The translations under genes and the position numbers were made by a program. A DNA stretch of 64,000 nucleotides, from positions 1 through 64,000 of the forward strand of contig JADGIG010000002.1 in NCBI GenBank assembly GCA_018985235.1, given 5' to 3'. How positions within the stretch are numbered: position 1 is the stretch's first letter; each line of letters opens with the position of its first letter. Source of the stretch: Sanchytrium tribonematis (Eukaryota). The notes under the pieces were generated by a model. It made no database searches. It was given only the letters and a program-made list of their open reading frames with translations, and was not told the DNA's origin. This document shows positions 1 to 64,000 of the stretch, piece after piece.

Positions 1-39
1 TTTCACACGCCATTTGTGCCAATACATTCAAGTTATCCA

Positions 40-339
40 TCCCAGATGCTTGATTTTTGTAAATTTCTCATAAGTCATTGCCTCCGTAATAACAGGAGAT
101 TTAAAAAAAAATCGTACCGTCCCTAGTACATTTCAGTAGATGGTAATTAGTAAATGTCAGTCAAATAGAATATTCCAATAAATATAAATAAATCCCTTTT
201 ACTCAACAACTCGATCAATATAATCATCACCCTCAAAAGTATCACCGTCTTCACTGTCACTGCTTATGTAGTAGTTTTGGACACTTACGGATCGTCGTGG
301 ACGCTCATTTGGTTCACGATTTGGTTCTTCATTTGACAT
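40..339 (-). pseudogene. piggyBac-family transposase remnant
   Basis: Manual translation gives an acidic N-terminus (ATG at 339), then 'E*KGFIIFIGIFYLTDIY*LPSTEMY*GRYDFF/KSPVITEAMTYEKFTKIKHL'. This resembles the piggyBac 'FIG..L.G..KLP....YW......P.I...MS..RF..I..L' block. It has several stops and a frameshift in a T-run. Confidence 0.65.
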
Positions 340-359
340 ATTTTATTCTATTTCTCCTT

Positions 360-2000
360 TCAATCGAATTGTGACACAAAAATTGCATTTATTTCAGTAT
401 TTATTAACCGTGCGAATCGTGTGCGAGAACACACTTCTCCTTCAAACATTGAAATTGGACGTGCGCTGTGACACACTTTCTGCCAAAAGGAGATAAGCTT
501 TCTTCTCGTTTTTTTTATCAAAAAAGCTTTGTCCCTTTTCTTCAAGTGTGAATTCCCACCTCCAAAACCACTCTTTTCGGGACTTTGGACTAGAAGTGAC
601 TTGACGCCTCAGATTCCAAGTTATGATATGCTTCACGAAAGTTGTGACAACGTCCTTGAGAATATTCCGCCTTAATTTGCTTAAAAATTGAAGAAGGCAG
701 TCTTAATTTAAATTTTTTGTATAAGCGCTCTTCTGTCCATTCTAGTAAATCTTTGTTATCTTTCATTTTTGATAACCACTTGTCAATTTTTCTTTTTTTT
801 CATCAAATGCTAGAACATTGTACTTGATATTCCTTTACAAGGTCTTTGTTTCCCTTATAAGCCAAGGCTTGAGAAGTATCATAGCCAGGACTAGGTGATG
901 TAAGTAAGTTAAACTTTTGTTGTAAGTCTTGGAACTGCTACATCATTTAACCAAAGTTCCCACGTTCTCTGAATTAAATTGTGGTTCCCTACTAGGAATT
1001 TACTCAAAGTCTTGTTCATCGTATATTTTATTTAAGGACATTGGAGTTCCCTGACTTGCTTGTATTTGAGAAGGAGTCTCAGTGATCCTCTTTTGTTGAG
1101 GTGTTTGATGCTCAATTGGAGTTCTAATATCTCCTGTGGAAGTTTTCCTTCTCCTGTTTCGGATTCACGTAAATCGCTCGCTAACATGTAATGTAAGATA
1201 AGAGAATTTATTGGGGGAATCTCTCTTTATAAACGGGTAATCGAACATTCTAGTATCTGTATTGACCAATAATATAACACTTCCGTGTTAAAATGTCACG
1301 ATACCAAATTTTCTCTTAATTTCTTAGGCCATGATGACCGTCTAATTATTTTATTGGGTAAATCTTATCTCTTTTCCAACTATAATAATACTGTTTAAAA
1401 CAGTCAGTACTTTGATCAACAACATATGCTGTCTCACTCCACTTTAAATCGGGATTTTTCATTTGTTGTGTCACTTTGTAATTGTCCGAAAGTTGCATTC
1501 GGGATGTGACAAACGGGTGACACCACAGTAAAATCAAGAGAGGATTCGAATGAAAATTTTTGTCTATTGACAAATGATCAGTTTTGATAATATCTGTCTT
1601 ATACAAGGTGTTACGAGAACTTGACGATTACTGATGGGTGATTGGGATCAAACCGATTCTATATAGATTTTTTGAATTCAGCTTAATTTACAGAACCGAG
1701 GGTGCTTGACATGTTACTTGAGACCTATACCTATCCTAAACAGGATTGAACGTGGTTTTGCCAGTCAATACTCACTTATAACTTCTTAAGTTGCTCCATA
1801 TGACACTTTAAAAGGTTAACGTACTTGTCTCGAAGCTGTTCGATGTTTGTCGACAGCATCTTCATCTTCACAAAATACGCCGGTTCTGGTACATAAATGT
1901 AATCCATCTTCCCGTCTTTCCAAGAATTGGTCATTTAAACCTTATCTCCATTTTATATTTTGTTCGAGTTTTTGCTAAAATTAATTAATTTTAAGCGCTT
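360..2000 (-). other. Degenerate coding-like sequence, probably further decayed mobile-element DNA (unclassified)
   Basis: Stretches read as protein-like on the minus strand but are broken by stops and frameshifts. It lies between two transposase remnants. No family recognised. Confidence 0.3.
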
Positions 2001-2280
2001 TTGTCTTTTCTTTTACGCTTTTTGGTTGGCTTTTCGCCTTAGTTCTGTGAAATTATCAGACTTTATTATTCGTATCCTTTTTAAAAAATCGATTTTACTT
2101 TTTAAATAAATGGATGGAAGCATCTTCGCCTGTGGCGGAATTTGTCCAGAGGGCTTTTCAAGTCACAGAGTGACCAAAATGTGGTACCGTTGATTGGGTC
2201 AATCGCGCAAAAGTTTCACTCGCTACCTGATTTTTCACGTGAAATTTCCTCCATGTGGAAGAGTACAATCCATGTCAAAC

Positions 2281-3143
2281 ATGAGTGACTCGTCAGAATT
2301 GGAAGATTTGCTTATTATCCATTCATTAAATGAGTTTCAAGACTATGACTAAACCAAAAAAAGGAGAAAGAAGTATTTATAGTGTTTGTGCCAAAATCAA
2401 AAATTGGTTTGAGATTACTGTTCCCCATTTGAGTGAATCACAATGTAAAATACTATTTCAGACTGAACCGTGATTAAGTAAATTACCTATTTTTCCAATA
2501 AGTCATTCATTATTTAAGCATAATTTTTTATCAAAAGGAAAAATATCACCATCAAAAAAGTTGCACATGTTTCTATATTATGTTGGTAATAACCCTAATT
2601 TATTGGAATTTAGTAATAAATTTGACAGGGCTTTAGGTAATGTGATGGATACAGTGGAGCAGGTCGCAAATTTATTGATTGATTTATATGATCAAATTAT
2701 TATATGGCCAAGAATTATCACAAAAAAGGCAAATTGAAGACGGTTTTAAAAATAAATGTTCACTTGGCAATATATTGGGTAGTGTTGTCAACAACAATAT
2801 GGGAAGTGATTTGACCCATAGTCGATGTTGATTCTTGATTGGTCCCCTTGTTTTAGAGTCGAAATATTATTGGGTCTCAGATCCTTTGTAATACTTGAGA
2901 TTACATAAATAGAAGCAGTTCCCTAGAAGAGAACGAAGACAGATAAGAATAAACATTTTATTGAATCTCCATCAAACACAAATAACTCATACCCTCTGGG
3001 TGATGATGTTAACAGATTTTGAGTATGATATTGAAGAATATTGGAATCAAATGCAAGAATTACCACAACATCGTGCATTAGCAAATTCTGGACTTATTGG
3101 AATTTGGAAAAGAGATATAATGCGAGAAAGATTTGATAATTAA
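2281..3143 (+). pseudogene. PIF/Harbinger (HARBI1-like) DDE transposase remnant
   Basis: Fragments 'NWFEITVPHLSESQCKILFQ', 'ISPSKKLHMFLYYVGNNPNLLEFSNKFDRALGNVMDTVEQVANLLIDLYDQIIIWP', 'RQIEDGFKNKCSLGNILGSV' and C-terminal 'GIWKRDIMRERF' follow the Harbinger transposase order. The catalytic core is largely missing; stops and frameshifts are present. Confidence 0.75.
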
Positions 3144-3174
3144 ATAATGGCATTGAAAATTTTTGATAAATAAA

Positions 3175-3600
3175 TACTTTTTTATCCAACAACTCCAGTT
3201 CGTATTGCTTTTGACTTCGTCTTGCAATTTCGTAATTAATTTGTATTTCCGTTTCATCTGAAAATTTTCTTGAACTTATTTATAGCATTTATATTGGATA
3301 AATCGATCCAGTAAATCAGATGAAGACGGTCGATTTGCTTTGACAATTTTTGCACCAGGTTTTATAGACAATTCAAAATTTCCATTTTTACCACAATCAA
3401 TAATTTCTGGTTGTGCTGCAGGGGTGCATCCAATTGCTGCATAAAAGTTTTCACAAATATTGATAATAAAGCTTTTTGATTGAGTAAAACATACAACGCA
3501 ATTTCAAATAAATTAAAGGATGAATTGGTAGTATTGAATTCTCTAATTCATGTTTTGCCAAAATCTCCTAGTGTCCCTTCAGTTTAAAACACAACATTTC
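3175..3600 (-). pseudogene. Possible decayed Harbinger companion (Myb/SANT-like ORF1) convergent with the transposase
   Basis: Minus-strand fragment 'FYAAIGCTPAAQPEIIDCG' plus a convergent position next to the transposase 3' end, as is common in two-gene Harbingers. Weak. Confidence 0.3.
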
Positions 3601-3772
3601 TTTTCGAGGTAACTTTATGACAAAAGTTTTATGCATTAAGTTTTTGGTTAATTTGCTTTTTTAAATTGAAAGAGGGCAAGCATTAAGCTTGATGAATAAA
3701 TTGAGAGGGATGTACTAAAAACGTTGTACCACTAAAAACAAAATTTGTCCTCCAAATATTCTCCTTCAAACA

Positions 3773-5108
3773 ATGCCTAAGCTACATCATTTTGTTATAT
3801 CCATATTATTATCATCCGCTTTCATACTGAACTATACATTAAGAATCGAGTGTAAATCTGCAGCCCATCTGAGTCAAACTTTTCAAAAATTAAATATCCC
3901 ACATCTTCAGTGTCAATTTAATCACCATTCGTATTTTAGATATATTATTTTGCAACAAAGTCGAAGGAAACAGTTTTGCGAGTCTGAGACTTTTTTATAT
4001 GACTTGATGGATGGTCTGAATCTGCCAACTCATCAGACTTTGCAGGTTTTACTTGATAATGTTAATGTTTTATACGATAACATCAAAACAAAAATATGTG
4101 GAAATGACTTTAAAATTTTAATTACAGCGAATTTGCACAATAATGAAGATGTTTTATCCAATTGGCTTTATCAACTGTCTTTATTTATAGACCACATTGG
4201 GTCGAGTCGAATAACAATAAGTATTTTTGAGTCTGCATCATCTGACGGTACGAAATCTTTTTTGAAGCAAGCTGCTGAGCTCTTTGATAGTCTCAATGTG
4301 CGTTATAAAATCATGACATCTCCAGAACATAAAAACAGCCAGATGCATCGAATTGATTTTCTCGCGATGGAAAGAAATAAAGCCTTGAGACCTCTGTTGA
4401 ACGAAAATCATACACACGTACTTTTTTTAAATGATGTTCTTTATTGTCATGCAGACGTATTAGAATTGCTTCTGCAAGCTATACTTAATGACTCTGATAT
4501 TACAAGTGGGATGGATTATGATACACCTTTTATATCTCCTAGTTTCTATGACGTATGGGTGGCTAGGGATGTTCAGGGTGCACCTTTGACAAAACATCCC
4601 TTTGATTACGTTACAAATCACACTCGAAGTTTGCGGCAGATACAAGAGGGTTTACCTATGCAAGCTATGTGTACTTGGAATGGCGCTGCGGTGCTTAAGT
4701 CGAAGCCTTTCATTGAAAAGAATATTTATTTTAGGCGTGGGTATAATAGATTGGAAAATTTGAAAGAAGCTGGTGAGTGCTCTGCGAGTGAGATCACAAC
4801 CTTGTGTATGGATTTAATTAGAAATGGCTTCGATAAGTTTTTGGTGATTCCTCGTGTCAAAGTAATTTAATTTTATGTAGCTTGCCTACGATTTTAATAC
4901 GTATCACTCTATTAAGTCATCTTTATTTGCGGCCCGATTCCCTCCAAACAAGCCATTTACTTTAAACGAATCACTTCCATTTTCGTTTGAAAAACTAGCC
5001 TCTAAACACTTGTGTAATCCTACGTTCGACCGATGCTACGAAAGAAGTCCATGTAATACCACGGCATATTATTGGGAAGATGTTCCTAATTTAGATCGTC
5101 CTAATTGA
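3773..5108 (+). CDS. CAP59/CMT1-family (GT69) alpha-1,3-mannosyltransferase; exons 3773-4861, 4881-5108
   Basis: N-terminal membrane anchor. Motifs ANLHNNE, SIFESASSDGT, RIDFLAMERNKAL, FLNDV, FYDVWVARD, CTWNG, CSASE. Removing the intron restores PRVK|LAY. Confidence 0.85.
4862..4880 (+). other. 19-nt GT-AG intron
   Basis: GTAATTTAATTTTATGTAG contains the in-frame stop. Splicing gives PRVKLAY and 75 further open codons. Confidence 0.9.
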
Positions 5109-5139
5109 AATAATTACGCTGTTTTATTATTACGACCAC

Positions 5140-6427
5140 CTAGCCCCATGGATTATCTTGAAATTCGGGAATAAATTGATTGAAAGATGGGTCTGGTTTT
5201 TTACGAGGACTCTTTTTAGGTGACTGTGACTGAATTAACTTATCTGGTAAAGCCCACTCGTTACCTGAAGTAGCAATTGGTTCGATATGGTGTGCTAACT
5301 TTCCCATAGGTTCTTTGCTCATATTCGGTGTTATTGGTGGAGAAGTTGAATAAAAATCGCCAAATTCATTTTCAGATAATTTTTCGTTGTTTTCAATCTG
5401 AGGGATTGTTTTATTTTCTCCAGTGGTATTTGTATCATTTGAGGTATCTATAAAATTAAAATTTGTTGTAGCATTATCTTTATCATATGGACTTACAACA
5501 TAATCAGAACTACTTTTGCTTACCACTTTTTCATTAGCTTTTCCCAAATTTTGAAGTGAATTCTGATTATTAAATAAATCAGTCTTAGGATTTTCAAATT
5601 GAGTTGCAGGCATTGGGCTCGCATAAGTCTTTGAAGGTTCGGAAATATTTTGAGTTTCACCGAAAAAATCAAACGTTGAACTCAAAGACTTCTTTTGATG
5701 AGTGACTTCCTCTTTCAAGCCGGTGCTAGAATTACTGGCGTATGTTGAATTTGATGTCGAACTTTTTTTCTCTGTATCATTAGTAAAAAGCCCCAAAATG
5801 TCATTGCTGTTTAGTTTTGATTCTTTCTTGGTACTGGGCTTAGTATCTGAAAACATTTCAAAAGAAGCAAATAAGTTTTGCACAGGCGCTAATTTTTTCG
5901 TAGAATTAATTTCTTGTGGAGCAATCTCCATATTGCCGAAATCTAAAAGTTCATCTGCTCTAGATGCCGAAGTCAGGCTTTTGGATTGTGTCTGTGTGAC
6001 AGAGCCAACATGTATCAAATTAGGATCTGGGATAGGGCCCTCCCTACAATATCTTCTAAACTCGTATTTGCCTCGTATAAAGCTGTCCGAGCTCTCCCTT
6101 AAGGTACAATTGCCTTTTCCCTCCCAGTACCAATTTGCTTTCAAATTCCCCCAATTTTTTAAAAACAGGTAGTTTTCTTCCGTTAACAAATCAAGATCGA
6201 CAGACCTTACCTTACTCAAATGGACACCCAGACCTGTGTTAAATGGAAGTACCTCTATGAAATCCACTACATTTCGTGCAAATAAAACAGCCAATATTAA
6301 TAGAGCACCATCTGGCGTCTTTTTGACCGCAATCTGCACAGACTTCATTACCAGGTTCTCTAAGAAGAAGTTTTGCTAAATCCCTGTATTTGGTTCCAAT
6401 TTTTTCTCTTTCCGCACGCGTAGACAT
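5140..6427 (-). CDS. ArfGAP-domain protein (SMAP/AGE2-like); exons 6427-6253, 6233-5140
   Basis: CADC-x16-CTKCSGFHR|GLGVHLSKVRSVDLD zinc finger is completed only after intron removal. Low-complexity tail with DLF/DFF and NPW motifs. Confidence 0.9.
6234..6252 (-). other. 19-nt GT-AG intron
   Basis: GTACTTCCATTTAACACAG. Removal joins the two halves of the ArfGAP catalytic motif in frame. Confidence 0.95.
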
Positions 6428-6793
6428 TTTATGTTTCCAATTCCCCTAGTGTCATAATTAATCGTTGTTCCTTATTTCGCTATATTTTCAATTGTGTCTC
6501 TTCGTCTGCGAATCTTTTGCTTAACTGCAGCATCACATTATTTTGAAAAACAAAACAAATCAAGAATTTAAATTAAAGGAGTAAATTCGGATTTTGCTAC
6601 GATTTTCGTTAAATGGTCATTTACAAAGTATGCTTTTACACTTGAGATTTTTATCCCAGATATATTTATTGTCATATTTTATTCCTATATAAATGTGTAC
6701 TCAAAACAATTTGCAAGAATCTCGGGCATGAAAGCATTGGATCGGGAAATTTTTTTTCAGAAATTTTAATTGATAAGGAGTTTCCCTGTTTCA

Positions 6794-7531
6794 ATGTTGA
6801 CGACGAATATCTACACAGTTGACGACATTGAAAAGCTGCAGACTAGTAGCAGCGTACAATTTAAAGCATCAGTACCTGAATTGTTTACAATAAGTGCCGA
6901 TGATAAAGTTGTGAGATGGGTTCGTCAATTGAATTACAGCAATATGGATCAAATTGTTATTCTAATCAGTAGGGACATCAATGTCAATAACATTGAGATT
7001 ATGATTAAAACTGGCTTTGACAGAATTGTTCTAGATTATGAGTTCAGCAGTTTGTTCTGTAGCTGCTGCTTAATTTTGTTGCGGACTTATAAACTTAAGT
7101 ATATTTATTCTGAGATAATGAAATTCTGTCAGACACAATTTATCAATCGCCAACAATGGTCAGTATTACAAAGAATTTTAGAAATTAAAAAGAAAACTAA
7201 CAAGGAAGATGTTCCTAAGTTGGAGAAAAAGGCGCGTATGACTAAAAGACGTTCGTTCGCTACTATTTATCTTATAAGTAATTTGATGGAGATAAAATTT
7301 TTAGGCTTTTCAATTTACTTGTACATAATCAAGGAGTGCATTAAGTCATCTAACGTGGACGACCTTCAACTTTTAAGTTTATTGTTGGAATTATCTTATT
7401 TGAAAGTTGGTTATATATCTCAAATCGAAAAAGACAAGTTTTTAGAAGTAATCCCTACTTTGGAAAATTTGATTGAGGGCCACAAAATTGAGTTTAGTCA
7501 TATTGATATTTTGAAATCTTACATAAAGTAA
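6794..7531 (+). CDS. Hypothetical protein
   Basis: Long ORF; first ATG at 6794 is preceded by AGGAG. No motif recognised. Confidence 0.55.
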   Translation: MLTTNIYTVDDIEKLQTSSSVQFKASVPELFTISADDKVVRWVRQLNYSNMDQIVILISRDINVNNIEIMIKTGFDRIVLDYEFSSLFCSCCLILLRTYKLKYIYSEIMKFCQTQFINRQQWSVLQRILEIKKKTNKEDVPKLEKKARMTKRRSFATIYLISNLMEIKFLGFSIYLYIIKECIKSSNVDDLQLLSLLLELSYLKVGYISQIEKDKFLEVIPTLENLIEGHKIEFSHIDILKSYIK

Positions 7532-7543
7532 ATTAGTAGTCTT

Positions 7544-8266
7544 TTATTCATAAGGCGGAATTCCTAAAATTTTAGGATCAATATCAGCTACGCTTTGGAA
7601 TTTTATGCATTCAAAATCATGTTGTGTATTGGACATTTTCAAATGTGGAATCCAGATAGCTGTAAATCCGGCTCGGTTCGCAGCATCAAGACCAGCCAAA
7701 GCATCTTCTAAAACTACTATAGATGAAGATCTCTCAACACCCAAACGTTGAGCAGCCAGAACAAATATGTCTTCATTAGGTTTGCCGCGTTTCAATTCTG
7801 GATCGTCTCCCAGTACGACTACACTGAACATTGAAAATAGCTCTTGATGATTTTTAGTTTTCAAATCAAATGCCGATCTGTGACTGGATGAGGCAACGGC
7901 AATAGGAATGTTGAAATATTTCAAGTGTGATACAAATTTTTGAACACCTTGCAAAATTTTACAGTTAGGAAATAATTCGCGATGTAGATTATTACGTTCT
8001 ATTAAATATTCTTCGGGTGTCAAAGATATGTTAGTTTTTTGAATAAGTAGGTTTGCGGCATCTTTTTGATCAAGACCCATCAATTTCATTTTTAAATCCC
8101 AAGTGTATGTAATACCAAATCTAGCCAAAATTTTCGAGGTCGCTTCCGTGTAAATGTCTTCTGTGTTCAATAGAAGTCCGTCCATGTCAAAGATTACCGC
8201 ACTACATTTTTCTAATGTTGACAATTGTGACATTCGATTTTGACCGATCCAATCAGTATCTTCCAT
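7544..8266 (-). CDS. HAD-family pseudouridine-5'-phosphatase (PUDP/HDHD1-like); start may be 8233
   Basis: FDMDGLLLNTE, AVASSS, GKPNEDIF, VLEDA motifs. Confidence 0.85.
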   Translation of the reverse strand: MEDTDWIGQNRMSQLSTLEKCSAVIFDMDGLLLNTEDIYTEATSKILARFGITYTWDLKMKLMGLDQKDAANLLIQKTNISLTPEEYLIERNNLHRELFPNCKILQGVQKFVSHLKYFNIPIAVASSSHRSAFDLKTKNHQELFSMFSVVVLGDDPELKRGKPNEDIFVLAAQRLGVERSSSIVVLEDALAGLDAANRAGFTAIWIPHLKMSNTQHDFECIKFQSVADIDPKILGIPPYE

Positions 8267-8584
8267 TTGTTTCAAATCTTATATGAGATAAAGTAAGGAA
8301 TAAATAATAAATCCACTTCAATAGCCCGCAGCAGTTTTATCAAAACTAATATTGAACTTTAGTAAAACTCCCGATAATTATCATAGATTTTCCCAGAGGT
8401 CTCCTCCTAGGAATAAATTAAAATTTACTGAATATATTAATGAGCTATGACTAAGAGATCTCGAAGTTATTATTAATCGACTATTTATTGACAATTTTTG
8501 AATTATATCAAAAACACTATTGGTCTCTACAATTGTACTAGGTTCACAAATTCGGATTGATGTATTTCAGAATCAATTGCGATT

Positions 8585-8773
8585 ATGAAACGTTCCGTAA
8601 ATAGTTCCAATTTTTCAGATTTCCAAAGTCGGAAAAAAATGAAGTCTCCAGTCCAATATAAACTAGAGGAACTGGAGGAAAATATAGCGCTCCATGAGGC
8701 AAAATACCTTCAACATACTTGGAATCAATTCAAATTTCTGCAAAATTTTGCCATTTTAGAAAATAAATTGTAG
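8585..8773 (+). CDS. Small hypothetical protein
   Basis: 62-aa ATG ORF filling an otherwise empty gap, convergent with SmG. Confidence 0.35.
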   Translation: MKRSVNSSNFSDFQSRKKMKSPVQYKLEELEENIALHEAKYLQHTWNQFKFLQNFAILENKL

Positions 8774-8795
8774 CTTTAATTAAAATTTATTCGAA

Positions 8796-9014
8796 TTATA
8801 CCGCCTCCAAGGCCTCTACAAGCAAAACGGAATTCCCGCGGACTACGACCATCCCCATTTCAGACGAATCCTCGTTGACGCAATCCGCTAGTACTATGTT
8901 CATAAATGGATCATAGCCACGAATTGTTCCCATAACAATCCGGTTTGCATTAAGTTTGCACTTCACTCTTTTATTCAAAAGTGGCTTCATGTCAGGTATA
9001 TTTAATTTAACCAT
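8796..9014 (-). CDS. SNRPG: Small nuclear ribonucleoprotein SmG
   Basis: LNANRIVMGTIRGYDPFMNIVL...GMVVVRGNSV Sm motifs typical of SmG. Confidence 0.9.
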   Translation of the reverse strand: MVKLNIPDMKPLLNKRVKCKLNANRIVMGTIRGYDPFMNIVLADCVNEDSSEMGMVVVRGNSVLLVEALEAV

Positions 9015-9088
9015 ATGTTTGATCCTTGGAAAAAATCAATATGCTAAAGTTATTTTATTTGTTTCTCAAACGCTTGGAGCGGTTAAGG

Positions 9089-10939
9089 TCACTGCCAGTT
9101 AGTTTTGGAGGTTTGCACTATATTATCATTAATTACTTCACCGTGCTTTTTACAAAAACAAATAAACGAAGAAAGTCTCTTTTCCGTCTCTAGAGCGTGT
9201 GCGTACCACCATTGATTTGACAACGGTATAGAAATTGCCTTTTGAAGGCTAGCTGAAATTGAAATATTATCTTTGACAGGCAAATTTTTTAATTTCAAAA
9301 GGAATTGGCTGGATTCAACGATACTTCGGTAACATTTCAAGCCTTGCTCGAAGGCGCAAATTGGATGCATCCAATTTTGACATCTAGTCACATCACATTT
9401 CACAGTTACTCCAGTAAATGACCCAGGGGCTGATTTGCAAAGCCCGCATAAATTATATACCCTATGCAAAAGATCTTTTTCAAGTAGCTCACAATAAACA
9501 AAATTTTCAAGACCCCAAAGGTTAACCGGGATTTCCCTAAATCGTTTGGACCTTATTGATAAAATTTTGCGCTCATCAATAGCAACAGCCACTTCTTTTG
9601 TAAACATTGCACAAACAATGTGGCAATAGCCTAATTTTTTATCCGAGTCTAAAAGCGGGATCATTGGGGACAAAATCGAGTCAATTTTTTGACAGACTTG
9701 GCATACAATTTTACCATTTTCCAACTCCTCAAATTCTTCTTTGTCTTCAAGAAGCAACTCTACGTCTCTATTGAGGCGCAATCTAATCCTTCTAGGGGCA
9801 TAAGGCACCTTATTTTTGAAAACTTTGACAAAATCTAGTGTCACCGAATCACTAATACAGGTGCAGGCCTTAGCGAATTCTCCAATAGAATTCGCCCATC
9901 TTTCCAAAGCAAAATTTGTAGCTTCTGCGCAATTAAACCCTGTATTGAATCCAGAATGATACGAATAAGGAAAAGTAACAATAAACTCTCCTGCATTTTG
10001 AAAAGTTTTTAAATATTTTATATTATTTGTGTCTAAAATACTAGGTGACAAGATGTATTTTTTGTGCCGCATGAATTCCTTACATTGAGGATTGTCTTGC
10101 TGAAAAAGATGACTGCAAAAAGTTTCAAAGCGTTGCATTTCATTTGGTGGAATAACATACCAAAATTTCGGTGCACCGAGATGCAAAAAATTGATAGAAT
10201 AAAGATCCATGTCTTCAAGGTGCCATGCGAAGGTTGATTTCCACATTCCAAAATATAGGTAAGGGGTATTCACACCTGGTATAATTGTATCGACCGACTC
10301 CAATAATCCCGGCAATTTTCGAAGATTCCAATGCTCGGGTAAATTGTCTGACATCAAACTCCCACTAAGATCTGCACCGTAAAAACCTGATGAATAAGCC
10401 AATGTTTGCCAGAATTGCTTCTCGAGAATCGCAATCTCGCTTTCGTCAAAATCGATACTAGTGTGTGGTTTATCATTTATGGTGCTTGCATCTAAGGTAT
10501 TGAGTTCTTTATGATAGTTTTGCAATTTCTCTGCGAGACTATTTTCTTTTCCTACAGACCCTTTAAAATAAGGGGGACAAGAAGGATGAGTGAACGATTT
10601 GTCCACCCATTCTCCAACGCTGTAGGTACTTTCCTGTTCGATATTTAGTAATTGGTAGAGCCCAGTGTGTCCCACTATTTCTTGCTCAATCGAATTTTTT
10701 ATGCTTATATTTTCTAGAAGAGCAACTGCTTCTGGCAGTTGAGAGAGATATTCAATTGGTGGTATAATTTTGACCAGGCCGTAAAATTGACCGTAATGAT
10801 TGTCAATAAATTCCATAAGTTTGATAAAGTGTTTAAATTGATTGTAATTAGGCTTAAATACTGGAATATCATAGCAGTATTCGCTTGGGGCTATGGCAAT
10901 ATCACAGTCGCATTGAGGGCATTCTGAAAAGTTGGTCAT
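9089..10939 (-). CDS. KDM4/Rph1-type JmjN-JmjC histone demethylase with C-terminal extended PHD
   Basis: JmjN (IPVFKP...GLVKIIPP), JmjC (GVNTPYLYFGMWKSTFAWHLED, HSGFNTGFNCAE) and a Cys/His-rich C-terminus. Confidence 0.9.
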   Translation of the reverse strand: MTNFSECPQCDCDIAIAPSEYCYDIPVFKPNYNQFKHFIKLMEFIDNHYGQFYGLVKIIPPIEYLSQLPEAVALLENISIKNSIEQEIVGHTGLYQLLNIEQESTYSVGEWVDKSFTHPSCPPYFKGSVGKENSLAEKLQNYHKELNTLDASTINDKPHTSIDFDESEIAILEKQFWQTLAYSSGFYGADLSGSLMSDNLPEHWNLRKLPGLLESVDTIIPGVNTPYLYFGMWKSTFAWHLEDMDLYSINFLHLGAPKFWYVIPPNEMQRFETFCSHLFQQDNPQCKEFMRHKKYILSPSILDTNNIKYLKTFQNAGEFIVTFPYSYHSGFNTGFNCAEATNFALERWANSIGEFAKACTCISDSVTLDFVKVFKNKVPYAPRRIRLRLNRDVELLLEDKEEFEELENGKIVCQVCQKIDSILSPMIPLLDSDKKLGYCHIVCAMFTKEVAVAIDERKILSIRSKRFREIPVNLWGLENFVYCELLEKDLLHRVYNLCGLCKSAPGSFTGVTVKCDVTRCQNWMHPICAFEQGLKCYRSIVESSQFLLKLKNLPVKDNISISASLQKAISIPLSNQWWYAHALETEKRLSSFICFCKKHGEVINDNIVQTSKTNWQ

Positions 10940-10943
10940 AAAT

Positions 10944-10948
10944 CTCCT
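10944..10948. promoter_or_regulatory. CTCCT/AGGAG start-proximal motif (example, in a 27-nt divergent intergenic)
   Basis: One of at least 14 copies within about 20 nt of predicted ATGs; see findings. Confidence 0.55.
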
Positions 10949-10966
10949 TAGTTATGAAAATCATAA

Positions 10967-12785
10967 ATGCCAACTGCCGTTTTAGAAGCAGAGGCGGAAA
11001 TTATCAAATTTTTGGAAGGAACAGATAAGCTTTCAACAGAGTATTGGCAATTGCAAAAGATTGTCAAGTTTATTCAATCAGGCAATTATTCCACAACACT
11101 TATTGGAATAGTTGCCATGAAAGATTTTGAGTTGGGTAGCGACAGCTTTTCTTTGGGACTAAAACACTCTTTTGGAATGATGGCACTTATAAACTTGTTG
11201 AAAACAAAAGAATATAGTTGTATTTGTGGCTCCTTTGAAATTTTGATTGAAGTAACAAAGAAGTTAATAGGATGTGTTTTATTCTCACAATATTGTGGCT
11301 TGGAGGTGCTGCTAAATTTGCTGGATGCTAAAAATGAAAGCCTTGTATCGAATGCATGTCTCTTATTGTCGCAAGTGTTGGCTTATGACAGAAATCAATC
11401 GGAATTTATAAAAGGAAATGGATTTCAAAAATTGCTCAACGTTTTGAATATTAGGTACGGTACTAAAATTGGTGAGCATTCTGCAAAAGCAATTTATATT
11501 TGTCTTGGAAAATTGGAGAATCGACAGTATATGGTGGGTCTTCCAATAACATTCTACGATAAAATGTTAAATTCAGGTTATAAACCGATATTGCCTCACA
11601 TTGTTGGAATATTGTCAAAAATGACCTCAGATAGAATTTTTCGTCGAGAATTTGAGGCTTATGGCTTATTAAAAAAATGCTTAGAATTTCTGCAGGACTC
11701 TGATGATTCTCAATTATTATTAGCTGCTTCCGAGGTTGTTAGTAATTGTGAGAGTAATGAAAAAAACCTCAATCTTATTAAGGAAAAAAATTTTATTGAT
11801 AAAATTCTATCGCAATTATTTAACTTGAATTTAAAAGAGTCAAGTACTATCTCTCTTCTAGGGGCACTGAAATTTGCCTCTGGAAATCTAGATCTATCTA
11901 AAAAATTAACAGAAGACTCGCGATTGATAGATTATTGTATACAATGTTTGGATTCGGAATCAGAAAATATTGCTGTTGCTTCTGTTTCATTATTGGTAGA
12001 ATTGGCTCGAGCTGATGACGGGAAGAAATTTATCAAGTCTAAAAATTTACTAGATAATTTTATTTTGATGTTGAAAACTACAAATGTTGATTTAATGGAG
12101 CAAATCGCTTACCTATTTGGAGTTTGCGCTCAGGATTCATCTTTATTAAAAGATTTATATGCAAAAGGTGGTGTAGGTTTCATGTGGTCCCTACTAAAGT
12201 CAGACCATGCGAATCTTCAAGCAGCATCTGCGCAGTCCATGGGACCTTTTATAGCCAATATTTCTAGTGGAAATGATTTGATTCGATCTTTTGTGGGTAG
12301 TGTTGAGCTTGTAGTGAATCTATTGAAGTCCAATAATACAAGGGTGTTATCCAGTGCCTGCCTTGCAATTTCCAACATATCTAAAGATCCCGAAAATTTA
12401 GAAATTGTGACAGACCAAGGCATTGTGGAACTTTTTTCTAATTTGGTGAAATTCGATGAGATAGAATTACAAAAAAGTCTATGTTTAGCCATCTCTTCGT
12501 GCTCATTATCTGCTAGAAACAGATCCCGACTAATAGAATTTAAATTACTTGATTTTATTATAAAATGCCTTCTTTCCTCAGATATCGATTTGAAAGTATG
12601 TGCCAGCAAAAGTGTTTTTGAATTTAGCAAAGACGGTCAATTTAATTGATATAGTTACCAATTGTGAAAAATTAAAGTCTGTTGAAATTATTAAAAGCTT
12701 AGTCGATTTGGTGTGTAATCCGAAAGAAGAAATTCACAGCGTTGCAGCTCAATCTTTAAGAAATATTAGAAAAGCTGTTAAATAA
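10967..12785 (+). CDS. ODAD2: Armadillo-repeat outer dynein arm docking protein (ARMC4/ODAD2); exons 10967-12635, 12655-12785
   Basis: 'EYWQLQKIVKF' and 'WSLLKS...IRSFVGSVELVVNLLKS...KDPENLEIVTDQG' match ARMC4 blocks as I recall them. Confidence 0.8.
12636..12654 (+). other. 19-nt GT-AG intron
   Basis: GTCAATTTAATTGATATAG. Removal adds the final ARM repeat (...AAQSLRNIRK). Confidence 0.9.
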
Positions 12786-12798
12786 ACAGTTTATTGTT

Positions 12799-13194
12799 TC
12801 AAATGACGATCCATTTATCTTTATCTAAATTTAAGCCTGCTTCAGACGAGGATAGCATTTTACCAAGTACCATCAATTCACTAGATTGTACCCGGAACGT
12901 GTAGTCCATAAATCTCATAACCCATCCTTCCAGATAATTAAGATATTTTAAGTTGATGTGAAAAGTATTTGCATAAATGAAATTTTTGGCACAAAAGTCA
13001 TTTGTGAACTTGTCGGAAATTACTAAGCAAGATATAAATAAGTGAAAATTATTATATTCCAAACTAAATTTGCCTCTTGTTCTGTAAAAATACGTCATTG
13101 CATAGTGAATTGTGGTGATTGGTAATCCTTGGATAATCTTATGCACAAACTTTGCTTGTCCTGGTAGAAATAGCTTCATAAATCTTGCCAACAT
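12799..13194 (-). CDS. Pho80/Pcl-type cyclin (minimal cyclin box)
   Basis: LFISCLVISDKFTND...LNYLEGWVMRFMDY. Confidence 0.7.
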   Translation of the reverse strand: MLARFMKLFLPGQAKFVHKIIQGLPITTIHYAMTYFYRTRGKFSLEYNNFHLFISCLVISDKFTNDFCAKNFIYANTFHINLKYLNYLEGWVMRFMDYTFRVQSSELMVLGKMLSSSEAGLNLDKDKWIVI

Positions 13195-13336
13195 AATATG
13201 ATAAATTTAATCATCTTGATTTATAAGTTGCCTCTAAGAGCGTCAATTCATCCATTGGTTTTAAATCGACGTATATTATAACGTCAGCCCCATCTGAATA
13301 TGAAACAATTGGTTTACAAATCAGGAATTTATTTCC

Positions 13337-14092
13337 TCAATTGAATTCGTCGATACTTGGTTCAAATTTTCGATAATTCAAAATGCATTTTAAAAAGTAG
13401 AGAATCATGTAAAAAATATTGATGACGATTAATATTATCAGGGGCTGTGAGCCATCATCATAACTTGAATCAGAAATACATAATTCCGTTCCAATATTAA
13501 ATAGCAAAAAGTAAGTATTCAAGATTAGTAAATGCCATAATTTTTCCTTTTTGAGTTTAGATTTTTGTTTGACATCATGATATTTGACGCTCAAAAAAAC
13601 CAGATACACAATGGCAAATCCAGACATGATTGCAACTGACTGGAGGAACGGTCCAAGAATTTCGAGGCTGACGTCTCCAAGAAGGAAACCATTCCCTATT
13701 TTCCATGAATCACTTTCTCTTATTATTAGGCTTAATATGGTAAGTGTGGGAACAGTAGAACAGAGCAAAATAATCAATAAAGTACAGTTGTCTAATTTTG
13801 TAATTTTTGGATCAATGAAAATTTGCTTTGTCAACCTCGCAATCACAGTCACTAAGTGCATGCTAAAGGTGAAAATTACAATAAAACCTTGCAAAATTGT
13901 AAACCAACTATCTGGAATGGTAGACTGATATACGATAGAACCTACCAAAATCCATAGTATACTGAATACTAGTAAATTAGCCTCTAAATTTTCCAATTTC
14001 TCGGCTTTAGAAGATTGGAGAAGCGAAATACAATAGACGCCTACAAAAAATAGCAAGAAAAGGCAGAACATAAAGACAAATGAGTACCACAT
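13337..14092 (-). CDS. Multi-pass membrane protein (about 7 hydrophobic segments)
   Basis: Hydrophobicity pattern only. Confidence 0.55.
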   Translation of the reverse strand: MWYSFVFMFCLFLLFFVGVYCISLLQSSKAEKLENLEANLLVFSILWILVGSIVYQSTIPDSWFTILQGFIVIFTFSMHLVTVIARLTKQIFIDPKITKLDNCTLLIILLCSTVPTLTILSLIIRESDSWKIGNGFLLGDVSLEILGPFLQSVAIMSGFAIVYLVFLSVKYHDVKQKSKLKKEKLWHLLILNTYFLLFNIGTELCISDSSYDDGSQPLIILIVINIFYMILYFLKCILNYRKFEPSIDEFN

Positions 14093-14214
14093 TCACTGCT
14101 TGTTATTTAACGGGTTCATTTGCATTTTATTCCCAAATTATTAAAATGTGATTGGATAGGTGATTCATTAAACTCCTTGTTAAATTTTGTTACACGGTCA
14201 TCCATATCACAGTT

Positions 14215-14655
14215 ATGGACTTGAGCAAAATATTGAGCTGCAAGAAGGTACTAAAGAAAAGCCTCAAGTTGAATTTGTGTAAAGATGATGTTGATTTTTT
14301 GGAAAATAGTTATGATGCAGAAAATGGACAAATTGGAAGTGAAACTATAACCCAAATTGCTGAAAACAGATGCGTTATTAGGGAAAAAGTGAGGATATGG
14401 TTTTGCAATAGGAAAAGAAGAGATCGTTTGGAGTGCTTATCCCAGTGGAAAAGAATAAAAGAAAGGTCAAGTTGTCTATTTGCAACTGCGATTCGATTTA
14501 ATAATTATAAATCTCCGATATCCAAAGAATGCTGCTCGAATCAGGTGCAGAGATTTTTAATTCAGGAACTAGAACTTGCCATAGAGCTATTAAAAGATGT
14601 GAAAGAATTTTCCCAAAAGCTTCCAGATATAGAACTATTTACTGAATGCGATTAA
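14215..14655 (+). CDS. Homeodomain protein
   Basis: 'DVDFLENSY...ITQIAE...KVRIWFCNRKRRDR' helix-3 signature. Confidence 0.75.
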   Translation: MDLSKILSCKKVLKKSLKLNLCKDDVDFLENSYDAENGQIGSETITQIAENRCVIREKVRIWFCNRKRRDRLECLSQWKRIKERSSCLFATAIRFNNYKSPISKECCSNQVQRFLIQELELAIELLKDVKEFSQKLPDIELFTECD

Positions 14656-14660
14656 ATCAT

Positions 14661-15801
14661 TTAATTTTTGTCAAGGCTCTTCGATTCCTTGCTGTCTCTC
14701 CTACTAACGCTAGCTTGAATCCTTTTAGCGGCACGAACAGCGTTGACAGCTTTCTTAAAAGTTTTTTTGCACTTGTAATTCTCTATAAGTTCTGCACCTA
14801 CATCTTCTGAATGCATCCAAGAATGCTCTAGGGCACCTTCCATTGTAAGCCTAGATACAGGATCTTTCTCCAAAAGACGATTAATTAAATTTTTGGCATT
14901 GTCTGAAATGTGTCCCCAATATTCAGAATCGAATTCTGGCTCTAACTTAACAATTTCATAAAAGATCGCTTGTTGAGTTTCTCCATAAAATGGTACATAT
15001 CCGCATAATAATACATACATTATAACACCAACGGACCAAGAATCACACGGCTTTCCATATCCTTTCCGTAAAATTACTTCAGGCGCAACATATGCTGGGC
15101 TAAGTTATCATAAATTACGTTCCACAGGCAGTCTTCAACATTAAGTCGTCATTCGCAAGAACTTTACTCAGACCAAAATCAGTAATCATAACTTTGCCAG
15201 CAGGTAATTTTTCCGTCAATAAAAGATTCTCTGGCTTTATGTCCCTGTGGACAATATTTTGCTTATGTAAATACCAGACACCCTGCAATATTTGACGCAT
15301 AACTGTTCTTGCATCAGCTTCAGTAAAAGAGCCCCTGCCAACGATCTCTTGAAACAATTCACCACCTCTGGCAATTGGCATTACAAGATAAAAGTGAAGT
15401 GGGGTTTCAAAAATAGACTTTTCCGAACGCAAAGAAAGAATATTTGGATGCGAAACTTTTCTCATTATACTTATTTCGTCCCTTATACTAACTTTTCTTC
15501 CAGCCAGCTTTTGCTTATCTATGATTTTCATTGCAAATTGCTCATTTGATGATTTATCTTCTACAGTAACCACTTTTGCAAATGTTCCCTGGCCGAGGGT
15601 TTCTTTAATAGTGTAAAAGTATTCCACTGGAAATTGTTGAGAGAGCCTGCGTTCTCTAGGTTCTATTGGGAATAACATATCTCGCGGATTCATGAGCATT
15701 TCTTGATCAAGCTTTTCGACAGGAGATCCCTTTTTGGGTTCTTCTTCGTCATCAACTTTCATGTGTTTGAACTTTTCTTTTATTTTGTCGAAAAGCGGCA
15801 T
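14661..15801 (-). CDS. Ca2+/calmodulin-dependent protein kinase (CMK/CaMKI-like); exons 15801-15119, 15099-14661
   Basis: GQGTFA, HRDIKPEN, DFG, TACGT|PAYVAPE after splicing. CaM-binding tail FKKAVNAVRA. Confidence 0.92.
15100..15118 (-). other. 19-nt GT-AG intron
   Basis: GTAATTTATGATAACTTAG. Removal restores the kinase activation segment CGTPAYVAPE. Confidence 0.95.
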
Positions 15802-16002
15802 CCGAGTGTTTTACAGTGACATTTTTTGATTTTACATTTTAGACAATCATTTTGATTGGCTAAAAATGAATTTACGATATTATCTTTTGAAAAAAATGTC
15901 TGCTGGATTTATGAATGTATTTGTCTGAATTTGTATAATTTAAGAATATAACTTACAACACGAGAAAATAATGGTTAAATTCTCCCACGTTTCGTCTCTG
16001 TT

Positions 16003-16182
16003 ATGGTCAGTTCAATGCCTGAAAACGAATTAGCAAATTATTCGTCAACACCTCTGCCTTTTACAGATCAATGCATGACTCTTCGGACAGTACCTACGGA
16101 GATCTTCATTCATTCAGATGATAAAATTGTACTTTTAGAACCGTCACATCACATTGATTTAGACCTAGAAAGATGCAGATGA
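16003..16182 (+). CDS. Possible 59-aa small protein (below the ORF-track cutoff)
   Basis: ATG GTC AGT TCA...TGC AGA TGA is open and followed by AATAAA. It fills a gap in a gene-dense region. Confidence 0.3.
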   Translation: MVSSMPENELANYSSTPLPFTDQCMTLRTVPTEIFIHSDDKIVLLEPSHHIDLDLERCR

Positions 16183-16214
16183 TCAGTAATAAAATTTATT
16201 TTAAAATAACTCAT

Positions 16215-16418
16215 TCACGATAGCCATTTAATATTGTCTTTTAAAATATGTCTGGCAGCACAATTTTTACAGTTGCAAATTATTAAGCCTTTTTCGAACG
16301 AGACCCTATTGACTACGTAGCTGCTTTTAGCTTCGCATAAATTACATGTAAAAGAGAGTTTTAATTTTTGCGCATGCAGCTGTCCAATTTGGTAAAATTT
16401 GTAAAAAGTTCGAAACAT
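16215..16418 (-). CDS. DNL-type zinc finger, mitochondrial Hsp70 escort (Zim17/Tim15/DNLZ)
   Basis: FTCNLC...FEKGLIICNCKNCAARHILKDNIKW. Confidence 0.85.
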   Translation of the reverse strand: MFRTFYKFYQIGQLHAQKLKLSFTCNLCEAKSSYVVNRVSFEKGLIICNCKNCAARHILKDNIKWLS

Positions 16419-16559
16419 AGGGATGTCAATACTCAATAGAAGTCGAAGAATGAGATTTCAGAATACGCATTCAATTTCTTATAAACATCATACCAAAGGG
16501 CGAATTTTTGTTCACTAAATTACAGCTAAATTAATATTGATGTGACAGCCACAAAATTA

Positions 16560-18806
16560 ATGTCGAGAAAATCACAAACGGACAGAGTCTACCCTGAAAG
16601 CTCAGCACGCGAACACTTAAGTCAAGATGGGCATTTGAAATGGGAAGGAAACCTCTATACTATACAAAATGGTAAATGGATTTCAAATTTGGTACAAGTA
16701 TTTTCAAAAATAATGACTTTAAAGTCTATTCTGGGTACTCGGCGAATAATTGTCAGTAATATTATAAAAATAACAAAAATTGTCAATGAATCTGAAGAAA
16801 GTCGCAAATACCAGTGCGAAATTAAACTGCTCGATGAGTGTGTTGTTTTTGCGAGCCCGAAAGAACATGTGATTCTTTATTTTATGAGAACGTTGACTAA
16901 ATTGCTGATATCAGAACAGAGCAAAGAGAGCATAACTAAGAAATTGTTAGATTCTGAAAATGTTGCAATTTCAAAGTCGGTATCTATAGTTCCCGAAAAA
17001 ATTCAAACTAATGTGATTAGAATAAAGCAGGAATATTCATTTAAGGTTGGGAGTTTGGAGGATCTACGAAATGATGGAGATATTACGTATAGGACTTTAA
17101 AAAGTGGTCCTAGAAAAGCCCGCCAAAGAAATAATACTAATAAGCCTTTAGAAACTGGAAAAGTAAGAAATATAATTGGCCAGTCGAACAAAAAGATCAG
17201 CGGCTCAGAAAAAAAATTACAGGAAATGATTGCGTTCAGAATGGTTAGTGGTAAACCCGAGGACGAGGAATTAGAAGATTATATAGAGCCTTCGACTTTG
17301 AAAGAAGAACTAGAATTTATAACAAATGTGGATTGGGCATTTGTATGGTCTATTTTCAATATTAAACCTTTCTTTGTTCCCGTCACAAAGCGCAAAATAT
17401 TTCTATATATACTCTATATACTGGTCGGTACGTTTTTATCGGGTTTTACAGTTTTACCTTCTGCGTATGACATACTTGCAAAATTTTGTTCTATCAATGC
17501 CGCTTTGCTTTTAGTTCAATTCTTAATGATTGATCCAAGTGTAGTGCTTGCATGCGTGCTATTGTGTCGATATCCGCCTTTGCCTAAAAAGCAAAGAAGC
17601 AATAAAGAGAATCCTACCATAGGTCTTATTATAACATGCCACAAGTCTGCCGATGCCATTACTGAAACGTTAAAAGCTGCACTTGTTCATCTTGAACCCC
17701 AAAATATTTTCATTGCTGACAATGGTAACCAGAAAGAGCCCATGGACAACACTAGAAGCATTATTAAAGGACTTGACCCGCGAATTAATTATAGATGGAA
17801 TAACATTGGCAACAAAACTCTGGCACAATATCTGGCAGTGAGAGATATTGATCGGAATCGTAAAGATATTGAGCATATTTTGATTATTGATGACGACGTT
17901 ACAATAAGTGCACATTTGAGATTTCCAGTTGAAAGAATAGAAGGGAACACGAAGGCTTTAGTTATCGGAATCAGGGGAGTTGACAACAAAGGTAAACAAA
18001 AGGTTTTGTGGACTAAGTGGCAAGATATGGAATACAAAGTCTCCGATTTTGTTAAGATATTTCAAGACCAGTATTGTTCCGTGATGTACCCTCATGGTGC
18101 GATTTCTTTATGGGACAAAAAGATTTTGCTTCAAATTTTAGTAGACCACGATGCCATTTTTTACGCTGATGATGTAAAAATGGGTATGTGGTTGACTCGT
18201 AGAGGGTATCGCTTAGGATATTATGCAGATGCGGTCGTCGATACAGAAACTCCAGAAACAATTCTTGGACCTTCACCTAATTATTATAATCAAAGAGTTC
18301 GTTCTTGGGATTTTGCAGAACATATGTAGTTTTAATTGATGTAGGCTAACCTGGAGATATATAAAATGCCTTTTACTAGGATATATTAGTGGTCAGCCTT
18401 TACAAACATTACTGCTTAAGTTCTTCCAACTATATTCTCTGTATACAAATCTAATCGATTGGGCAAAAATTCCAGGAATAATCTTTTATATGACACATCA
18501 GCCTGCCATTTTTGGTGTAACTTTTTCATCGATGCTTTTTCTCAACACGTGCTCTATTCTCGCATGGAATTACATTTCCTGCAGAAATCGACCTGATATT
18601 AGAATTCAGCTCACTACTATTTTAACATTTCCGCTATATAAGCTTATTTCCTCAATAATTAGAATAATATCTGTCTTTCGGTGTGCATTAGTATATTGGC
18701 CTCGGTATTTTATTTTCATTTTAGATTCAAGTCGAAAGATTTTAGACCAAAACTACTCACTGAAGAAAGAATCACTGATATAGAATTGTGGATGGAGAAA
18801 AATTGA
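16560..18806 (+). CDS. Membrane GT2 glycosyltransferase with PH-like N-terminus; exons 16560-18325, 18345-18704 and probably 18725-18806
   Basis: IADN, IDDD, YADD and QRVRSW motifs with flanking TM helices. Intron removal joins the 18490 ORF in frame. Confidence 0.8.
18326..18344 (+). other. 19-nt GT-AG intron
   Basis: GTAGTTTTAATTGATGTAG. Joins EHM|LTWRY and the downstream TM region in frame. Confidence 0.9.
18705..18724 (+). other. Possible 20-nt GT-AG intron
   Basis: GTATTTTATTTTCATTTTAG. Splicing moves the stop to 18806, 6 nt from the convergent gene. The putative branch A is at -7 rather than -6, and the unspliced frame is also open. Confidence 0.5.
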
Positions 18807-18812
18807 TGAATT

Positions 18813-20534
18813 TCAAGCTTTTGAATTTGAAGAGTTCACTTTAAGGACATAAATTGGTGCGTTTGAACCAAGTAAGGTATCAATCCAAATTTTCTGATTA
18901 GTTTGCAAAACGTCATTTTCTCCCTTAACTTCGATTAATTTGCAATCTGTGGCAGACCAAATTACAAGATCAGGACCCCCACTTAAGTTTCTTCGAAAGT
19001 TTTTTGACAATTGATTGCAAATGGATAAAATTGATCGAGAACCCAATTTTTCGCAAATAAAGGAAAAGTTCTCGACTGACATTGTATAATTTATATCAGA
19101 AGGCAGGCGCACGCCAAATGGTTGCTCATTAAACCTATTTCTATGATCCTGAATGTATCTTCTTAGTCTTATTACCCCCCAATCTTTAAAGTGAGACAAT
19201 ATATTTTCAACTTGTTTCTTTCGATTAACATAGAAAAAAATAGACAGCAAATCCATCGGATTTTCTTGGAAACCATGAATCACGGTATTTTTAAAGCTTG
19301 GGTCGTGTAAAACATCATACATGAAAAATTTAAAAATAGCTAAAAATAATCTGCTTTCGCAATGTATTCCAGAATAACCTTTCTTTCTATATTCTCGTAA
19401 GACAAATTGCTCCACCGGCAGTGCTTCCTCCACATTTGAGGAGTAATACAAAGGCCTGCTATTGTCGGGCTTGCGCAAAACATATGATTTCCAAAAGATA
19501 TTTGGGGCTTCTTTGAAATGACAAGAAAGCAGGATATGTTCACTTCTTCGGATATTGAGTTTCTTTTGAATTGAAAGACACTTTTTCTCTAGCGTGTATG
19601 TTTCAATAGGATGTATATAATTATCATTGATGCCAATTTTACAAATATTTAAAATTCGCTTGTTAACACTATTTTTAGAAAGTCCATTTCTTTTGTCTTC
19701 GTGATACTTTTCAAATGCAGCAATTGAGCCAATGTACCACTTACCTCTAGATTCACAACGAAAGTGATATTGCGACAGTAGTAAATTGTATATTCCATAG
19801 AGACATTCATTATCGACATACGGCATACAGAGCTGCAATATCTTTACATAGACATCGCCTACAGTGTACCTGTTTAAATGTATACTAGAGTGGGGTTGGC
19901 ATTCAAAAAGTCTGGATTCAATATGCTGTAGCAAATGATTCACAATTGGTAATTTTGATTCTCCGATGTCTTTAAACTTAGGATGCGTGGGATCTAATAT
20001 TTTCATTATTGAATCCAGATCTAAAATACTCTGACAATAAATTTTGTCGTCTATGCAGAAATCGCTAAAAAATTGAGGCAAAGTATTAAATCGAAAAATA
20101 CTAGTTAGGTCCAACGGATTTCTAATACAATATCTAGAAATCAATTTCATTTTGATTAATGATACATAATTTGTATCAAGTCTATAAAGGAATCCTTTGT
20201 ATTTTTGAATTTTATCGATAGCGTCAGTTTTAAACAAGTCTTGGCCTCCAATGCGACTTTGGCTTGGATTTAGAATGGTCTTTTTAATATCTTTTTTCAA
20301 ACCCTTCTTGTTAAAAATGAGCAGAAAATCCTCTTTTGTTAAATAATTGAGAACTAAATCAAAATCAATGACTTGGACGAATATAGTATTTAGCGGGTGG
20401 CTCTTATAGCTCTCTTTAATAAAATGATAAGAAACAGCGCTTAGAAAAAGCTTCTTGGCATCTTTCACTACATCATTGTATTGAAGCAGAAATTCGTATT
20501 TAGTATTCATATGCAAATCGATAAAGATCTCCAT
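18813..20534 (-). CDS. FAN1: Fanconi-associated nuclease 1 (VRR-NUC)
   Basis: RGKWY, VEQFVL, GIHCES, GGPDLVIW...IEVKGENDVLQTNQKIWI. Confidence 0.85.
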   Translation of the reverse strand: MEIFIDLHMNTKYEFLLQYNDVVKDAKKLFLSAVSYHFIKESYKSHPLNTIFVQVIDFDLVLNYLTKEDFLLIFNKKGLKKDIKKTILNPSQSRIGGQDLFKTDAIDKIQKYKGFLYRLDTNYVSLIKMKLISRYCIRNPLDLTSIFRFNTLPQFFSDFCIDDKIYCQSILDLDSIMKILDPTHPKFKDIGESKLPIVNHLLQHIESRLFECQPHSSIHLNRYTVGDVYVKILQLCMPYVDNECLYGIYNLLLSQYHFRCESRGKWYIGSIAAFEKYHEDKRNGLSKNSVNKRILNICKIGINDNYIHPIETYTLEKKCLSIQKKLNIRRSEHILLSCHFKEAPNIFWKSYVLRKPDNSRPLYYSSNVEEALPVEQFVLREYRKKGYSGIHCESRLFLAIFKFFMYDVLHDPSFKNTVIHGFQENPMDLLSIFFYVNRKKQVENILSHFKDWGVIRLRRYIQDHRNRFNEQPFGVRLPSDINYTMSVENFSFICEKLGSRSILSICNQLSKNFRRNLSGGPDLVIWSATDCKLIEVKGENDVLQTNQKIWIDTLLGSNAPIYVLKVNSSNSKA

Positions 20535-20548
20535 TGTTTTACTAGGAG

Positions 20549-21388
20549 ATGCAATACGATGAAGATGACACTGTTAATCTTTTAAGACTTAAACACTTCA
20601 ATCATATAAAAAGATTCAAAGTTGCTGAGCAGCCGCATTTTGAGGTGAAAACTCCGAACCAAAAGAATGATCTCAACCTGAAGACTTATCTTGGAAAGCC
20701 AAATGCATTTAAACTTAGCAAGTTTTTTTTTCGACACACTTGCATACCTATTCTAAACAATGGGACAACATCTTTAGAATCCGTAGAAAAAGTTGAAAGT
20801 GGAAAACTAATTCTGAGTCAAGACGACGCAACTCGCGCATTACATGGTTTTGTCCCTTATTCAGAGGACATGCGGACCCGGTATTTATTATACCTAGAGA
20901 GTTGCATCAACAAAACTAAATATACAGATAGCAGGATTGAGGAATTTTTTAAAACAGCTATGTTTTATGGAAATCAACTTTCAGGATTCACAGTGGAGTC
21001 AAATACTGTGCCAGAATTGAAAACTGCTCCTTTGAACCTTAAAAAATCCAAATCTCAAAGATCCACATCAAAATTGAATTTTAATAGTCAATTTTGTTTT
21101 GCATTTAAAGTTCGTCGCAACATTGCAGAAGAACTGATTCCAGTCGAGAAAGAAGTTTTGTCGTATGACACAATTAATTTTGATGTCATTAGGCCAAATC
21201 AAGACTTATTTGACCAACTTTTTAATAATTCGAATGAAAAAGATATCATTCACGAAAGCGAACCAATATTGTTTTCTTTGAAACAGGCCAGTCGCCATAT
21301 GGTCGAAACCAATACAAAAGAAATGAAAAACTCAACCAACTTTAAAAAAAGAAGAGTTTATAGAAATTCTAGCGATAAAATTTATTGA
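20549..21388 (+). CDS. Possible reduced GPATCH1-like splicing factor
   Basis: 'ATRALHGFVPYSEDMRTRYLLYLES...EEFFKTA' and 'RPNQDLFDQLF' resemble C-terminal blocks of GPATCH1 as recalled. No G-patch seen. Confidence 0.4.
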   Translation: MQYDEDDTVNLLRLKHFNHIKRFKVAEQPHFEVKTPNQKNDLNLKTYLGKPNAFKLSKFFFRHTCIPILNNGTTSLESVEKVESGKLILSQDDATRALHGFVPYSEDMRTRYLLYLESCINKTKYTDSRIEEFFKTAMFYGNQLSGFTVESNTVPELKTAPLNLKKSKSQRSTSKLNFNSQFCFAFKVRRNIAEELIPVEKEVLSYDTINFDVIRPNQDLFDQLFNNSNEKDIIHESEPILFSLKQASRHMVETNTKEMKNSTNFKKRRVYRNSSDKIY

Positions 21389-21828
21389 ACAGATTCCATT
21401 ACTTGGTACTCTCTTTCCACTTGTTCCGATTTCATTAAAGATTTTATGACTTTTTGTTTTGATGTCTCGTGGAGCATTCCTCCGATCATTAGTTCATCCA
21501 AACACTTGTATGCAGTGTGGAAATTGTATATCAAATCTAGTTCGCAAACATTTCCAAAATACATGTCGAGGCATTCCACATATCTGTGAACGCTTTCCAT
21601 AGCCAACAATTCGTTGTCATTTTTCTCGATTGCTACACAAAAATATAAGGAAGCGTATCTTTTATAAATCAATTTGTGTTGCTGGTCTTCAATTATATTT
21701 CCATGCTGATGATTTAAGACTAATAAGGTTGCATTTTTAGCCATTTTCTGATGGTTCTTAGTTGGCATGAACCATCTAGTCAATCTTAATTTTCCTTGTT
21801 TGTTAAAAACGATTAAAAACTGAATCAT
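21382..21828 (-). CDS. APS1: AP-1 adaptor complex sigma subunit
   Basis: MIQFLIVFNKQGKLRLTRWF, YKRYASLYF, DNELL, YFGNVCELDLIYNF. Confidence 0.85.
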   Translation of the reverse strand: MIQFLIVFNKQGKLRLTRWFMPTKNHQKMAKNATLLVLNHQHGNIIEDQQHKLIYKRYASLYFCVAIEKNDNELLAMESVHRYVECLDMYFGNVCELDLIYNFHTAYKCLDELMIGGMLHETSKQKVIKSLMKSEQVEREYQVMESVQ

Positions 21829-22002
21829 TGTTTTAGGCTGCCCCATAATTTTTGACGCTTGGTTTATACGCAACGTCTTGCGAAAAACTTTTAATCAATC
21901 CAATCAAGTGTCGCAAAGTTGAATGATTGGACTCAATTTGCCAGTATGGCGCAATCGTATCGATTGTTTCGGTTTATAATTGCAACAACTCTCAATTTAC
22001 TA

Positions 22003-22227
22003 ATGAGTACGTTCAGGACAGCAATCACTTCAGAAGATCAAATACGACTAAGGGAAGTCATCACTTCACTGAAGCATGAATTAGACATGGAAGAACACCC
22101 AGCCGATTCTAATTCCGGCGACGTGATTACAAAAGCTATGCTGTTGACAGAGGAGCTGTATGATTTAAAAGAGGAACTGGGAATGAGAATTCATCATATT
22201 AAGAAATGCTTATCAACTTGTAAATGA
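22003..22227 (+). CDS. Small helical hypothetical protein
   Basis: ORF with heptad-like pattern; start uncertain (21946 or 22003). Confidence 0.4.
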   Translation: MSTFRTAITSEDQIRLREVITSLKHELDMEEHPADSNSGDVITKAMLLTEELYDLKEELGMRIHHIKKCLSTCK

Positions 22228-22343
22228 ATAATGCTGTGTATATAAAATAAATTGTTATAAAGCGATTACAGTCATTACGCTTCGATGCCGTTCGAAAATG
22301 TTCCTGAAATACGGTGGACTTTTGCCCTAGGGTAAAACGACAA

Positions 22344-22925
22344 ATGAAAAAGTCCTCAAATCAATTATTAGTCATTTTCGATTTGAATGGTACACTATTA
22401 TATAGGGCTAGAGCAAAAAAAGATACTTGGTCCAAAGATATTCCAGATGATGCAGAGCCAGTTGGAACTATTAAAGGCCGAAAAGTTTATTTGAGGCCAT
22501 ATCTTAAGGAGTTATTGACGGAGAGCGAGTACGAATACGCATTTTGGACCTCGGCTAATGAAGATAATGCTATTTCGATGATAAATTACATTCCATACAC
22601 AAAACCACTTTTTATTTGGGGTCGCTCGAAGTGCACGGCCAACCCAAATGGAGAGAAGCCATGGTCTGTTTATAAAGACCTCGATTTGATTGACAAAAAT
22701 TTATATAGCAGATATATAATTGTAGACGACTCTGTGGATAAATTTTCTGCTGAACATCAAAAGTTGCACATTGCAATTCCAGAATACACTTGCCAATCCG
22801 CTGATTATGTTCTTTTGGCGCTCAGGAGTTATTTGGACGAGGTCCTTCGATCAAAAAATTATGTAGAATTCTTGGAAAAAAACAACTTTAGTGATTTTCT
22901 CAAAGACTTTCAGTTTATTGAATAA
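22344..22925 (+). CDS. FCP1/NIF-like HAD phosphatase-domain protein
   Basis: VIFDLNGTLL, RPYL, WTSA, KDL, IVDDS. Confidence 0.8.
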   Translation: MKKSSNQLLVIFDLNGTLLYRARAKKDTWSKDIPDDAEPVGTIKGRKVYLRPYLKELLTESEYEYAFWTSANEDNAISMINYIPYTKPLFIWGRSKCTANPNGEKPWSVYKDLDLIDKNLYSRYIIVDDSVDKFSAEHQKLHIAIPEYTCQSADYVLLALRSYLDEVLRSKNYVEFLEKNNFSDFLKDFQFIE

Positions 22926-23421
22926 ATGCTTTCATAGTTCGCAATTCTGATAACAAACGCCTTAAGTCACTATCGTCCAGTTTTATGCTAGGAATAAGAG
23001 ATTTTGCTTCATCAGAATCTTCTACAACTAAGCTACCAAGCTGACAAGTTTCAAACCTATGAAGATTGTACATCTCACATTGATGTCTAATCTGGTCCAG
23101 ATTGTCCAGATTGCTAATTTTGGCAAATTTAGATACATGTTCGAAAGACGATAAAAATGATTTTGGCAAAGTTCGTGTCAAATCCTCATCAGACATATCG
23201 TTCAATTGCATATATGTAGATGCATTTGTAGGGCCAGTCAGATTAGAACCAGGTGTACTGTAACCGGGTGTCGATGCATTGCCAGATTGCAATTGTGAGA
23301 TTCTCTCTATTTTTTGTGCAAAAAGCAAATTATACACTTCTCCAAGCATAAGGCAATATCCACCATTAAATTCACCGAATTCTAAATTAGTGGCATCGGC
23401 TTCTTCATGTTCTTGTTGCAT
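22915..23421 (-). CDS. RPB4: RNA polymerase II subunit Rpb4
   Basis: EEADATNLEFGEF..CLMLGEV; LHRFETCQLGSL...EAKSLIPSI. Confidence 0.88.
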   Translation of the reverse strand: MQQEHEEADATNLEFGEFNGGYCLMLGEVYNLLFAQKIERISQLQSGNASTPGYSTPGSNLTGPTNASTYMQLNDMSDEDLTRTLPKSFLSSFEHVSKFAKISNLDNLDQIRHQCEMYNLHRFETCQLGSLVVEDSDEAKSLIPSIKLDDSDLRRLLSELRTMKAFIQ

Positions 23422-23452
23422 GGCGTTTGAAGGGAGTTTGTGAAACAAAGAT

Positions 23453-24268
23453 ATGATTCGACTGGTTCCAAAAAGCTTAGATTTAAAGCATATAACCATC
23501 GAAATCCCTATACCCAAGCCATACAAATTTATTTTTAAAGCCACTGATAGTCCATTAGATCTAGTATCACAATTTCAGCTTCTCGGAAAAGTCCAAAATA
23601 ATGTCGATACAACCGCAACAATGAGAATTTCTGACTGGCTTCGCAAGGGTCACAATTTGGCACTAGACACCAATGGTAAAAAATTTCACTATATTTTAGA
23701 TTGTTCTGAAATCGATAACAGCTTGAAACTTTTAAACTCTGAATTGTTCGAATTAAATAGGAAAATTGTTATAATAGAGAATTTTAACAGAATTATAAGC
23801 AGTGAGAGAATGAAGATGTTGACTAAGTGGAAAGCTGGTGGAATCGGATATCTTGCACTTCAAACGTCCACTTTACTATGGCTAACCTACGCTGAACAGG
23901 GGCTCTCGTGGGATGTCGTTGAACCTATTACATGCTTGCTTGGTATCGCCACCAGTATAGTATCCATAGGTTTCTACAAATTATTTTTAAGTGACTTTAC
24001 ATATTTGGAATTATTTAATAAGATTGGATTAAGGGCAGAGAAGAAAATATTTAATTCCTGGCATATTCAAAGAGAGTTTCAAAAGCTTTCTGTCTTACTT
24101 GATCTACCACAAAATTTAGAATACAACGATTTTATATCAAATTTTGATAAATTAAAACAAGAACGGAAAAATTTGGTTAGTATTTTAACACCATGGACCA
24201 CTGCAAAAATGTTGAAACAGTGGAAGTCCATTCATCCACAATGGATGCCTCGGATCAATATTGAGTAA
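23453..24268 (+). CDS. Mitochondrial calcium uniporter-family protein
   Basis: Coiled coil, TM1, pore motif SWDVVEPIT, TM2. Confidence 0.8.
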   Translation: MIRLVPKSLDLKHITIEIPIPKPYKFIFKATDSPLDLVSQFQLLGKVQNNVDTTATMRISDWLRKGHNLALDTNGKKFHYILDCSEIDNSLKLLNSELFELNRKIVIIENFNRIISSERMKMLTKWKAGGIGYLALQTSTLLWLTYAEQGLSWDVVEPITCLLGIATSIVSIGFYKLFLSDFTYLELFNKIGLRAEKKIFNSWHIQREFQKLSVLLDLPQNLEYNDFISNFDKLKQERKNLVSILTPWTTAKMLKQWKSIHPQWMPRINIE

Positions 24269-24315
24269 ATTGTTTAATTATAACTGTAAATCATTTATTC
24301 TCCTTTGTAAAGTCA

Positions 24316-25047
24316 ATGTCTAGCGAATCCTTTTCACAGGTGGGTGGCCATGAAAACACCTTTCAGAAAGTGGGATTATTTAAAATAAGAAAAACTACAA
24401 CAGCAAAAGAGGCCGCATTTTATAAAGAACTTCAAAGTAATGTGGAACTGAAATTATTATTGGAATTCACATCAAAATTTTATAGTGCAATTCAGTTTTC
24501 GACACAAGGAAAATGCAATTGGTTTATCACAATAGAGAATGTCATAGAGTCATTTTCTAGTCCTAACATATTGGACCTAAAGTTGGGCTCGCAGTTGTAT
24601 GATGCAGAAGCTGACGAGTTGAAAAAGCTAAGAATGCTGGAAAAGTCTAAAAAAACTACTTCGGGGGCAATATCTTTAAGAATTGCTGGAGTGAAGTATT
24701 TTGGAAATGAGGCATTAGATAAAGAATTTGGAAGGAAATTGACAGTGAAACAATTTTGTTCCGAATTGCGAAAGTTCGTAGATCCTGTTAGGTCAGAGAT
24801 TTTAAAAAATGTTACAGAACTTACCTCCATTATCGAAAATATAGAAGCCAGACTTGTTTCTACTTCCATTTTGATTGCCTATGAAATTAACTTCCCTCGC
24901 AAGTACATTTTTAAATTGATTGACTTTGCGCATTCGAACTTAACGCCTGGACAAGGTCCACATGTCGATTTGATTGTCGGGCTAAAGAATCTGGTTCAGA
25001 TATTGTCGGACGAAAATCTAGATTTAAGTACTCTGCAAAAATATTAA
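24316..25047 (+). CDS. Inositol polyphosphate kinase (IPK/IPMK family)
   Basis: QVGGH, PNILDLKLG, STSILI, LIDFAH. Confidence 0.88.
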   Translation: MSSESFSQVGGHENTFQKVGLFKIRKTTTAKEAAFYKELQSNVELKLLLEFTSKFYSAIQFSTQGKCNWFITIENVIESFSSPNILDLKLGSQLYDAEADELKKLRMLEKSKKTTSGAISLRIAGVKYFGNEALDKEFGRKLTVKQFCSELRKFVDPVRSEILKNVTELTSIIENIEARLVSTSILIAYEINFPRKYIFKLIDFAHSNLTPGQGPHVDLIVGLKNLVQILSDENLDLSTLQKY

Positions 25048-25079
25048 AATAAAAATTCATTATAATTCGGATTGAAAGC

Positions 25080-25328
25080 TCAACATGTTTTTGACTTAAT
25101 CTCAGTAATACCAACATCAATTATCATTCTTAAGTGCGCATTTTCAACCTTTAAACTTGCTATCTCTTTATTTGCAGAATGCAATTGCTGACAATTATGC
25201 TCGAATTTACATATAAATATAGATAACTCTCTTCTAAGATCGTTTAATTTACTGGAATCACTGCTTGCCGAATATATGCTCATTTCAAGCTCATCAAATT
25301 TTTTTCGAATTAATTCTGAGATTTCCAT
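25080..25328 (-). CDS. Small coiled-coil protein
   Basis: 82-aa ATG ORF with heptads. Confidence 0.45.
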   Translation of the reverse strand: MEISELIRKKFDELEMSIYSASSDSSKLNDLRRELSIFICKFEHNCQQLHSANKEIASLKVENAHLRMIIDVGITEIKSKTC

Positions 25329-25398
25329 TTTTTGGGTTTCAAAATTTATGGAATTTTGATGAAAATCTTGAAAAAATTTACTACGTAGATAAAGGGTT

Positions 25399-26067
25399 TT
25401 ACCTGTTGCTCAAGGTACAAAAGATGCTGCTGTCATTCCAATTTGGCGGTTCTGAGGAACTGAGGTCATCGTTAGAACAGCGATCTATAAAAGCGGCTAA
25501 ATACTTATTTAAATCTACTGCCAAATACAGTTTTTTAAATTCAAAATTGAATTCCATAATAGTTTCAAAATTCTTTTCTTCGTGGCGAAATTTCATTTTC
25601 TTACATGTCTTAGTCGTATTCTCTATAGATGCTTCTCGAGCTTGAACAACGTAGTCGAAATTGTAAGTGTCCCATTTCGTACCCTTTTTTTCAAACCCAT
25701 CTTTGATCATAATTATTCCACATCTCTGTTTCTCTAAATGCACTTTAAATATGGATTTGTCTAGTTCCTGGTTTTTTTCCAAGTTAATAAATAAACCGCA
25801 TCTAGAACAAACTATAAACTTTTCATATATCTCGGTATATGCCTCAATTTGATCTTCTTCGTATCCATTGTTTCTTTCGTCGCAAATTCTACAGTATATG
25901 TCTGTAAATGGCAACAGGCGGTAACAGTTGCTGCAAAACCACATAGCGTCATTTTCGAAAGCGCTATCGTGCGAGACTAAGTTTTCTTTTATATAATGTA
26001 TGTCTTTTATGTATCTGCGATCTTTGACCTCCACAAAATTCTCAAAAAATTTGCTGCTTAGCTGCAT
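25399..26067 (-). CDS. Hypothetical protein with Cys-rich (zinc-ribbon-like) motifs
   Basis: WFCSNC...CRIC, CSRC. ATG at 26067 is preceded by CTCCT. Confidence 0.55.
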   Translation of the reverse strand: MQLSSKFFENFVEVKDRRYIKDIHYIKENLVSHDSAFENDAMWFCSNCYRLLPFTDIYCRICDERNNGYEEDQIEAYTEIYEKFIVCSRCGLFINLEKNQELDKSIFKVHLEKQRCGIIMIKDGFEKKGTKWDTYNFDYVVQAREASIENTTKTCKKMKFRHEEKNFETIMEFNFEFKKLYLAVDLNKYLAAFIDRCSNDDLSSSEPPNWNDSSIFCTLSNR

Positions 26068-26117
26068 CAAAGGAGAATGCGCTATGAAAACATTTTAAGG
26101 AATTAGTCTATAGTAAT

Positions 26118-27666
26118 TTACTGAATAGCTCCCCAGATGCATATTTTACCATCATCCGAAGCACTGGCGAATAAGTTGGGTATGAACGAATTCCAAATTA
26201 CACAAGCAACAGGTGAATCATGGTGACCCTCCAAAATCTCAATCAGCTCTTCACTTGACTTCGACCAAACGTATATCTTACCATCTGTCGAACCTGTGGC
26301 TACAAACGAATCCGATTTTCCTCCGAATCCACCCTGTACAACATATTTATCATGGGAATGTCCAATAAATTTACCGCCGCATTTACCAGTAAATATATTT
26401 TTTACCCTAATTTCATTAGAATGGTAAGTTACCATGATTTCTGGGAAAATTTTAGATGAGGCTATATCAACTATGGCTTCCTTTTCTTTAAAAATTCGAA
26501 CAGGTAGCTTTGTTGAAAGATCAATCACATGAATCGCCCTTTCTCCGCTAATGACTATCAAATTATTACTGCCTGAGTCAATTGCGATCGAGGTTATTCT
26601 AGGCAAGTTCCATTTATGAATAATTTTGCCCCGTTTGTCCCACATTACAAGAGGTGAATTGGTACTGGACGTTATAAAGTCTCCAGTTGAAGTCCATTCT
26701 AGGCCAGTTATGTCTCCATTGTGTATTTCCAAAGATACCATAAGTTTCTTTTTCTGAATTAGTAAAAGAAACCTGTATATCCCAAAGTTTGACCGTAGCA
26801 TCCGTAGAACCACTAAGCAGATATTTGTCTTCCGGAGAAAATTTGATTTTTGTGATGCTTTCTTCGTGGTCATCAAATACAGCCAAGCAATTTCCTGCGA
26901 GATCCCAAACTTTAATTTTAGCATCCTTCCCCCCACTGGCAAAGTAATGTGTTTTGTTCCCCCATGCCAAAGCCCAGACTTCTGAATCGTGTCCTTGTAT
27001 CTGTAAGGACACTTTTCTGGGGAAAAATTCACTGCTGCATTTGTGGTCTTGGAACAATGAAAATTGGCAGTTATCAGAGTGATAAGTACAATTTTGCTTC
27101 TGGAGTTCAAAGGACTGCTGTAACAAATTTTCTAATCTATTCTGAGGAATTACTAAATTGCAAGGAAGATGCTCTTCGAGGTTTTGCATAATCTTGCAAC
27201 GCGTATTGGATATACTTTCATAACATTGATAAAGCTCGTTGTTTGAGCACATAATAAGCCTTGTAAATTGTTGCGTATATTTCTCTCCTATTGAAAAGGA
27301 TATTTTTCGCAGATATTGTAATGCATATAATCTGTTGCCTGACAGAATTTGCTCGAGAAGTTCTTGCCTATGGATTAATATTTTAAGTTCAAGGCCGTTT
27401 TCCAATTTCAAATCATCAATAGTGTTATAGACTGAAGACCAGTCACCCTCAATTATACCATTGCGGAGTTTCGAAACTTCTTTACTTTCCATTAATACAC
27501 CAGATTCACTTTGAAGCAATTTTGCAGTGGAAATGTATCCCATTTTTTGAAGTTGCAGGCAAAGAAGTCTAGTCAATTCTTTAGAATCAATAGTAATTCT
27601 TGACGAATGGTCCTCTATCTTGATCCTCTTTGATTTTGATTCATCAAATTCACCCCTTCTTCTCAT
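26118..27666 (-). CDS. WDR26/Gid7 (LisH-CTLH-WD40); exons 27666-26773, 26753-26118
   Basis: LisH (ELTRLLCLQLQKMGY..TAKLLQSESG), CTLH, IPQNRLENLL, CTYH and WD40 repeats. Confidence 0.88.
26754..26772 (-). other. 19-nt GT-AG intron
   Basis: GTTTCTTTTACTAATTCAG with a CTAAT branch motif. Removal fixes the frame switch between WD40 repeats. Confidence 0.92.
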
Positions 27667-27791
27667 TACAAATTGTTTTATAGGGGTAACGCGAGAGAAA
27701 TTATGCAAGCATTAATTTTAATCATATAGAGTTTATGAGTATCTTTTTAGATTTAAAATTTTAGGCTGAATGATTTGATTTAAATTCTCCT

Positions 27792-28784
27792 ATGAAACAA
27801 ATTTATTGTGGTATACTTGGAGCTACAGGTGCTGTCGGACAGATGTTTTTAAAGCTTTTGGAGAACCATCCAAGATTTGTAATTAAATGTTTAGGAGCGA
27901 GCCAAAAGTCGGCAGGAAAAAAAATTGGAGAGTTTGTCGATTTGCAACAAGATTTGGGCAACTTTGAAATTTTGCTATGCGAGCCCGAACTATTCCAAAA
28001 TTGCTCAATTATATTCAGCGCTTTAGATTCAAGTGTTGCTGGAGAAATTGAGATGAAATTTGCTAAGTATGGCTACCCGGTTTTTAGCAATTCCAAAAAT
28101 TGGAGAATGGATCCACTTGTACCATTATGTGTTCCTTACTGTAATCCCGAGCATCTGAAGTTAGTGGAAAGACAAAAAAAAGAGTGGAAATGCAATGGAT
28201 TCATAGTTACAAATGCAAATTGTTCTACAACTGGTTTAGTGGTTGTACTCAAATCCCTTGAGGCAATTATCAAGTTTACAAACGTGAGAATTCATACTCT
28301 ACAAGCAGTAAGTGGAGCAGGCTACCCTGGTCTTAGCGTAATAGATATACATGATAATGTGATTCCATATATTGAAGGAGAAGAAGAAAAATTGGAAACG
28401 GAAGCTTTGAAAATTTTAGGTAGCTTTATTGAGGCTAAAGGACACATCCAGTCAAAGGATCTGAAAATTATTGCTGTTTGCAACCGTGTTTGCGTTTTAA
28501 ATGGGCACACTTTAAATATCGAAATCAAGCCAGATGTTGATGTAATTCCTCTTGAAAAAATTAAGAAGCACTTTGAAAATCTAGACCACATAAGAATCTT
28601 GGAATCTTCTAATCGACCTCAACCAAGACTTGACCGAAAGTATGGAATGAAAGTATCTGTTGGTCGTATTCGAGTGAAGAATGATGAGCTTTGTTTGACA
28701 GCTGTTTTTCACAATACAATATTGGGTGCAGCGGGTTCATCCATATGGAATGCGGAAGAAGCACTAAAATTAAATTTGATTTGA
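27792..28784 (+). CDS. HOM2: Aspartate-semialdehyde dehydrogenase (fungal/archaeal type)
   Basis: GATGAVG, NANCST, QAVSGAGYPG, RPQPRLDR, HNTILGAAG. Confidence 0.93.
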   Translation: MKQIYCGILGATGAVGQMFLKLLENHPRFVIKCLGASQKSAGKKIGEFVDLQQDLGNFEILLCEPELFQNCSIIFSALDSSVAGEIEMKFAKYGYPVFSNSKNWRMDPLVPLCVPYCNPEHLKLVERQKKEWKCNGFIVTNANCSTTGLVVVLKSLEAIIKFTNVRIHTLQAVSGAGYPGLSVIDIHDNVIPYIEGEEEKLETEALKILGSFIEAKGHIQSKDLKIIAVCNRVCVLNGHTLNIEIKPDVDVIPLEKIKKHFENLDHIRILESSNRPQPRLDRKYGMKVSVGRIRVKNDELCLTAVFHNTILGAAGSSIWNAEEALKLNLI

Positions 28785-28810
28785 AAGTAAATATATTAAG
28801 GCCATTTTGT

Positions 28811-29251
28811 ATGGATTTGAAGTGTAAGTGGGCGGGATGTTCTACCATCTCGGAATCAGTCCCTGAGTTATATAAGCACGCGAGGACACATATTGGCTAT
28901 AAAAAGAAAGGAAACTTCAGTACGCGCTGCCTGTGGGGAGATTGCACCTTTGAAAGAACGACTAGGTCTAGGCTACAAGAACATATAATTAAGCATTTTG
29001 AATATCAGCCATTTAATTGCAAAGAGTGCGAGAGCAAATTTAAGAATTCAAGACATTTAAAAAAGCACATGAGAGAAAAACATATGAATTATTTTTCAAG
29101 TTCGAGCCCATTTTTTGTAGCAGATAATATCTTGTCTGTCAATTCTACTTATAATCAATTTTTGTATTTTACCTCTGCCAGAGACGAAAAAGCCTTTGAT
29201 GAAGATGTTCATCCTTTTGATGACGACTTGTTGAATTTTTCGTTCAAATAA
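28811..29251 (+). CDS. C2H2 zinc-finger transcription factor (3 fingers)
   Basis: CKWAGC...H..H, CLWGDC...H..H, CKEC...H...H. Confidence 0.85.
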   Translation: MDLKCKWAGCSTISESVPELYKHARTHIGYKKKGNFSTRCLWGDCTFERTTRSRLQEHIIKHFEYQPFNCKECESKFKNSRHLKKHMREKHMNYFSSSSPFFVADNILSVNSTYNQFLYFTSARDEKAFDEDVHPFDDDLLNFSFK

Positions 29252-29286
29252 ATAATTAAACTACCAAGATAAATCAAAGGGCAAAT

Positions 29287-29812
29287 TTATTCGTTTTTCT
29301 TATCAGCCGTATTTTTGATTTTCTCGACTGCAGCGTCGAACTTAGAACTTTCTTTCGTCAAAAATGGCTCAATGAGTTGATAAACCTTGACTGCGCCCTA
29401 AGTAAGTTCAAATTACATCGAATTGAGGCAAGCTTAAGTACAATAAGAATAAAACCTTAGCTGTGTAGTAGAATGGAATCCAACTCATCAAAATATCTGT
29501 AAAACTTTCTACAGTTGCAAATGTAGCATAAACTATCCAGTACGTTAACCATTTCGTATCGTCGTCCTTTTGTGTCGACTTAATAGCTTGCAATGACTTG
29601 TTAACGGGATATAACAAACCAATTAAGTTACTCAAAGCTTTTCCGGCAACATCAAGAATTAGCAAAAATGCACTTAATCCCATGACTGCCTCTGCAACAT
29701 ATGCCTTTGGAACTCCGTACTGCTTTTCGACCTGATTTAACAACGGATATCTTGATAAGTATTCATCAACGTTTTTGTGAAATGTCAGAGCTCTAGATTT
29801 AACTTGATCCAT
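29287..29812 (-). CDS. YOP1: ER-shaping protein Yop1/REEP5; exons 29812-29417, 29397-29287
   Basis: YPVNKSLQAI...DDDTKWLTYW...WIPFYY; LPQFD|GAVKVY after splicing. Confidence 0.92.
29398..29416 (-). other. 19-nt GT-AG intron
   Basis: GTAATTTGAACTTACTTAG. Removal restores the conserved 'PQ..GA..VY..I.PF' motif. Confidence 0.93.
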
Positions 29813-29845
29813 GTTTCAAAAATCAACGTGAATATTTTGTGAAAT

Positions 29846-32800
29846 TTATTGTGCCAATCGTGAAATACATAATTCTATTAAGTCGCTCCATTTCTGCTCA
29901 TAATATTGTGGATTATTTTGCATTCTTACGTATAAAAGTGTGCTTTCTGCAACATCTATAATTTGTTTTTTAGTAAATTTTCTAGTTCTTGACAATGACT
30001 GCAGGAATTCAAAAAGGTCCAATGACGATTCTAGTATAAATGGTGAATTTAATTCGTGTTGCAAAAACTCCAACTCATCACTTTTACAAAGAATCATGAC
30101 ATCCTTCAATGAGAAAGCGATCAGATTTAAAAGATCCTTAATCTCGTATGCCTTGCTTTCACTGCCACATCCCTTGATTATCACAAGATTAGTTTTAATA
30201 TCGAGATTGTTCATTTCAATCGTTGCTACAAGTAATCCTATTTGGTTTGATTTGAATAAGTTTTGAATAACTTGAATATCAGCCATCGTCATTAAAGGAT
30301 GAAGTAATCCAATGCCAAAAGAAAGGCAATGTTTGATGGTCTCATCTTTGATCTCTACACTAAGAATCGCTATATCCGGATTGTAGACAAATTTATGAGG
30401 ATTCTCTTGACTCAAAAAAGATATAATGTCAGAAAATGTGGTTTTGATTTGTTTTCTGCTTGGAACAAAAATAATTACATTTCCGTCATAAAATTTGATT
30501 TTTGAGTATATTGATCTCATCATGTTGGACATTCTTGCTGGATAATATTTCTCCGAAAAACCTTGGAAATTCTCCAATATAGGACTCGGAAGCAAATCTT
30601 GCCTAAAATTAAAACAATTTTCGTCTGGAATATTTAGCCAATTTTTAATACAGCCAGAGTTTCCCAAAGTTGGTCCTAACACAATTAATTTACCTTTGTA
30701 TTTGCATTTGATGATTTCAAAATCGATTGATTTCAAATTAATAAAATTGTTTACAATAAGAATTTGGAAATTGTTATCAATTTTGCGTATAAAATCGCTA
30801 GACGTACCTAATTGTACATCAGTATTCGGTAAACTAGATACAGTGGATTGCAATGCATCATATTCCTTATGTACGAGAACAAAAATTTTCTTCTTACAAT
30901 TTTTGACAATACTCAAAATTAGATTACTGAAGTCAAAATAGACTGAACATCCTACAAATACGTTGCTCCTCGAATGAATCACTTCAAACAAGACTTGAGT
31001 TTCAATAGGATTAAAAAAGAGATTGTCTTGAGGTTCAAAATAAGGGGTCAAATTCTTTAAATTTGAAATACTTTTTCTATCTTTTGGTATTATGAGATCT
31101 TGAAAATCAATGTAATGACTGTCTTCATAGTGAAAATCATTTGACATAATCAGTACTTTGAGTCCTTTTTGAACTGGCTCACTGATTAAAACTGTGAATT
31201 CTTGCCAAATTGGCTTGTAGCAATTTATATTAGAAACTGCAAATTGCTGACTAAAAACAATGTTTTCAGAATCATGAACAAATATGTGAAATTGTTCAAC
31301 TGATTTCCTGGAAATCGAATAATGAGGTATCACATTGATCAAGATAGTAATCACAGATGATAAGAGCGGTTTAAATCTATATTGAAAGCTGAAATTTGGA
31401 TGCCGATCTACAGCATTGCAAATTTTCTCCAATAAATTTTTGTCCATAATATTTTTGGATAGATAATTGCAATCGCATTCTCTAATCTCTTCCATGGAAT
31501 ACAGATGTAAATCATTAAGTTGATCAGCAACTCTGATAGAGGGAATGTACCGAATAATTGGGTGTTGAAATGGCCAGGATCTATTTTCTATAATTATGCA
31601 TGATGTTAATGCGCTTTTAGTGGCAAGAGTCCAAGTTCTATATTTTGATATTTCGAAAATGGCTCGACAGATCCGTTTAGCATTTTCTACTACGTAGAAT
31701 TGGTCACTCATTAAGGAGAAAGACTTCAAAGCTTTTTTGTTTACATAAGTTTGAAGCAGAACATTGGCTTTACAATGACTATCAGCTGAAGTACCTTGAA
31801 TTTCCAAAGGGCAGTTGCTCAGCAACATATCAAGCTCTTGAAGCTCATCGTCTCTTACTTTCAGTTGTTCAAATTCGTTACTTAAACATACTGCTTGAAA
31901 CACCTTATCAATATTCATTAAAGGACCAATTTTTCCTTGATTAAAAGTTTCGATTGTTTCTGCTGAAATATAGAAATGGCTTGCTATTTTACCTAGATGC
32001 GTCGATTCCACTAGTTCTTTTTTTTGATCGTACAAAATCATTTCTCTGCGATTTAATTTTAAAAGTGCTTTTTCTGCTAAAGATCTTCGGAAACTTATCA
32101 ACTTGGTATCTTCTGCCAAATCTTTCCAACTTGAGCCATATGCAATCGGATTTTTAAAGCAACGAACATGTTGAAACGTATAGCCTAGCCAAATCATAGC
32201 ATCATCTAATGTTGTTATGGTGCCTAATGCCACTTCGGCATTAATGTAATCCGATAAATGCTTTGTGAACTGGCTTTCGATGGGAAGACTAAGACTCAAC
32301 TGCTCGACATAGTGCCGGTACTTATCAGAGCTTGTCACTAAAATACCATATCCTTTATTTTCGAATTGAGGTCTTCCTGCCCGCCCGAATATTTGATTTA
32401 CATCGAGGATGGATAAATCGATAAAATCTGATTTTGAAGGATCGTATATAGAAGTACCATGTATAACAACTACACTGCTTGGCAAATTGACACCCCAAGC
32501 CAAAGTTGCAGTACAAACTAGTAATCTGCAATATCCCTTCAAAAACCATTTTTCGACATTGTTTCTATCCGACCGAACAAGACCTGCATGGTGTACTGCA
32601 ATGCCATGTTGGAGCAGATCATTAAAGGATTTGGATGTTAGTTTTTTTAATTCGTTAACATAGCCATAATCAGATGCAAGCTGAAATATTTCGGAGTCGG
32701 AAATATCCGCCATTCTTTTGAGAGACCTAGCAACGCGCAAAGTTTCGTTTCTGGAATGTACGAAAACCATCACCTGTTTATCATCTTTCAAAAAAGGTAC

Positions 32801-33967
32801 AATTTTTTCGAACACAATTTTAGTTATAGTTTCTCTAGATTTTGGATCATTTGATTTATAATTATTACCAATGATACTTTGATGCAACGGAACGGGCCTC
32901 CAATTGCTATCAAAAACGAAAAGTCCGTTTGGATTCACTTGAATAAAGTTGGCAACATCAAAATAGTTTGGTAGTGTTGCAGATAATCCCAAAATTCGAA
33001 TCAAAGATTGTTTAAGCTCAACGTGTCTCTGGATGCGAGCTACTAAACATTCCAGCACACTACCTCTTTCACTAGACAACAAATGAATTTCATCCAATAT
33101 TAAGAGTTTTAAATTTGCCATGAAGCTATCATCGCCGTGCATTTTACGAGTTATCACGTCGAGTTTTTCTGGTGTTGAAACCAACAAGTTTGTATTCATT
33201 AATTCTTTCCTGGATAATTGCATATCACCACTAACTTCGTTTACTGTAATGTTAATTTTTCTTAATATTTTTTTGAATTTTGTTGTTATTTCCGCTACGA
33301 GTGCTTTCATTGGAGCAACATATACCATTTTGAGAGATTTAGTTAGATGTTTAGGTGTTTCTTTTATAGCATTGGCAATTACAAGTAAAGCAACATTTGT
33401 CTTTCCAGCTGACGTCGGAGCTGAAAGTAATATATTTTCTTTTGTATTATATGCAGTATTAAAAATTATCGACTGCATTTGATTAAATGCTTGAATATGC
33501 GTAAAAATTGATTGGATGATCGTATCACAGTCATTGACTCGGATTAAATCAGTTTTAGGCAACTTGATTTTTGGTGGTGGAATAACGATCTCCTTATAAA
33601 GATCTTCTTCTATAAAAATCGAAGAGGCTGGCAAACTAAACTTATGACCAGCCCAATCCAAGAATTTCCTCTCTGAATCAGCATATATATGTGGATATTG
33701 TTTTGTTGTTTCCGATTCATTTGAAACAAATTCATGTGCACTCATAACGAGAGACTTGTTGTAAAAGATTGGAATTAAGTCTAAACGTCGTCGTTGTAAT
33801 GATTCGACAAATTCGATATTTTCAAAGCCTACAATCTCCACTAAGTGATTCCAATTTTGGCTATTTAAACATTCTATAATTGTAGGTGAGTGGATCTCCA
33901 GAGAATGAATTTTTTCTAGTATGCTATGCAACTCTAATTGATATTTTGCTTTCTCTTCAAGAATCAT
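29846..33967 (-). CDS. SLH1: Ski2-like DEIH helicase ASCC3/Slh1 with degenerate second cassette
   Basis: APTSAGKT, DEIH, SLIRILGLSATLPNY, QIFGRAGRPQF and a Sec63 domain. The second cassette has lost Walker motifs. Confidence 0.8.
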   Translation of the reverse strand: MILEEKAKYQLELHSILEKIHSLEIHSPTIIECLNSQNWNHLVEIVGFENIEFVESLQRRRLDLIPIFYNKSLVMSAHEFVSNESETTKQYPHIYADSERKFLDWAGHKFSLPASSIFIEEDLYKEIVIPPPKIKLPKTDLIRVNDCDTIIQSIFTHIQAFNQMQSIIFNTAYNTKENILLSAPTSAGKTNVALLVIANAIKETPKHLTKSLKMVYVAPMKALVAEITTKFKKILRKINITVNEVSGDMQLSRKELMNTNLLVSTPEKLDVITRKMHGDDSFMANLKLLILDEIHLLSSERGSVLECLVARIQRHVELKQSLIRILGLSATLPNYFDVANFIQVNPNGLFVFDSNWRPVPLHQSIIGNNYKSNDPKSRETITKIVFEKIVPFLKDDKQVMVFVHSRNETLRVARSLKRMADISDSEIFQLASDYGYVNELKKLTSKSFNDLLQHGIAVHHAGLVRSDRNNVEKWFLKGYCRLLVCTATLAWGVNLPSSVVVIHGTSIYDPSKSDFIDLSILDVNQIFGRAGRPQFENKGYGILVTSSDKYRHYVEQLSLSLPIESQFTKHLSDYINAEVALGTITTLDDAMIWLGYTFQHVRCFKNPIAYGSSWKDLAEDTKLISFRRSLAEKALLKLNRREMILYDQKKELVESTHLGKIASHFYISAETIETFNQGKIGPLMNIDKVFQAVCLSNEFEQLKVRDDELQELDMLLSNCPLEIQGTSADSHCKANVLLQTYVNKKALKSFSLMSDQFYVVENAKRICRAIFEISKYRTWTLATKSALTSCIIIENRSWPFQHPIIRYIPSIRVADQLNDLHLYSMEEIRECDCNYLSKNIMDKNLLEKICNAVDRHPNFSFQYRFKPLLSSVITILINVIPHYSISRKSVEQFHIFVHDSENIVFSQQFAVSNINCYKPIWQEFTVLISEPVQKGLKVLIMSNDFHYEDSHYIDFQDLIIPKDRKSISNLKNLTPYFEPQDNLFFNPIETQVLFEVIHSRSNVFVGCSVYFDFSNLILSIVKNCKKKIFVLVHKEYDALQSTVSSLPNTDVQLGTSSDFIRKIDNNFQILIVNNFINLKSIDFEIIKCKYKGKLIVLGPTLGNSGCIKNWLNIPDENCFNFRQDLLPSPILENFQGFSEKYYPARMSNMMRSIYSKIKFYDGNVIIFVPSRKQIKTTFSDIISFLSQENPHKFVYNPDIAILSVEIKDETIKHCLSFGIGLLHPLMTMADIQVIQNLFKSNQIGLLVATIEMNNLDIKTNLVIIKGCGSESKAYEIKDLLNLIAFSLKDVMILCKSDELEFLQHELNSPFILESSLDLFEFLQSLSRTRKFTKKQIIDVAESTLLYVRMQNNPQYYEQKWSDLIELCISRLAQ

Positions 33968-34101
33968 AAGTTAAAATGACTCCGTTGTCTTGAATTAACT
34001 TAAAGTATTCCAATTTGTCCTCCGTCTTCAGAAGTTCACCAAGGCAGTCAACTTTGGACATTAATCTCAATTGGCATCAAGGTTAATTTACTGAAAATTA
34101 A

Positions 34102-34108
34102 TGATTGG
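34102..34108. promoter_or_regulatory. CCAAT box (TGATTGG; example)
   Basis: CCAATCA/TGATTGG recurs in the longer intergenics: 8249, 14149, 15853, 21900, 21924, 34102, 39082, 39139. Confidence 0.5.
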
Positions 34109-34167
34109 TGGACAAATAAAAGTGTACCATAAAACTAATATTAGAGTAATTCTTAATCAACATCACA

Positions 34168-34536
34168 ATGTATATCGGCAACGACTTGTACAGCTCATCG
34201 TTCACAGGAGAATATTCCATCGACTTTAACATAGTTAATCATTCGAGTTTAATGCCATTGCAAATGCTTAAAACAATTCCTTCTGAAAAAAAATTCGAAA
34301 AAAGGAAACGAAGCCATGCAGATGTGGAAAAAATTCGGAGAAAAAAACTCAAAGAGGCCTTTGAAATCCTAAAATCCGAGTTATGGGAATCTCCAAATGT
34401 TGCAAGTGCAGCAACTCGCCGCCACACCTTAGATCAAAGTCTTCAAATGCTAATTCAATTGAAAAATGACGTCAGCTTTTTAGAGCAGATTAACCAACAA
34501 CTGCGTATTGACTTTGCATTAGCCGATCGTAAATAA
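34168..34536 (+). CDS. bHLH(-zipper) transcription factor
   Basis: KRSHADVEKIRRKKLKEAFEILK...TLDQSLQMLIQLK plus a leucine heptad. Confidence 0.8.
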   Translation: MYIGNDLYSSSFTGEYSIDFNIVNHSSLMPLQMLKTIPSEKKFEKRKRSHADVEKIRRKKLKEAFEILKSELWESPNVASAATRRHTLDQSLQMLIQLKNDVSFLEQINQQLRIDFALADRK

Positions 34537-34589
34537 AATTTGTAAACAGTTTGAGACTCTTTCACTTTCTCCTCTCGATAGGTTGTTGT

Positions 34590-35387
34590 ATGTTAAATGA
34601 ATCAGATTTGAAATTACGCATCATAAGCGCTTCCATTGGAAGTTTAATTACTTCAATATTTGTTACTCCAATGGATACCATAAAAGTTCGGCAGCAAATG
34701 CAAAATATTAAGTCAACAAAAATTGTAAGGCAGCTCGCTTTCCAAGAAGGATTTTCTTCGCTTTGGAAGGGTTTGACTCCAACCATCATAATGAATATAC
34801 CAGCCAATATTGTATATTACGTTTCTTATGATTATTTGAGAGAATTTTTCTCTACGATGACAAATATGCCGTTAGCTTCATTGAGTGCTGGAATAATTGG
34901 TAGATCTCTCGTTGTTATGGTCGGCGCACCGTTTGAACTTTTGAGAACAAGACTACAGGCTGAGAATGTACTTCCTTCGTCTAAAACAATTCAGATCCTT
35001 TTAAAGGAAGCAAAAGATTCGAACTACAAAATGCTTTTTCGAGGAGCTGTACCAACACTTTATAGAGATATTCCTTTTTCTGCAATTTATTGGTCACTTT
35101 TTGAAACCTTAAATCCTGATAAAAGCGTTGTATCAAACAATTTTATGTATGTTTGTTTGTCAGGGACATTTGCTGCTTCATTGACTATCCCATTTGATGT
35201 TGCAAAGACTAGGCGACAAGTTTCTCATGATGGTATAGGAATGTTTCAACTAATCAGGCAAATGATAAAAATTGAAGGCTATTCTGTTTTATTCAGCGGA
35301 TTGATACCAAGAATTGCCAAAGTTGCGCCTGCTTGTGGAATAATGATTGCTTCTTATGAATTTGGTAAGCGATATTATGCTAAGTAA
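34590..35387 (+). CDS. Mitochondrial carrier, SLC25A39/40/Mtm1 type
   Basis: Three PX[DE]XX[KR]X[RK] repeats; LYRDIPFSAIYW; KVAPACGIMIASYEFGK. Confidence 0.88.
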   Translation: MLNESDLKLRIISASIGSLITSIFVTPMDTIKVRQQMQNIKSTKIVRQLAFQEGFSSLWKGLTPTIIMNIPANIVYYVSYDYLREFFSTMTNMPLASLSAGIIGRSLVVMVGAPFELLRTRLQAENVLPSSKTIQILLKEAKDSNYKMLFRGAVPTLYRDIPFSAIYWSLFETLNPDKSVVSNNFMYVCLSGTFAASLTIPFDVAKTRRQVSHDGIGMFQLIRQMIKIEGYSVLFSGLIPRIAKVAPACGIMIASYEFGKRYYAK

Positions 35388-35420
35388 ATTATTTTATTTT
35401 TCAAAACGGATATACTAGCA

Positions 35421-36527
35421 ATGGTTAATTCTCAACAGGTCTATCTTGTTTTGATATGGTATATATGCAGCACTGGGTTGTCTTTTTTGAACAGATCACT
35501 GGGAAAAGAATTTCACCTGCCACTTTACATTACCTCATTTCACATGTTGATACATTCTATCATTGCTCATGTTCTGACGAAAAAAACTCCCAAAATGCCT
35601 CCAACTAAGGTAATTCCGACAGCAGTATCAACTGCAGGAGATATTGGAGCATCAAATATGGCGTTAGTGCATGTCACAGTTGGTTTTTACACTATTGTCA
35701 AATCATCAGTGCCATTATTCGTTCTACTATTTGCTGTTTTTTTTAAATTGGAAAAAATTAGCATCAAATTGTGCTTAATGATATTCATTATAACTTGCGG
35801 ATTGATTCTCGCAGTTTGGAGAAATGCAAACTTCAATGGGATTGGATTCCTTCTTTTAATGATTGCTGTTGTTCTGGCTGGGTTAAGGTGGTCTTTAACT
35901 CAAATTTTAATGACTTCCATGAAAAGTCCTTTACATGCGATGCGTCACCTAAGCCCACTAATGTCGCTTTTGACTTTTTTTGCTGCTTTAATTGTCAACC
36001 CAATTGCACCTAATCAATTCTCCAGCGAGTTCCCATTAGCAAGAGTGATATCTTTGACATTTTTGGGTTCGATTTTAGCCTTTTGCCTTACACTAAGTGA
36101 ATTTCGATTACTTCAGATAACTTCAGTGTTAACAGTATCTATATTTGGAATCATAAAAGAATTATTAACAATTTCTCTGGATTCAATTCTCGAAAAAGAG
36201 CAGACTTTGACGCCGATAAATGTCGTTGGACTATTTATTTGTATAGCGGGAATTATATGGTATCATTTATGGAAAAACGAAATCACTGAAGATCAACCTT
36301 ACTCACCACTTAGAGAAATTTTTGTATCGGAGGAATTAAGCAGCCCGCTTCACCCATATCAAGAGTCTTCTCCCAAAAAAAGGCATTCGTTGGAAATGGG
36401 CTCGCCAATTTATCCAGAACGGAAAAAATTATTACAACCCATAAATAAGGCCTTTCTTATAGAAGAAGCAGACGATATTGAACTAAATGAGTTTAACGAA
36501 ATGAAGCATACTAAAGCGCATGATTAA
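35421..36527 (+). CDS. Nucleotide-sugar/triose-phosphate transporter family (SLC35C2-like)
   Basis: DIGASN, YTIVKSS, GLRWSLTQIL, GIIKE and multiple TMs. Confidence 0.85.
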   Translation: MVNSQQVYLVLIWYICSTGLSFLNRSLGKEFHLPLYITSFHMLIHSIIAHVLTKKTPKMPPTKVIPTAVSTAGDIGASNMALVHVTVGFYTIVKSSVPLFVLLFAVFFKLEKISIKLCLMIFIITCGLILAVWRNANFNGIGFLLLMIAVVLAGLRWSLTQILMTSMKSPLHAMRHLSPLMSLLTFFAALIVNPIAPNQFSSEFPLARVISLTFLGSILAFCLTLSEFRLLQITSVLTVSIFGIIKELLTISLDSILEKEQTLTPINVVGLFICIAGIIWYHLWKNEITEDQPYSPLREIFVSEELSSPLHPYQESSPKKRHSLEMGSPIYPERKKLLQPINKAFLIEEADDIELNEFNEMKHTKAHD

Positions 36528-36529
36528 TA

Positions 36530-37222
36530 TTACAATGGAAATGTCACTTGAAGAATGTATCGTTTAATTCCTTTTGAGTTCGACAATTCTTTTATGAAAG
36601 AAAGCCCTAAGCTAATTCCAATTTTAATAAACTCATCCACATTACCATCCAACCCGAAATAACGAGATTTTGTGGCAATTAGGCATATTCCTTTAGGTAA
36701 TAAATGCTTCTTGATAACCCTTATAATTTCTAAATATTTTTTTGCTGAATAAAGGATGTCTCCTGCAACAATATAATTGTATTTCAAATCTTCATCTAAG
36801 TCATTCCAATCTCCAGAAAAGAAACGCGATTGATTCACTCTTCTACTTCCTAAATTGTGTATCGCATTGGGAATTGTTGCAAATTTTATAACTTCTTCAT
36901 TGAAGTCAATGAAATCAATAGATGTTTCTTGCGAAATTTTTGCAAGAGAGATTCCTAAAAGGCCGACACCCGAACCTAAATCAAGCACCCTGCCAGTCAA
37001 TGTTTTCTGAAGTTTAATCAAATCGTTTTGACATTCCCAACATTTGAATCCGCCTTCATATATACCATCTTCTCGGTCAGATATTCCAAAGTATTTTTTT
37101 TGTTGTTCCTCGCTCATATCTGATTTTATGGCTTTTATGGTCCGTATATAAATGCCTCTTAGAGATTCGAATTCGCTTTCCAAAAGATGTGTTTCTGATC
37201 CTGGCGCAAAAATTTCTTTCAT
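36530..37222 (-). CDS. Histidine protein methyltransferase Hpm1/METTL18
   Basis: GIYEGGFKCWEC, VLDLGSGVG, DFN, SGDW, YFGLDG. Confidence 0.85.
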   Translation of the reverse strand: MKEIFAPGSETHLLESEFESLRGIYIRTIKAIKSDMSEEQQKKYFGISDREDGIYEGGFKCWECQNDLIKLQKTLTGRVLDLGSGVGLLGISLAKISQETSIDFIDFNEEVIKFATIPNAIHNLGSRRVNQSRFFSGDWNDLDEDLKYNYIVAGDILYSAKKYLEIIRVIKKHLLPKGICLIATKSRYFGLDGNVDEFIKIGISLGLSFIKELSNSKGIKRYILQVTFPL

Positions 37223-37256
37223 TTTGATTTAGAATTTCGACAATAGGGGATCTCCT

Positions 37257-38279
37257 ATGACAAAAATTAATACTAGAGATCATGCAATTTTGAAAGAAGA
37301 TTATGTTCAACATCCTAAAGATATGAAATATCCAAATACCTGGATGGGTGTAGATGATGCGTGGAATTTTGAAAAATTTAAAGATGAGTTTCGTTGGAGC
37401 ATACAGAAGGTAGAAAAGTTGGAGGTCTCGTTTGACTTAATTGGGGTTGCTCCATGCATTGCTAATGCCCTTAGAAGACTTATGATTGCAGAAGTTCCCA
37501 CTATGGCTATTGAGAAGGTTTACGTCACAAACAACACAAGCGTCATGCATGATGAACTTTTAGCTCATCGAATCGGTCTAGTGCCTGTTCTTGTAGACCC
37601 AAGACGATTCGATGATTTTGACGGGGAGGAAACGGATTTGAACACTTTGGTTTTTAAGCTCAAGAAAGAATGCAAATATAAACAAAACATGCCTTCCGCT
37701 GAAGTATCAAAGCCCTCTGATTTGTATGAAAACTTTAAGATTGTAAGCAATGATTTAAAATGGATTCCGGAAGGTATTCAATCAGAATGGATGGAAGAAA
37801 TTACCTTGTTGAGTGATGTGCCTTTGTTAGAACTTCGACCTGGTCAGGCAGTTGAACTGGAATGTCACGCCTGGAAAGGCGTTGGAAAAGATCATGCTAA
37901 ATTTAGCCCTGTTTGTACCGCATCTTATCGACTTTTGCCTTGTATTGATATTGTTAAAGAAATCAAGGGTAAAGAAGCATTTAAATTTCAAAAGTGTTTT
38001 AGCAAAGGTGTCATAGGAATTAAAGATGGAAAAGCTTTTGTTGAGAATGCTCGCATAGACTCTGTTTCTCGGGAATGCTTAAGGCATTCCGAGTTCTCGC
38101 AGAAAGTGGTTCTAGGAAGACAGAAAGATCATTTTATTTTCGTAGTTGAATCATCTGGTGCTCTGGATTCTGCTTTAATTGTAATCACTGGTTTGAATGT
38201 TTTAAAGAAAAAGCTGGCGAACATCCAATGTAATCTTCGTGAGTCTGACTTTTATGTGGATAGCTTACAAAAAGATTAG
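37257..38279 (+). CDS. RPC40: RNA polymerase I/III shared subunit AC40
   Basis: IANALRRLMIAEVPTMAIE, NNTSVMHDELLAHRIGLVP, KGVGKDHAKFSPV. Confidence 0.93.
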   Translation: MTKINTRDHAILKEDYVQHPKDMKYPNTWMGVDDAWNFEKFKDEFRWSIQKVEKLEVSFDLIGVAPCIANALRRLMIAEVPTMAIEKVYVTNNTSVMHDELLAHRIGLVPVLVDPRRFDDFDGEETDLNTLVFKLKKECKYKQNMPSAEVSKPSDLYENFKIVSNDLKWIPEGIQSEWMEEITLLSDVPLLELRPGQAVELECHAWKGVGKDHAKFSPVCTASYRLLPCIDIVKEIKGKEAFKFQKCFSKGVIGIKDGKAFVENARIDSVSRECLRHSEFSQKVVLGRQKDHFIFVVESSGALDSALIVITGLNVLKKKLANIQCNLRESDFYVDSLQKD

Positions 38280-38294
38280 GGATTAATAAATGTT

Positions 38295-39035
38295 TTATTC
38301 CAAAATAGTTGCATTAGTTGGTACATCCTTATTGACTTCTAATTTGGAGCTTAATGAACGTATTAAGACGCCAAAGTCCTCGTCTTCTATTGGTCTACCA
38401 AGCTCCTTTTTAAATGTATTAGCAATAAGGCCCATATCAGTACTGGAGCCATGAAACGATTGTTCGACATCGTGCTTTCTTAATAAGACTTTCTTTCGCC
38501 GTTTATTCCAAAAATGCCAAATAAAGAGAAGCGCAATAAATGCCAAACACCCGACAATTGACGCGCTAACTATAACCGGAATTTTCCATGAATTAATGTT
38601 AGGTTCGATCACTGGATCTGAAGGTGTTGGTGGCATTTCTGTTATGGTATCTGTAAGTTTTTGTTTAATGACCAAAGGAATGGAAAAATCAGGCCCTGAC
38701 AACGGTTGTTGATCTTTAGGCATTATCACAATTTCATACCTTCCTGTGCTAGTATTTAAAGGAACCATGTAATCAACTCGCTCTTGAGAAGCCAATATTC
38801 CCGAGAATATTCTTATGGGATTATTAGTTGACTGCAAAAGAGCCCTTAAATATATATCGACACTGCCTGCAGTTACGAAAGTATTATATTGACCATTCCA
38901 AGCTATTTCATATATATTACCGCTTTGCCAAGTAGAATTGGGTTCGGGTTCTCTTTGGCGTAATATAGTGGAGGGACAAAACGGGGTGTTTACAGCACAA
39001 TCCGCCATCACAGCAATTAGTAAAATGAGATTCAT
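38295..39035 (-). CDS. Single-pass type I cell-surface protein
   Basis: Signal peptide, beta-rich ectodomain (W..G..YEIAW), TM followed by NKRRKK. Confidence 0.65.
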   Translation of the reverse strand: MNLILLIAVMADCAVNTPFCPSTILRQREPEPNSTWQSGNIYEIAWNGQYNTFVTAGSVDIYLRALLQSTNNPIRIFSGILASQERVDYMVPLNTSTGRYEIVIMPKDQQPLSGPDFSIPLVIKQKLTDTITEMPPTPSDPVIEPNINSWKIPVIVSASIVGCLAFIALLFIWHFWNKRRKKVLLRKHDVEQSFHGSSTDMGLIANTFKKELGRPIEDEDFGVLIRSLSSKLEVNKDVPTNATILE

Positions 39036-39163
39036 AATGAGCAGAGTGTGACAAATTGACTTTATTGTTAGAAACTCCTCGTGATTGGTGAAAAAATAAT
39101 TTGGAAATGATTTTCCAACAAATCACTGCAATTCAATCCCAATCACAAGCCTATTGAACCATT

Positions 39164-41911
39164 TTATTCCACAAATAGGATCCTCTGAACTGCAATATAT
39201 GGGAATTTGTTGACTGATACTTCTAATTTTAATTGATGAAAGCCTAATCTGAAGAAAAGTATGTCAATATGATAAATTGAGTCTCGAGATGACTTGCCGT
39301 TAAAAACTGAGTTGTGAATGGCTCTATAACCATTTTGAATTATTCTTATCCAGATTTCTTCGGTTTCAACATAGTCACATATTAGCCGGATGCCAATTCT
39401 TCTTGACAAATGTGATGCTCTGGCCTTATATCTAGGATCCAAAGTTTTAATATCCTTTATATCCAATCTAATACCAATCGTAGAATTACCAACATATTTC
39501 TTGATTAATTTGGTGTCAAGACCGTAAAAATATTGAAAATTGGTTAGAGTCTCACGATAAAAACTCTCATAAAAATAACCAATCTCGCCTTTTTTTTTAA
39601 ACTTAACCACAATATGAAAATGCTGGATCATTTCCAGATACCACTTTAAAAATGCGTCGTTACCAGAAAGTCTCCTTCGAATGTCACTTAAAATGTCCTT
39701 GGTAAAAATATCTCCAGTATCAGAAATTGTACCTGTTAAACTTGAAACGAGTAAATTGTTATGTTCTGGTAATTTTGAATGCTCTGACCACGCTTTTAGT
39801 AGACTGGAAAGTGTATCACTAATAGTTCTCAACGCAAAAGGATCGGATTGTACCATCATTCGAATGTAGCATTTGTTATCAGTTTTGATTAAGGATCCAT
39901 GACATTTTTGAAGCCCTACAACAACCACATCCAAAATTTCACACGGCTCATTGATTTCAAACACAAACTCATTGTGAAATTTTAAAGTACACAGCTTAAA
40001 ACTCGAAGATTCAAGAACATGGACATTTTTCTTCAAATGATACTGTTTACTTTCACAATCAATGAAAAACAAAACATCAAATTTACCAGCAACTTTCGGA
40101 TGCCATGAATACTCCAAAATCTGACAACAGTTTGCTGGAACAATGGCTATAAACGACTCACTCTCAAATCCAGCCATCTTTCCCTTTTTAAAAATATTTT
40201 GATTACATAATACAGAAACATTAAGAGGTTTTGGATTTGGGTTGTTTAAAGTCACCTTTAAATTGACAACTTGATTTTGGAAACATTGGAGAGGTATGTC
40301 TGATTTTAAATGTAAAACGTCCCTATTTTCAACTTTAAAATTGACGAACTTGAAAAATTCTGGCTTAAGGAACAATTGGATGCCATTTACAGTAAATGTC
40401 ATACGATCAAGACTATAATCACCCTCCACTTCAAATGAATGAGAGAATATTAGTAAAGCAGACTCATTAGCCAACAAATTAAAGTCGGTTGTCCTTAAAG
40501 TAATATTATTTAAATGAAGCTCAATATTTGAAAAAGAAACCGGAAAACCAAATGGATTTTTCAAAGGAATTTTAATTGTAGATATTTGAAATGGCTGTAA
40601 AACGGGGATGTTTGTTGAGGTCTTCAATTTCTTTATGTTTTTATAAAATTCTGTAGATGAATCGTTAGAGCTAATGGAATGCGAAAATTCTGAACCTTGT
40701 AATTCAAAACTCTCGACAACAATTTGCACTGATATTCTCGGAAAAGCCACTTGTATCGCTTCGAAGTATTTGTAATTCCCCAAAAACGTCAAAAGAGTAT
40801 AAAGTTCATTCTCTTTAAATGTAGTCATGTGTAAAAATAATTTTTGAGCAATTTTATACAAATCATCCGTAATTTCTATGTCATGACAGATTTCAAAGAA
40901 GTGCTTCAAAATAAATTCATTTGTGGAGTTACTCATCAAACTTAATAGATCTGTTTTCGAGTTAGGTAGTATACGAGTGCATAAAAATGAGACGTAAAGC
41001 CTTTTTCTGTTTTTTAATTGGGGTTCAAATCCGCGAAGTATTTCAACCTTGGATTTGGGATCTTTTAGCTTAAGTATAGTGTTAATGAGAACCTGGTCTT
41101 TAAGTATAATCTTTTTCAAATCAATCAGTTTTCTTAAATAATATTGCTGGTTCTGATGATAGGAAAATAGGGAAAACATATCAATTCGAAGATCAACCAC
41201 GTCGGATTTTAAAAACTCAATTCTGGTCATCATTTCCTCACAGTGAGCGGCATATTCCAGTTTCTGATCAGTTACAAAGTCTCTCTTTAGCGTATCATAA
41301 AGTCCATAGCAGTATGAATAATCTTTGCAGTAAAAGCTCAAATCAGCTAGTCTTCTAGTTTGCATCTCAGCATCCATATAAGTAAGTGACTTTAAGTCAG
41401 ATGATTTCCACATTTTCCTCGTTGTACTAAAAAATCTTCCAGTTATACCTCTTCTAACAGCTCCAACTTGTTCGTGCAAATTGTGCAAAACTGCCTCTAT
41501 AAATGGATACAATTGTGAATAAAAATGCTTCAACATCGAATCTATATCATTTTCGGATTTTAATATATGGTGTACATTTCCAGAATCTCTACTTAAATAA
41601 CTGATATAATATTCCAAACAATTGACATTATCAATAAATGGTTTATCTACAAAGTAATTTGAAATTTCCAGATTAAGATCCGCGAATTCTTCTTTTGAAG
41701 ATGCAATTGTCATAATAGCTATAGGATGTTGAAGACAATCAAACATAGATGGATGTGCGTCAACTAATGTCGCAAACTCAATAGGTTGGTCTACTTTTAT
41801 TATTTGATTTTGAGGATTCCGTATTTTGGTAGAGTATTCGATTTTATGGCTTCTGATTTTTTCAACAATTGATTTTGCAATTGAAGTTGATGAAACTAAA
41901 AAACAGATCAT
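39164..41911 (-). CDS. TRS85: TRAPP III subunit Trs85/TRAPPC8
   Basis: EQVGAVRRGITGRFF, EMQTRRLADLSF, KRDFVTD, LKNPF. Confidence 0.8.
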   Translation of the reverse strand: MICFLVSSTSIAKSIVEKIRSHKIEYSTKIRNPQNQIIKVDQPIEFATLVDAHPSMFDCLQHPIAIMTIASSKEEFADLNLEISNYFVDKPFIDNVNCLEYYISYLSRDSGNVHHILKSENDIDSMLKHFYSQLYPFIEAVLHNLHEQVGAVRRGITGRFFSTTRKMWKSSDLKSLTYMDAEMQTRRLADLSFYCKDYSYCYGLYDTLKRDFVTDQKLEYAAHCEEMMTRIEFLKSDVVDLRIDMFSLFSYHQNQQYYLRKLIDLKKIILKDQVLINTILKLKDPKSKVEILRGFEPQLKNRKRLYVSFLCTRILPNSKTDLLSLMSNSTNEFILKHFFEICHDIEITDDLYKIAQKLFLHMTTFKENELYTLLTFLGNYKYFEAIQVAFPRISVQIVVESFELQGSEFSHSISSNDSSTEFYKNIKKLKTSTNIPVLQPFQISTIKIPLKNPFGFPVSFSNIELHLNNITLRTTDFNLLANESALLIFSHSFEVEGDYSLDRMTFTVNGIQLFLKPEFFKFVNFKVENRDVLHLKSDIPLQCFQNQVVNLKVTLNNPNPKPLNVSVLCNQNIFKKGKMAGFESESFIAIVPANCCQILEYSWHPKVAGKFDVLFFIDCESKQYHLKKNVHVLESSSFKLCTLKFHNEFVFEINEPCEILDVVVVGLQKCHGSLIKTDNKCYIRMMVQSDPFALRTISDTLSSLLKAWSEHSKLPEHNNLLVSSLTGTISDTGDIFTKDILSDIRRRLSGNDAFLKWYLEMIQHFHIVVKFKKKGEIGYFYESFYRETLTNFQYFYGLDTKLIKKYVGNSTIGIRLDIKDIKTLDPRYKARASHLSRRIGIRLICDYVETEEIWIRIIQNGYRAIHNSVFNGKSSRDSIYHIDILFFRLGFHQLKLEVSVNKFPYIAVQRILFVE

Positions 41912-42030
41912 TGTTTGAAAAATTGTTTGATTTTAGAGCTTATATTTGAGCTCAACCCATCTCGAATGAAGTCGTGTAAAGAATCGCTGACTACAAGAGT
42001 CGATATTATTTGACGAGACGTGAAATTAGG

Positions 42031-43245
42031 ATGAAATTGGGGAGGAAATTGAACAACAGAGCAGACGAAAAAATCTCGCTGAAAGTAAAGCAAATCTCAC
42101 TGCAAAAGAATAGAGCTATAGTGAATCATCTTAAACATAAGAAAGACTCTGTAAGATTAAATGCTTTAAAAGTTATATTAAAAGATAACAAAATTGAACT
42201 CGCCGATCAGATTTCTAATTTATTCTTAGACATTAGTCCAAAAATAAGAAATTTTTGCATCGATAATTTAAATCAGCTTTCACCAGCTAGAATTTTTGGA
42301 CCACTGATCAGCCAAGCCATAGTTGGAGGATTGTGTCATATAATTCCCTCAATTAAACTAGATTCTCTGAAGTTATTGGTCAATGTATTGATGATGCATG
42401 ATTTCCATATTTACATTCCTTATGAGATAATTCAACCAATTTTAATTAATATGTACGATGATCAAATTAAAATTGAAGCTAAAAATCTGATTATTGACTG
42501 TCTGTCATTTCTTAAACCGTATTCCACACATCGTTCAAATATTCCAGCAAATTTGATAAATAATCTTTTTTCGTCATCTTCGCTCGGGTTGATTCCTAGA
42601 ACGATACAATACAAACCTAAATGCATTTCGAAAGTACTCCAGTGCCACTGGCTTGAAGCCTCAATTAATACGAAAAGCAGAATTTTAGAAGTTGCTAAAT
42701 CCACAAATAGTCAACTTAATTCAGGAATTATTTGGGGGGCGTTTCCTTTTTTTGGGGAATTTGCCGACGAAATCAATGCAAAGATTTGCTTAATTTTTAG
42801 AACTAAAGAAACATCTGTCTGGGTTAAACAAAATTGGCATCTCGTTACCAAACCACATCTGTTAATACCTGCTTTCTTAAAACTTTACCAAACTAGTACA
42901 TTTTTGAAAGGTCTACAAGAATTACGTTGGGAAAACTATAATTTGGAGGAAAGAAGATTGACTCTACTGAACTTTGTGGGACTTGATCTGAAAAATCAAT
43001 GTACTTGTATTCCTCGACTTATTTTCTTAGCTTCAGTCCATAAAGATCAAGAAAGTGTAAAAATATTGACAAGAATTTTACAATGGCATTTGTCTAAGTA
43101 TTCGGGCATTAGGAATACGGTATTTGCTTTACTGAAGCCTATGTTTGAAATTAGTACCGCATCACTAGATCAGAAAGGTCCTATAGCGAATCTGGACACC
43201 TTCACTTTGGAGGTTTTCCTAAATTTATATATTTTTCAAAAATAA
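42031..43245 (+). CDS. IPI1: Pre-rRNA processing Ipi1/TEX10-like
   Basis: HLKHKKDSVRLNAL, LFLDISPKIR, GLCHIIPSIKLDSLKLL. Confidence 0.7.
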   Translation: MKLGRKLNNRADEKISLKVKQISLQKNRAIVNHLKHKKDSVRLNALKVILKDNKIELADQISNLFLDISPKIRNFCIDNLNQLSPARIFGPLISQAIVGGLCHIIPSIKLDSLKLLVNVLMMHDFHIYIPYEIIQPILINMYDDQIKIEAKNLIIDCLSFLKPYSTHRSNIPANLINNLFSSSSLGLIPRTIQYKPKCISKVLQCHWLEASINTKSRILEVAKSTNSQLNSGIIWGAFPFFGEFADEINAKICLIFRTKETSVWVKQNWHLVTKPHLLIPAFLKLYQTSTFLKGLQELRWENYNLEERRLTLLNFVGLDLKNQCTCIPRLIFLASVHKDQESVKILTRILQWHLSKYSGIRNTVFALLKPMFEISTASLDQKGPIANLDTFTLEVFLNLYIFQK

Positions 43246-43269
43246 AATGTTGATCTTAAAACAAGGACT

Positions 43270-44664
43270 ATGCTCCCACCTTTTAGCTTCGATCAATTTT
43301 TGGCAGTCTTACAGTCTTATCCATACTATTCGGTCGTCCATTATATAAAATCCTTTTTAAAAGAATTTAATAAGAAAGAGTGGTCTGTTAATGACAAAAT
43401 TAAAATTATTAAAGATTTTAAACTTTTTATTCTGCCAAAAATGATGGAAATACATGCAAAAAACAAGGCTGTACCTGATCCGGACACTTTTTTCCTAGAA
43501 GGCCTAGACAAACTAATATGCACTAAATTATTCGACAAACTTTATTTAGCAAATGGAGTTGATGATAGATATAAAGACGAAATTTTGTATAAAAAATGTA
43601 TGTTATTCAGGTGGGTAGATTTAAATGCTTTAATGGATGCTGATATATATAAAGAAATCGAGAAGGGCCTTTTCAAATATGATGCAAGAGACAACCTTAT
43701 TGAAACGGAAAGCGAAATTAAAGTTCATAAACATGTGATATTCTCAAAGTATCTGGGGTTGTCTGAGACTGAATTGGTGAAAATTAATAATTACAAAGCC
43801 CCTCGTGATAAACTTATTTGTATTTTGAATTCCATCTATCTTCTAACTCATTGCATGACCAAGATTGGAGCCCCGACGCATCCTGATTATTTGTTGCCTT
43901 TAATAATTTTTGTAATTATCCAATCACGAATTAAAAATATTGTATCAAATGTGCAGTACATTTCAAGATTTAGAGACTTATCAGGAGAGTCTGATTATTA
44001 TATGGTTATGATGCATAGCGCTGTACAATACATCGATACTATGGATGACAAACAACTTAATATTTCCAAGGAAGAGTTCGACACTAAACTGAATCGTAGT
44101 TTATCTGAACTTGAAAATGAAATGACCCATACCCCCGAACCCCAAACTAAAAATTTGACGCAGCAGCCAAACAGCAATGCTAAATTTAAAGGCTTATCTC
44201 TTTTTTTGGGAAAAGTAGTGGAAAATGTTTTTTCTCCCTCTCAAATTTTAGAAAATGAAAATTTAAGAGAGGGCGGCGATGAAGATTCCCAAGAATTATC
44301 CGGGTCACCCCAAACTCCCTCTAAATCAGGATATTTGGCCGACATTACCCACATTTCACAAGAAGATAGATCTCGGGCGAGTTCAAATTTATCTTCTAAA
44401 CAGCATACTCAATTTCTATCCAAGCTTTCAAGAGAGGAACAAAGTTTGGTAATGGAGGATGATCTCCAACTAGCTTTGGCAATTTCACTATCTTTGAAAA
44501 GTGGAGATGAATCTACATCTGCCATCAATACCAAAAGTAACACAACTTTTCCGGAATTTGAGCTTAAAGGATCTTTTGATGACTGTAAAAATTTGGCGCC
44601 AGTCGTTACGAAAAAAGAAGAAAGCTATCTTATTGTCTTAGAAGAAGTTAAGTCTAACCAATAG
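43270..44664 (+). CDS. VPS9: Vps9 Rab5 GEF with C-terminal UIM
   Basis: KINNYKAPRDKLICILN, PDYLLPLIIFV, SNVQYISRFR, GESDYY; UIM EDDLQLALAISL. Confidence 0.88.
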   Translation: MLPPFSFDQFLAVLQSYPYYSVVHYIKSFLKEFNKKEWSVNDKIKIIKDFKLFILPKMMEIHAKNKAVPDPDTFFLEGLDKLICTKLFDKLYLANGVDDRYKDEILYKKCMLFRWVDLNALMDADIYKEIEKGLFKYDARDNLIETESEIKVHKHVIFSKYLGLSETELVKINNYKAPRDKLICILNSIYLLTHCMTKIGAPTHPDYLLPLIIFVIIQSRIKNIVSNVQYISRFRDLSGESDYYMVMMHSAVQYIDTMDDKQLNISKEEFDTKLNRSLSELENEMTHTPEPQTKNLTQQPNSNAKFKGLSLFLGKVVENVFSPSQILENENLREGGDEDSQELSGSPQTPSKSGYLADITHISQEDRSRASSNLSSKQHTQFLSKLSREEQSLVMEDDLQLALAISLSLKSGDESTSAINTKSNTTFPEFELKGSFDDCKNLAPVVTKKEESYLIVLEEVKSNQ

Positions 44665-45325
44665 TTTTTATTCTAAAGCTAGGATACTCATGTATTACAA
44701 TAGATTCTCCTGGTAATATGCCATAAGTTAGAGCATGGAAGATGGAATCTTCCCATCTTGCTTCGGGAACATTTATCCATCGTTTTAGATGTTGAACATT
44801 ATTTGTTACATGTTGATAGACATAAAATAGTAAAACTTGCGAGTCTTGTGATTTTAATTTTAATTTTTCTGTCAAAAAGAAAGCAACTGAGCACAAGCCA
44901 TCAATATCGTGAATTAATAAGTCCTTATCATTTAAATTAATCTTAATTGTCCAAAATAAGGAAGATTTTTTGACGTGAGTTAAATTTTGCATAGATACTT
45001 CTAGACCCAAAGGAGCAACTTTCCACGTTATATTAAACTTTTCGCAAATTTCTCTAATTTTACCAATTGGTCGCTTTCGCCTGCGTAAATTTATACTCTG
45101 CTTTTTCTCTTTTAAAGAGCTGCTAATGTTTTCCAGAAATTTACGGTCGTTGTGAGACTTCGACTTCCATTCACTTTTTTTAATAAATTGGATTTTCAAT
45201 TTCCGATTTCCGTCACATTTTTCTTCCGCTTTGTGCTTCACGACGCAATTGAGTGAACACGACTTTGCAGAACAAGCAGGGCAGGTGTATTTAGCCAAAA
45301 TATTTGAATGGAACACACAATGCAT
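44654..45325 (-). CDS. BCD1: Box C/D snoRNP assembly zf-HIT protein Bcd1/ZNHIT6
   Basis: KYTCPACSAKSCSLNCVVKHK...CDG; D..FL; LFWTI; IHEYP. Confidence 0.8.
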   Translation of the reverse strand: MHCVFHSNILAKYTCPACSAKSCSLNCVVKHKAEEKCDGNRKLKIQFIKKSEWKSKSHNDRKFLENISSSLKEKKQSINLRRRKRPIGKIREICEKFNITWKVAPLGLEVSMQNLTHVKKSSLFWTIKINLNDKDLLIHDIDGLCSVAFFLTEKLKLKSQDSQVLLFYVYQHVTNNVQHLKRWINVPEARWEDSIFHALTYGILPGESIVIHEYPSFRIKTIG

Positions 45326-45342
45326 TCCGTGTTTGACAACAT

Positions 45343-45768
45343 TTATTGATCATTCCCTTTAACCCCACGGTTATGATTGACAAAGTTGAAAACAGGGAAA
45401 ATAGAAAGAAGAAGCTGAGAGTTTTTAGTGTTTCTGTAAGCAACACTTGATAAATGCGGCTCTAAAATAGATTGCTTATGAAACCAATTTTTATGCAACT
45501 CCTGCTCTCTTACATTTTCCTTTAGACCCCATATTCTAAATGTGCTATTCTGATAAGATATCAAAAATCCACCAAAAAGACCAAATAAACCACCCCAAAA
45601 CAATGCCTTTTTATAATTTTTAATGTTTTCCACTTTTTGCCAGCCCGCCATCGAGGCAACACTAATAGCTGAACCCCCGATTGTAGTTAGATAGTCCACG
45701 GGTCTGAAAAACTGGACAACTTTGTAAAATGTTGGATCTGCATCGAGTTGCGGATATTCTGTTGCCAT
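45343..45768 (-). CDS. Complex I 20.9/21-kDa accessory subunit (NUXM)
   Basis: YPQLDADPTF..V..FFRPVDY, FLISYQNSTFRIWGLKENVRE, FPVFNFVNH. Confidence 0.85.
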   Translation of the reverse strand: MATEYPQLDADPTFYKVVQFFRPVDYLTTIGGSAISVASMAGWQKVENIKNYKKALFWGGLFGLFGGFLISYQNSTFRIWGLKENVREQELHKNWFHKQSILEPHLSSVAYRNTKNSQLLLSIFPVFNFVNHNRGVKGNDQ

Positions 45769-45909
45769 TGTAAATCAAATCAAACAAAGGAGAAGTATAA
45801 AGATGTAAATATATTATATTCGTGTTTAAGCTGTAAGAGAATTCGCAGAGCAACAAATTAGGTCTTTAAGAAGTTCGATCAGTTGGGTAAGGGATTTATA
45901 TTTTGAAAC

Positions 45910-46416
45910 ATGAATTCTAAATTGGAGCGACTTCGTAACAAGTTAAATTCAGAGAGGTCTCATATTCGAGGTCAATTTTTCCTTCCTAAGGCCAGTCCGA
46001 TCAACTTTGTAAAAGTCAACTTTGACCATATTCGTCAAATTTCAATTAAATGCAACCGAAATAGAAAAGAATCTCATACTATTCCGAAAAATTCAAGATA
46101 TTGTAAAGTTCAATCGAGATACCTAAATTCGACAAACACGGTAAAGGAATCTAAGTGTGATTCTCCAATAGCCCTAAAACCAATACATAGATTGGGCTAT
46201 CTTCCAAATAATAACTGCCAACAGCAACAAGCAATTTTGCCGAAAAAAAATATTAAGCCATCAAATTTGCAACTCAAGTCCCTGATAGATATCGAGAAGC
46301 AAATTATAAAGGAAATTGCTCACACAAAAAGCGAGGTTCGCAAGAAAGAATTACTATTAAGGCTCGCCGACATACATTTGCAAATGATTGAGATGGAGAA
46401 AAGCCCTTGGAAATGA
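45910..46416 (+). CDS. Basic protein, possibly enkurin-domain-like
   Basis: 'NFVKVNFDHIRQI', 'GYLP' and terminal 'RKKELLLRLADI' loosely resemble enkurin/ENKD1. Confidence 0.35.
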   Translation: MNSKLERLRNKLNSERSHIRGQFFLPKASPINFVKVNFDHIRQISIKCNRNRKESHTIPKNSRYCKVQSRYLNSTNTVKESKCDSPIALKPIHRLGYLPNNNCQQQQAILPKKNIKPSNLQLKSLIDIEKQIIKEIAHTKSEVRKKELLLRLADIHLQMIEMEKSPWK

Positions 46417-46481
46417 TTAACCTGTCAATAAAAGATTGAACACAATCACAATTTTAGACTCAAAATATTTTCCTCCGTTTC

Positions 46482-47802
46482 ATGACACCCAAATCTTTGA
46501 TTAAAGTTCAATCTGTAAGTTCGGGGAGCTTCAAATTTGCGAGGGAAGTTGCAAACGGTATACTTTCTTCTAAGAAGAAGGAGGAGTATTTTCCGAACGG
46601 GTTTTCAAAATTCATGGACAGTTTATTTTTAAATCCTTCATTTCAAATAACTGTTGTGCGGGAACTCGTATTTTAATTTGACTTAGGAGAGCCTTTTGAG
46701 TGACCCGGTAAAAAGAAATTTGGCAAAGAAGTACGACTTGGAAGAGCTCAGCCTTAACATTGATATTGACGATGAATCTAAAAGGGGGCATGAATTTCCT
46801 ATAATTGACAAAGAATTCCTATACCCGAAAGATTTGGACCTCAGGTTTCAGAGAGAATTCATTTCTAGATATTATCCACAACACCTACCAAAAGAAGATA
46901 AATATCTCACTCCAGATGGTAGGTACCACCCCAAAATGCTAATTTATAAACTTAAAAACAAATCATCGAAAAAGTTTTTGATGTATTTTTCAGGTGGTGC
47001 TTTTTTAATGAATCACCACACTATGTTTATGCATTTTCCAAAGTACTATCCCGAATATAATCTTGTTTTTGTGCAATATGGAATGTCTCCTGAATTTTCC
47101 TATCCGCGCGGAATTATTGATGCCATTGATGCCTATCATACAATTTGCACAAAATATTCACCAGAATCGATTGTTTTAATGGGAGACTCTGCTGGCGGAC
47201 ATTTGTCTCTTCAAGTAGCAGTTTATGTAGCTTTAAATTTTGAAAAAGACTACAGGGAAGAAGATGAAGCAATCGGCAGAAGTACTCGAAACCTGAGCAC
47301 GTTCTACCTAAAACCAGCATGTTTGGTACTTTTATCTCCTTGGACAGACATGACTTTAGAAGGCAGATCAGTTGAATATAATGGCAAGAATGACTCTATA
47401 AAGCCAAGTTTTGGTCTTCACAAATTTCGAGAGCTGTACCTGGGGCTTCCTTTAGAATCTAATCCTGAAAGAAAAGAATTACCTTTTATCCAAGCAGGTG
47501 AAAATCATTTCAGGACCATGCCCATGCTCACGGATGAAGATTTAAAAAGACCCCAATTTAGTCCCTTTTACTATGATAAAGAAATTTTGGCACTTCTTCC
47601 TCCAATTAACATTCAGACTGGTGATAAAGAAATACTACTTTCTGATAATGAGTCGATGGCTCTGAAATTAAAAGAAATCAAAGTTGATTGTAAATGGTCT
47701 GTTTACCCATTTCAAGTGCACATGTGGCAATCATTGCCCTGGATGGAAACGACTAAAGGAAGTTTCGAAGAAGGAAGACTATTTGTTAAAGAACATGAGT
47801 AA
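46482..47802 (+). CDS. Alpha/beta hydrolase (HSL-like esterase); exons 46482-46667, 46687-47802
   Basis: YFSGGAF, GDSAGG, LLSPW, E-I-L-L-S-D, H-M-W-Q. The upstream ATG exon joins via a 19-nt intron. Confidence 0.88.
46668..46686 (+). other. 19-nt GT-AG intron
   Basis: GTATTTTAATTTGACTTAG. Phase 0; supplies an ATG exon to an ORF that otherwise has no ATG for about 80 codons. Confidence 0.88.
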
Positions 47803-47807
47803 ATTTA

Positions 47808-50318
47808 TTATTTGTCTTTCGCGTCTCTCAGCTTGTTTTTAATATATTGTTCAAGAGTGGGTGGTGGTGGATTCGCATATACCAAGGGTGGGGTATTAGG
47901 TTTCTTAGTTTCCAGCTCACCATTTGCCAGCGTATTGAATGCTGGCAGATTATGTGAAGCATCAAATGAGAGCGACGGTAGTTGTTGTGAGTCCACATTT
48001 TTTGAGAATCCCAAGGTAGGAAGTGGTTTTTCCTCCTTTATGCTAGAAACCGAAGTATAGAGAGGCAATTTATCAGGTGTGTCGGAATTTTCAGCAATAG
48101 AATTTGTGGGCAAATTAATCTGTGGTGGATTTGTCATATTTGTCATACTAGGCTTCAAAGAGTTACGGAGCTGTGAAAGTGCTTGTATAGTCTCTGAAGG
48201 AGGCAGACGCTGTTCTGGAACTGGGCCCTGAAATCGCTGTTGAAGTGATGCTCGACGGAGCAAATTTGCATTGGCATAATCAAATTGAGTTCTCAGTAGC
48301 TCATCCGGAGACCGTTTCATGATTTCGTGTATATTTGAACTTAATCTTTGATCATCAAGATCAATAGGAATCTCAACAGCTTTTTTCATTCTGGATCGCT
48401 TCTTCTTCCTCGCTTCTTCCAACATTGAAGCTGTAATTTGAGGAAGAGAAGGAGGAGTTTTCGGTTCCTGCAAATTATTTTCTCTAAAGCTATTAAAATA
48501 GTTTTTAATCTGAGTGGGGCTTTTAGAATAATCCATGTATTTCGAAAGTTCCTCCCAATTTTCGCCACAAACATTTAAAGCTTCATTGAATAGAGATTTG
48601 TCGTCCGCAGTCCAGTAACTCGATTTCAAAAATGTTCGAGGGACCTCCGCATTTGTGATCGTCTCAACTGCTGGTGGCAAAAGAAGTTGCTCAGGCTCTA
48701 AAGAAGGTGTTGCGACAGGCGTGTTGGAATGGTCGCTTACGGTTCCAGCGTTCTCTTCTTCTTTTCGCTTACGACGGGAATTATAAAAGAAGGTCCGAAT
48801 GTGTTGCTCTGTTTTAGGCGTGCCTGTGTTTTTTTCATTTATAATGTCTGTTATTTTTTTAAAATCTCGACCAAAATTATCAAATGCATCAAACGCTACC
48901 GCTTTCTCCTCGTCCGTCCACTTGATGGTAGTTTTAATTTTTTGACGCCGTTTTTCATCATCGTTTTCAATGTTTGACTCTGGTTTTCCAATTTTCTTTC
49001 GCTTCCGTCTAAGAGCCGGAAATCGATATTTTAAATAGTAATAAAGCTCAATGGTTTCTCTTCGAGACAGTTCCAGCTCTTTGGATATAGTATCAAAATC
49101 TTTGCCATGTTCTTGGTAAAGTTGTACGAATTTGGCTGTAATTCCTGGTTTTTTGGACGAAAGAATCCCAAAAATATGATTTCGATGACGAAGAAATGGA
49201 TTTTTAATAACAAAGCCATCATAGTTCGCACAATTATGCATTCGGGATATGTTTTTAAACAAACTTACAAAGTCTGAGAAATTAGAGTTAACCTCAGCAA
49301 AATGTTCCATAATATAGACATTGGATTGTTTTTCTAAAAAAAATTGAGGCAAGACATTTAGTATTTTCATAGGTGGTACGTTGGCAGAGCCTTGTGATAT
49401 TCGAGTAGGATCTTCCCATTGGGACGCAATCTGAATTTTAGCCAAAATTTCTTGAAATTCAATTTCAGTGGTGGTGTTTTGTAATCTTGGGCCACTGGCT
49501 TCAATGTTGGGAAGCTCAAGCTCAGATTTTCTTAGCTTCTGAGAGAGCCTATTTGATTCTTGAAATTTTCTACCCAAAAAAGTTATTTGACTCAGGTTTT
49601 GCTCATAGTTTTGGTGAATATAGCTTAAAATGAAGTGATTGAGCGATGAGCGGTATATTTCGTTTACAGGATCAGTAGTTGCATCTGCATTTGGGGGGTT
49701 AAATTTTTCCATCGTAACTTTCTGAGAAACTTTGTTCTCGATCAAATTATGGTTGTTACTCAGAGCTGATACTTCCTCCTCAATATCAAGTTCATTCTGC
49801 AGGATTTTAATTGCAAATTCTTGCTCTTTTGGATTCAATATGTGAAAGGAAGATTCAAATATAGATAATACTGGATGGCTAAATCCAACCCTCGCACTAG
49901 TCATTTGGGCCCTAGAAGATGACTTGGTCTGAAATTCAGGAATTGGAGACTTTAATTCTTGTATTTTTTGATCGATTTTTTCCATTTTTGCGATCAAATC
50001 AAAAGGTTGTGCCAAATCGATGTTTGAAGAAATTTTTTCTTCTTTGGAATCTTCTTTGGAATCTTCTTTGTCGGGTTTGAAGGTTTCTTCAATTATCTCG
50101 CCTTCTTCCACAGACTCTGCTATAGAGCTTGTGTCCATTAGATCCTCGTGGGTGTGTATATTTTCAAACAATTCCTCTTCCTCAATATTTAATTCATTCA
50201 AAATTGGCAATGTGAAATATCTTGTTGAACCTTTAGCGGCACTTGGCCGAAGGAAATCTCTCAAATTAACAGGAGCAATTATTCTGTCCACTGTAAATTT
50301 CCGAGTGCCAAAATTCAT
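47808..50318 (-). CDS. Multi-SANT/Myb chromatin corepressor (Snt1/NCoR-like); start 50318 or 50375
   Basis: Three SANT-like repeats (FVQLYQEHGKDF...LYYYLK; WTDEEK...FGRDF; SYWTADDK...QIKNYF). Confidence 0.7.
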   Translation of the reverse strand: MNFGTRKFTVDRIIAPVNLRDFLRPSAAKGSTRYFTLPILNELNIEEEELFENIHTHEDLMDTSSIAESVEEGEIIEETFKPDKEDSKEDSKEEKISSNIDLAQPFDLIAKMEKIDQKIQELKSPIPEFQTKSSSRAQMTSARVGFSHPVLSIFESSFHILNPKEQEFAIKILQNELDIEEEVSALSNNHNLIENKVSQKVTMEKFNPPNADATTDPVNEIYRSSLNHFILSYIHQNYEQNLSQITFLGRKFQESNRLSQKLRKSELELPNIEASGPRLQNTTTEIEFQEILAKIQIASQWEDPTRISQGSANVPPMKILNVLPQFFLEKQSNVYIMEHFAEVNSNFSDFVSLFKNISRMHNCANYDGFVIKNPFLRHRNHIFGILSSKKPGITAKFVQLYQEHGKDFDTISKELELSRRETIELYYYLKYRFPALRRKRKKIGKPESNIENDDEKRRQKIKTTIKWTDEEKAVAFDAFDNFGRDFKKITDIINEKNTGTPKTEQHIRTFFYNSRRKRKEEENAGTVSDHSNTPVATPSLEPEQLLLPPAVETITNAEVPRTFLKSSYWTADDKSLFNEALNVCGENWEELSKYMDYSKSPTQIKNYFNSFRENNLQEPKTPPSLPQITASMLEEARKKKRSRMKKAVEIPIDLDDQRLSSNIHEIMKRSPDELLRTQFDYANANLLRRASLQQRFQGPVPEQRLPPSETIQALSQLRNSLKPSMTNMTNPPQINLPTNSIAENSDTPDKLPLYTSVSSIKEEKPLPTLGFSKNVDSQQLPSLSFDASHNLPAFNTLANGELETKKPNTPPLVYANPPPPTLEQYIKNKLRDAKDK

Positions 50319-50375
50319 CCTCCTTGTTTTGTTATGATCAATATTTATGTCAAGAAAATTTATAGTTTGTAACAT

Positions 50376-51377
50376 TTATTGACTGAGTGAAATCGATGAG
50401 CATGATTCCAAATCAGTAAATCTTTGATCTTCTGACATAAATGGTAAAAAAACTTTCTGTAAATTTCCATCAGCAACAATATGTTTCGCACTCAAACTAA
50501 TATAGTCATGAATCATAGACCAATCGATTCTTGTATTGTATAGCTCCATAAACTTTGAATTGAGAGTAGTTATAACTTTCACATCAAGATAGTAATACTT
50601 TAATTGAATCTTGCGAACTTGTTTACGAGGACCGCTAATAAATAACAAAACATTATCTCTTCCGGCGACCAACTTATCTATACACTTTAAATTAAGTTTG
50701 TCTTGCAATTTAATTGCAATGGAATAAAATTTGGAATCCTGTAAAACTTTTTGGTAGAGAAGGATTGAGGTTTTCAATTCCTCAGTTAAAGCAGACATCT
50801 CAAACAAAACATAATTGGTTATTTCTGCAGCAATATTATTAGGTATCTCTAAAAGTGGAATCTGCAAGTCTTTCAATGGAAGATTCGGATCAATACTTAT
50901 TATCATGTCAGAAGTCTCAAATAATTGCTTTGCTTCATTTACGGTACCGTAAATTCCCTTGAGTTTCTTAGTGGGGACCTTTGAAGGTAGAATCAATTTG
51001 TTCAAAAGCAGCTCACGTTTTGAGACCATTCCGGCCAAAAATGATTTGACATAGTAATTAAGAAGAATGATCCCATGATGCCCTTTAACATCTACTGCAA
51101 TATATCTAAATTTTTCAGATTGCAAGTAAATCTGCATTAATGGCTTGATTTTTGATGTGAACTTGGTATCGATTGTCAAAATATTCAATTCCTTAATTAA
51201 AGATATCATTTTTGATGGAAGAACAAACTCGTTGTTGTCGCTGCACCATAATTCATTACATGTGGGAAATTGCCTAAATTTTGGAGACGCGAATTCGACC
51301 TTGATTTGATGATGTCTATAATGCACAAACAATCCGGTAAATGTTAAAAAGGTACTGGCAAGAATAATATTATGCAT
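50376..51377 (-). CDS. Hypothetical protein with N-terminal hydrophobic segment
   Basis: 333-aa ORF; no family recognised. Confidence 0.55.
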   Translation of the reverse strand: MHNIILASTFLTFTGLFVHYRHHQIKVEFASPKFRQFPTCNELWCSDNNEFVLPSKMISLIKELNILTIDTKFTSKIKPLMQIYLQSEKFRYIAVDVKGHHGIILLNYYVKSFLAGMVSKRELLLNKLILPSKVPTKKLKGIYGTVNEAKQLFETSDMIISIDPNLPLKDLQIPLLEIPNNIAAEITNYVLFEMSALTEELKTSILLYQKVLQDSKFYSIAIKLQDKLNLKCIDKLVAGRDNVLLFISGPRKQVRKIQLKYYYLDVKVITTLNSKFMELYNTRIDWSMIHDYISLSAKHIVADGNLQKVFLPFMSEDQRFTDLESCSSISLSQ

Positions 51378-51432
51378 TCAGTTTGAGAACTTTACGTATC
51401 AATCACATGAATGCTATATTCCGTCCTGAATC

Positions 51433-52260
51433 ATGGGGCGCGTTATGTCAAATGACACGACGGACTTAGATATTCAAACCATTCTTAATTTTTCCTTACT
51501 ATTGGGAAATTTTAAGATTCTTACCTTTGGTAATTTGAGTGAACTCATTTTCAAGCTAACTCAAAGCGTGCCGGACCCTTTATACAAAAAACTATTGTAT
51601 GGGAAAGACAATAAGGAAGTACAATTAGCCGTAGGAACTGAGCTGCTAATTGTAAAGCATGTGATTTTGGACAACAAATTTAGTTTCTTGGTGCTTGTCA
51701 ATTCCAAAATATGCAATAACATAAACGATAGATTCAAATTTTTATTGTATCCTGGCTTGTCTATCAGTGAACACCATATTGAACCGCTTTACAGAGCGGC
51801 ATATAATGAAGAATTACCAACGGATTATAAGAGTCATTTTTGCCTTAAAAGCATCTCAGCATCTAGTTCTACAAACTTGCTTTCTCCGAAACCCGATTTT
51901 CAAGACCAAATGTATCACGAATTGCTCAAGGAAATCGATTTTATTTCGAATTTTATTTCAAATAATGATCCCTCTGATGTTACTGCACTGCAGCAATCAT
52001 TGATTTTGGCTAAATGTTTTGTTGAAAAAGTCCCCGAAAGCTGGATTTCTTCTTTCCGAAATGATTATCACAGAAAAGAAATTTGGAATTTCCCTTCAAC
52101 GATCGATTGGGAACCGTTACTAAATACAGTTGTGAATATTAATTTACCAGCTGGTTTTAAATTGTTTACACTTAAAGTCAATAAATTATCTTCCAATTTC
52201 CGACAAGCCTCGTCATGTCAGATTCGAAATTCTTTTCTAAAACAAAAGTTCATGAGTTAA
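51433..52260 (+). CDS. Hypothetical protein
   Basis: 275-aa ORF overlapping the next gene by 46 nt. Confidence 0.5.
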   Translation: MGRVMSNDTTDLDIQTILNFSLLLGNFKILTFGNLSELIFKLTQSVPDPLYKKLLYGKDNKEVQLAVGTELLIVKHVILDNKFSFLVLVNSKICNNINDRFKFLLYPGLSISEHHIEPLYRAAYNEELPTDYKSHFCLKSISASSSTNLLSPKPDFQDQMYHELLKEIDFISNFISNNDPSDVTALQQSLILAKCFVEKVPESWISSFRNDYHRKEIWNFPSTIDWEPLLNTVVNINLPAGFKLFTLKVNKLSSNFRQASSCQIRNSFLKQKFMS

Positions 52261-55021
52261 AAGCAGAATTGTTGGATAATAGAGACACCAAAAACACCAG
52301 AAAGTTGTCTGCTTTGCAGAAAATATTAGCTAATATGACAATGGGACAAGATATGTCCTTACTTTTTAATGAAGTGATTAATTGTCTAAGTTATAACAAC
52401 ATAGAAATGAAAAGGCTAGTTTATTTATATTTACAGCACTATGCTAAGCAGAAGCCGGATCTAAGCATAATGGTCATGAACAGTCTCACTAAAGATATCC
52501 AAGACATTAATCCTTTAGTTCAAGTGATGGCACTTAAAACAATTCCGTTTATTGCGAGTGACAAAACAACCAATTCCTTCACGGATGTTCTGAGAAAAGC
52601 CCTGCAGGAAAAGAATCCATATGTAAAAAAATCAGCTGTTATGTGTGTCGTCAAAATAACTCATTCTTTGGCTTTATCTGAGTCCGACCAAGACAAAGAA
52701 TGGGTTATACGAGAGGGTTTGTTGGATATAGTGAGATCATTGGTTCATGACCCATCACCTGCAGTTATGACTTGCAGCTTGACAGCAATTTCACAGATAT
52801 CTGAAGTTGTGCAAGACGTTAAGTTAGAAATCGATTTTGTTACAGCATCCAAAATTGCCACTGCATTAAATGATTGTATTGAGTGGCATCAAATCCAGGT
52901 TTTAGAATACCTTTTGAATTTTATTCCAGGAACAGAGGAAGATGCTCTAAGTATTTCAGATAAAGTTGCGAATAGACTTCAGCATTCGAATAGCGGGATC
53001 GTTTTAGCAACAGCTAGACTAATACTGTATCTTTCAAATTGGTTCAAAGAGGTTGAGACCAAACAAATCTATGTTAAAAAAATCTTGTCCCCTATGATTA
53101 CTCTTTTAAATCATTTCCCAGAGGTTCAGTATGTAGTTTTGAAAAATATTTTGCTAATAATTCAACAAAACCCAACATTTCTAAGTGGCTCTCAATATGT
53201 GAAATCCTTTTTTGTAAAATACAATGACCCAATTTATGTTAAACTCACGAAACTTGAAATTTTGGTACGCATAGTCGACGAAGAAAGTGTACCTCAGGTT
53301 GTGACTGAGTTAAAAGAATATTCTCAAGAAGTCGACATTGAATTTGCACGAAAGTCTGTAAGAAGTATTGGAGTTTGTGCCATGAAAGTGGAATCTATGG
53401 CATCAAAGTGTATCAATGCCCTGGTGGAACTAGCAAAAACTCAGATCTCTTATATTGTACAAGAGGTGATAGTAGTTATGAAAGATCTATTTCGCACATA
53501 TCCCAACAAATATGAAGGCCTTATTTCGCAACTATGTGAACATCTTTCAACCATAGAAGAGCCAGAAGCCAAAGCCTCTATGATATGGATCGTTGGTCAG
53601 TATTCTGATAGAATTGAAAATTCACTTGATGTATTGCAAGAATTTTACAACAAGTGGGATGAGGAACCTTACATTGTAAAACTGGCAATATTAATAGCAA
53701 TTGTCAAATCTTTCTTTTACAAATCCAAAATATTTGAAGCTATTCTAAAAGATATTTTGAAAAAATGTTCAGAAAGTTGTGAAAATCCAGATATTAGAGA
53801 CAGAGGTTTAATGTATTGGCGAATGATCTCAAAAAATCCAAAACAAGCAAAATCAATCGTGTTGAAAGAGAAGCCGGCTGCAAATATTGAAACGGCTGAT
53901 CTCGACGAAAATTTAATAATGGAGCTGATATTCTATTTTGGGACACTGCCCTCAATCACAACAAGAACCCCAAAGAGCAAGATTAAATACAAGCGGAAGG
54001 GAAAAGGTTACATTGGAAATGAAGACAATGGTCCGCTTCAAGTAAATCTTGCCTCGATTGAAGTGGACGATCGAGAGGTATTAAGCCCTGACGGTGGCTT
54101 TATGGTGTCCCCTGTTGATGAGTCCAATTTTCTGAACAAGTATAATCAATACTACGATACAAATTCCAATTCACCAGCTAAAACTAGTCCATCTGAATAT
54201 TTTTTACCACAGGATAATGGTCCAACTATTACCACTACTAACGACGATTCTGGTGAAGACGATATTGATCCAAGGGACATTTCGTCAACAAAAAGTATAA
54301 GAAGTGTTCCGTCAATTAGGAGAGACATTTGGCTCACTTCAGACATCGGCAATGGTTTGTCAATAGAAGGTTATTTCACAAAGCAAAGCAGCTCACTTAC
54401 TGCCAATATGTCAATTACTAATATGACTATCTCTCCAATCCAAAATTTTGCATTATTTTTCGATAAAAATCATTTTGGTTTAAGTCCGTCTGTCATTCCA
54501 AATGCCAATCTACCTTTAGGTCAAACGGCTGATTTCAAATTTGAAATTATTATAAATCCAGCCAAAGTTCTCAAGAAAGATACTTATGATAATTTTAATG
54601 TGCTTAAAGCCGCCATATCGACAAATAAGGGTAGTACTGTTTTTAGTATCAAAGTACCGTTAAAGTATTTGACTCTAGTTGCACCACTTCAATTAAATTT
54701 TGAGAAATTTATATTGGAGGCAAAAGAATTGGCTACACAAGGTCTTCCTTTGATCAAGTCACAATTTCCAATTCCAGTTATAAAACAAACAATTCCTAGC
54801 TTTGACGAGTCGGGCCTTTATATAGTGAACACCAATGAATCAAACGTATGTTTACATTTACTTAGGGAATTATTTTGTATATCCATGCAGTGTTATTAGA
54901 TGGAAACAAATTTTACTGGATCTTACAGTCTTCAAATAATCAAACGACAGTTAGTATGAGATCAACCGCAAAGTACGCGAATGAGTCTTTCAACACTACA
55001 TTCTGGTCTGATGTCTTGTAA
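52215..55021 (+). CDS. AP-1/AP-2 beta-adaptin; exons 52215-54845, 54866-55021
   Basis: MKRLVYLYL, FFVKYNDPIYVKLTKL, NPDIRDRGLMYWR and an appendage domain. Confidence 0.92.
54846..54865 (+). other. 20-nt GT-AG intron
   Basis: GTATGTTTACATTTACTTAG fits TNAYNYAG. Splicing adds 51 open codons resembling the appendage platform, ending at TAATAAA. Confidence 0.8.
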
Positions 55022-55039
55022 TAAATTTTATTATAATTT

Positions 55040-55934
55040 TCAGTGAATTACACTTGACAAAACTACTGCTAATATAATCAACAGAAAAATCATACATATG
55101 GATGAATAGCACATCCTCTTTCTATTTTTCTTTTGTTGCTGTAAAGCCTTGTCCATTTCCTGAACTCCTTTTTCTGTGTAGTCAACAGCCGCATTCACAT
55201 TTGTGTCAATTCTGGCCAACATATCCCCTTGTTGATTAACGAGTAAACTCAGGTCCAAAAACAGTTGTTGTAATTCAAGAAGTGATTTCTCGATTTTCAT
55301 CAAATCTTGATGACGCTCTTGTACTTCTGACAATACTCTTTGGGCTTCCCTTTGAGAAGAACCCATCATCTATATAAGTAAGTAGAACCTGCTGTGAAAA
55401 TAATGCATCTGGATTAGGAGAGTTTACAACATTATCGAGCTCTTCCTTCGTCGCACCAGGCTTAATTATCTTATATTGTTTCTCAATTTTGGTTTTGTAG
55501 CGATCCTTAAATTTGTTTTGAGTGTCATTGTACTTCTGAACTTGCTCTTGAAATTGTTTCGCAACCAAGCCGTGTTGAGTCACTCTGATTCTAAAGTCAT
55601 TCGTATTATTTTTACCTGCTTTTTCAAGATCTTTATTTTCTGCATCCATATCTTTCAAAATTTTCCTTATCTCGAAATTTACACCGCTAATATCAACCAT
55701 CAATTGCTCCACAATATCTCTCGTCTTTTTAGAGTCCTCGTCGCTCACCGCTTGGAGAGATCTATTATGAGAATCATCAACTTTATCAACTAAGGTTTTC
55801 AATTTATTCAGTAAACCTTTTACATGCTCAATCCTTTTCAAAAACTCATTACTTACACCACCTTCTTCAGCCTTAATTAAAGAATTAGAGCGGTCTACTC
55901 CATTAGAATTCAATTGATTCATTCTGTCTACCAT
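55040..55934 (-). CDS. Plasma-membrane syntaxin (Sso1/syntaxin-1-like); exons 55934-55389, 55369-55040
   Basis: Habc helices, SNARE motif (EVQERHQDLMKIEKSLLELQQLF...QG) and a C-terminal TM. Confidence 0.92.
55370..55388 (-). other. 19-nt GT-AG intron
   Basis: GTTCTACTTACTTATATAG. Joins Habc to the SNARE domain in frame. Confidence 0.93.
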
Positions 55935-55982
55935 TCACGAAAAAATTAAATTGGCCTACTTCTAATATAAAAATCAAGTTTT

Positions 55983-56339
55983 TTATTCAAAATTTAAATT
56001 GTAAAGTATTAGTCTCCCATAAAGATCACTAAGATTAGAAAAAGTGACTTTAATCTTTTGTGTTTGGATAGGGTTTGATAAACTAAGATATTGCTTGATA
56101 CCAGAATCTTCCGTCTGAAATGTAAAGGAATTATCAAGTGTCCTCAAATTGACATCAAGGGCCCCAAAGCCTCCTTGGTATTGTATGATAACTTTTGAGA
56201 TTGTCCTTGATTCTTCAAAGTGCAAAGTAATATATTGAGTTTCACCCGAATCAGAGTACCAACAAGACTCCTCTTCCACCATAAACCGATCTGCTTCAAA
56301 GACAGATGACGGGTTAATTGAAGAGACTTTAAGTTTCAT
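55983..56339 (-). CDS. Galactose-binding-fold protein, NR2C2AP/TRA16-like
   Basis: CWYSDSGETQYI, QYQGGF, SDLYGRLILY. Confidence 0.7.
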   Translation of the reverse strand: MKLKVSSINPSSVFEADRFMVEEESCWYSDSGETQYITLHFEESRTISKVIIQYQGGFGALDVNLRTLDNSFTFQTEDSGIKQYLSLSNPIQTQKIKVTFSNLSDLYGRLILYNLNFE

Positions 56340-56348
56340 CCTATAATC

Positions 56349-56984
56349 TTACAACAATTTTTTGGGGTCAATAAGTTGTGGTTCAAATTTAAATTGTGCA
56401 CAAAATTCCTGACAGACATCGTCGACAAATGTATCGAAACAAAGCTTTTCGTCCAAACAGGTTTCAACACTCGTCATTTTCATACCTTTTAAACCACATG
56501 GTACTATCTTCTCAAACCATGGCAAAACTTCTTTGGAAAAATTGATCGCAGCACCATGGCAAGTTATAAATCTTTGAACATGAACTCCGATGGACGCGAT
56601 TTTCTTTTGCTCTACATAAACCCCGATGTTGTTGTTTGTCTCCGCGCAAATATTGTATTTTGAAAGTACTGATAGAATGACAGATTCTAACTTATTAATG
56701 TACTCTTTAATTGTGAGATTTAACGCTTTTAAATCCAAAATTGGATATAAAACCAATTGACCAGGACCATGAAAAGTAGTTTGACCGCCCCTTTGCAATT
56801 TAATTACCTGACAAAATGATTGTAAATGAAGGAATTCTGAATTTGTCAATAGTTGTCTTCTTCCGAGAGTGAAAGTTGGATAGTGCTCACAAAGTAGAAC
56901 GCAAAATGTTCTATTATTTTTAAGAGTATTTTGCATTTTTAAAGCTGTATTAAATGGAATTTTACCTAATTTTGAAAAAAGCAT
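56349..56984 (-). CDS. LIP2: Lipoyl(octanoyl)transferase LipB/Lip2
   Basis: EHYPTFTLGRR, RGGQTTFHGPGQLVLYP, KIASIG, HGAAIN, IVPCG. Confidence 0.93.
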   Translation of the reverse strand: MLFSKLGKIPFNTALKMQNTLKNNRTFCVLLCEHYPTFTLGRRQLLTNSEFLHLQSFCQVIKLQRGGQTTFHGPGQLVLYPILDLKALNLTIKEYINKLESVILSVLSKYNICAETNNNIGVYVEQKKIASIGVHVQRFITCHGAAINFSKEVLPWFEKIVPCGLKGMKMTSVETCLDEKLCFDTFVDDVCQEFCAQFKFEPQLIDPKKLL

Positions 56985-56999
56985 TGGTTTTGCGGAGTT

Positions 57000-58412
57000 T
57001 TATTGTTTTTTCGATTTTTTTACATTATTGGTGCTCAGCGACTTCAATGATCTTTTGACAATACTGGGAAAGTTCTGCGCTGCCAAATTAACAAGATTTT
57101 CTCTACATTCATGATCAACGTTTAACTTCAAATCAGCTATCTGATCCAAAGAATCAGAAGCTTCATGGAGTACCAGAGCCTCTAGTTTAGTTCTTTGGGC
57201 CTCTAAAAAGGGATCTCTGAGTCCAAGGTGATCATCAATTTGGGTGTTATTTATGAGATCTTCAAAACCTTTAATCAAGGTATCTTCAACAGAAGTTGAT
57301 TCCGGAAGTGTGGGATATCTTAGATCGTCTATCAATGGAGCTTCAATTAGAAAGAATCCGCAAGGTCTAATTTGAAGTCCTTTTTTTATAATTTCTTGTC
57401 GAGGAATAAGCAAGCCAAGTCTGTTGACAGCTATTTTCGATAATCTAAACGATGCCAACAACCCGCATCGATTTTTTAAACAGGAGTTTAATAGAGCTGT
57501 AAAAAGTTTAGAGCTATTTTTAAATTTGTGGTCTGCAGGAAATATAAACCGGGATTCTTTTAAACTTAAAATTGGGTCATAGGTCATAGAAACCACTTTT
57601 AAAATGTTGATTCCTATTTCTCCAATGTTTCTAAGCTGAACTCTTTCTTCAGCAGAAAATTTGACGTGAATATTGCTTTCCTTCTTCCCAAATCCGTCCA
57701 TGATATATTCTTTGATTTTTTTTCTTTTGAGAATTGTTAGCGCTTCATCATTTTCAGTAAGCCTGATTGGCTTGGGCGCTCTAAATTGCTTGTACAGCAT
57801 ATAGGACTTGACTCCTATAACAATACTTCCAAAACGTAGAATGGTATCCGCCGAAGCTTTCTTCGGCTTCGATTCGAAAATGTTTAAATCTTGCGTCATA
57901 AGTTCTTTTAAATTTGAGTTCCCAATAAGCTGGCATTCTGAATTAAAGTCAGTAATATCTTTGAGTCTTGTGCTAATGATTGTAGAAGTCAGATCATAGT
58001 GATCATCGGTTACAAAGACTACATTTTTTTCCTCTTTAATATCCTTAATCTGTAGACTGATTAAAAATAAAACGTTCTGAAATGAAGACTCGCGCATTTT
58101 GCTTGATTTGGGTTCAAATTTTTGCAAAATTTTATACATATCTCGATTGCAGTCTTTCAAGGGAACTAAAATCCTGATTCCATCAAGATAAGCCTTTTTT
58201 TCCAGAGGATTCATGTCACTGGGCATTGATGCTTCCTCTTCTGGATAATTGAATAATATAATTCCCATTTTATGATTCAAATTTTCATAAAATAGGTCTT
58301 TAAGCCTAGTGAGAACAAGGAATTTATCGTATTTCTTATAATCAATAGCAAAGAGCACCGCCTGTTTTCCACTGGCCAAAATCTCATCGTCATTTGTTGT
58401 AAAAAATTCCAT
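57000..58412 (-). CDS. KU70: Ku70 (shortened, no evident SAP domain)
   Basis: AVLFAID (vWA), FIFPAD...SSKLFTALL, PQEI...PCGF..I..P..DDLR. Confidence 0.75.
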   Translation of the reverse strand: MEFFTTNDDEILASGKQAVLFAIDYKKYDKFLVLTRLKDLFYENLNHKMGIILFNYPEEEASMPSDMNPLEKKAYLDGIRILVPLKDCNRDMYKILQKFEPKSSKMRESSFQNVLFLISLQIKDIKEEKNVVFVTDDHYDLTSTIISTRLKDITDFNSECQLIGNSNLKELMTQDLNIFESKPKKASADTILRFGSIVIGVKSYMLYKQFRAPKPIRLTENDEALTILKRKKIKEYIMDGFGKKESNIHVKFSAEERVQLRNIGEIGINILKVVSMTYDPILSLKESRFIFPADHKFKNSSKLFTALLNSCLKNRCGLLASFRLSKIAVNRLGLLIPRQEIIKKGLQIRPCGFFLIEAPLIDDLRYPTLPESTSVEDTLIKGFEDLINNTQIDDHLGLRDPFLEAQRTKLEALVLHEASDSLDQIADLKLNVDHECRENLVNLAAQNFPSIVKRSLKSLSTNNVKKSKKQ

Positions 58413-58467
58413 TCAGTGTTTTGGGGGGATTCAAATCGGCCGATAATTTTAATTTCCGAGGCTATAG

Positions 58468-58996
58468 ATGGGTCCTGAATCACAAATTTTGCACCAGAAT
58501 GAAGAATTGAGCATTCAAGAAGAACTCTTAGCAGTTGCTCTAAAGATTAGTCCAAAAGCTTTAATGGAGTTGAAAGTACATATTTAATTTGATTCTAATA
58601 TAGGATATATTCAATTTGGTGGATTCAGATCACGGCGGATCAATCGAGTCCGATGAGCTTGGTATGTTGATGCAAACTTTGGGAATGAAAAAGGAAAGAA
58701 TTAATGAAATCACTGACAAAATCATGAAAGATTTTGGAAACACAAATTCCATCGACTTTCCATCATTTTGCAAAGCAATGGTTAAACCGGAATCTCCAAG
58801 CCAGGACAAGCAAGATATAGAGCAAGCTTTTTATTCCTTATTTGGGAAACAAACCATCGAGGTAAGCACAATCAAGGAAACTTTAAAATTATGCGCCAAA
58901 GATGATGATTTTGACAAGATTATTGAAGCCGTGTTTCCAGGCGACAAAATTAATATTTCCCAGTTTATAGAATCTAATTTATATAACTTAAATTAA
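58468..58996 (+). CDS. Calmodulin/centrin-like EF-hand protein; exons 58468-58575, 58604-58996
   Basis: ELK|DIFNLVDSDHGGSIESDEL is formed only after splicing. The later EF-hands are degenerate. Confidence 0.8.
58576..58603 (+). other. 28-nt GT-AG intron
   Basis: GTACATATTTAATTTGATTCTAATATAG, with CTAAT-A-TAG end. Confidence 0.85.
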
Positions 58997-59018
58997 TAAA
59001 AATTTTGAGGAGTGAGTC

Positions 59019-60017
59019 ATGGAGATCAATCTTTGCCCTGCTTTTGATGCACACATTCACTTAAGACAAGGTGAGATGATGGAAAGCGTGACAAAGTTAA
59101 TCGCCAAGGGCGGAGCATCTACAGTGTATGTCATGCCGAATTTGTCACCACCAATTACAACTATTCAGCAAGCTGTTGAGTACAAAAATCGGTTGAAAGA
59201 AATTGACGATTCAATTATCTACCTTATGTCTCTTTATTTAGTTCCATCAATAACTGATAACGACCTAATACGAGCCAAAAATTGCGGAGTATATGGAGTA
59301 AAATGGTATCCTAAAGGTGTTACTACAAAATCCGACCTAGGTGTTGAGAATATTGAATCGTGTTATCGAATTTTAAAGATCATGGAAAGAGAAGATTTAA
59401 TCTTGAATATTCATGGAGAAGTACCATTTAGTACGGAATCAATTTCTGTCTTAAATGCTGAGGAGCGTTTCATTCCTACACTGATCAAGATAAGAAAGGA
59501 TTTTCCTGCTTTGAAAATTGTGATGGAGCATGTTACTACAAAAAAGATGATGGATGCTATTATTTCAATGGATGATCGAATTGGTGCAACAATTACTGTA
59601 CATCACTTGGACATTACTGTAAATGATTGGGCAGGGAATTCTCTAAATTTTTGCAAACCAGTTGCAAAATCACCGGAGGACCGAGCGGCATTGTGGAATG
59701 CTATCAAATCAAAAAACCCAAGAATATTTTTAGGAAGCGACTCGGCCCCGCATGGGCGTTCAGACAAATTAAAGTCACCCGCAAATGCTGGAATCTTCAC
59801 AAGTCCCATATTGCTACCATATCTGGCTCAACTATTCGAATCTCAACAATGTGTAGAACTTTTGGAGAATTTCTCGTCCACTTTTGGTAGACAATTTTAT
59901 AATTTGCCAAAAGAGACCCACACAATTACACTTCGAGAGAATCCCAAAAGAATTCCTAGAAATCCGGATGTTCCGTACTTCAAGGAAGATATTCTTTTAA
60001 AGTATGAAATCAAATAA
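59019..60017 (+). CDS. URA4: Dihydroorotase (monofunctional)
   Basis: DAHIHLRQG, MPNL, KWYPKGVTT, HGE, FCKPVAK, GSDSAPH. Confidence 0.93.
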   Translation: MEINLCPAFDAHIHLRQGEMMESVTKLIAKGGASTVYVMPNLSPPITTIQQAVEYKNRLKEIDDSIIYLMSLYLVPSITDNDLIRAKNCGVYGVKWYPKGVTTKSDLGVENIESCYRILKIMEREDLILNIHGEVPFSTESISVLNAEERFIPTLIKIRKDFPALKIVMEHVTTKKMMDAIISMDDRIGATITVHHLDITVNDWAGNSLNFCKPVAKSPEDRAALWNAIKSKNPRIFLGSDSAPHGRSDKLKSPANAGIFTSPILLPYLAQLFESQQCVELLENFSSTFGRQFYNLPKETHTITLRENPKRIPRNPDVPYFKEDILLKYEIK

Positions 60018-60042
60018 ATCCATTTCTTCTCCTTTAGAACAG

Positions 60043-60615
60043 ATGTCTGTCCCTGAGTTCGTTCAAGTGAAAACTGGTGATAATGAACTGGTGTATAAAA
60101 GGCTGAGTATTCTCCCTCAAAGAATGTCAACATTGAAGGAATGTTGGCCAGTATTTTATGATTCCGTGTCATCTTTTATGATGGTGCGCTTTAACCCCAA
60201 AACTAAGATTATTGAACTCAAATGCGGCGATGAATTGCTACTAAGCAAAGTTGCGGATGTAATTAAGGCGTTTAATTGTGGGTTTTCTATGGAAGACTCA
60301 TTACTTATGATGCGAATGGATGATATGAATCTTTTTAGTTTTCACGTTAGAGATGTCAAGTCATTGAGTGGGGAACACTTTAGTCGGTGTGTTGGTAGGA
60401 TCTGTGGTTATCAGGGAAAAACCAAGTATGCAATAGAAAATATGACGAAAACTAGGATAGTCGTTGCAAACGGTCGTATTCATATTTTAGGCCAGCATAA
60501 CAATTTACAGGTTGCAAAACGTGCTATATGTGATCTTATTCTAGGGAGAACCGCGGGTAGAGTATACAATTCTGTCAGAGTGATTTCCAATGCAATTAAG
60601 AGTAAAGGCTTATAG
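60043..60615 (+). CDS. PNO1: KH-domain 40S biogenesis factor Pno1/Dim2
   Basis: RMSTLKECW, DVKSLSGEHFSRCVGRICG..GKTKYAIEN.TKTRIV. The ATG at 60043 follows CTCCT. Confidence 0.9.
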   Translation: MSVPEFVQVKTGDNELVYKRLSILPQRMSTLKECWPVFYDSVSSFMMVRFNPKTKIIELKCGDELLLSKVADVIKAFNCGFSMEDSLLMMRMDDMNLFSFHVRDVKSLSGEHFSRCVGRICGYQGKTKYAIENMTKTRIVVANGRIHILGQHNNLQVAKRAICDLILGRTAGRVYNSVRVISNAIKSKGL

Positions 60616-60622
60616 AATAAAT

Positions 60623-62164
60623 ATGAAAAATAATTTTAGGTCACTAATGAGTGATAAATTTTCTCATTTGGAAAGGTTCGAGAGAGAGTCACTGGTATAT
60701 TTAAATTCAGTTAAAGAACAGAAAGACTTCAATCTCATTCACTTGCCACACATCTTGAGCATTTACAGGAGCCACAAAAATAATGACAAAATTTCGATTC
60801 AATTTCAAGTTACTTGTCTCCAAATCTTAGAAAAGTTTACAAAAGTCGCGATTGACGACTTGGCAAGAGAAAATTTAATCACTGAATATGAGAAAAGTTT
60901 GAGCAGTAGCAATATCTATGTTCAAAAAGCTGCTTTGATTTGCATTAATAGAATGGTTCAATTTCCAGTTATTGCAGGACTTCTTTCTTCCGAATCTGTT
61001 GAATTAATAGCAAAGTTGTCCAGCATTGAAAGTTTCATTGAAATTTCATTTTCTATTTTTTCTTTAATCGTTACTAATTCAGAAGATAAATTTGAGTTGA
61101 TCTTTGAAAATATTCAGAACCTTAACGAGCGATTATCGGATATAAAATCACAGCGATCTGTAATAGCATTTATAGGTACTTCCGCAAAATCAGTTCCAAA
61201 AGCTGCGAAACTATATGTAGAAATGCAACTAATACCATTGTTATGGAAAGAAGCCTACAATCACAGATATCCTAGGCAAATAGTACAGGCTATTACTTGC
61301 ATTGCAAGCCATAATCTAGAATTGGCTTTACAAACCTTGACGGATAATTTTCAGGATGTGTTGAGGGAATTATTAATTAAAGAAGATCTTGAGTCTAGAA
61401 ATATTGCAATGCTTTATTGTATGACTTGTTGCCGTCATGGTGGTACTGTCTGTGAAAAATTTATTAATTTCATCGAGCCGTTTGTAGTGCCATATTTAAA
61501 AGAAATGCCATCAGACTTAATTTTGAGTTGCATCATAACTGTAGGTTGCATAGCTGCAACTAGTATGGAATTCTCTGCAAATGTTAAGCAATACGATTTG
61601 CTTGATGAATTGCTAGATTTGATGTTAAGGCCAAATTTCGACCTTAAAACAAATATAGTATGGTGCCTTACTCATATGGGTAAACACAGCACAGAAGATT
61701 GTGACAAAATTGCAGAGAAGGGATTCGTAAATATAGTCTTTAAAGTGATGATAAGCTCGTCAGATACCGAATTGATAGCCAAGTGCGACCGATTTCTTAA
61801 AGTATTAATACCCATATGCTCGAATGACTTAGCGTTGGTCGGTTTCTTGTCTGCAGATACGAAACCTTCTATTTTGCTTATTGTTTTAGAAAGATTAGTC
61901 ATTCTCTTAAAAAATCCAGATCAAAAAAAAAAGTTTATGAAAGGTGGATACCTACATAAAACACAAGAATTACGAGTCATTTATACTACTCAAGCTGCGA
62001 GCCTGCCTATTTTGGATGCAATTATGAGTATAAACAATCTTTATCCTGGTGAAATTGTCCAATTTTGTTCGCCAGAGTACGGATTAGAATTAATCGAAAC
62101 TCTTGACGAATACGTAGTTCCAAATACTTTAGAGTCCTTGAAAACTGGTGAGATAAAATATTAA
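60623..62164 (+). CDS. Divergent SPAG6/PF16-like armadillo protein (axoneme central pair)
   Basis: About 510 aa of ARM repeats with IASHNLELA, WCLTHMGKHSTE, KKKFMKGGYLHKTQEL and INNLYPGEIVQFCSPEY, matching the SPAG6 layout as recalled. Confidence 0.7.
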   Translation: MKNNFRSLMSDKFSHLERFERESLVYLNSVKEQKDFNLIHLPHILSIYRSHKNNDKISIQFQVTCLQILEKFTKVAIDDLARENLITEYEKSLSSSNIYVQKAALICINRMVQFPVIAGLLSSESVELIAKLSSIESFIEISFSIFSLIVTNSEDKFELIFENIQNLNERLSDIKSQRSVIAFIGTSAKSVPKAAKLYVEMQLIPLLWKEAYNHRYPRQIVQAITCIASHNLELALQTLTDNFQDVLRELLIKEDLESRNIAMLYCMTCCRHGGTVCEKFINFIEPFVVPYLKEMPSDLILSCIITVGCIAATSMEFSANVKQYDLLDELLDLMLRPNFDLKTNIVWCLTHMGKHSTEDCDKIAEKGFVNIVFKVMISSSDTELIAKCDRFLKVLIPICSNDLALVGFLSADTKPSILLIVLERLVILLKNPDQKKKFMKGGYLHKTQELRVIYTTQAASLPILDAIMSINNLYPGEIVQFCSPEYGLELIETLDEYVVPNTLESLKTGEIKY

Positions 62165-62181
62165 TAAATAAAGGAGTTTTT

Positions 62182-62982
62182 ATGATTCACTTTGAACACA
62201 ATCAACACAACCTTACTAATTATTCTACCAATAGGTATGAAAGTGCCACGCTAAACGGTGATTTGATTTCGGATGACCTTTCATGTATTAGAGGACATGG
62301 CACATATCTCTCGGGATCTACTATAAAGTCTAATTTGATGGGCCAAGTTGAGTCTGTTAATCGATTAGTGATCGTTCATCCATTAAACTCAAAATACAAA
62401 GGGAACACCGGTGATGTAGTTATTGGCAGGGTTGTTGAGATAGTACCAAAAAAGTGGCTATTGGACATTCAAAGTGATAATTTTGGACAACTTATGCTCA
62501 CTTCTATTGGTTTACCTGATGGTGTTCAAAGGCGGAAAACAGAGGAAGATGAATTGCAAATGCGGAAGTATTTTACTGAATATGATGTCGTTATTGCTGA
62601 GGTACAGCAAATTAATTTCGATGGTACTATCAATTTGCAAACTAGAAATGATAAATACGGTAAAGCCGATAACGGAGTTTTAGTCAAAGTACGACCTAGT
62701 CTTGTCAAAACTTGCCCCAGTCATTTTTTGGAGATAGGATCAGAAACTAGAATTATTTTAGGAAAAAATGGTTATATTTGGATACAGGGAAATAATTTTC
62801 CGATTCAAGCGATGCTATTTAATATATTGGAGGCAATGAATATTGAGAACATATCCATTTCTGATCAATCGCTCCAGAGTGCAATTTCAATATGTAAAGT
62901 AAAAGCGGATCCTCTAAAATTTACTAAATCAAAAACAGGAAGAAAAGAACTTGCAGAGCAGCTTATCATATCAAATCAATAA
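62182..62982 (+). CDS. RRP4: Exosome cap subunit Rrp4
   Basis: RGHGTY, GDVVIGRV, LPDGVQRRK, KYGK, ILGKNGYIWI. Confidence 0.92.
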   Translation: MIHFEHNQHNLTNYSTNRYESATLNGDLISDDLSCIRGHGTYLSGSTIKSNLMGQVESVNRLVIVHPLNSKYKGNTGDVVIGRVVEIVPKKWLLDIQSDNFGQLMLTSIGLPDGVQRRKTEEDELQMRKYFTEYDVVIAEVQQINFDGTINLQTRNDKYGKADNGVLVKVRPSLVKTCPSHFLEIGSETRIILGKNGYIWIQGNNFPIQAMLFNILEAMNIENISISDQSLQSAISICKVKADPLKFTKSKTGRKELAEQLIISNQ

Positions 62983-64000
62983 ACTCCTGCCTTATAGCCC
63001 TGAAATCTCTATGCAATAACTCTTTCAGCTTACTCGAATCATCAATTCCTTCAATTATTTTCTTCGTGACATAAACTGGGGGAAGCTGATCTTGCTTGAT
63101 TGACGGAGCATGTTCAATGAATTTTAATTGCTGCATTACATAAGTTTTGATAAGTTCTAATTCGCTTTCAGTATTTTCGTTTTTATAAAACCCATTCAAT
63201 TTAGGAGTAATAACATGGTCAGGACCAAAAAACCCTCTATAAGCACAATCGTCAGGTATAGACTGTGGCAATCTCGCATTGCATACGGTTGCGGTTTCAT
63301 AAGCCCAACAACGTGCCACATTGCGGATGGTATAACCACCACCACCTAACAAAATCATAGGAATGTTGAAAGACTTTATAAATTCAACGCATGCAGCATG
63401 CCCCTGGATGCTTAAATTGAATGGACCAAGTCTATCAAGTCCAAGACTATCAGCACCTGCTTGAAGAACGACAGCACCTGGTTGAAATTGATTGATACAG
63501 GCTCTCATAACAGATTTAAACAGCCTGAGATATTGCGAGTCAGTAATGCCTTGCTTCAGTGGCACATTTATGCTAAAATTCTTGCCTTCATTGAATCCGA
63601 TTTCCTGCAAACTGCCTGTGCCGGGGAAAAAGTCAAATCCATCTGGCTGAACACCATATCGATGAAAACTAACAGTCATAACTCTGTCAGATGTATAAAA
63701 TGCCTCCTGAACTCCATCGCCGTGATGAACATCAATATCGATATACAATACTCGTGGGTGAGATTTTAATAATTCTTGTATGGCTAAAACAATATCGTTT
63801 ACGTAACAAAAGCCGGATGCGCTGGACCTATGTGAATGATGTAATCCGCCGCTCCAATTTACAGCAATGTCGCATTCTTTATTATTTATCAATTTTGCAC
63901 TTAAAATCGAAGCACCAGAATATTCCTGGCAATACTCGTATACAGATTCAAATAATGGACAATCATTTGTGAGAGGAAGGTAATGATGATCTGGGTCCTC
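62966..64000 (-). CDS. Class I histone deacetylase (Hos2/HDAC3-like), 5' end beyond the window
   Basis: The frame stays open to the window edge (DCPLFES...). NWSGGLHH, GFCYVND, DIDVHHGDG, GGGGYT. Confidence 0.92.
   Translation of the reverse strand, partial: EDPDHHYLPLTNDCPLFESVYEYCQEYSGASILSAKLINNKECDIAVNWSGGLHHSHRSSASGFCYVNDIVLAIQELLKSHPRVLYIDIDVHHGDGVQEAFYTSDRVMTVSFHRYGVQPDGFDFFPGTGSLQEIGFNEGKNFSINVPLKQGITDSQYLRLFKSVMRACINQFQPGAVVLQAGADSLGLDRLGPFNLSIQGHAACVEFIKSFNIPMILLGGGGYTIRNVARCWAYETATVCNARLPQSIPDDCAYRGFFGPDHVITPKLNGFYKNENTESELELIKTYVMQQLKFIEHAPSIKQDQLPPVYVTKKIIEGIDDSSKLKELLHRDFRAIRQEFIDLI

Follow-up and report, generated by a model that had tools for sequence, protein, structure and literature searches.

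Probable spliceosomal introns of about 19 nucleotides in a likely sanchytrid fungus

Introduction

Tiny introns are already known from ciliates, Mikrocytos, nucleomorphs and myxozoans. In the heterotrich ciliate Stentor coeruleus they measure 15-16 nt, are AU-rich with GT-AG ends and a weak branch consensus, and carry the branch A almost invariably at -6, which is position 10 of 15; their lengths form a narrow peak and most spliceosomal proteins are retained (PMC9505925, excerpt). The parasite Mikrocytos mackini has 224 near-minimal, narrowly sized introns of 16-17 nt in housekeeping genes, highly conserved in sequence and served by a spliceosome of 17-19 proteins, and the chlorarachniophyte nucleomorph, a relict endosymbiont nucleus, has more than 800 introns of 18-21 nt in about 300 genes (both described in the excerpted text of PMC10245619). 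The microsporidian Encephalitozoon cuniculi, a reduced parasite of fungal lineage, has short GT-AG introns that are few (37), longer (22-76 nt), variable in length and strict in their motifs (PMC3629993, excerpt). Finally, the parasitic opisthokont myxozoans and dicyemids have convergently shortened introns (median 22-27 nt) with reduced splice-site motifs, which were long written off as annotation error and have long-read RNA support (PMC13644364, excerpt).

Here, we analyse a window of 64,000 nt (positions 1-64,000, one stretch, about 0.6% of such a genome) that likely belongs to an alga-parasitising sanchytrid fungus with a compact genome. Its putative short introns resemble those of Stentor in their ends, AU-richness, weak branch consensus, A at -6 and narrow length peak, but are 19-20 nt long, would form a lariat loop of 14 nt instead of 10, and lie in a compact fungal genome at about 0.2 per kb of coding DNA. 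As in Mikrocytos, the host is a parasite whose near-minimal, narrowly sized introns lie in housekeeping genes; however, the intron sequences are loose, extrapolation gives about 2,000 introns, and Amoeboradix gromovi, a relative, keeps U1-70K, U2AF and SF1. The nucleomorph provides the nearest length range, whereas here the introns belong to the main nucleus of the cell and occur in 11 of 55 genes. The sanchytrid mode lies under the microsporidian minimum, and myxozoans and dicyemids, which are animals, have longer medians. No report of sanchytrid introns of such size was found in the literature searched; they are likely the shortest so far described in fungi and likely a further independent case. 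The tree of eukaryotes separates fungi from ciliates, rhizarians and nucleomorphs, so that the independent shortening put forward in the original prediction follows from it.

Results

Twelve GT...AG inserts lie in 11 genes, seven on the forward and five on the reverse strand (Table 1), and their predicted coordinates and lengths (nine of 19 nt, two of 20 nt, one of 28 nt) proved correct. Judging from the features described below, they are likely spliceosomal introns. Genes cover 94% of the sequence over 3.7-64 kb, with a median spacer of 31.5 nt. None of the 55 listed genes needs a long intron, and the short spacers offer no room for one to be overlooked. Splicing of a candidate thirteenth intron would replace a 15-aa tail of the JmjC protein by one of 20 aa.

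Table 1. Putative introns and one spliceosomal gene in the window, with reading-frame lengths (aa) with and without splicing.
Feature	Position	Strand	Phase	Gene	Frame with vs without splicing	Remarks
Intron, 19 nt	4862..4880	+	0	CAP59-like mannosyltransferase, 3773-5108	438 vs 365	branch-like A at -6
Intron, 19 nt	6234..6252	-	1	ArfGAP, 5140-6427	422 vs 62	
SmG, core snRNP protein (Sm-ring subunit)	8796..9014	-				best PDB matches snRNP G, E 5e-16; Pfam LSM
Candidate 13th intron, 19 nt	9118..9136	-		JmjC, last codons		same 3' motif; may be chance
Intron, 19 nt	12636..12654	+	1	armadillo-repeat (ARM), 10967-12785	599 vs 560	
Intron, 19 nt	15100..15118	-	2	CaMK-like kinase, 14661-15801	373 vs 228	within CGT-PAYVAPE
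Intron 1, 19 nt	18326..18344	+	2	family-2 glycosyltransferase, 16560-18806	734 vs 589	
Intron 2, 20 nt	18705..18724	+	2	same glycosyltransferase	adds just 1 aa, yet substitutes C-terminus	branch-like A at -7 = position 14 from 5' end
Intron, 19 nt	26754..26772	-	0	WDR26-like, 26118-27666	509 vs 350	
Intron, 19 nt	29398..29416	-	0	Yop1/REEP, 29287-29812	168 vs 134	
Intron, 19 nt	46668..46686	+	0	alpha/beta hydrolase, 46482-47802	433 vs 64	
Intron, 20 nt	54846..54865	+	0	beta-adaptin, 52215-55021	928 vs 894	close to 3' end
Intron, 19 nt	55370..55388	-	0	syntaxin, 55040-55934	291 vs 219	between Habc and SNARE domains
Intron, 28 nt	58576..58603	+	0	calmodulin-like EF-hand, 58468-58996	166 vs 39	branch-like A at -6

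The inserts behave as the near-minimal introns in a fungus that had been predicted: each removal lengthens or rejoins a frame, and comparison with homologues at the 12 junctions fixed the excised length exactly at five, bracketed it at two and left it unfixed at five. A 19-nt excision was the best of 49 splice variants in the kinase and, without gaps but by a narrow margin (1123 vs 1114 for 25 nt), the best of 29 in the WDR26-like protein, which matches Pfam LisH_WDR26. In the glycosyltransferase, 19 nt was the best of 36 variants for intron 1 and 20 nt the best of 54 for intron 2, both gapless against intron-free relatives (P0160-P0162 for intron 1), and the C-terminus produced by splicing the second matches P0160, P0161 and P0162. 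Pfam ArfGap positions 4-44 fall in exon 1 of the ArfGAP gene and 46-115 in exon 2, flanking the junction codon; the spliced syntaxin is contiguous to within one residue on PDB syntaxin-1A and Sso1/2; and in the spliced armadillo protein repeats begin at residues 433 and 556, a distance of 3 x 41 that keeps the 41-residue spacing over the junction. The five unfixed lengths are those of the CAP59-like, Yop1, hydrolase, beta-adaptin and EF-hand introns, each of which has longer in-frame GT-AG alternatives (25 and 37 nt for CAP59-like; 22, 31 and 34 nt for the hydrolase). In Yop1, the Pfam match breaks off at the junction after 63 of 77 positions, and exon 2 of the EF-hand gene begins within the first EF-hand, with residue 2 on calmodulin 15-16. 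PDB searches with both flanks of the beta-adaptin intron gave no match. Three introns sit near C-termini.

Several inserts interrupt catalytic or structural cores, namely the kinase activation loop, the ArfGAP zinc finger and the syntaxin ahead of its SNARE motif. This speaks against introns that are such by origin but poorly spliced, with much mRNA keeping the inserts and truncated products or decay being tolerated, as in microsporidia. Precedents are the short microsporidian introns, with a median splicing of about 25% (cited in PMC13644364, excerpt), and the 16-nt introns of Mikrocytos, at 63% (PMC10245619, excerpt); the usual donor G at +5, present in just one of the 12 inserts, and the three introns close to C-termini would also fit. 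Conservation of exon 2 in a relative also speaks against this reading, and partial efficiency is compatible with the main reading. Predominantly failed splicing is an explanation to which we give little credence.

All 12 inserts have a GT donor and a YAG acceptor, their general form being a GT(A)-W-T-T donor, a U-rich 5' half, a T-N-A-Y branch motif and a Y-AG acceptor. Eleven end in T-N-A-Y-N-Y-AG with a branch-like A at -6; in the twelfth (18705), T-N-A-Y lies one base earlier. The A stands at position 14 in ten of the 12, and is separated from the AG by 3 nt in 11, leaving no room for a pyrimidine tract behind the branch. The 3' motif was no criterion in the original picking of the introns, but was derived afterwards from these 12; in 200,000 interior shuffles it appeared in at most six inserts, against the 11 observed. 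The window contains 141 instances of the bare pattern GT-(15 N)-AG with YAG, which by itself is without enrichment. Motif matches within ORFs number 16 at 19 nt and six or fewer at any other length from 12 to 60, although this peak is partly circular, since nine of the 16 belong to the original set, from which the motif had been derived. The motif scan gave 14 acceptors that extend a frame, of which 11 are original introns and three are located on the non-coding strand or at the end of a gene. Leave-one-out motif scores are low (1.6-3.9 bits for seven of the 12), and matches in open frames arise by chance too.

These signals also bear on removal or bypass without a spliceosome, through Ire1-type (HAC1-like) cleavage, a tRNA-type endonuclease or ribosomal frameshifting. 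A 19-nt insert shifts the frame by one, and HAC1 introns of filamentous fungi are about 20 nt long. Against such routes stand the GT...YAG ends and branch-like A of all 12 inserts, the in-frame stop that begins 11 nt or less from the donor in eight of them, and homologues that align without inserted residues, and we regard them as very improbable. Ire1/HAC1-type introns are cut within two CNG-CNG stem-loops and their ends are not GT-AG; this class was rejected, as all 12 inserts are GT-AG with a branch motif. U12-type (minor) introns have an RTATCCTT donor and a CCTTAAC branch, and were likewise rejected, as none of the 12 donors reads RTATCCTT. Three minor-spliceosome KEGG labels had no matches in the visible part of the A. 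gromovi annotation table.

The closest named homologue of the kinase is A. gromovi P0130 (80%), broken at the same codon, on a contig that also carries the kinase second half, a WD-repeat gene and an aspartate-semialdehyde dehydrogenase, as in the window. The window has a G+C content of 34.7% (published sanchytrid values: 34.64 and 36.27) and encodes a complex I 21-kDa subunit (aerobic mitochondrion); in the RPC40 tree, its clade has a stem of 0.99, a long branch. Neither rRNA nor snRNA was found within the window. Sanchytrids are the sister group to Blastocladiomycota.

The kinase break recurs at the same codon in all four close relatives (79-86%), three of them from ENA assemblies. Of all lengths from 8 to 59, a 20-nt GT-AG intron alone fits the read-through peptide of kinase P0131, with 50 of 51 exon-2 residues, and the peptide of P0163 points to an intron of 20 nt at a different position (score 63, against 7 for the runner-up), both lengths being read from peptides, not DNA, and the P0163 placement being loose (support 88). 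In both decoded introns an A is forced at -6. In contrast, glycosyltransferase intron 1 is missing from three relatives and the WDR26 intron from relative P0140. On these comparisons, the intron system likely spans the lineage, with one shared position and several unshared. The fixed length originally proposed stands as a narrow peak within the window, but not strictly, given one 28-nt intron here and 20 nt, perhaps 21, in relatives. The introns might instead be real but the window unrepresentative, ordinary fungal lengths with a short tail prevailing genome-wide alongside an unremarkable spliceosome; only 12 introns were seen, in one window, one of them is 28 nt long, and core splicing factors are kept in A. 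gromovi. The lack of any gene needing a long intron, the frame-extending acceptors, which added to the original introns only the three noted above, and the 20-nt lengths in two relatives make this unlikely.

An origin of the inserts in assembly, amplification or pseudogene artefacts, with chance insertions resembling introns, was also weighed; the sanchytrid genomes published so far were obtained by whole-genome amplification. A contig of one DNA run (depth 109) spans 2889-19000, including six of the 12 inserts, without difference or gap; as this sole run with this DNA is possibly the window's own source, the agreement tests assembly only. Together with the kinase break in four other organisms and the fixed places of GT, AG and branch motif, it leaves the artefact reading already largely refuted and barely credible. 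In EukProt, ten of the 11 intron-bearing genes stand truncated, and of 13 unspliced fragments compared with it, 12 are identical to entries. The introns were missed in the public protein set because sanchytrid proteomes were called intron-blind from ORFs; the expected mis-annotation is thus real, but its cause is not a minimum-intron-length setting in gene predictors.

Besides the SmG gene of the window, the A. gromovi annotation table lists Prp8, SF3B1, U2AF1/2, SF1 and U1-70K, as well as Prp16, Prp22, Prp17, Yju2, Cwc25 and Isy1. A need for a modified spliceosome, as first proposed, is not borne out by this retention of core factors in a relative. Slu7 and Prp18 had no matches under seven labels in this table. 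In yeast the two are unneeded when branch and acceptor are 7 nt apart (PMC3683925, excerpt). Their absence from the table is weak evidence of loss: annotation covers no more than about half of sanchytrid proteins, the labels for U1C and Cwc15 likewise had no matches, and C. merolae has lost both Slu7 and Prp18 despite long branch-acceptor distances.

Discussion

To judge from their sequence features, the inserts are likely U2-type introns, handled by the major spliceosome of a probable sanchytrid, that have shrunk to about 19-20 bases and are predicted to be recognised mainly by distance: the GT donor is followed by a branch-like A at position 14, and the AG comes three bases after that A. In such an intron, U2 would pair with positions 9-15 and U6 with positions 4-6, the linker would be about 2 nt, the lariat loop would measure 14 nt (Stentor: 10), and the acceptor would dock without scanning. 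Slu7 and Prp18 would then be dispensable and may have been lost. Lengths may have been driven down to the floor of this spliceosome by a bias towards deletions in the compact genome of a parasite.

A broader reading, which we advance tentatively as a possibility somewhat below even chances, is that the intron geometry of Stentor has been reached convergently by an entire phylum of fungi. The phylum would have some 2,000 introns in each genome, 19-21 nt long and the shortest in Fungi, and a ruler-like major spliceosome without Slu7/Prp18 and the usual donor G5 pairing, and would still be gaining introns of 19-20 nt in new places.

The lower limit of intron length reflects the fit of the spliceosome on a short RNA, and the -6 branch position common to ciliate and fungus points to a shared physical optimum. 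The yeast model is a far closer reference for a fungus than for ciliates or rhizarians, and a fungal case would allow a direct test of the contacts altered by a 14-nt lariat loop and an acceptor 3 nt behind the branch. With some intron positions shared among relatives and others not, gains and losses of minimal introns can be traced. Should about 20% of all genes in the genome be affected, as 11 of 55 are here, domain counts and gene-loss inferences for the phylum would contain errors; and if the phylum-wide reading is true, about one fifth of published sanchytrid proteins would be truncated, and gene-loss claims would need redoing.

Twelve short GT-AG elements in 11 genes

All 12 elements lie where the original prediction had placed them, all run from GT to AG, with lengths of 19 nt (nine), 20 nt (two) or 28 nt (one), and excision of each extends or rejoins a reading frame (12/12). 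An in-frame stop starts no more than 11 nt from the donor in 8/12. The genes that carry them are 11 of the 55 in a list for the window that we compiled manually, based on ORFs and Pfam matches. According to this hand-made list, genes cover 94% of 3.7-64 kb with a median spacer of 31.5 nt, and 9/54 adjacent pairs (3773-64000) overlap by 7-47 nt. The G+C content of the window is 34.7%, and no tRNA or Rfam match was found in it. Its genes include those for SmG and a complex I subunit. Rozella, a candidate source by its G+C content, was rejected because complex I has been lost there and because the proteins of the window occur only in EukProt. The first 3700 nt (1-3700) hold no ORF >100 aa and no Pfam match, correspond to several short contigs with depths of 140 to 730, and are likely a repeat-containing or subtelomeric stretch.

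Putative introns and other features of the window
Feature	Coordinates	Strand	Remark
Insert, CAP59-like	4862-4880		19 nt
Insert, ArfGAP	6234-6252		19 nt
Insert, ARM (armadillo-repeat)	12636-12654		19 nt
Insert, kinase	15100-15118		19 nt
Insert, glycosyltransferase (first)	18326-18344		19 nt
Insert, glycosyltransferase (second)	18705-18724		20 nt
Insert, WDR26-like	26754-26772		19 nt
Insert, Yop1	29398-29416		19 nt
Insert, hydrolase	46668-46686		19 nt
Insert, beta-adaptin	54846-54865		20 nt
Insert, syntaxin	55370-55388		19 nt
Insert, EF-hand	58576-58603		28 nt
Candidate further GT-AG element	9118-9136	-	19 nt; full motif, last codons of JmjC gene; not in original prediction
CAP59-like mannosyltransferase gene	3773-5108	+	
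Family-2 glycosyltransferase gene	16560-18806	+	
Mitochondrial calcium uniporter gene	23453-24268	+	
Ski2-like helicase gene	29846-33967	-	1373 aa

Insert lengths against homologues

Because longer in-frame GT-AG alternatives exist at every junction, insert lengths were tested against homologues. For the kinase, 19 nt ranked first among 49 splice variants compared with seven full-length kinases (702 vs 661). For the WDR26-like gene it ranked first among 29 variants, gapless against an intron-free relative, the 19-nt cut beating a 25-nt cut by only 9 points. In the glycosyltransferase, 19 nt was the best of 36 variants for the first insert and 20 nt the best of 54 for the second, and the doubly spliced protein aligned without gaps to two relatives (P0160 over residues 238-735, P0161 over 245-734). 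The ArfGAP Pfam match covers 4-44 in exon 1 and 46-115 in exon 2, with a single junction codon between; syntaxin became contiguous to within one residue after excision, and the ARM gene kept its repeat spacing of 41 residues across the junction. For the CAP59-like, Yop1, hydrolase, beta-adaptin and EF-hand genes no homologue fixes the length, and the basis is frame rescue together with the common motif described below; PDB searches with the beta-adaptin flanks and Yop1 gave no useful match. In a zf-DNL gene, an intron was rejected as the cause of a short end, which is natural.

A common 3' motif

When aligned on their 3' ends, 11/12 inserts share T-N-A-Y-N-Y-AG (T at -8, A at -6, Y at -5), a motif absent from the original prediction, derived from these same twelve inserts, with modest leave-one-out scores and chance matches in open frames. 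In 200,000 interior shuffles the motif count never exceeded six, and A at -6 alone reached 11 in one trial. The exception is the insert at 18705, where T-N-A-Y is shifted one base earlier; counted from the donor, the A is nucleotide 14 in this insert and in all nine 19-mers. The donor pattern is GT(A)-W-T-T, and a single insert of the 12 has G at +5. Within the 28-nt insert, branch-like motifs occur twice at a distance of 6 nt, a pattern resembling growth by a small duplication.

When lengths of 12-60 nt were scanned within ORFs, the motif was matched 16 times at 19 nt and six times or fewer at every other length. Fourteen acceptors extended a frame by at least 15 codons: 11 belonged to the original prediction, and the other three were at a gene end or on a non-coding strand. 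No frame-extending match of 18, 21 or 24 nt was found in the window ORFs, a scan that stop-free introns of these lengths would escape, and four genes compared with relatives had no 6-7-residue insertion in conserved parts. A weight matrix built from the 12 inserts is circular, and its additional matches were mostly on non-coding strands. Scoring every GT-AG pair for coding potential was too noisy to use (86 candidates, many fusing adjacent genes, with several true junctions missed). If the candidate in the JmjC gene were spliced out, the 15-aa tail of the protein would be replaced by a basic one of 20 aa.

Breaks in related sequences

The original prediction had named assembly artefacts as a possible cause of the inserts. 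A 21.8-kb contig of one DNA run (depth 109), compared with window positions 1-19000, is identical over 2889-19000, including six inserts; the six inserts beyond 26 kb fall outside this comparison, and the run may be the window's own source. Stronger evidence against an artefact than this identity comes from breaks in other organisms. Each of the four close kinase relatives (79-86%) is interrupted at one and the same point, after Cys-Gly-Thr. One kinase relative, P0131, reads through into exon 2 in a shifted frame; if its donor is taken at the base used in the window gene, 20 nt is the sole length in the range 8-59 nt that permits GT, AG and the exon-2 protein as decoded from the peptide (50/51 exon-2 residues permitted, vs 4 at 45 and 59 nt). 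A glycosyltransferase relative, P0163 (56%), likewise decodes from its peptide to a 20-nt intron (score 63 vs 7), nine codons upstream of the window gene's first insert, where the window gene has none. In both, A at -6 is forced by the peptide. For the A. gromovi kinase, the same kind of analysis predicts an intron of 17 or 21 nt, or of at least 24 nt. Among 149 glycosyltransferase matches, 24 had an early-ending tail; in a test of lengths not divisible by 3, a clear length emerged for one of these and for none of the other 23.

The one named close relative of the kinase, P0130 (80%), appears in PMC8371127, in the sheet for Amoeboradix gromovi. On its contig the second half of the kinase is annotated as a protein of its own, and the contig also carries genes for a WD-repeat protein and aspartate-semialdehyde dehydrogenase; kinase, WD-repeat and dehydrogenase genes also occur together in the window (14661-28784). 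The published G+C content of A. gromovi is 36.27%, that of Sanchytrium tribonematis 34.64%. The window DNA is therefore probably that of a sanchytrid different from A. gromovi, with S. tribonematis as the obvious candidate. In an RPC40 tree the window protein groups with three ENA proteins on a long stem, and the position of this clade has weak support. Within JGI metagenomes, a search with the kinase alignment gave 100 pattern matches, none of them a relative, and the RPC40 alignment found three distant loci at 38-45%, none of this lineage; no relative was found in the viral contigs scanned.

Intron turnover in the lineage

The kinase insert position is common to 4/4 relatives, both glycosyltransferase inserts are missing from P0160, P0161 and P0162, and the WDR26 insert is missing from its relative P0140. 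P0160 and the broken kinase P0128 each lie on an ENA contig of 5208 nt, likely one genomic contig, and the intron absence in P0160 is therefore unlikely to be due to spliced RNA. P0140 ends ~80 residues early, and its final six residues and stop are compatible with a phase-0 intron of 21 nt that carries the complete motif, as are 0.26% of random hexapeptides; the window has no intron there, and P0140 perhaps has one at this site. As some sites are shared and others unshared among relatives, intron positions change within the lineage, and the present data fit gain or loss alike. Relatives of the family-2 glycosyltransferase are patchy and include the ichthyosporean Abeoforma (P0167).

Discussion

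The original prediction had read the inserts as spliceosomal introns needing a modified spliceosome. On sequence tests they qualify as a U2-type intron set, which supports the first part; specific spliceosome modifications are predictions only. They would work like a Stentor-type minimal intron, and the best reading, which we consider very probable, is a largely complete major spliceosome that measures distance. In splicing, U2 bulges the branch A and U6 pairs with donor positions 4-6. With A at 14, the U2 branch helix would cover ~9-15, leaving a linker of ~2 nt. The putative lariat loop would be 14 nt, as against 10 nt in Stentor, where position 10 of 15 is the branch A (excerpts of PMC9505925). 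With only three bases between A and AG there is no pyrimidine tract, and distance is therefore the likely basis of acceptor choice.

Excerpts of PMC3683925 describe yeast exon ligation without Slu7/Prp18 at 7-nt spacing. Among the entries listed in the A. gromovi table are Prp8, SF3B1, U2AF1, U2AF2, SF1, U1-70K, Prp16, Prp22, Prp17, Yju2, Cwc25 and Isy1, labelled by KEGG and KOG numbers that we take to denote these factors; no label among them is Slu7 or Prp18. This blank is a weak sign of loss, since half of the proteins are unannotated, U1C and Cwc15 are likewise without a label among the entries listed, and C. merolae has lost both Slu7 and Prp18 for other reasons. The Ski2-like helicase of the window was set aside as a spliceosomal Brr2, being closer to Slh1/ASCC3; it is therefore uninformative on the spliceosome, and the 'BRR2' label of the A. 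gromovi table was left uncounted. The helicase scores best over ~90-975 on chains of 1800-1970 aa, which may reflect shortening or divergence of its second cassette.

Published intron lengths, as given in excerpts of the sources, are 15-16 nt in heterotrichs, 16-17 in Mikrocytos and 18-21 in nucleomorphs (PMC10245619), with medians of 22-27 in myxozoans (PMC13644364, whose excerpted list of exceptions names microsporidia as the sole fungi), 22-76 in E. cuniculi (PMC3629993) and ~56-63 in Cryptococcus (PMC11913375, PMC8476143). In the accessible portions, the word 'intron' occurs solely in a reference title in the main text of PMC8371127 and only in a reference in PMC10459994, and 'sanchytr' has no match in PMC10158995. 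Our search, which covered few subscription journals, found no report of sanchytrid introns, and they are quite probably unreported so far. The inserts appear to be a further case of minimal introns, already known from other lineages, and the length mode that they define is probably the shortest for introns in Fungi.

The original prediction had also expected mis-annotated genes, and such genes are present: 12/13 unspliced fragments looked up, spanning 10/11 genes, are exact single-member EukProt entries, the EF-hand fragment having no EukProt entry found. TransDecoder ignores introns, and these entries arose because it was run on genomic contigs. Excerpts of PMC8371127 describe this prediction of sanchytrid proteins. 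The insert set therefore has a real consequence for annotation.

What the first reader, a model, noticed from the sequence alone, without database searches (positions are those of the whole stretch)
4873..58603. Branch point fused to acceptor at fixed spacing (TNAYNYAG, A at -6)
Seen: the last 8 nt of 11 of 12 introns are TTATGTAG, TAACACAG, TGATATAG, TAACTTAG, TGATGTAG, TAATTCAG, TTACTTAG, TGACTTAG, TTACTTAG, TTATATAG and TAATATAG. All have T at -8, A at -6 and a pyrimidine at -5, with no polypyrimidine tract. The donor is degenerate beyond GT (GTA, GTT, GTC). Inference: the branch A sits at intron position 14, giving a 14-nt lariat loop, too short for normal simultaneous U1 and U2 footprints. 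The intron seems defined by a ruler rather than by donor sequence. A conserved A at -6 is also described for Stentor tiny introns, suggesting convergence.
Basis: partly seen in the sequence, partly recalled or inferred. Interest (0 to 1): 0.85.

Follow-up and report, generated by a model that had tools for sequence, protein, structure and literature searches.

The report
19-base introns with end-anchored branch site
A compact, likely fungal genome breaks about one gene in five with likely introns of only 19 to 28 bases, each with an A six bases before its end that is likely the branch point; that layout is known from Yarrowia yeast and the ciliate Stentor, but this size would be below the shortest fungal introns found in print, and RNA proof is lacking.

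Summary
The 3' motif is real. All 11 listed ends were found; nine introns are 19 nt, one 20, one 28. GT…TNAYNYAG peaks at 19 nt (17 versus a mean of 5.9; 15 sense, 2 antisense). Five junctions are fixed by homology without using the motif, and all five carry it. Five read-through proteins of unnamed relatives fit 19–21-nt introns with the same end. The motif reads as a degenerate yUnAy branch site anchored to the AG, the spacing published for Yarrowia and inferred for Stentor, so the spacing is a known kind. The A follows the AG, not position 14, and GTs 16 nt upstream are skipped, which points to a length floor. The donor keeps weak signal (A-2, A+3, T+6) but lacks G+5. Sense-strand look-alikes show that GT, motif and length are not sufficient. 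What appears new is the size in a likely fungus: the microsporidian minimum in print is 22 nt, and the public proteins of this genome are unspliced. This scan noted similar 25–30-nt introns in Rozella.

The parts
4862..4880 (+). 19-nt intron, phase 0, in CAP59-family mannosyltransferase gene (3773-5108)
   Evidence: Removal extends the ORF by 73 codons; exon 2 has no Pfam hit; in-frame alternative donors at 25 and 37 nt. ORF evidence only.
6234..6252 (-). 19-nt intron, phase 1, in ArfGAP gene
   Evidence: PF01412 matches profile 4-44 up to the last residue of exon 1 and resumes at 46 on the first full codon of exon 2; the split codon fills 45. Homology-fixed.
12636..12654 (+). 19-nt intron, phase 1, in armadillo-repeat gene
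   Evidence: ARM_ARMC5 match runs to residue 555 of 556; exon 2 has a sub-cutoff Arm hit, E 0.0019 and PDB armadillo hits. Other junctions are possible. Partly fixed.
15100..15118 (-). 19-nt intron, phase 2, in CaMK-like kinase gene
   Evidence: PF00069 ends at profile 157 on residue 225 of 227 and resumes at 162 on residue 2 of exon 2; the residue count closes the gap exactly. Homology-fixed.
18326..18344 (+). 19-nt intron, phase 2, in GT2 glycosyltransferase gene
   Evidence: Removal adds 144 codons; a nearer GT at 16 nt would create an in-frame stop (read). ORF evidence only.
26754..26772 (-). 19-nt intron, phase 0, in WDR26-like gene
   Evidence: Relative P0278 lacks this intron and aligns without a gap across the junction; best of 10 candidate junctions, 436 bits against 432 for the next. 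Homology-fixed.
29398..29416 (-). 19-nt intron, phase 0, in Yop1/REEP gene
   Evidence: PF03134 stops at profile 63 of 77 on residue 131 of 132; exon 2 has no hit alone. Partly fixed.
46668..46686 (+). 19-nt intron, phase 0, in alpha/beta-hydrolase gene
   Evidence: Joins a 62-codon ATG exon to a 371-codon ORF; an in-frame tandem AG at 22 nt cannot be excluded. ORF evidence only.
54846..54865 (+). 20-nt intron, phase 0, in adaptin beta gene; putative branch A at +15
   Evidence: Relative P0123 (68% identical) diverges at the same codon; its back-translated tail admits 16 of 24 exon-2 residues in the shifted frame, against a maximum of 11 in 300 shuffles. Homology-fixed.
55370..55388 (-). 19-nt intron, phase 0, in syntaxin gene
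   Evidence: 3 of 3 relatives end 3-5 residues after the same codon; spacing to syntaxin-1A and Sso1 agrees within one residue; no in-frame alternative within 45 nt. Homology-fixed.
58576..58603 (+). 28-nt intron, phase 0, in calmodulin-like EF-hand gene; putative branch A at +23
   Evidence: Exon 2 starts at EF-hand profile position 4 directly after an in-frame stop; only candidate of 10-60 nt listed at this locus; also called by the motif-blind gene model. Partly fixed.
9118..9136 (-).
   Evidence: Fits the motif, 93% AT; removal changes a 15-residue tail to a 20-residue tail; no homology test. Unverified.
56945..56965 (-). 21-nt look-alike in the LipB gene that appears to be coding
   Evidence: Matches GT..TNAYNYAG, yet its codons align without a gap to LipB structures.
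20354..20372 (-). 19-nt look-alike in the FAN1-like ORF; removal would frameshift the gene
   Evidence: Shares A-2, T+6, Y-9 and 80% AT with the accepted introns; that part of the protein did not align to PDB FAN1. Unresolved.

Best explanation
These segments are likely real major-type (U2) spliceosomal introns shrunk to a lower length limit of about 19 bases, and the YTNAYNYAG end that they share is likely a loose branch site fused to the acceptor, predicted to be read by U2 as one unit with the A at -6 as branch point. Shown in the sequence or in calls: the frame breaks, GT-AG ends, the invariant T-8/A-6/Y-5/Y-3, use of the first AG after the donor, use of the nearest GT at least 17 nt from the AG, and skipping of GTs at 16 nt. 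Inferred: U2 pairs with -11..-5; the 3' site follows by fixed distance, with no room for a pyrimidine tract; the donor is then the nearest acceptable GT beyond a minimum loop of about 14 nt, helped by weak cues (A-2, A+3, T+6) and AU-richness; deletion bias holds most introns at the floor. In a 19-nt intron only positions +7 and +8 lie between the donor hexamer and the branch helix, so U1 and U2 likely bind one after the other, or in a remodelled complex, not in the human arrangement.
For: Length and strand excess. Five homology-fixed junctions, 5 of 5 with the motif (joint shuffle P 1.5e-6). Relatives: P0123 admits only a 19-nt intron in the right frame, with A-6, Y-5 and Y-3 forced by its codons; P0276 and P0278 admit an AG inside their tails only at 21 nt, with T-8, A-6, Y-5 and Y-3 all forced; P0274 and P0275 end in TAY plus a stop codon, which fits a TAYTRA branch site in a 20-nt intron. 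Information is concentrated at the 3' end: 6.1 bits raw over -11..-3 against 1.8 over +3..+8, with about 0.22 per column expected from sampling. Accepted introns are more AT-rich than 24 look-alikes of 17-30 nt (0.83 against 0.65, P 1.6e-4) and more often have T+6, Y-9 and A+3. Same spacing in Yarrowia and Stentor; a floor-and-deletion model is proposed in PMC10245619.
Against: No spliced read or lariat was seen. Only 11 introns from one window, first picked by a reader who saw the motif; 3 of 11 rest on ORF extension alone. The motif-blind gene model recovered only 3 of 11 exactly and placed two others elsewhere. The 20-nt lengths for P0274 and P0275 assume the motif (a 15-nt AG that breaks the motif is also codon-compatible), and P0276 and P0278 also fit 26 nt. 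P0123 needs a one-residue indel next to the junction. The features compared were chosen on the same 11 introns. Look-alikes in FAN1 and LipB are not explained by the rule. U2 pairing scores of the look-alikes (3-5 of 6) overlap those of the introns. Six non-accepted sense matches at 19 nt against 1-3 at other lengths may mean missed introns.
Confidence: 0.72

Rival explanations
1. Strict 5' ruler: the machinery counts 14 bases from any GT to the branch A and ignores donor sequence, perhaps without U1.
For: 9 of 11 introns are exactly 19 nt; leave-one-out donor scores are at or below zero for 7 of 11; G+5 is absent in 10 of 11 here and excluded by codons in 5 of 5 relative tails; U1 was not identified in Mikrocytos or E. 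cuniculi.
Against: The 20- and 28-nt introns keep the A at -6, not +14; shared positions vary between 19 and 21 nt across relatives; A-2, A+3 and T+6 are enriched; 6 further sense 19-nt matches sit in continuous ORFs; Stentor and the B. natans nucleomorph keep U1 with introns as short or shorter.
Confidence: 0.12
2. The motif is an extended acceptor read by a protein (like the nematode TTTCAG end), and branching occurs at another or a variable position.
For: No lariat evidence; in a window this short an acceptor motif and a branch motif overlap; A at -7 is available in 4 of 11.
Against: A at -6 is the only invariant A; the order Y-T-N-A-Y matches the general branch consensus WCTRAY given in PMC2483917; relatives show TAYTRA; an upstream A would give a still smaller loop.
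Confidence: 0.1
3. The breaks are assembly errors, pseudogene lesions or programmed frameshifts and the GT-AG fit is coincidence.
For: No RNA support; the public protein set holds the unspliced ORFs (10 of 10, and 100% hits).
Against: Removal of exactly these bases closes Pfam profiles to the residue and matches an intron-less relative without a gap; 4 relative proteins break at the same codons; a frameshift alone would leave 6 extra residues and, in 8 of 11, a stop inside the segment.
Confidence: 0.04
4. T-8/A-6 reflects selection for stop codons in retained introns, not branch recognition.
For: TAA or TGA makes up -8..-6 in 7 of 11; 8 of 11 have an in-frame stop inside the intron; none of the 11 lengths is a multiple of 3.
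Against: 4 of 11 have TTA, not a stop; in 19-nt introns -8..-6 is in frame only in phase 1, which is 2 of 9.
Confidence: 0.02

Closest known systems
Yarrowia lipolytica fused branch point-acceptor (PMC2483917, passages; PMC2911113, passages)
   Same: Branch motif anchored 2 nt before the AG in the notation TACTAAC|Nn|AG, which puts the A at -6; no 3' pyrimidine tract; intron-poor genome.
   Different: Yarrowia introns are long (median 204 in the table) with a strong ACTAAC and GTGAGT donor; here the branch motif is loose, the donor lacks G+5 and the intron is 19-28 nt.
Heterotrich ciliate 15-16-nt introns, Stentor coeruleus (PMC9505925, parts 1-3 of 6)
   Same: AU-rich tiny introns, conserved A six bases from the end (position 10 of 15, 11 of 16), commonest intron starts GUAAUU.
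   Different: Shorter and almost uniform in length; no strong branch consensus; all five snRNAs and core U1 proteins are reported present; unrelated lineage.
Chlorarachniophyte nucleomorph 18-21-nt introns (PMC6461891, passages)
   Same: Same size class; little donor signal beyond GU.
   Different: Described as lacking an obvious branch motif; about 3 introns per kb against 0.2 here; endosymbiont nucleus with shortened but present U1 and U5.
Microsporidian introns, Encephalitozoon cuniculi (PMC3629993, passages)
   Same: Fungus-related, compact, intron-poor, GT-AG, retention causes stops or frameshifts.
   Different: 22-76 nt with strict donor and branch motifs; U1 not identified. Here the mode is 19 nt and the motifs are loose, in an organism with complex I and mitochondrial carrier genes.
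Mikrocytos mackini 16-17-nt introns (PMC10245619, section 7)
   Same: Narrow length range near a floor; deletion-bias model applies.
   Different: Highly conserved intron sequence and 17-19 spliceosomal proteins; the logo is a figure I could not see, so its branch spacing was not compared.
Myxobolid myxozoan and dicyemid short introns (PMC13644364, part 1 of 3)
   Same: Opisthokont parasites with introns under 30 nt and reduced splice-site motifs.
   Different: Median 22-27 nt; animals.

Membership tests
U2-type spliceosomal intron | GT...AG ends whose removal restores a conserved reading frame | tested here: met
   5 of 11 fixed by homology, 3 partly, 3 by ORF extension only.
U2-type spliceosomal intron | Branch-site-like sequence able to pair with U2 GUAGUA around a bulged A | tested here: inconclusive
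   TNAY in 11 of 11 and 3-6 of 6 pairs, but look-alikes score 3-5 of 6 and the organism's own U2 is unknown.
U2-type spliceosomal intron | Excision from RNA through a lariat | not testable with these tools
   No reads were available to lay on the window.
U2-type spliceosomal intron | U1, U2, U4, U5, U6 snRNAs and core proteins in the genome | not testable with these tools
   No genome is held; no snRNA in the 64 kb; the Ski2-like helicase scores higher to ASCC3/Slh1 than to Brr2.
Fused branch point-acceptor introns (Yarrowia, Trichomonas, Giardia type) | Fixed branch-to-AG distance with no pyrimidine tract | tested here: met
   A at -6 in 11 of 11 at three intron lengths; single peak at offset -6.
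Fused branch point-acceptor introns (Yarrowia, Trichomonas, Giardia type) | Strong ACTAAC-like consensus | tested here: not met
   -7 is T4/A4/G3, -9 is T6/C4/A1, -5 is T6/C5.
Ultra-short introns of near-uniform length (Stentor, Mikrocytos, nucleomorph) | Nearly all introns within 1-4 nt of a mode below 22 nt | tested here: inconclusive
   10 of 11 are 19-20 nt and one is 28 nt; one window only; in-frame introns without stops would mostly be missed.
U12-type intron | RTATCCTT donor and TCCTTAAC branch (consensus recalled, not from a call) | tested here: not met
   No donor or branch region of the 11 shows these (sequences).
Sanchytriomycota (lineage considered for the host) | Placement with a named sanchytrid sequence | tested here: inconclusive
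   RPC40 tree: long-branch clade with 4 unnamed proteins (100/99), weakly beside Gonapodya (77/84), no named member. GC near 35% resembles the published 34.64% and 36.27%; resemblance only.

The most novel reading that the evidence does not exclude
A whole fungal lineage splices the shortest opisthokont introns with a spliceosome that assembles from the 3' end: U2 defines the intron, U1 and U2AF are lost or vestigial, U6 has changed to accept donors without G+5, and the 5' site is simply the nearest GT beyond a 14-base loop.
Probability: 0.2. Interest if true: 0.8.

Novelty: new variant of a known kind. Interest (0 to 1): 0.55.

Why it matters
In human extracts about 50 nt must separate the 5' site from the branch point (PMC6692369); here the distance would be 14 nt. 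The systems known to beat that limit by this much are ciliates, mikrocytids and nucleomorphs. A fungal case would add an independent origin close to the yeast models and would show that A at -6 recurs in a third lineage, which suggests a lower bound on branch-to-AG spacing. The natural range of 19-28 nt and the skipped 16-nt donors make the floor testable. In practice the public proteins of this genome are unspliced fragments (10 of 10), so gene-loss claims for this lineage may need rechecking; 11 of 53 gene models here are affected.

Tried and rejected
Whole-genome logo and spliceosome inventory: no genome is held. RNA: no RNA holder listed for 10000-19900; this is no evidence either way, and no reads could be laid. 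Relatives' DNA: the one metagenome scan returned 3 short loci at 38-45% identity, below the 58-60% of the close clade; I read L001 only and used none of the three. Motif-blind gene model: too weak, 3 of 11 exact at penalty -8 and 1 of 11 at -12; not used as support. Search for the twelfth intron: ORF-join enumeration (needs at least 20 codons each side and a gain of 15) and a weight-matrix scan of 17-40 nt including GC donors gave no convincing non-matching intron. Hidden in-frame introns: none suggested in 7 alignments with relatives; two insertions in adaptin beta lack GT-AG ends. Rfam: 1 weak miRNA match, no snRNA. Adaptin exon 2 had no meaningful PDB hit. FAN1 N-terminus did not align. A recalled resemblance of 55983-56339 to IFT25 was not confirmed (no PDB hit; weak F5/8 hit), so flagellar genes are not used as lineage evidence. 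The protein atlas gave no answer. Earlier-findings look-ups by place and by sequence were empty. Rejected: U12 type; stop-codon selection as the cause of the motif; the helicase at 29846-33967 as Brr2.


Full report
Setting. The window is a gene-dense eukaryotic contig of about 35% GC. I drew 53 gene models from the ORF list and Pfam hits; the median gap between them is 30 nt and 8 of 52 neighbours overlap. Families include CAP59 (PF11735) and the complex I 21-kDa subunit (PF10785), which I recall as mainly fungal. Named RPC40 relatives reach 50% identity and are mostly fungi; three unnamed metagenome proteins reach 58-60%. In a tree of 50 chosen rows the window and 4 unnamed proteins form a long-branch clade (100/99) with no resolved sister. 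I read it as a fast-evolving early-diverging fungus; GC and compactness resemble figures published for sanchytrids, but no named sequence tests this. No whole genome is held.

The observation. All 11 listed 8-mers end GT-AG segments in the order given. Nine are 19 nt, one is 20 and one is 28. Counting GT..TNAYNYAG on both strands gives 17 at 19 nt against a mean of 5.9 at other lengths from 12 to 60 (Poisson P 1.4e-4), and a grid of length by A offset peaks at (19, -6). Inside gene models the 19-nt matches are 15 sense and 2 antisense. One further candidate lies at 9118-9136.

Are they introns? A motif-blind enumeration lists all 11 among many ORF joins, so homology has to choose. ArfGAP: the profile runs to 44 in exon 1 and resumes at 46 in exon 2, with the split codon between. 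Kinase: 157 at residue 225 of 227, 162 at residue 2 of exon 2, an exact fit. WDR26: relative P0278 has no intron here and aligns without a gap; this junction is best of the 10 I tested out of a longer candidate list. Syntaxin: 3 of 3 relatives stop 3-5 residues after the same codon, spacing to syntaxin-1A and Sso1 is within one residue, and no in-frame alternative exists within 45 nt. Adaptin beta: P0123 diverges at the same codon and its tail, read in the shifted frame, admits 16 of 24 residues of exon 2, against at most 11 in 300 shuffles. All five carry the motif; the joint shuffle probability is 1.5e-6. The EF-hand, armadillo and Yop1 junctions are partly supported; CAP59, GT2 and the hydrolase rest on ORF extension. 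Against: my gene model found only 3 of 11 exactly, and no transcript was seen.

Relatives. Their proteins appear to be unspliced read-throughs, so their tails encode the introns in degenerate form (5 of 5 tails examined). P0123 admits an AG at 19 or 30 nt; only 19 has the right frame, and there A-6, Y-5 and Y-3 are forced. P0276 and P0278 admit an AG inside the tail only at 21 nt, where all four motif positions are forced; 26 nt is also compatible. P0274 and P0275 end in TAY plus a stop, which fits the motif only at 20 nt; that length assumes the motif. Position +5 cannot be G in any of the five. So the system is shared across proteins 45-77% identical to the window's, lengths shift by 1-2 nt at shared positions, and at least one position differs between species.

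Anatomy. From the 3' end: T-8, A-6, Y-5, Y-3 in 11 of 11, Y-9 in 10 of 11. This is the order of the general branch consensus WCTRAY, and -11..-5 can form 3-6 of 6 pairs with GUAGUA, the U2 motif reported as highly conserved. From the 5' end: A-2 in 9, A+3 in 8, T+6 in 10, G+5 in 1 of 11. The acceptor is always the first AG after +5. The donor is always the nearest GT at 17 nt or more; in 2 of 2 introns with a GT at 16 nt it is skipped, and using it would break the protein. The A stays at -6 in the 20- and 28-nt introns.

Is the rule sufficient? No. Of 71 sense-strand motif sites, 35 have their nearest GT at 17-30 nt: 11 accepted and 24 not. The accepted ones are more AT-rich (0.83 against 0.65) and more often show T+6, Y-9 and A+3, though these features were chosen on the same 11. 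A 21-nt look-alike in LipB aligns as coding sequence; a 19-nt one in FAN1 passes most filters and is unexplained.

Mechanism. I commit to a branch-anchored model: U2 likely reads the fused branch-acceptor, the AG follows at fixed distance, and the donor is the nearest acceptable GT beyond a floor near 14 nt of loop. Sequence facts are shown; pairing, order of assembly and deletion bias are inferred. In human extracts about 50 nt are needed between 5' site and branch, and the B complex implies about 52, so the standard simultaneous arrangement is unlikely to fit. That does not imply loss of U1: Stentor keeps U1 snRNA and core proteins and the B. natans nucleomorph keeps a shortened U1, while U1 was not identified in Mikrocytos or E. 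cuniculi.

Comparison and novelty. Fixed branch-AG spacing is published for Yarrowia, Trichomonas and Giardia, with Yarrowia at the same -6; Stentor has a conserved A at -6; G. theta nucleomorph introns have a DURAU motif 2-3 nt from the end. It therefore works like these. It is not a member of the strong-consensus Yarrowia type (feature tested, not met). The new element is size in a likely fungus: E. cuniculi introns are 22-76 nt and the shortest animal medians are 22 nt. Searches for tiny fungal introns and for sanchytrids with introns or splicing listed no paper describing 19-nt fungal introns; the library lacks most subscription journals. The sanchytrid genome paper mentions introns only in a reference title and called ORFs with TransDecoder; I did not see its supplements, which could bear on this. 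All 10 unspliced ORFs that I looked up are on record as proteins. The scan's own notes describe 25-30-nt Rozella introns with a 5'-counted branch (unchecked); here the count runs from the 3' end.

Papers seen. Passages only: PMC2483917, PMC2911113, PMC3629993, PMC6461891, PMC6692369, PMC8371127, PMC8476143, PMC10459994, PMC13685798. Passages and section 7: PMC10245619. Parts 1-3 of 6: PMC9505925. Part 1 of 3: PMC13644364. Figures (logos) were not visible. The U12 consensus is recalled; the nematode acceptor is.

Verdict. Real feature, known kind of 3' architecture, new variant by size, looseness and lineage. Interest 0.55.

Noticed in passing
P0278 (relative of window 26118-27666): Lacks the window's WDR26 intron but stops at a different codon with a tail that fits a 21-nt intron with the full motif: likely intron gain or loss within the clade.
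   Followed up: partly
window, 11 intron-bearing genes: 8 of 11 introns lie in the 3' half of their coding sequence and 5 in the last quarter (from exon lengths), unlike the 5' bias reported for Stentor and yeast; introns near the start codon may have been missed.
   Followed up: no
window 29846-33967 (-): Ski2-like helicase scoring best to ASCC3/Slh1 (971 and 957 bits; Brr2 815) but only 1373 aa against 1806-1967 for those chains, with the next gene 33 nt away; likely shortened at the C-terminus.
   Followed up: partly
window 20354-20372 (-): Intron-like 19-mer in the FAN1-like ORF whose removal would truncate the protein; possible unproductive splicing.
   Followed up: partly
window 46668-46689 (+): Tandem acceptor: a second in-frame AG 3 nt downstream would put the A at -9; a natural test of the fixed spacing.
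   Followed up: no
window 1-3718: No ORF of 100 codons or more, unlike the rest of the window; may hold decayed or non-coding sequence.
   Followed up: no
window 52215-55934 and P0123, P0276: The relatives' adaptin beta and syntaxin are each listed with a longest contig of 14702 bases, which suggests the two genes are neighbours in that relative too.
   Followed up: no
window 3773-64000: Genes cover about 94% of the span; 8 of 52 neighbouring gene models overlap by 7-47 nt.
   Followed up: no
window 55983-56339 (-): 118-aa protein with a weak F5/8 type C hit; a recalled resemblance to IFT25 was not confirmed.
   Followed up: partly
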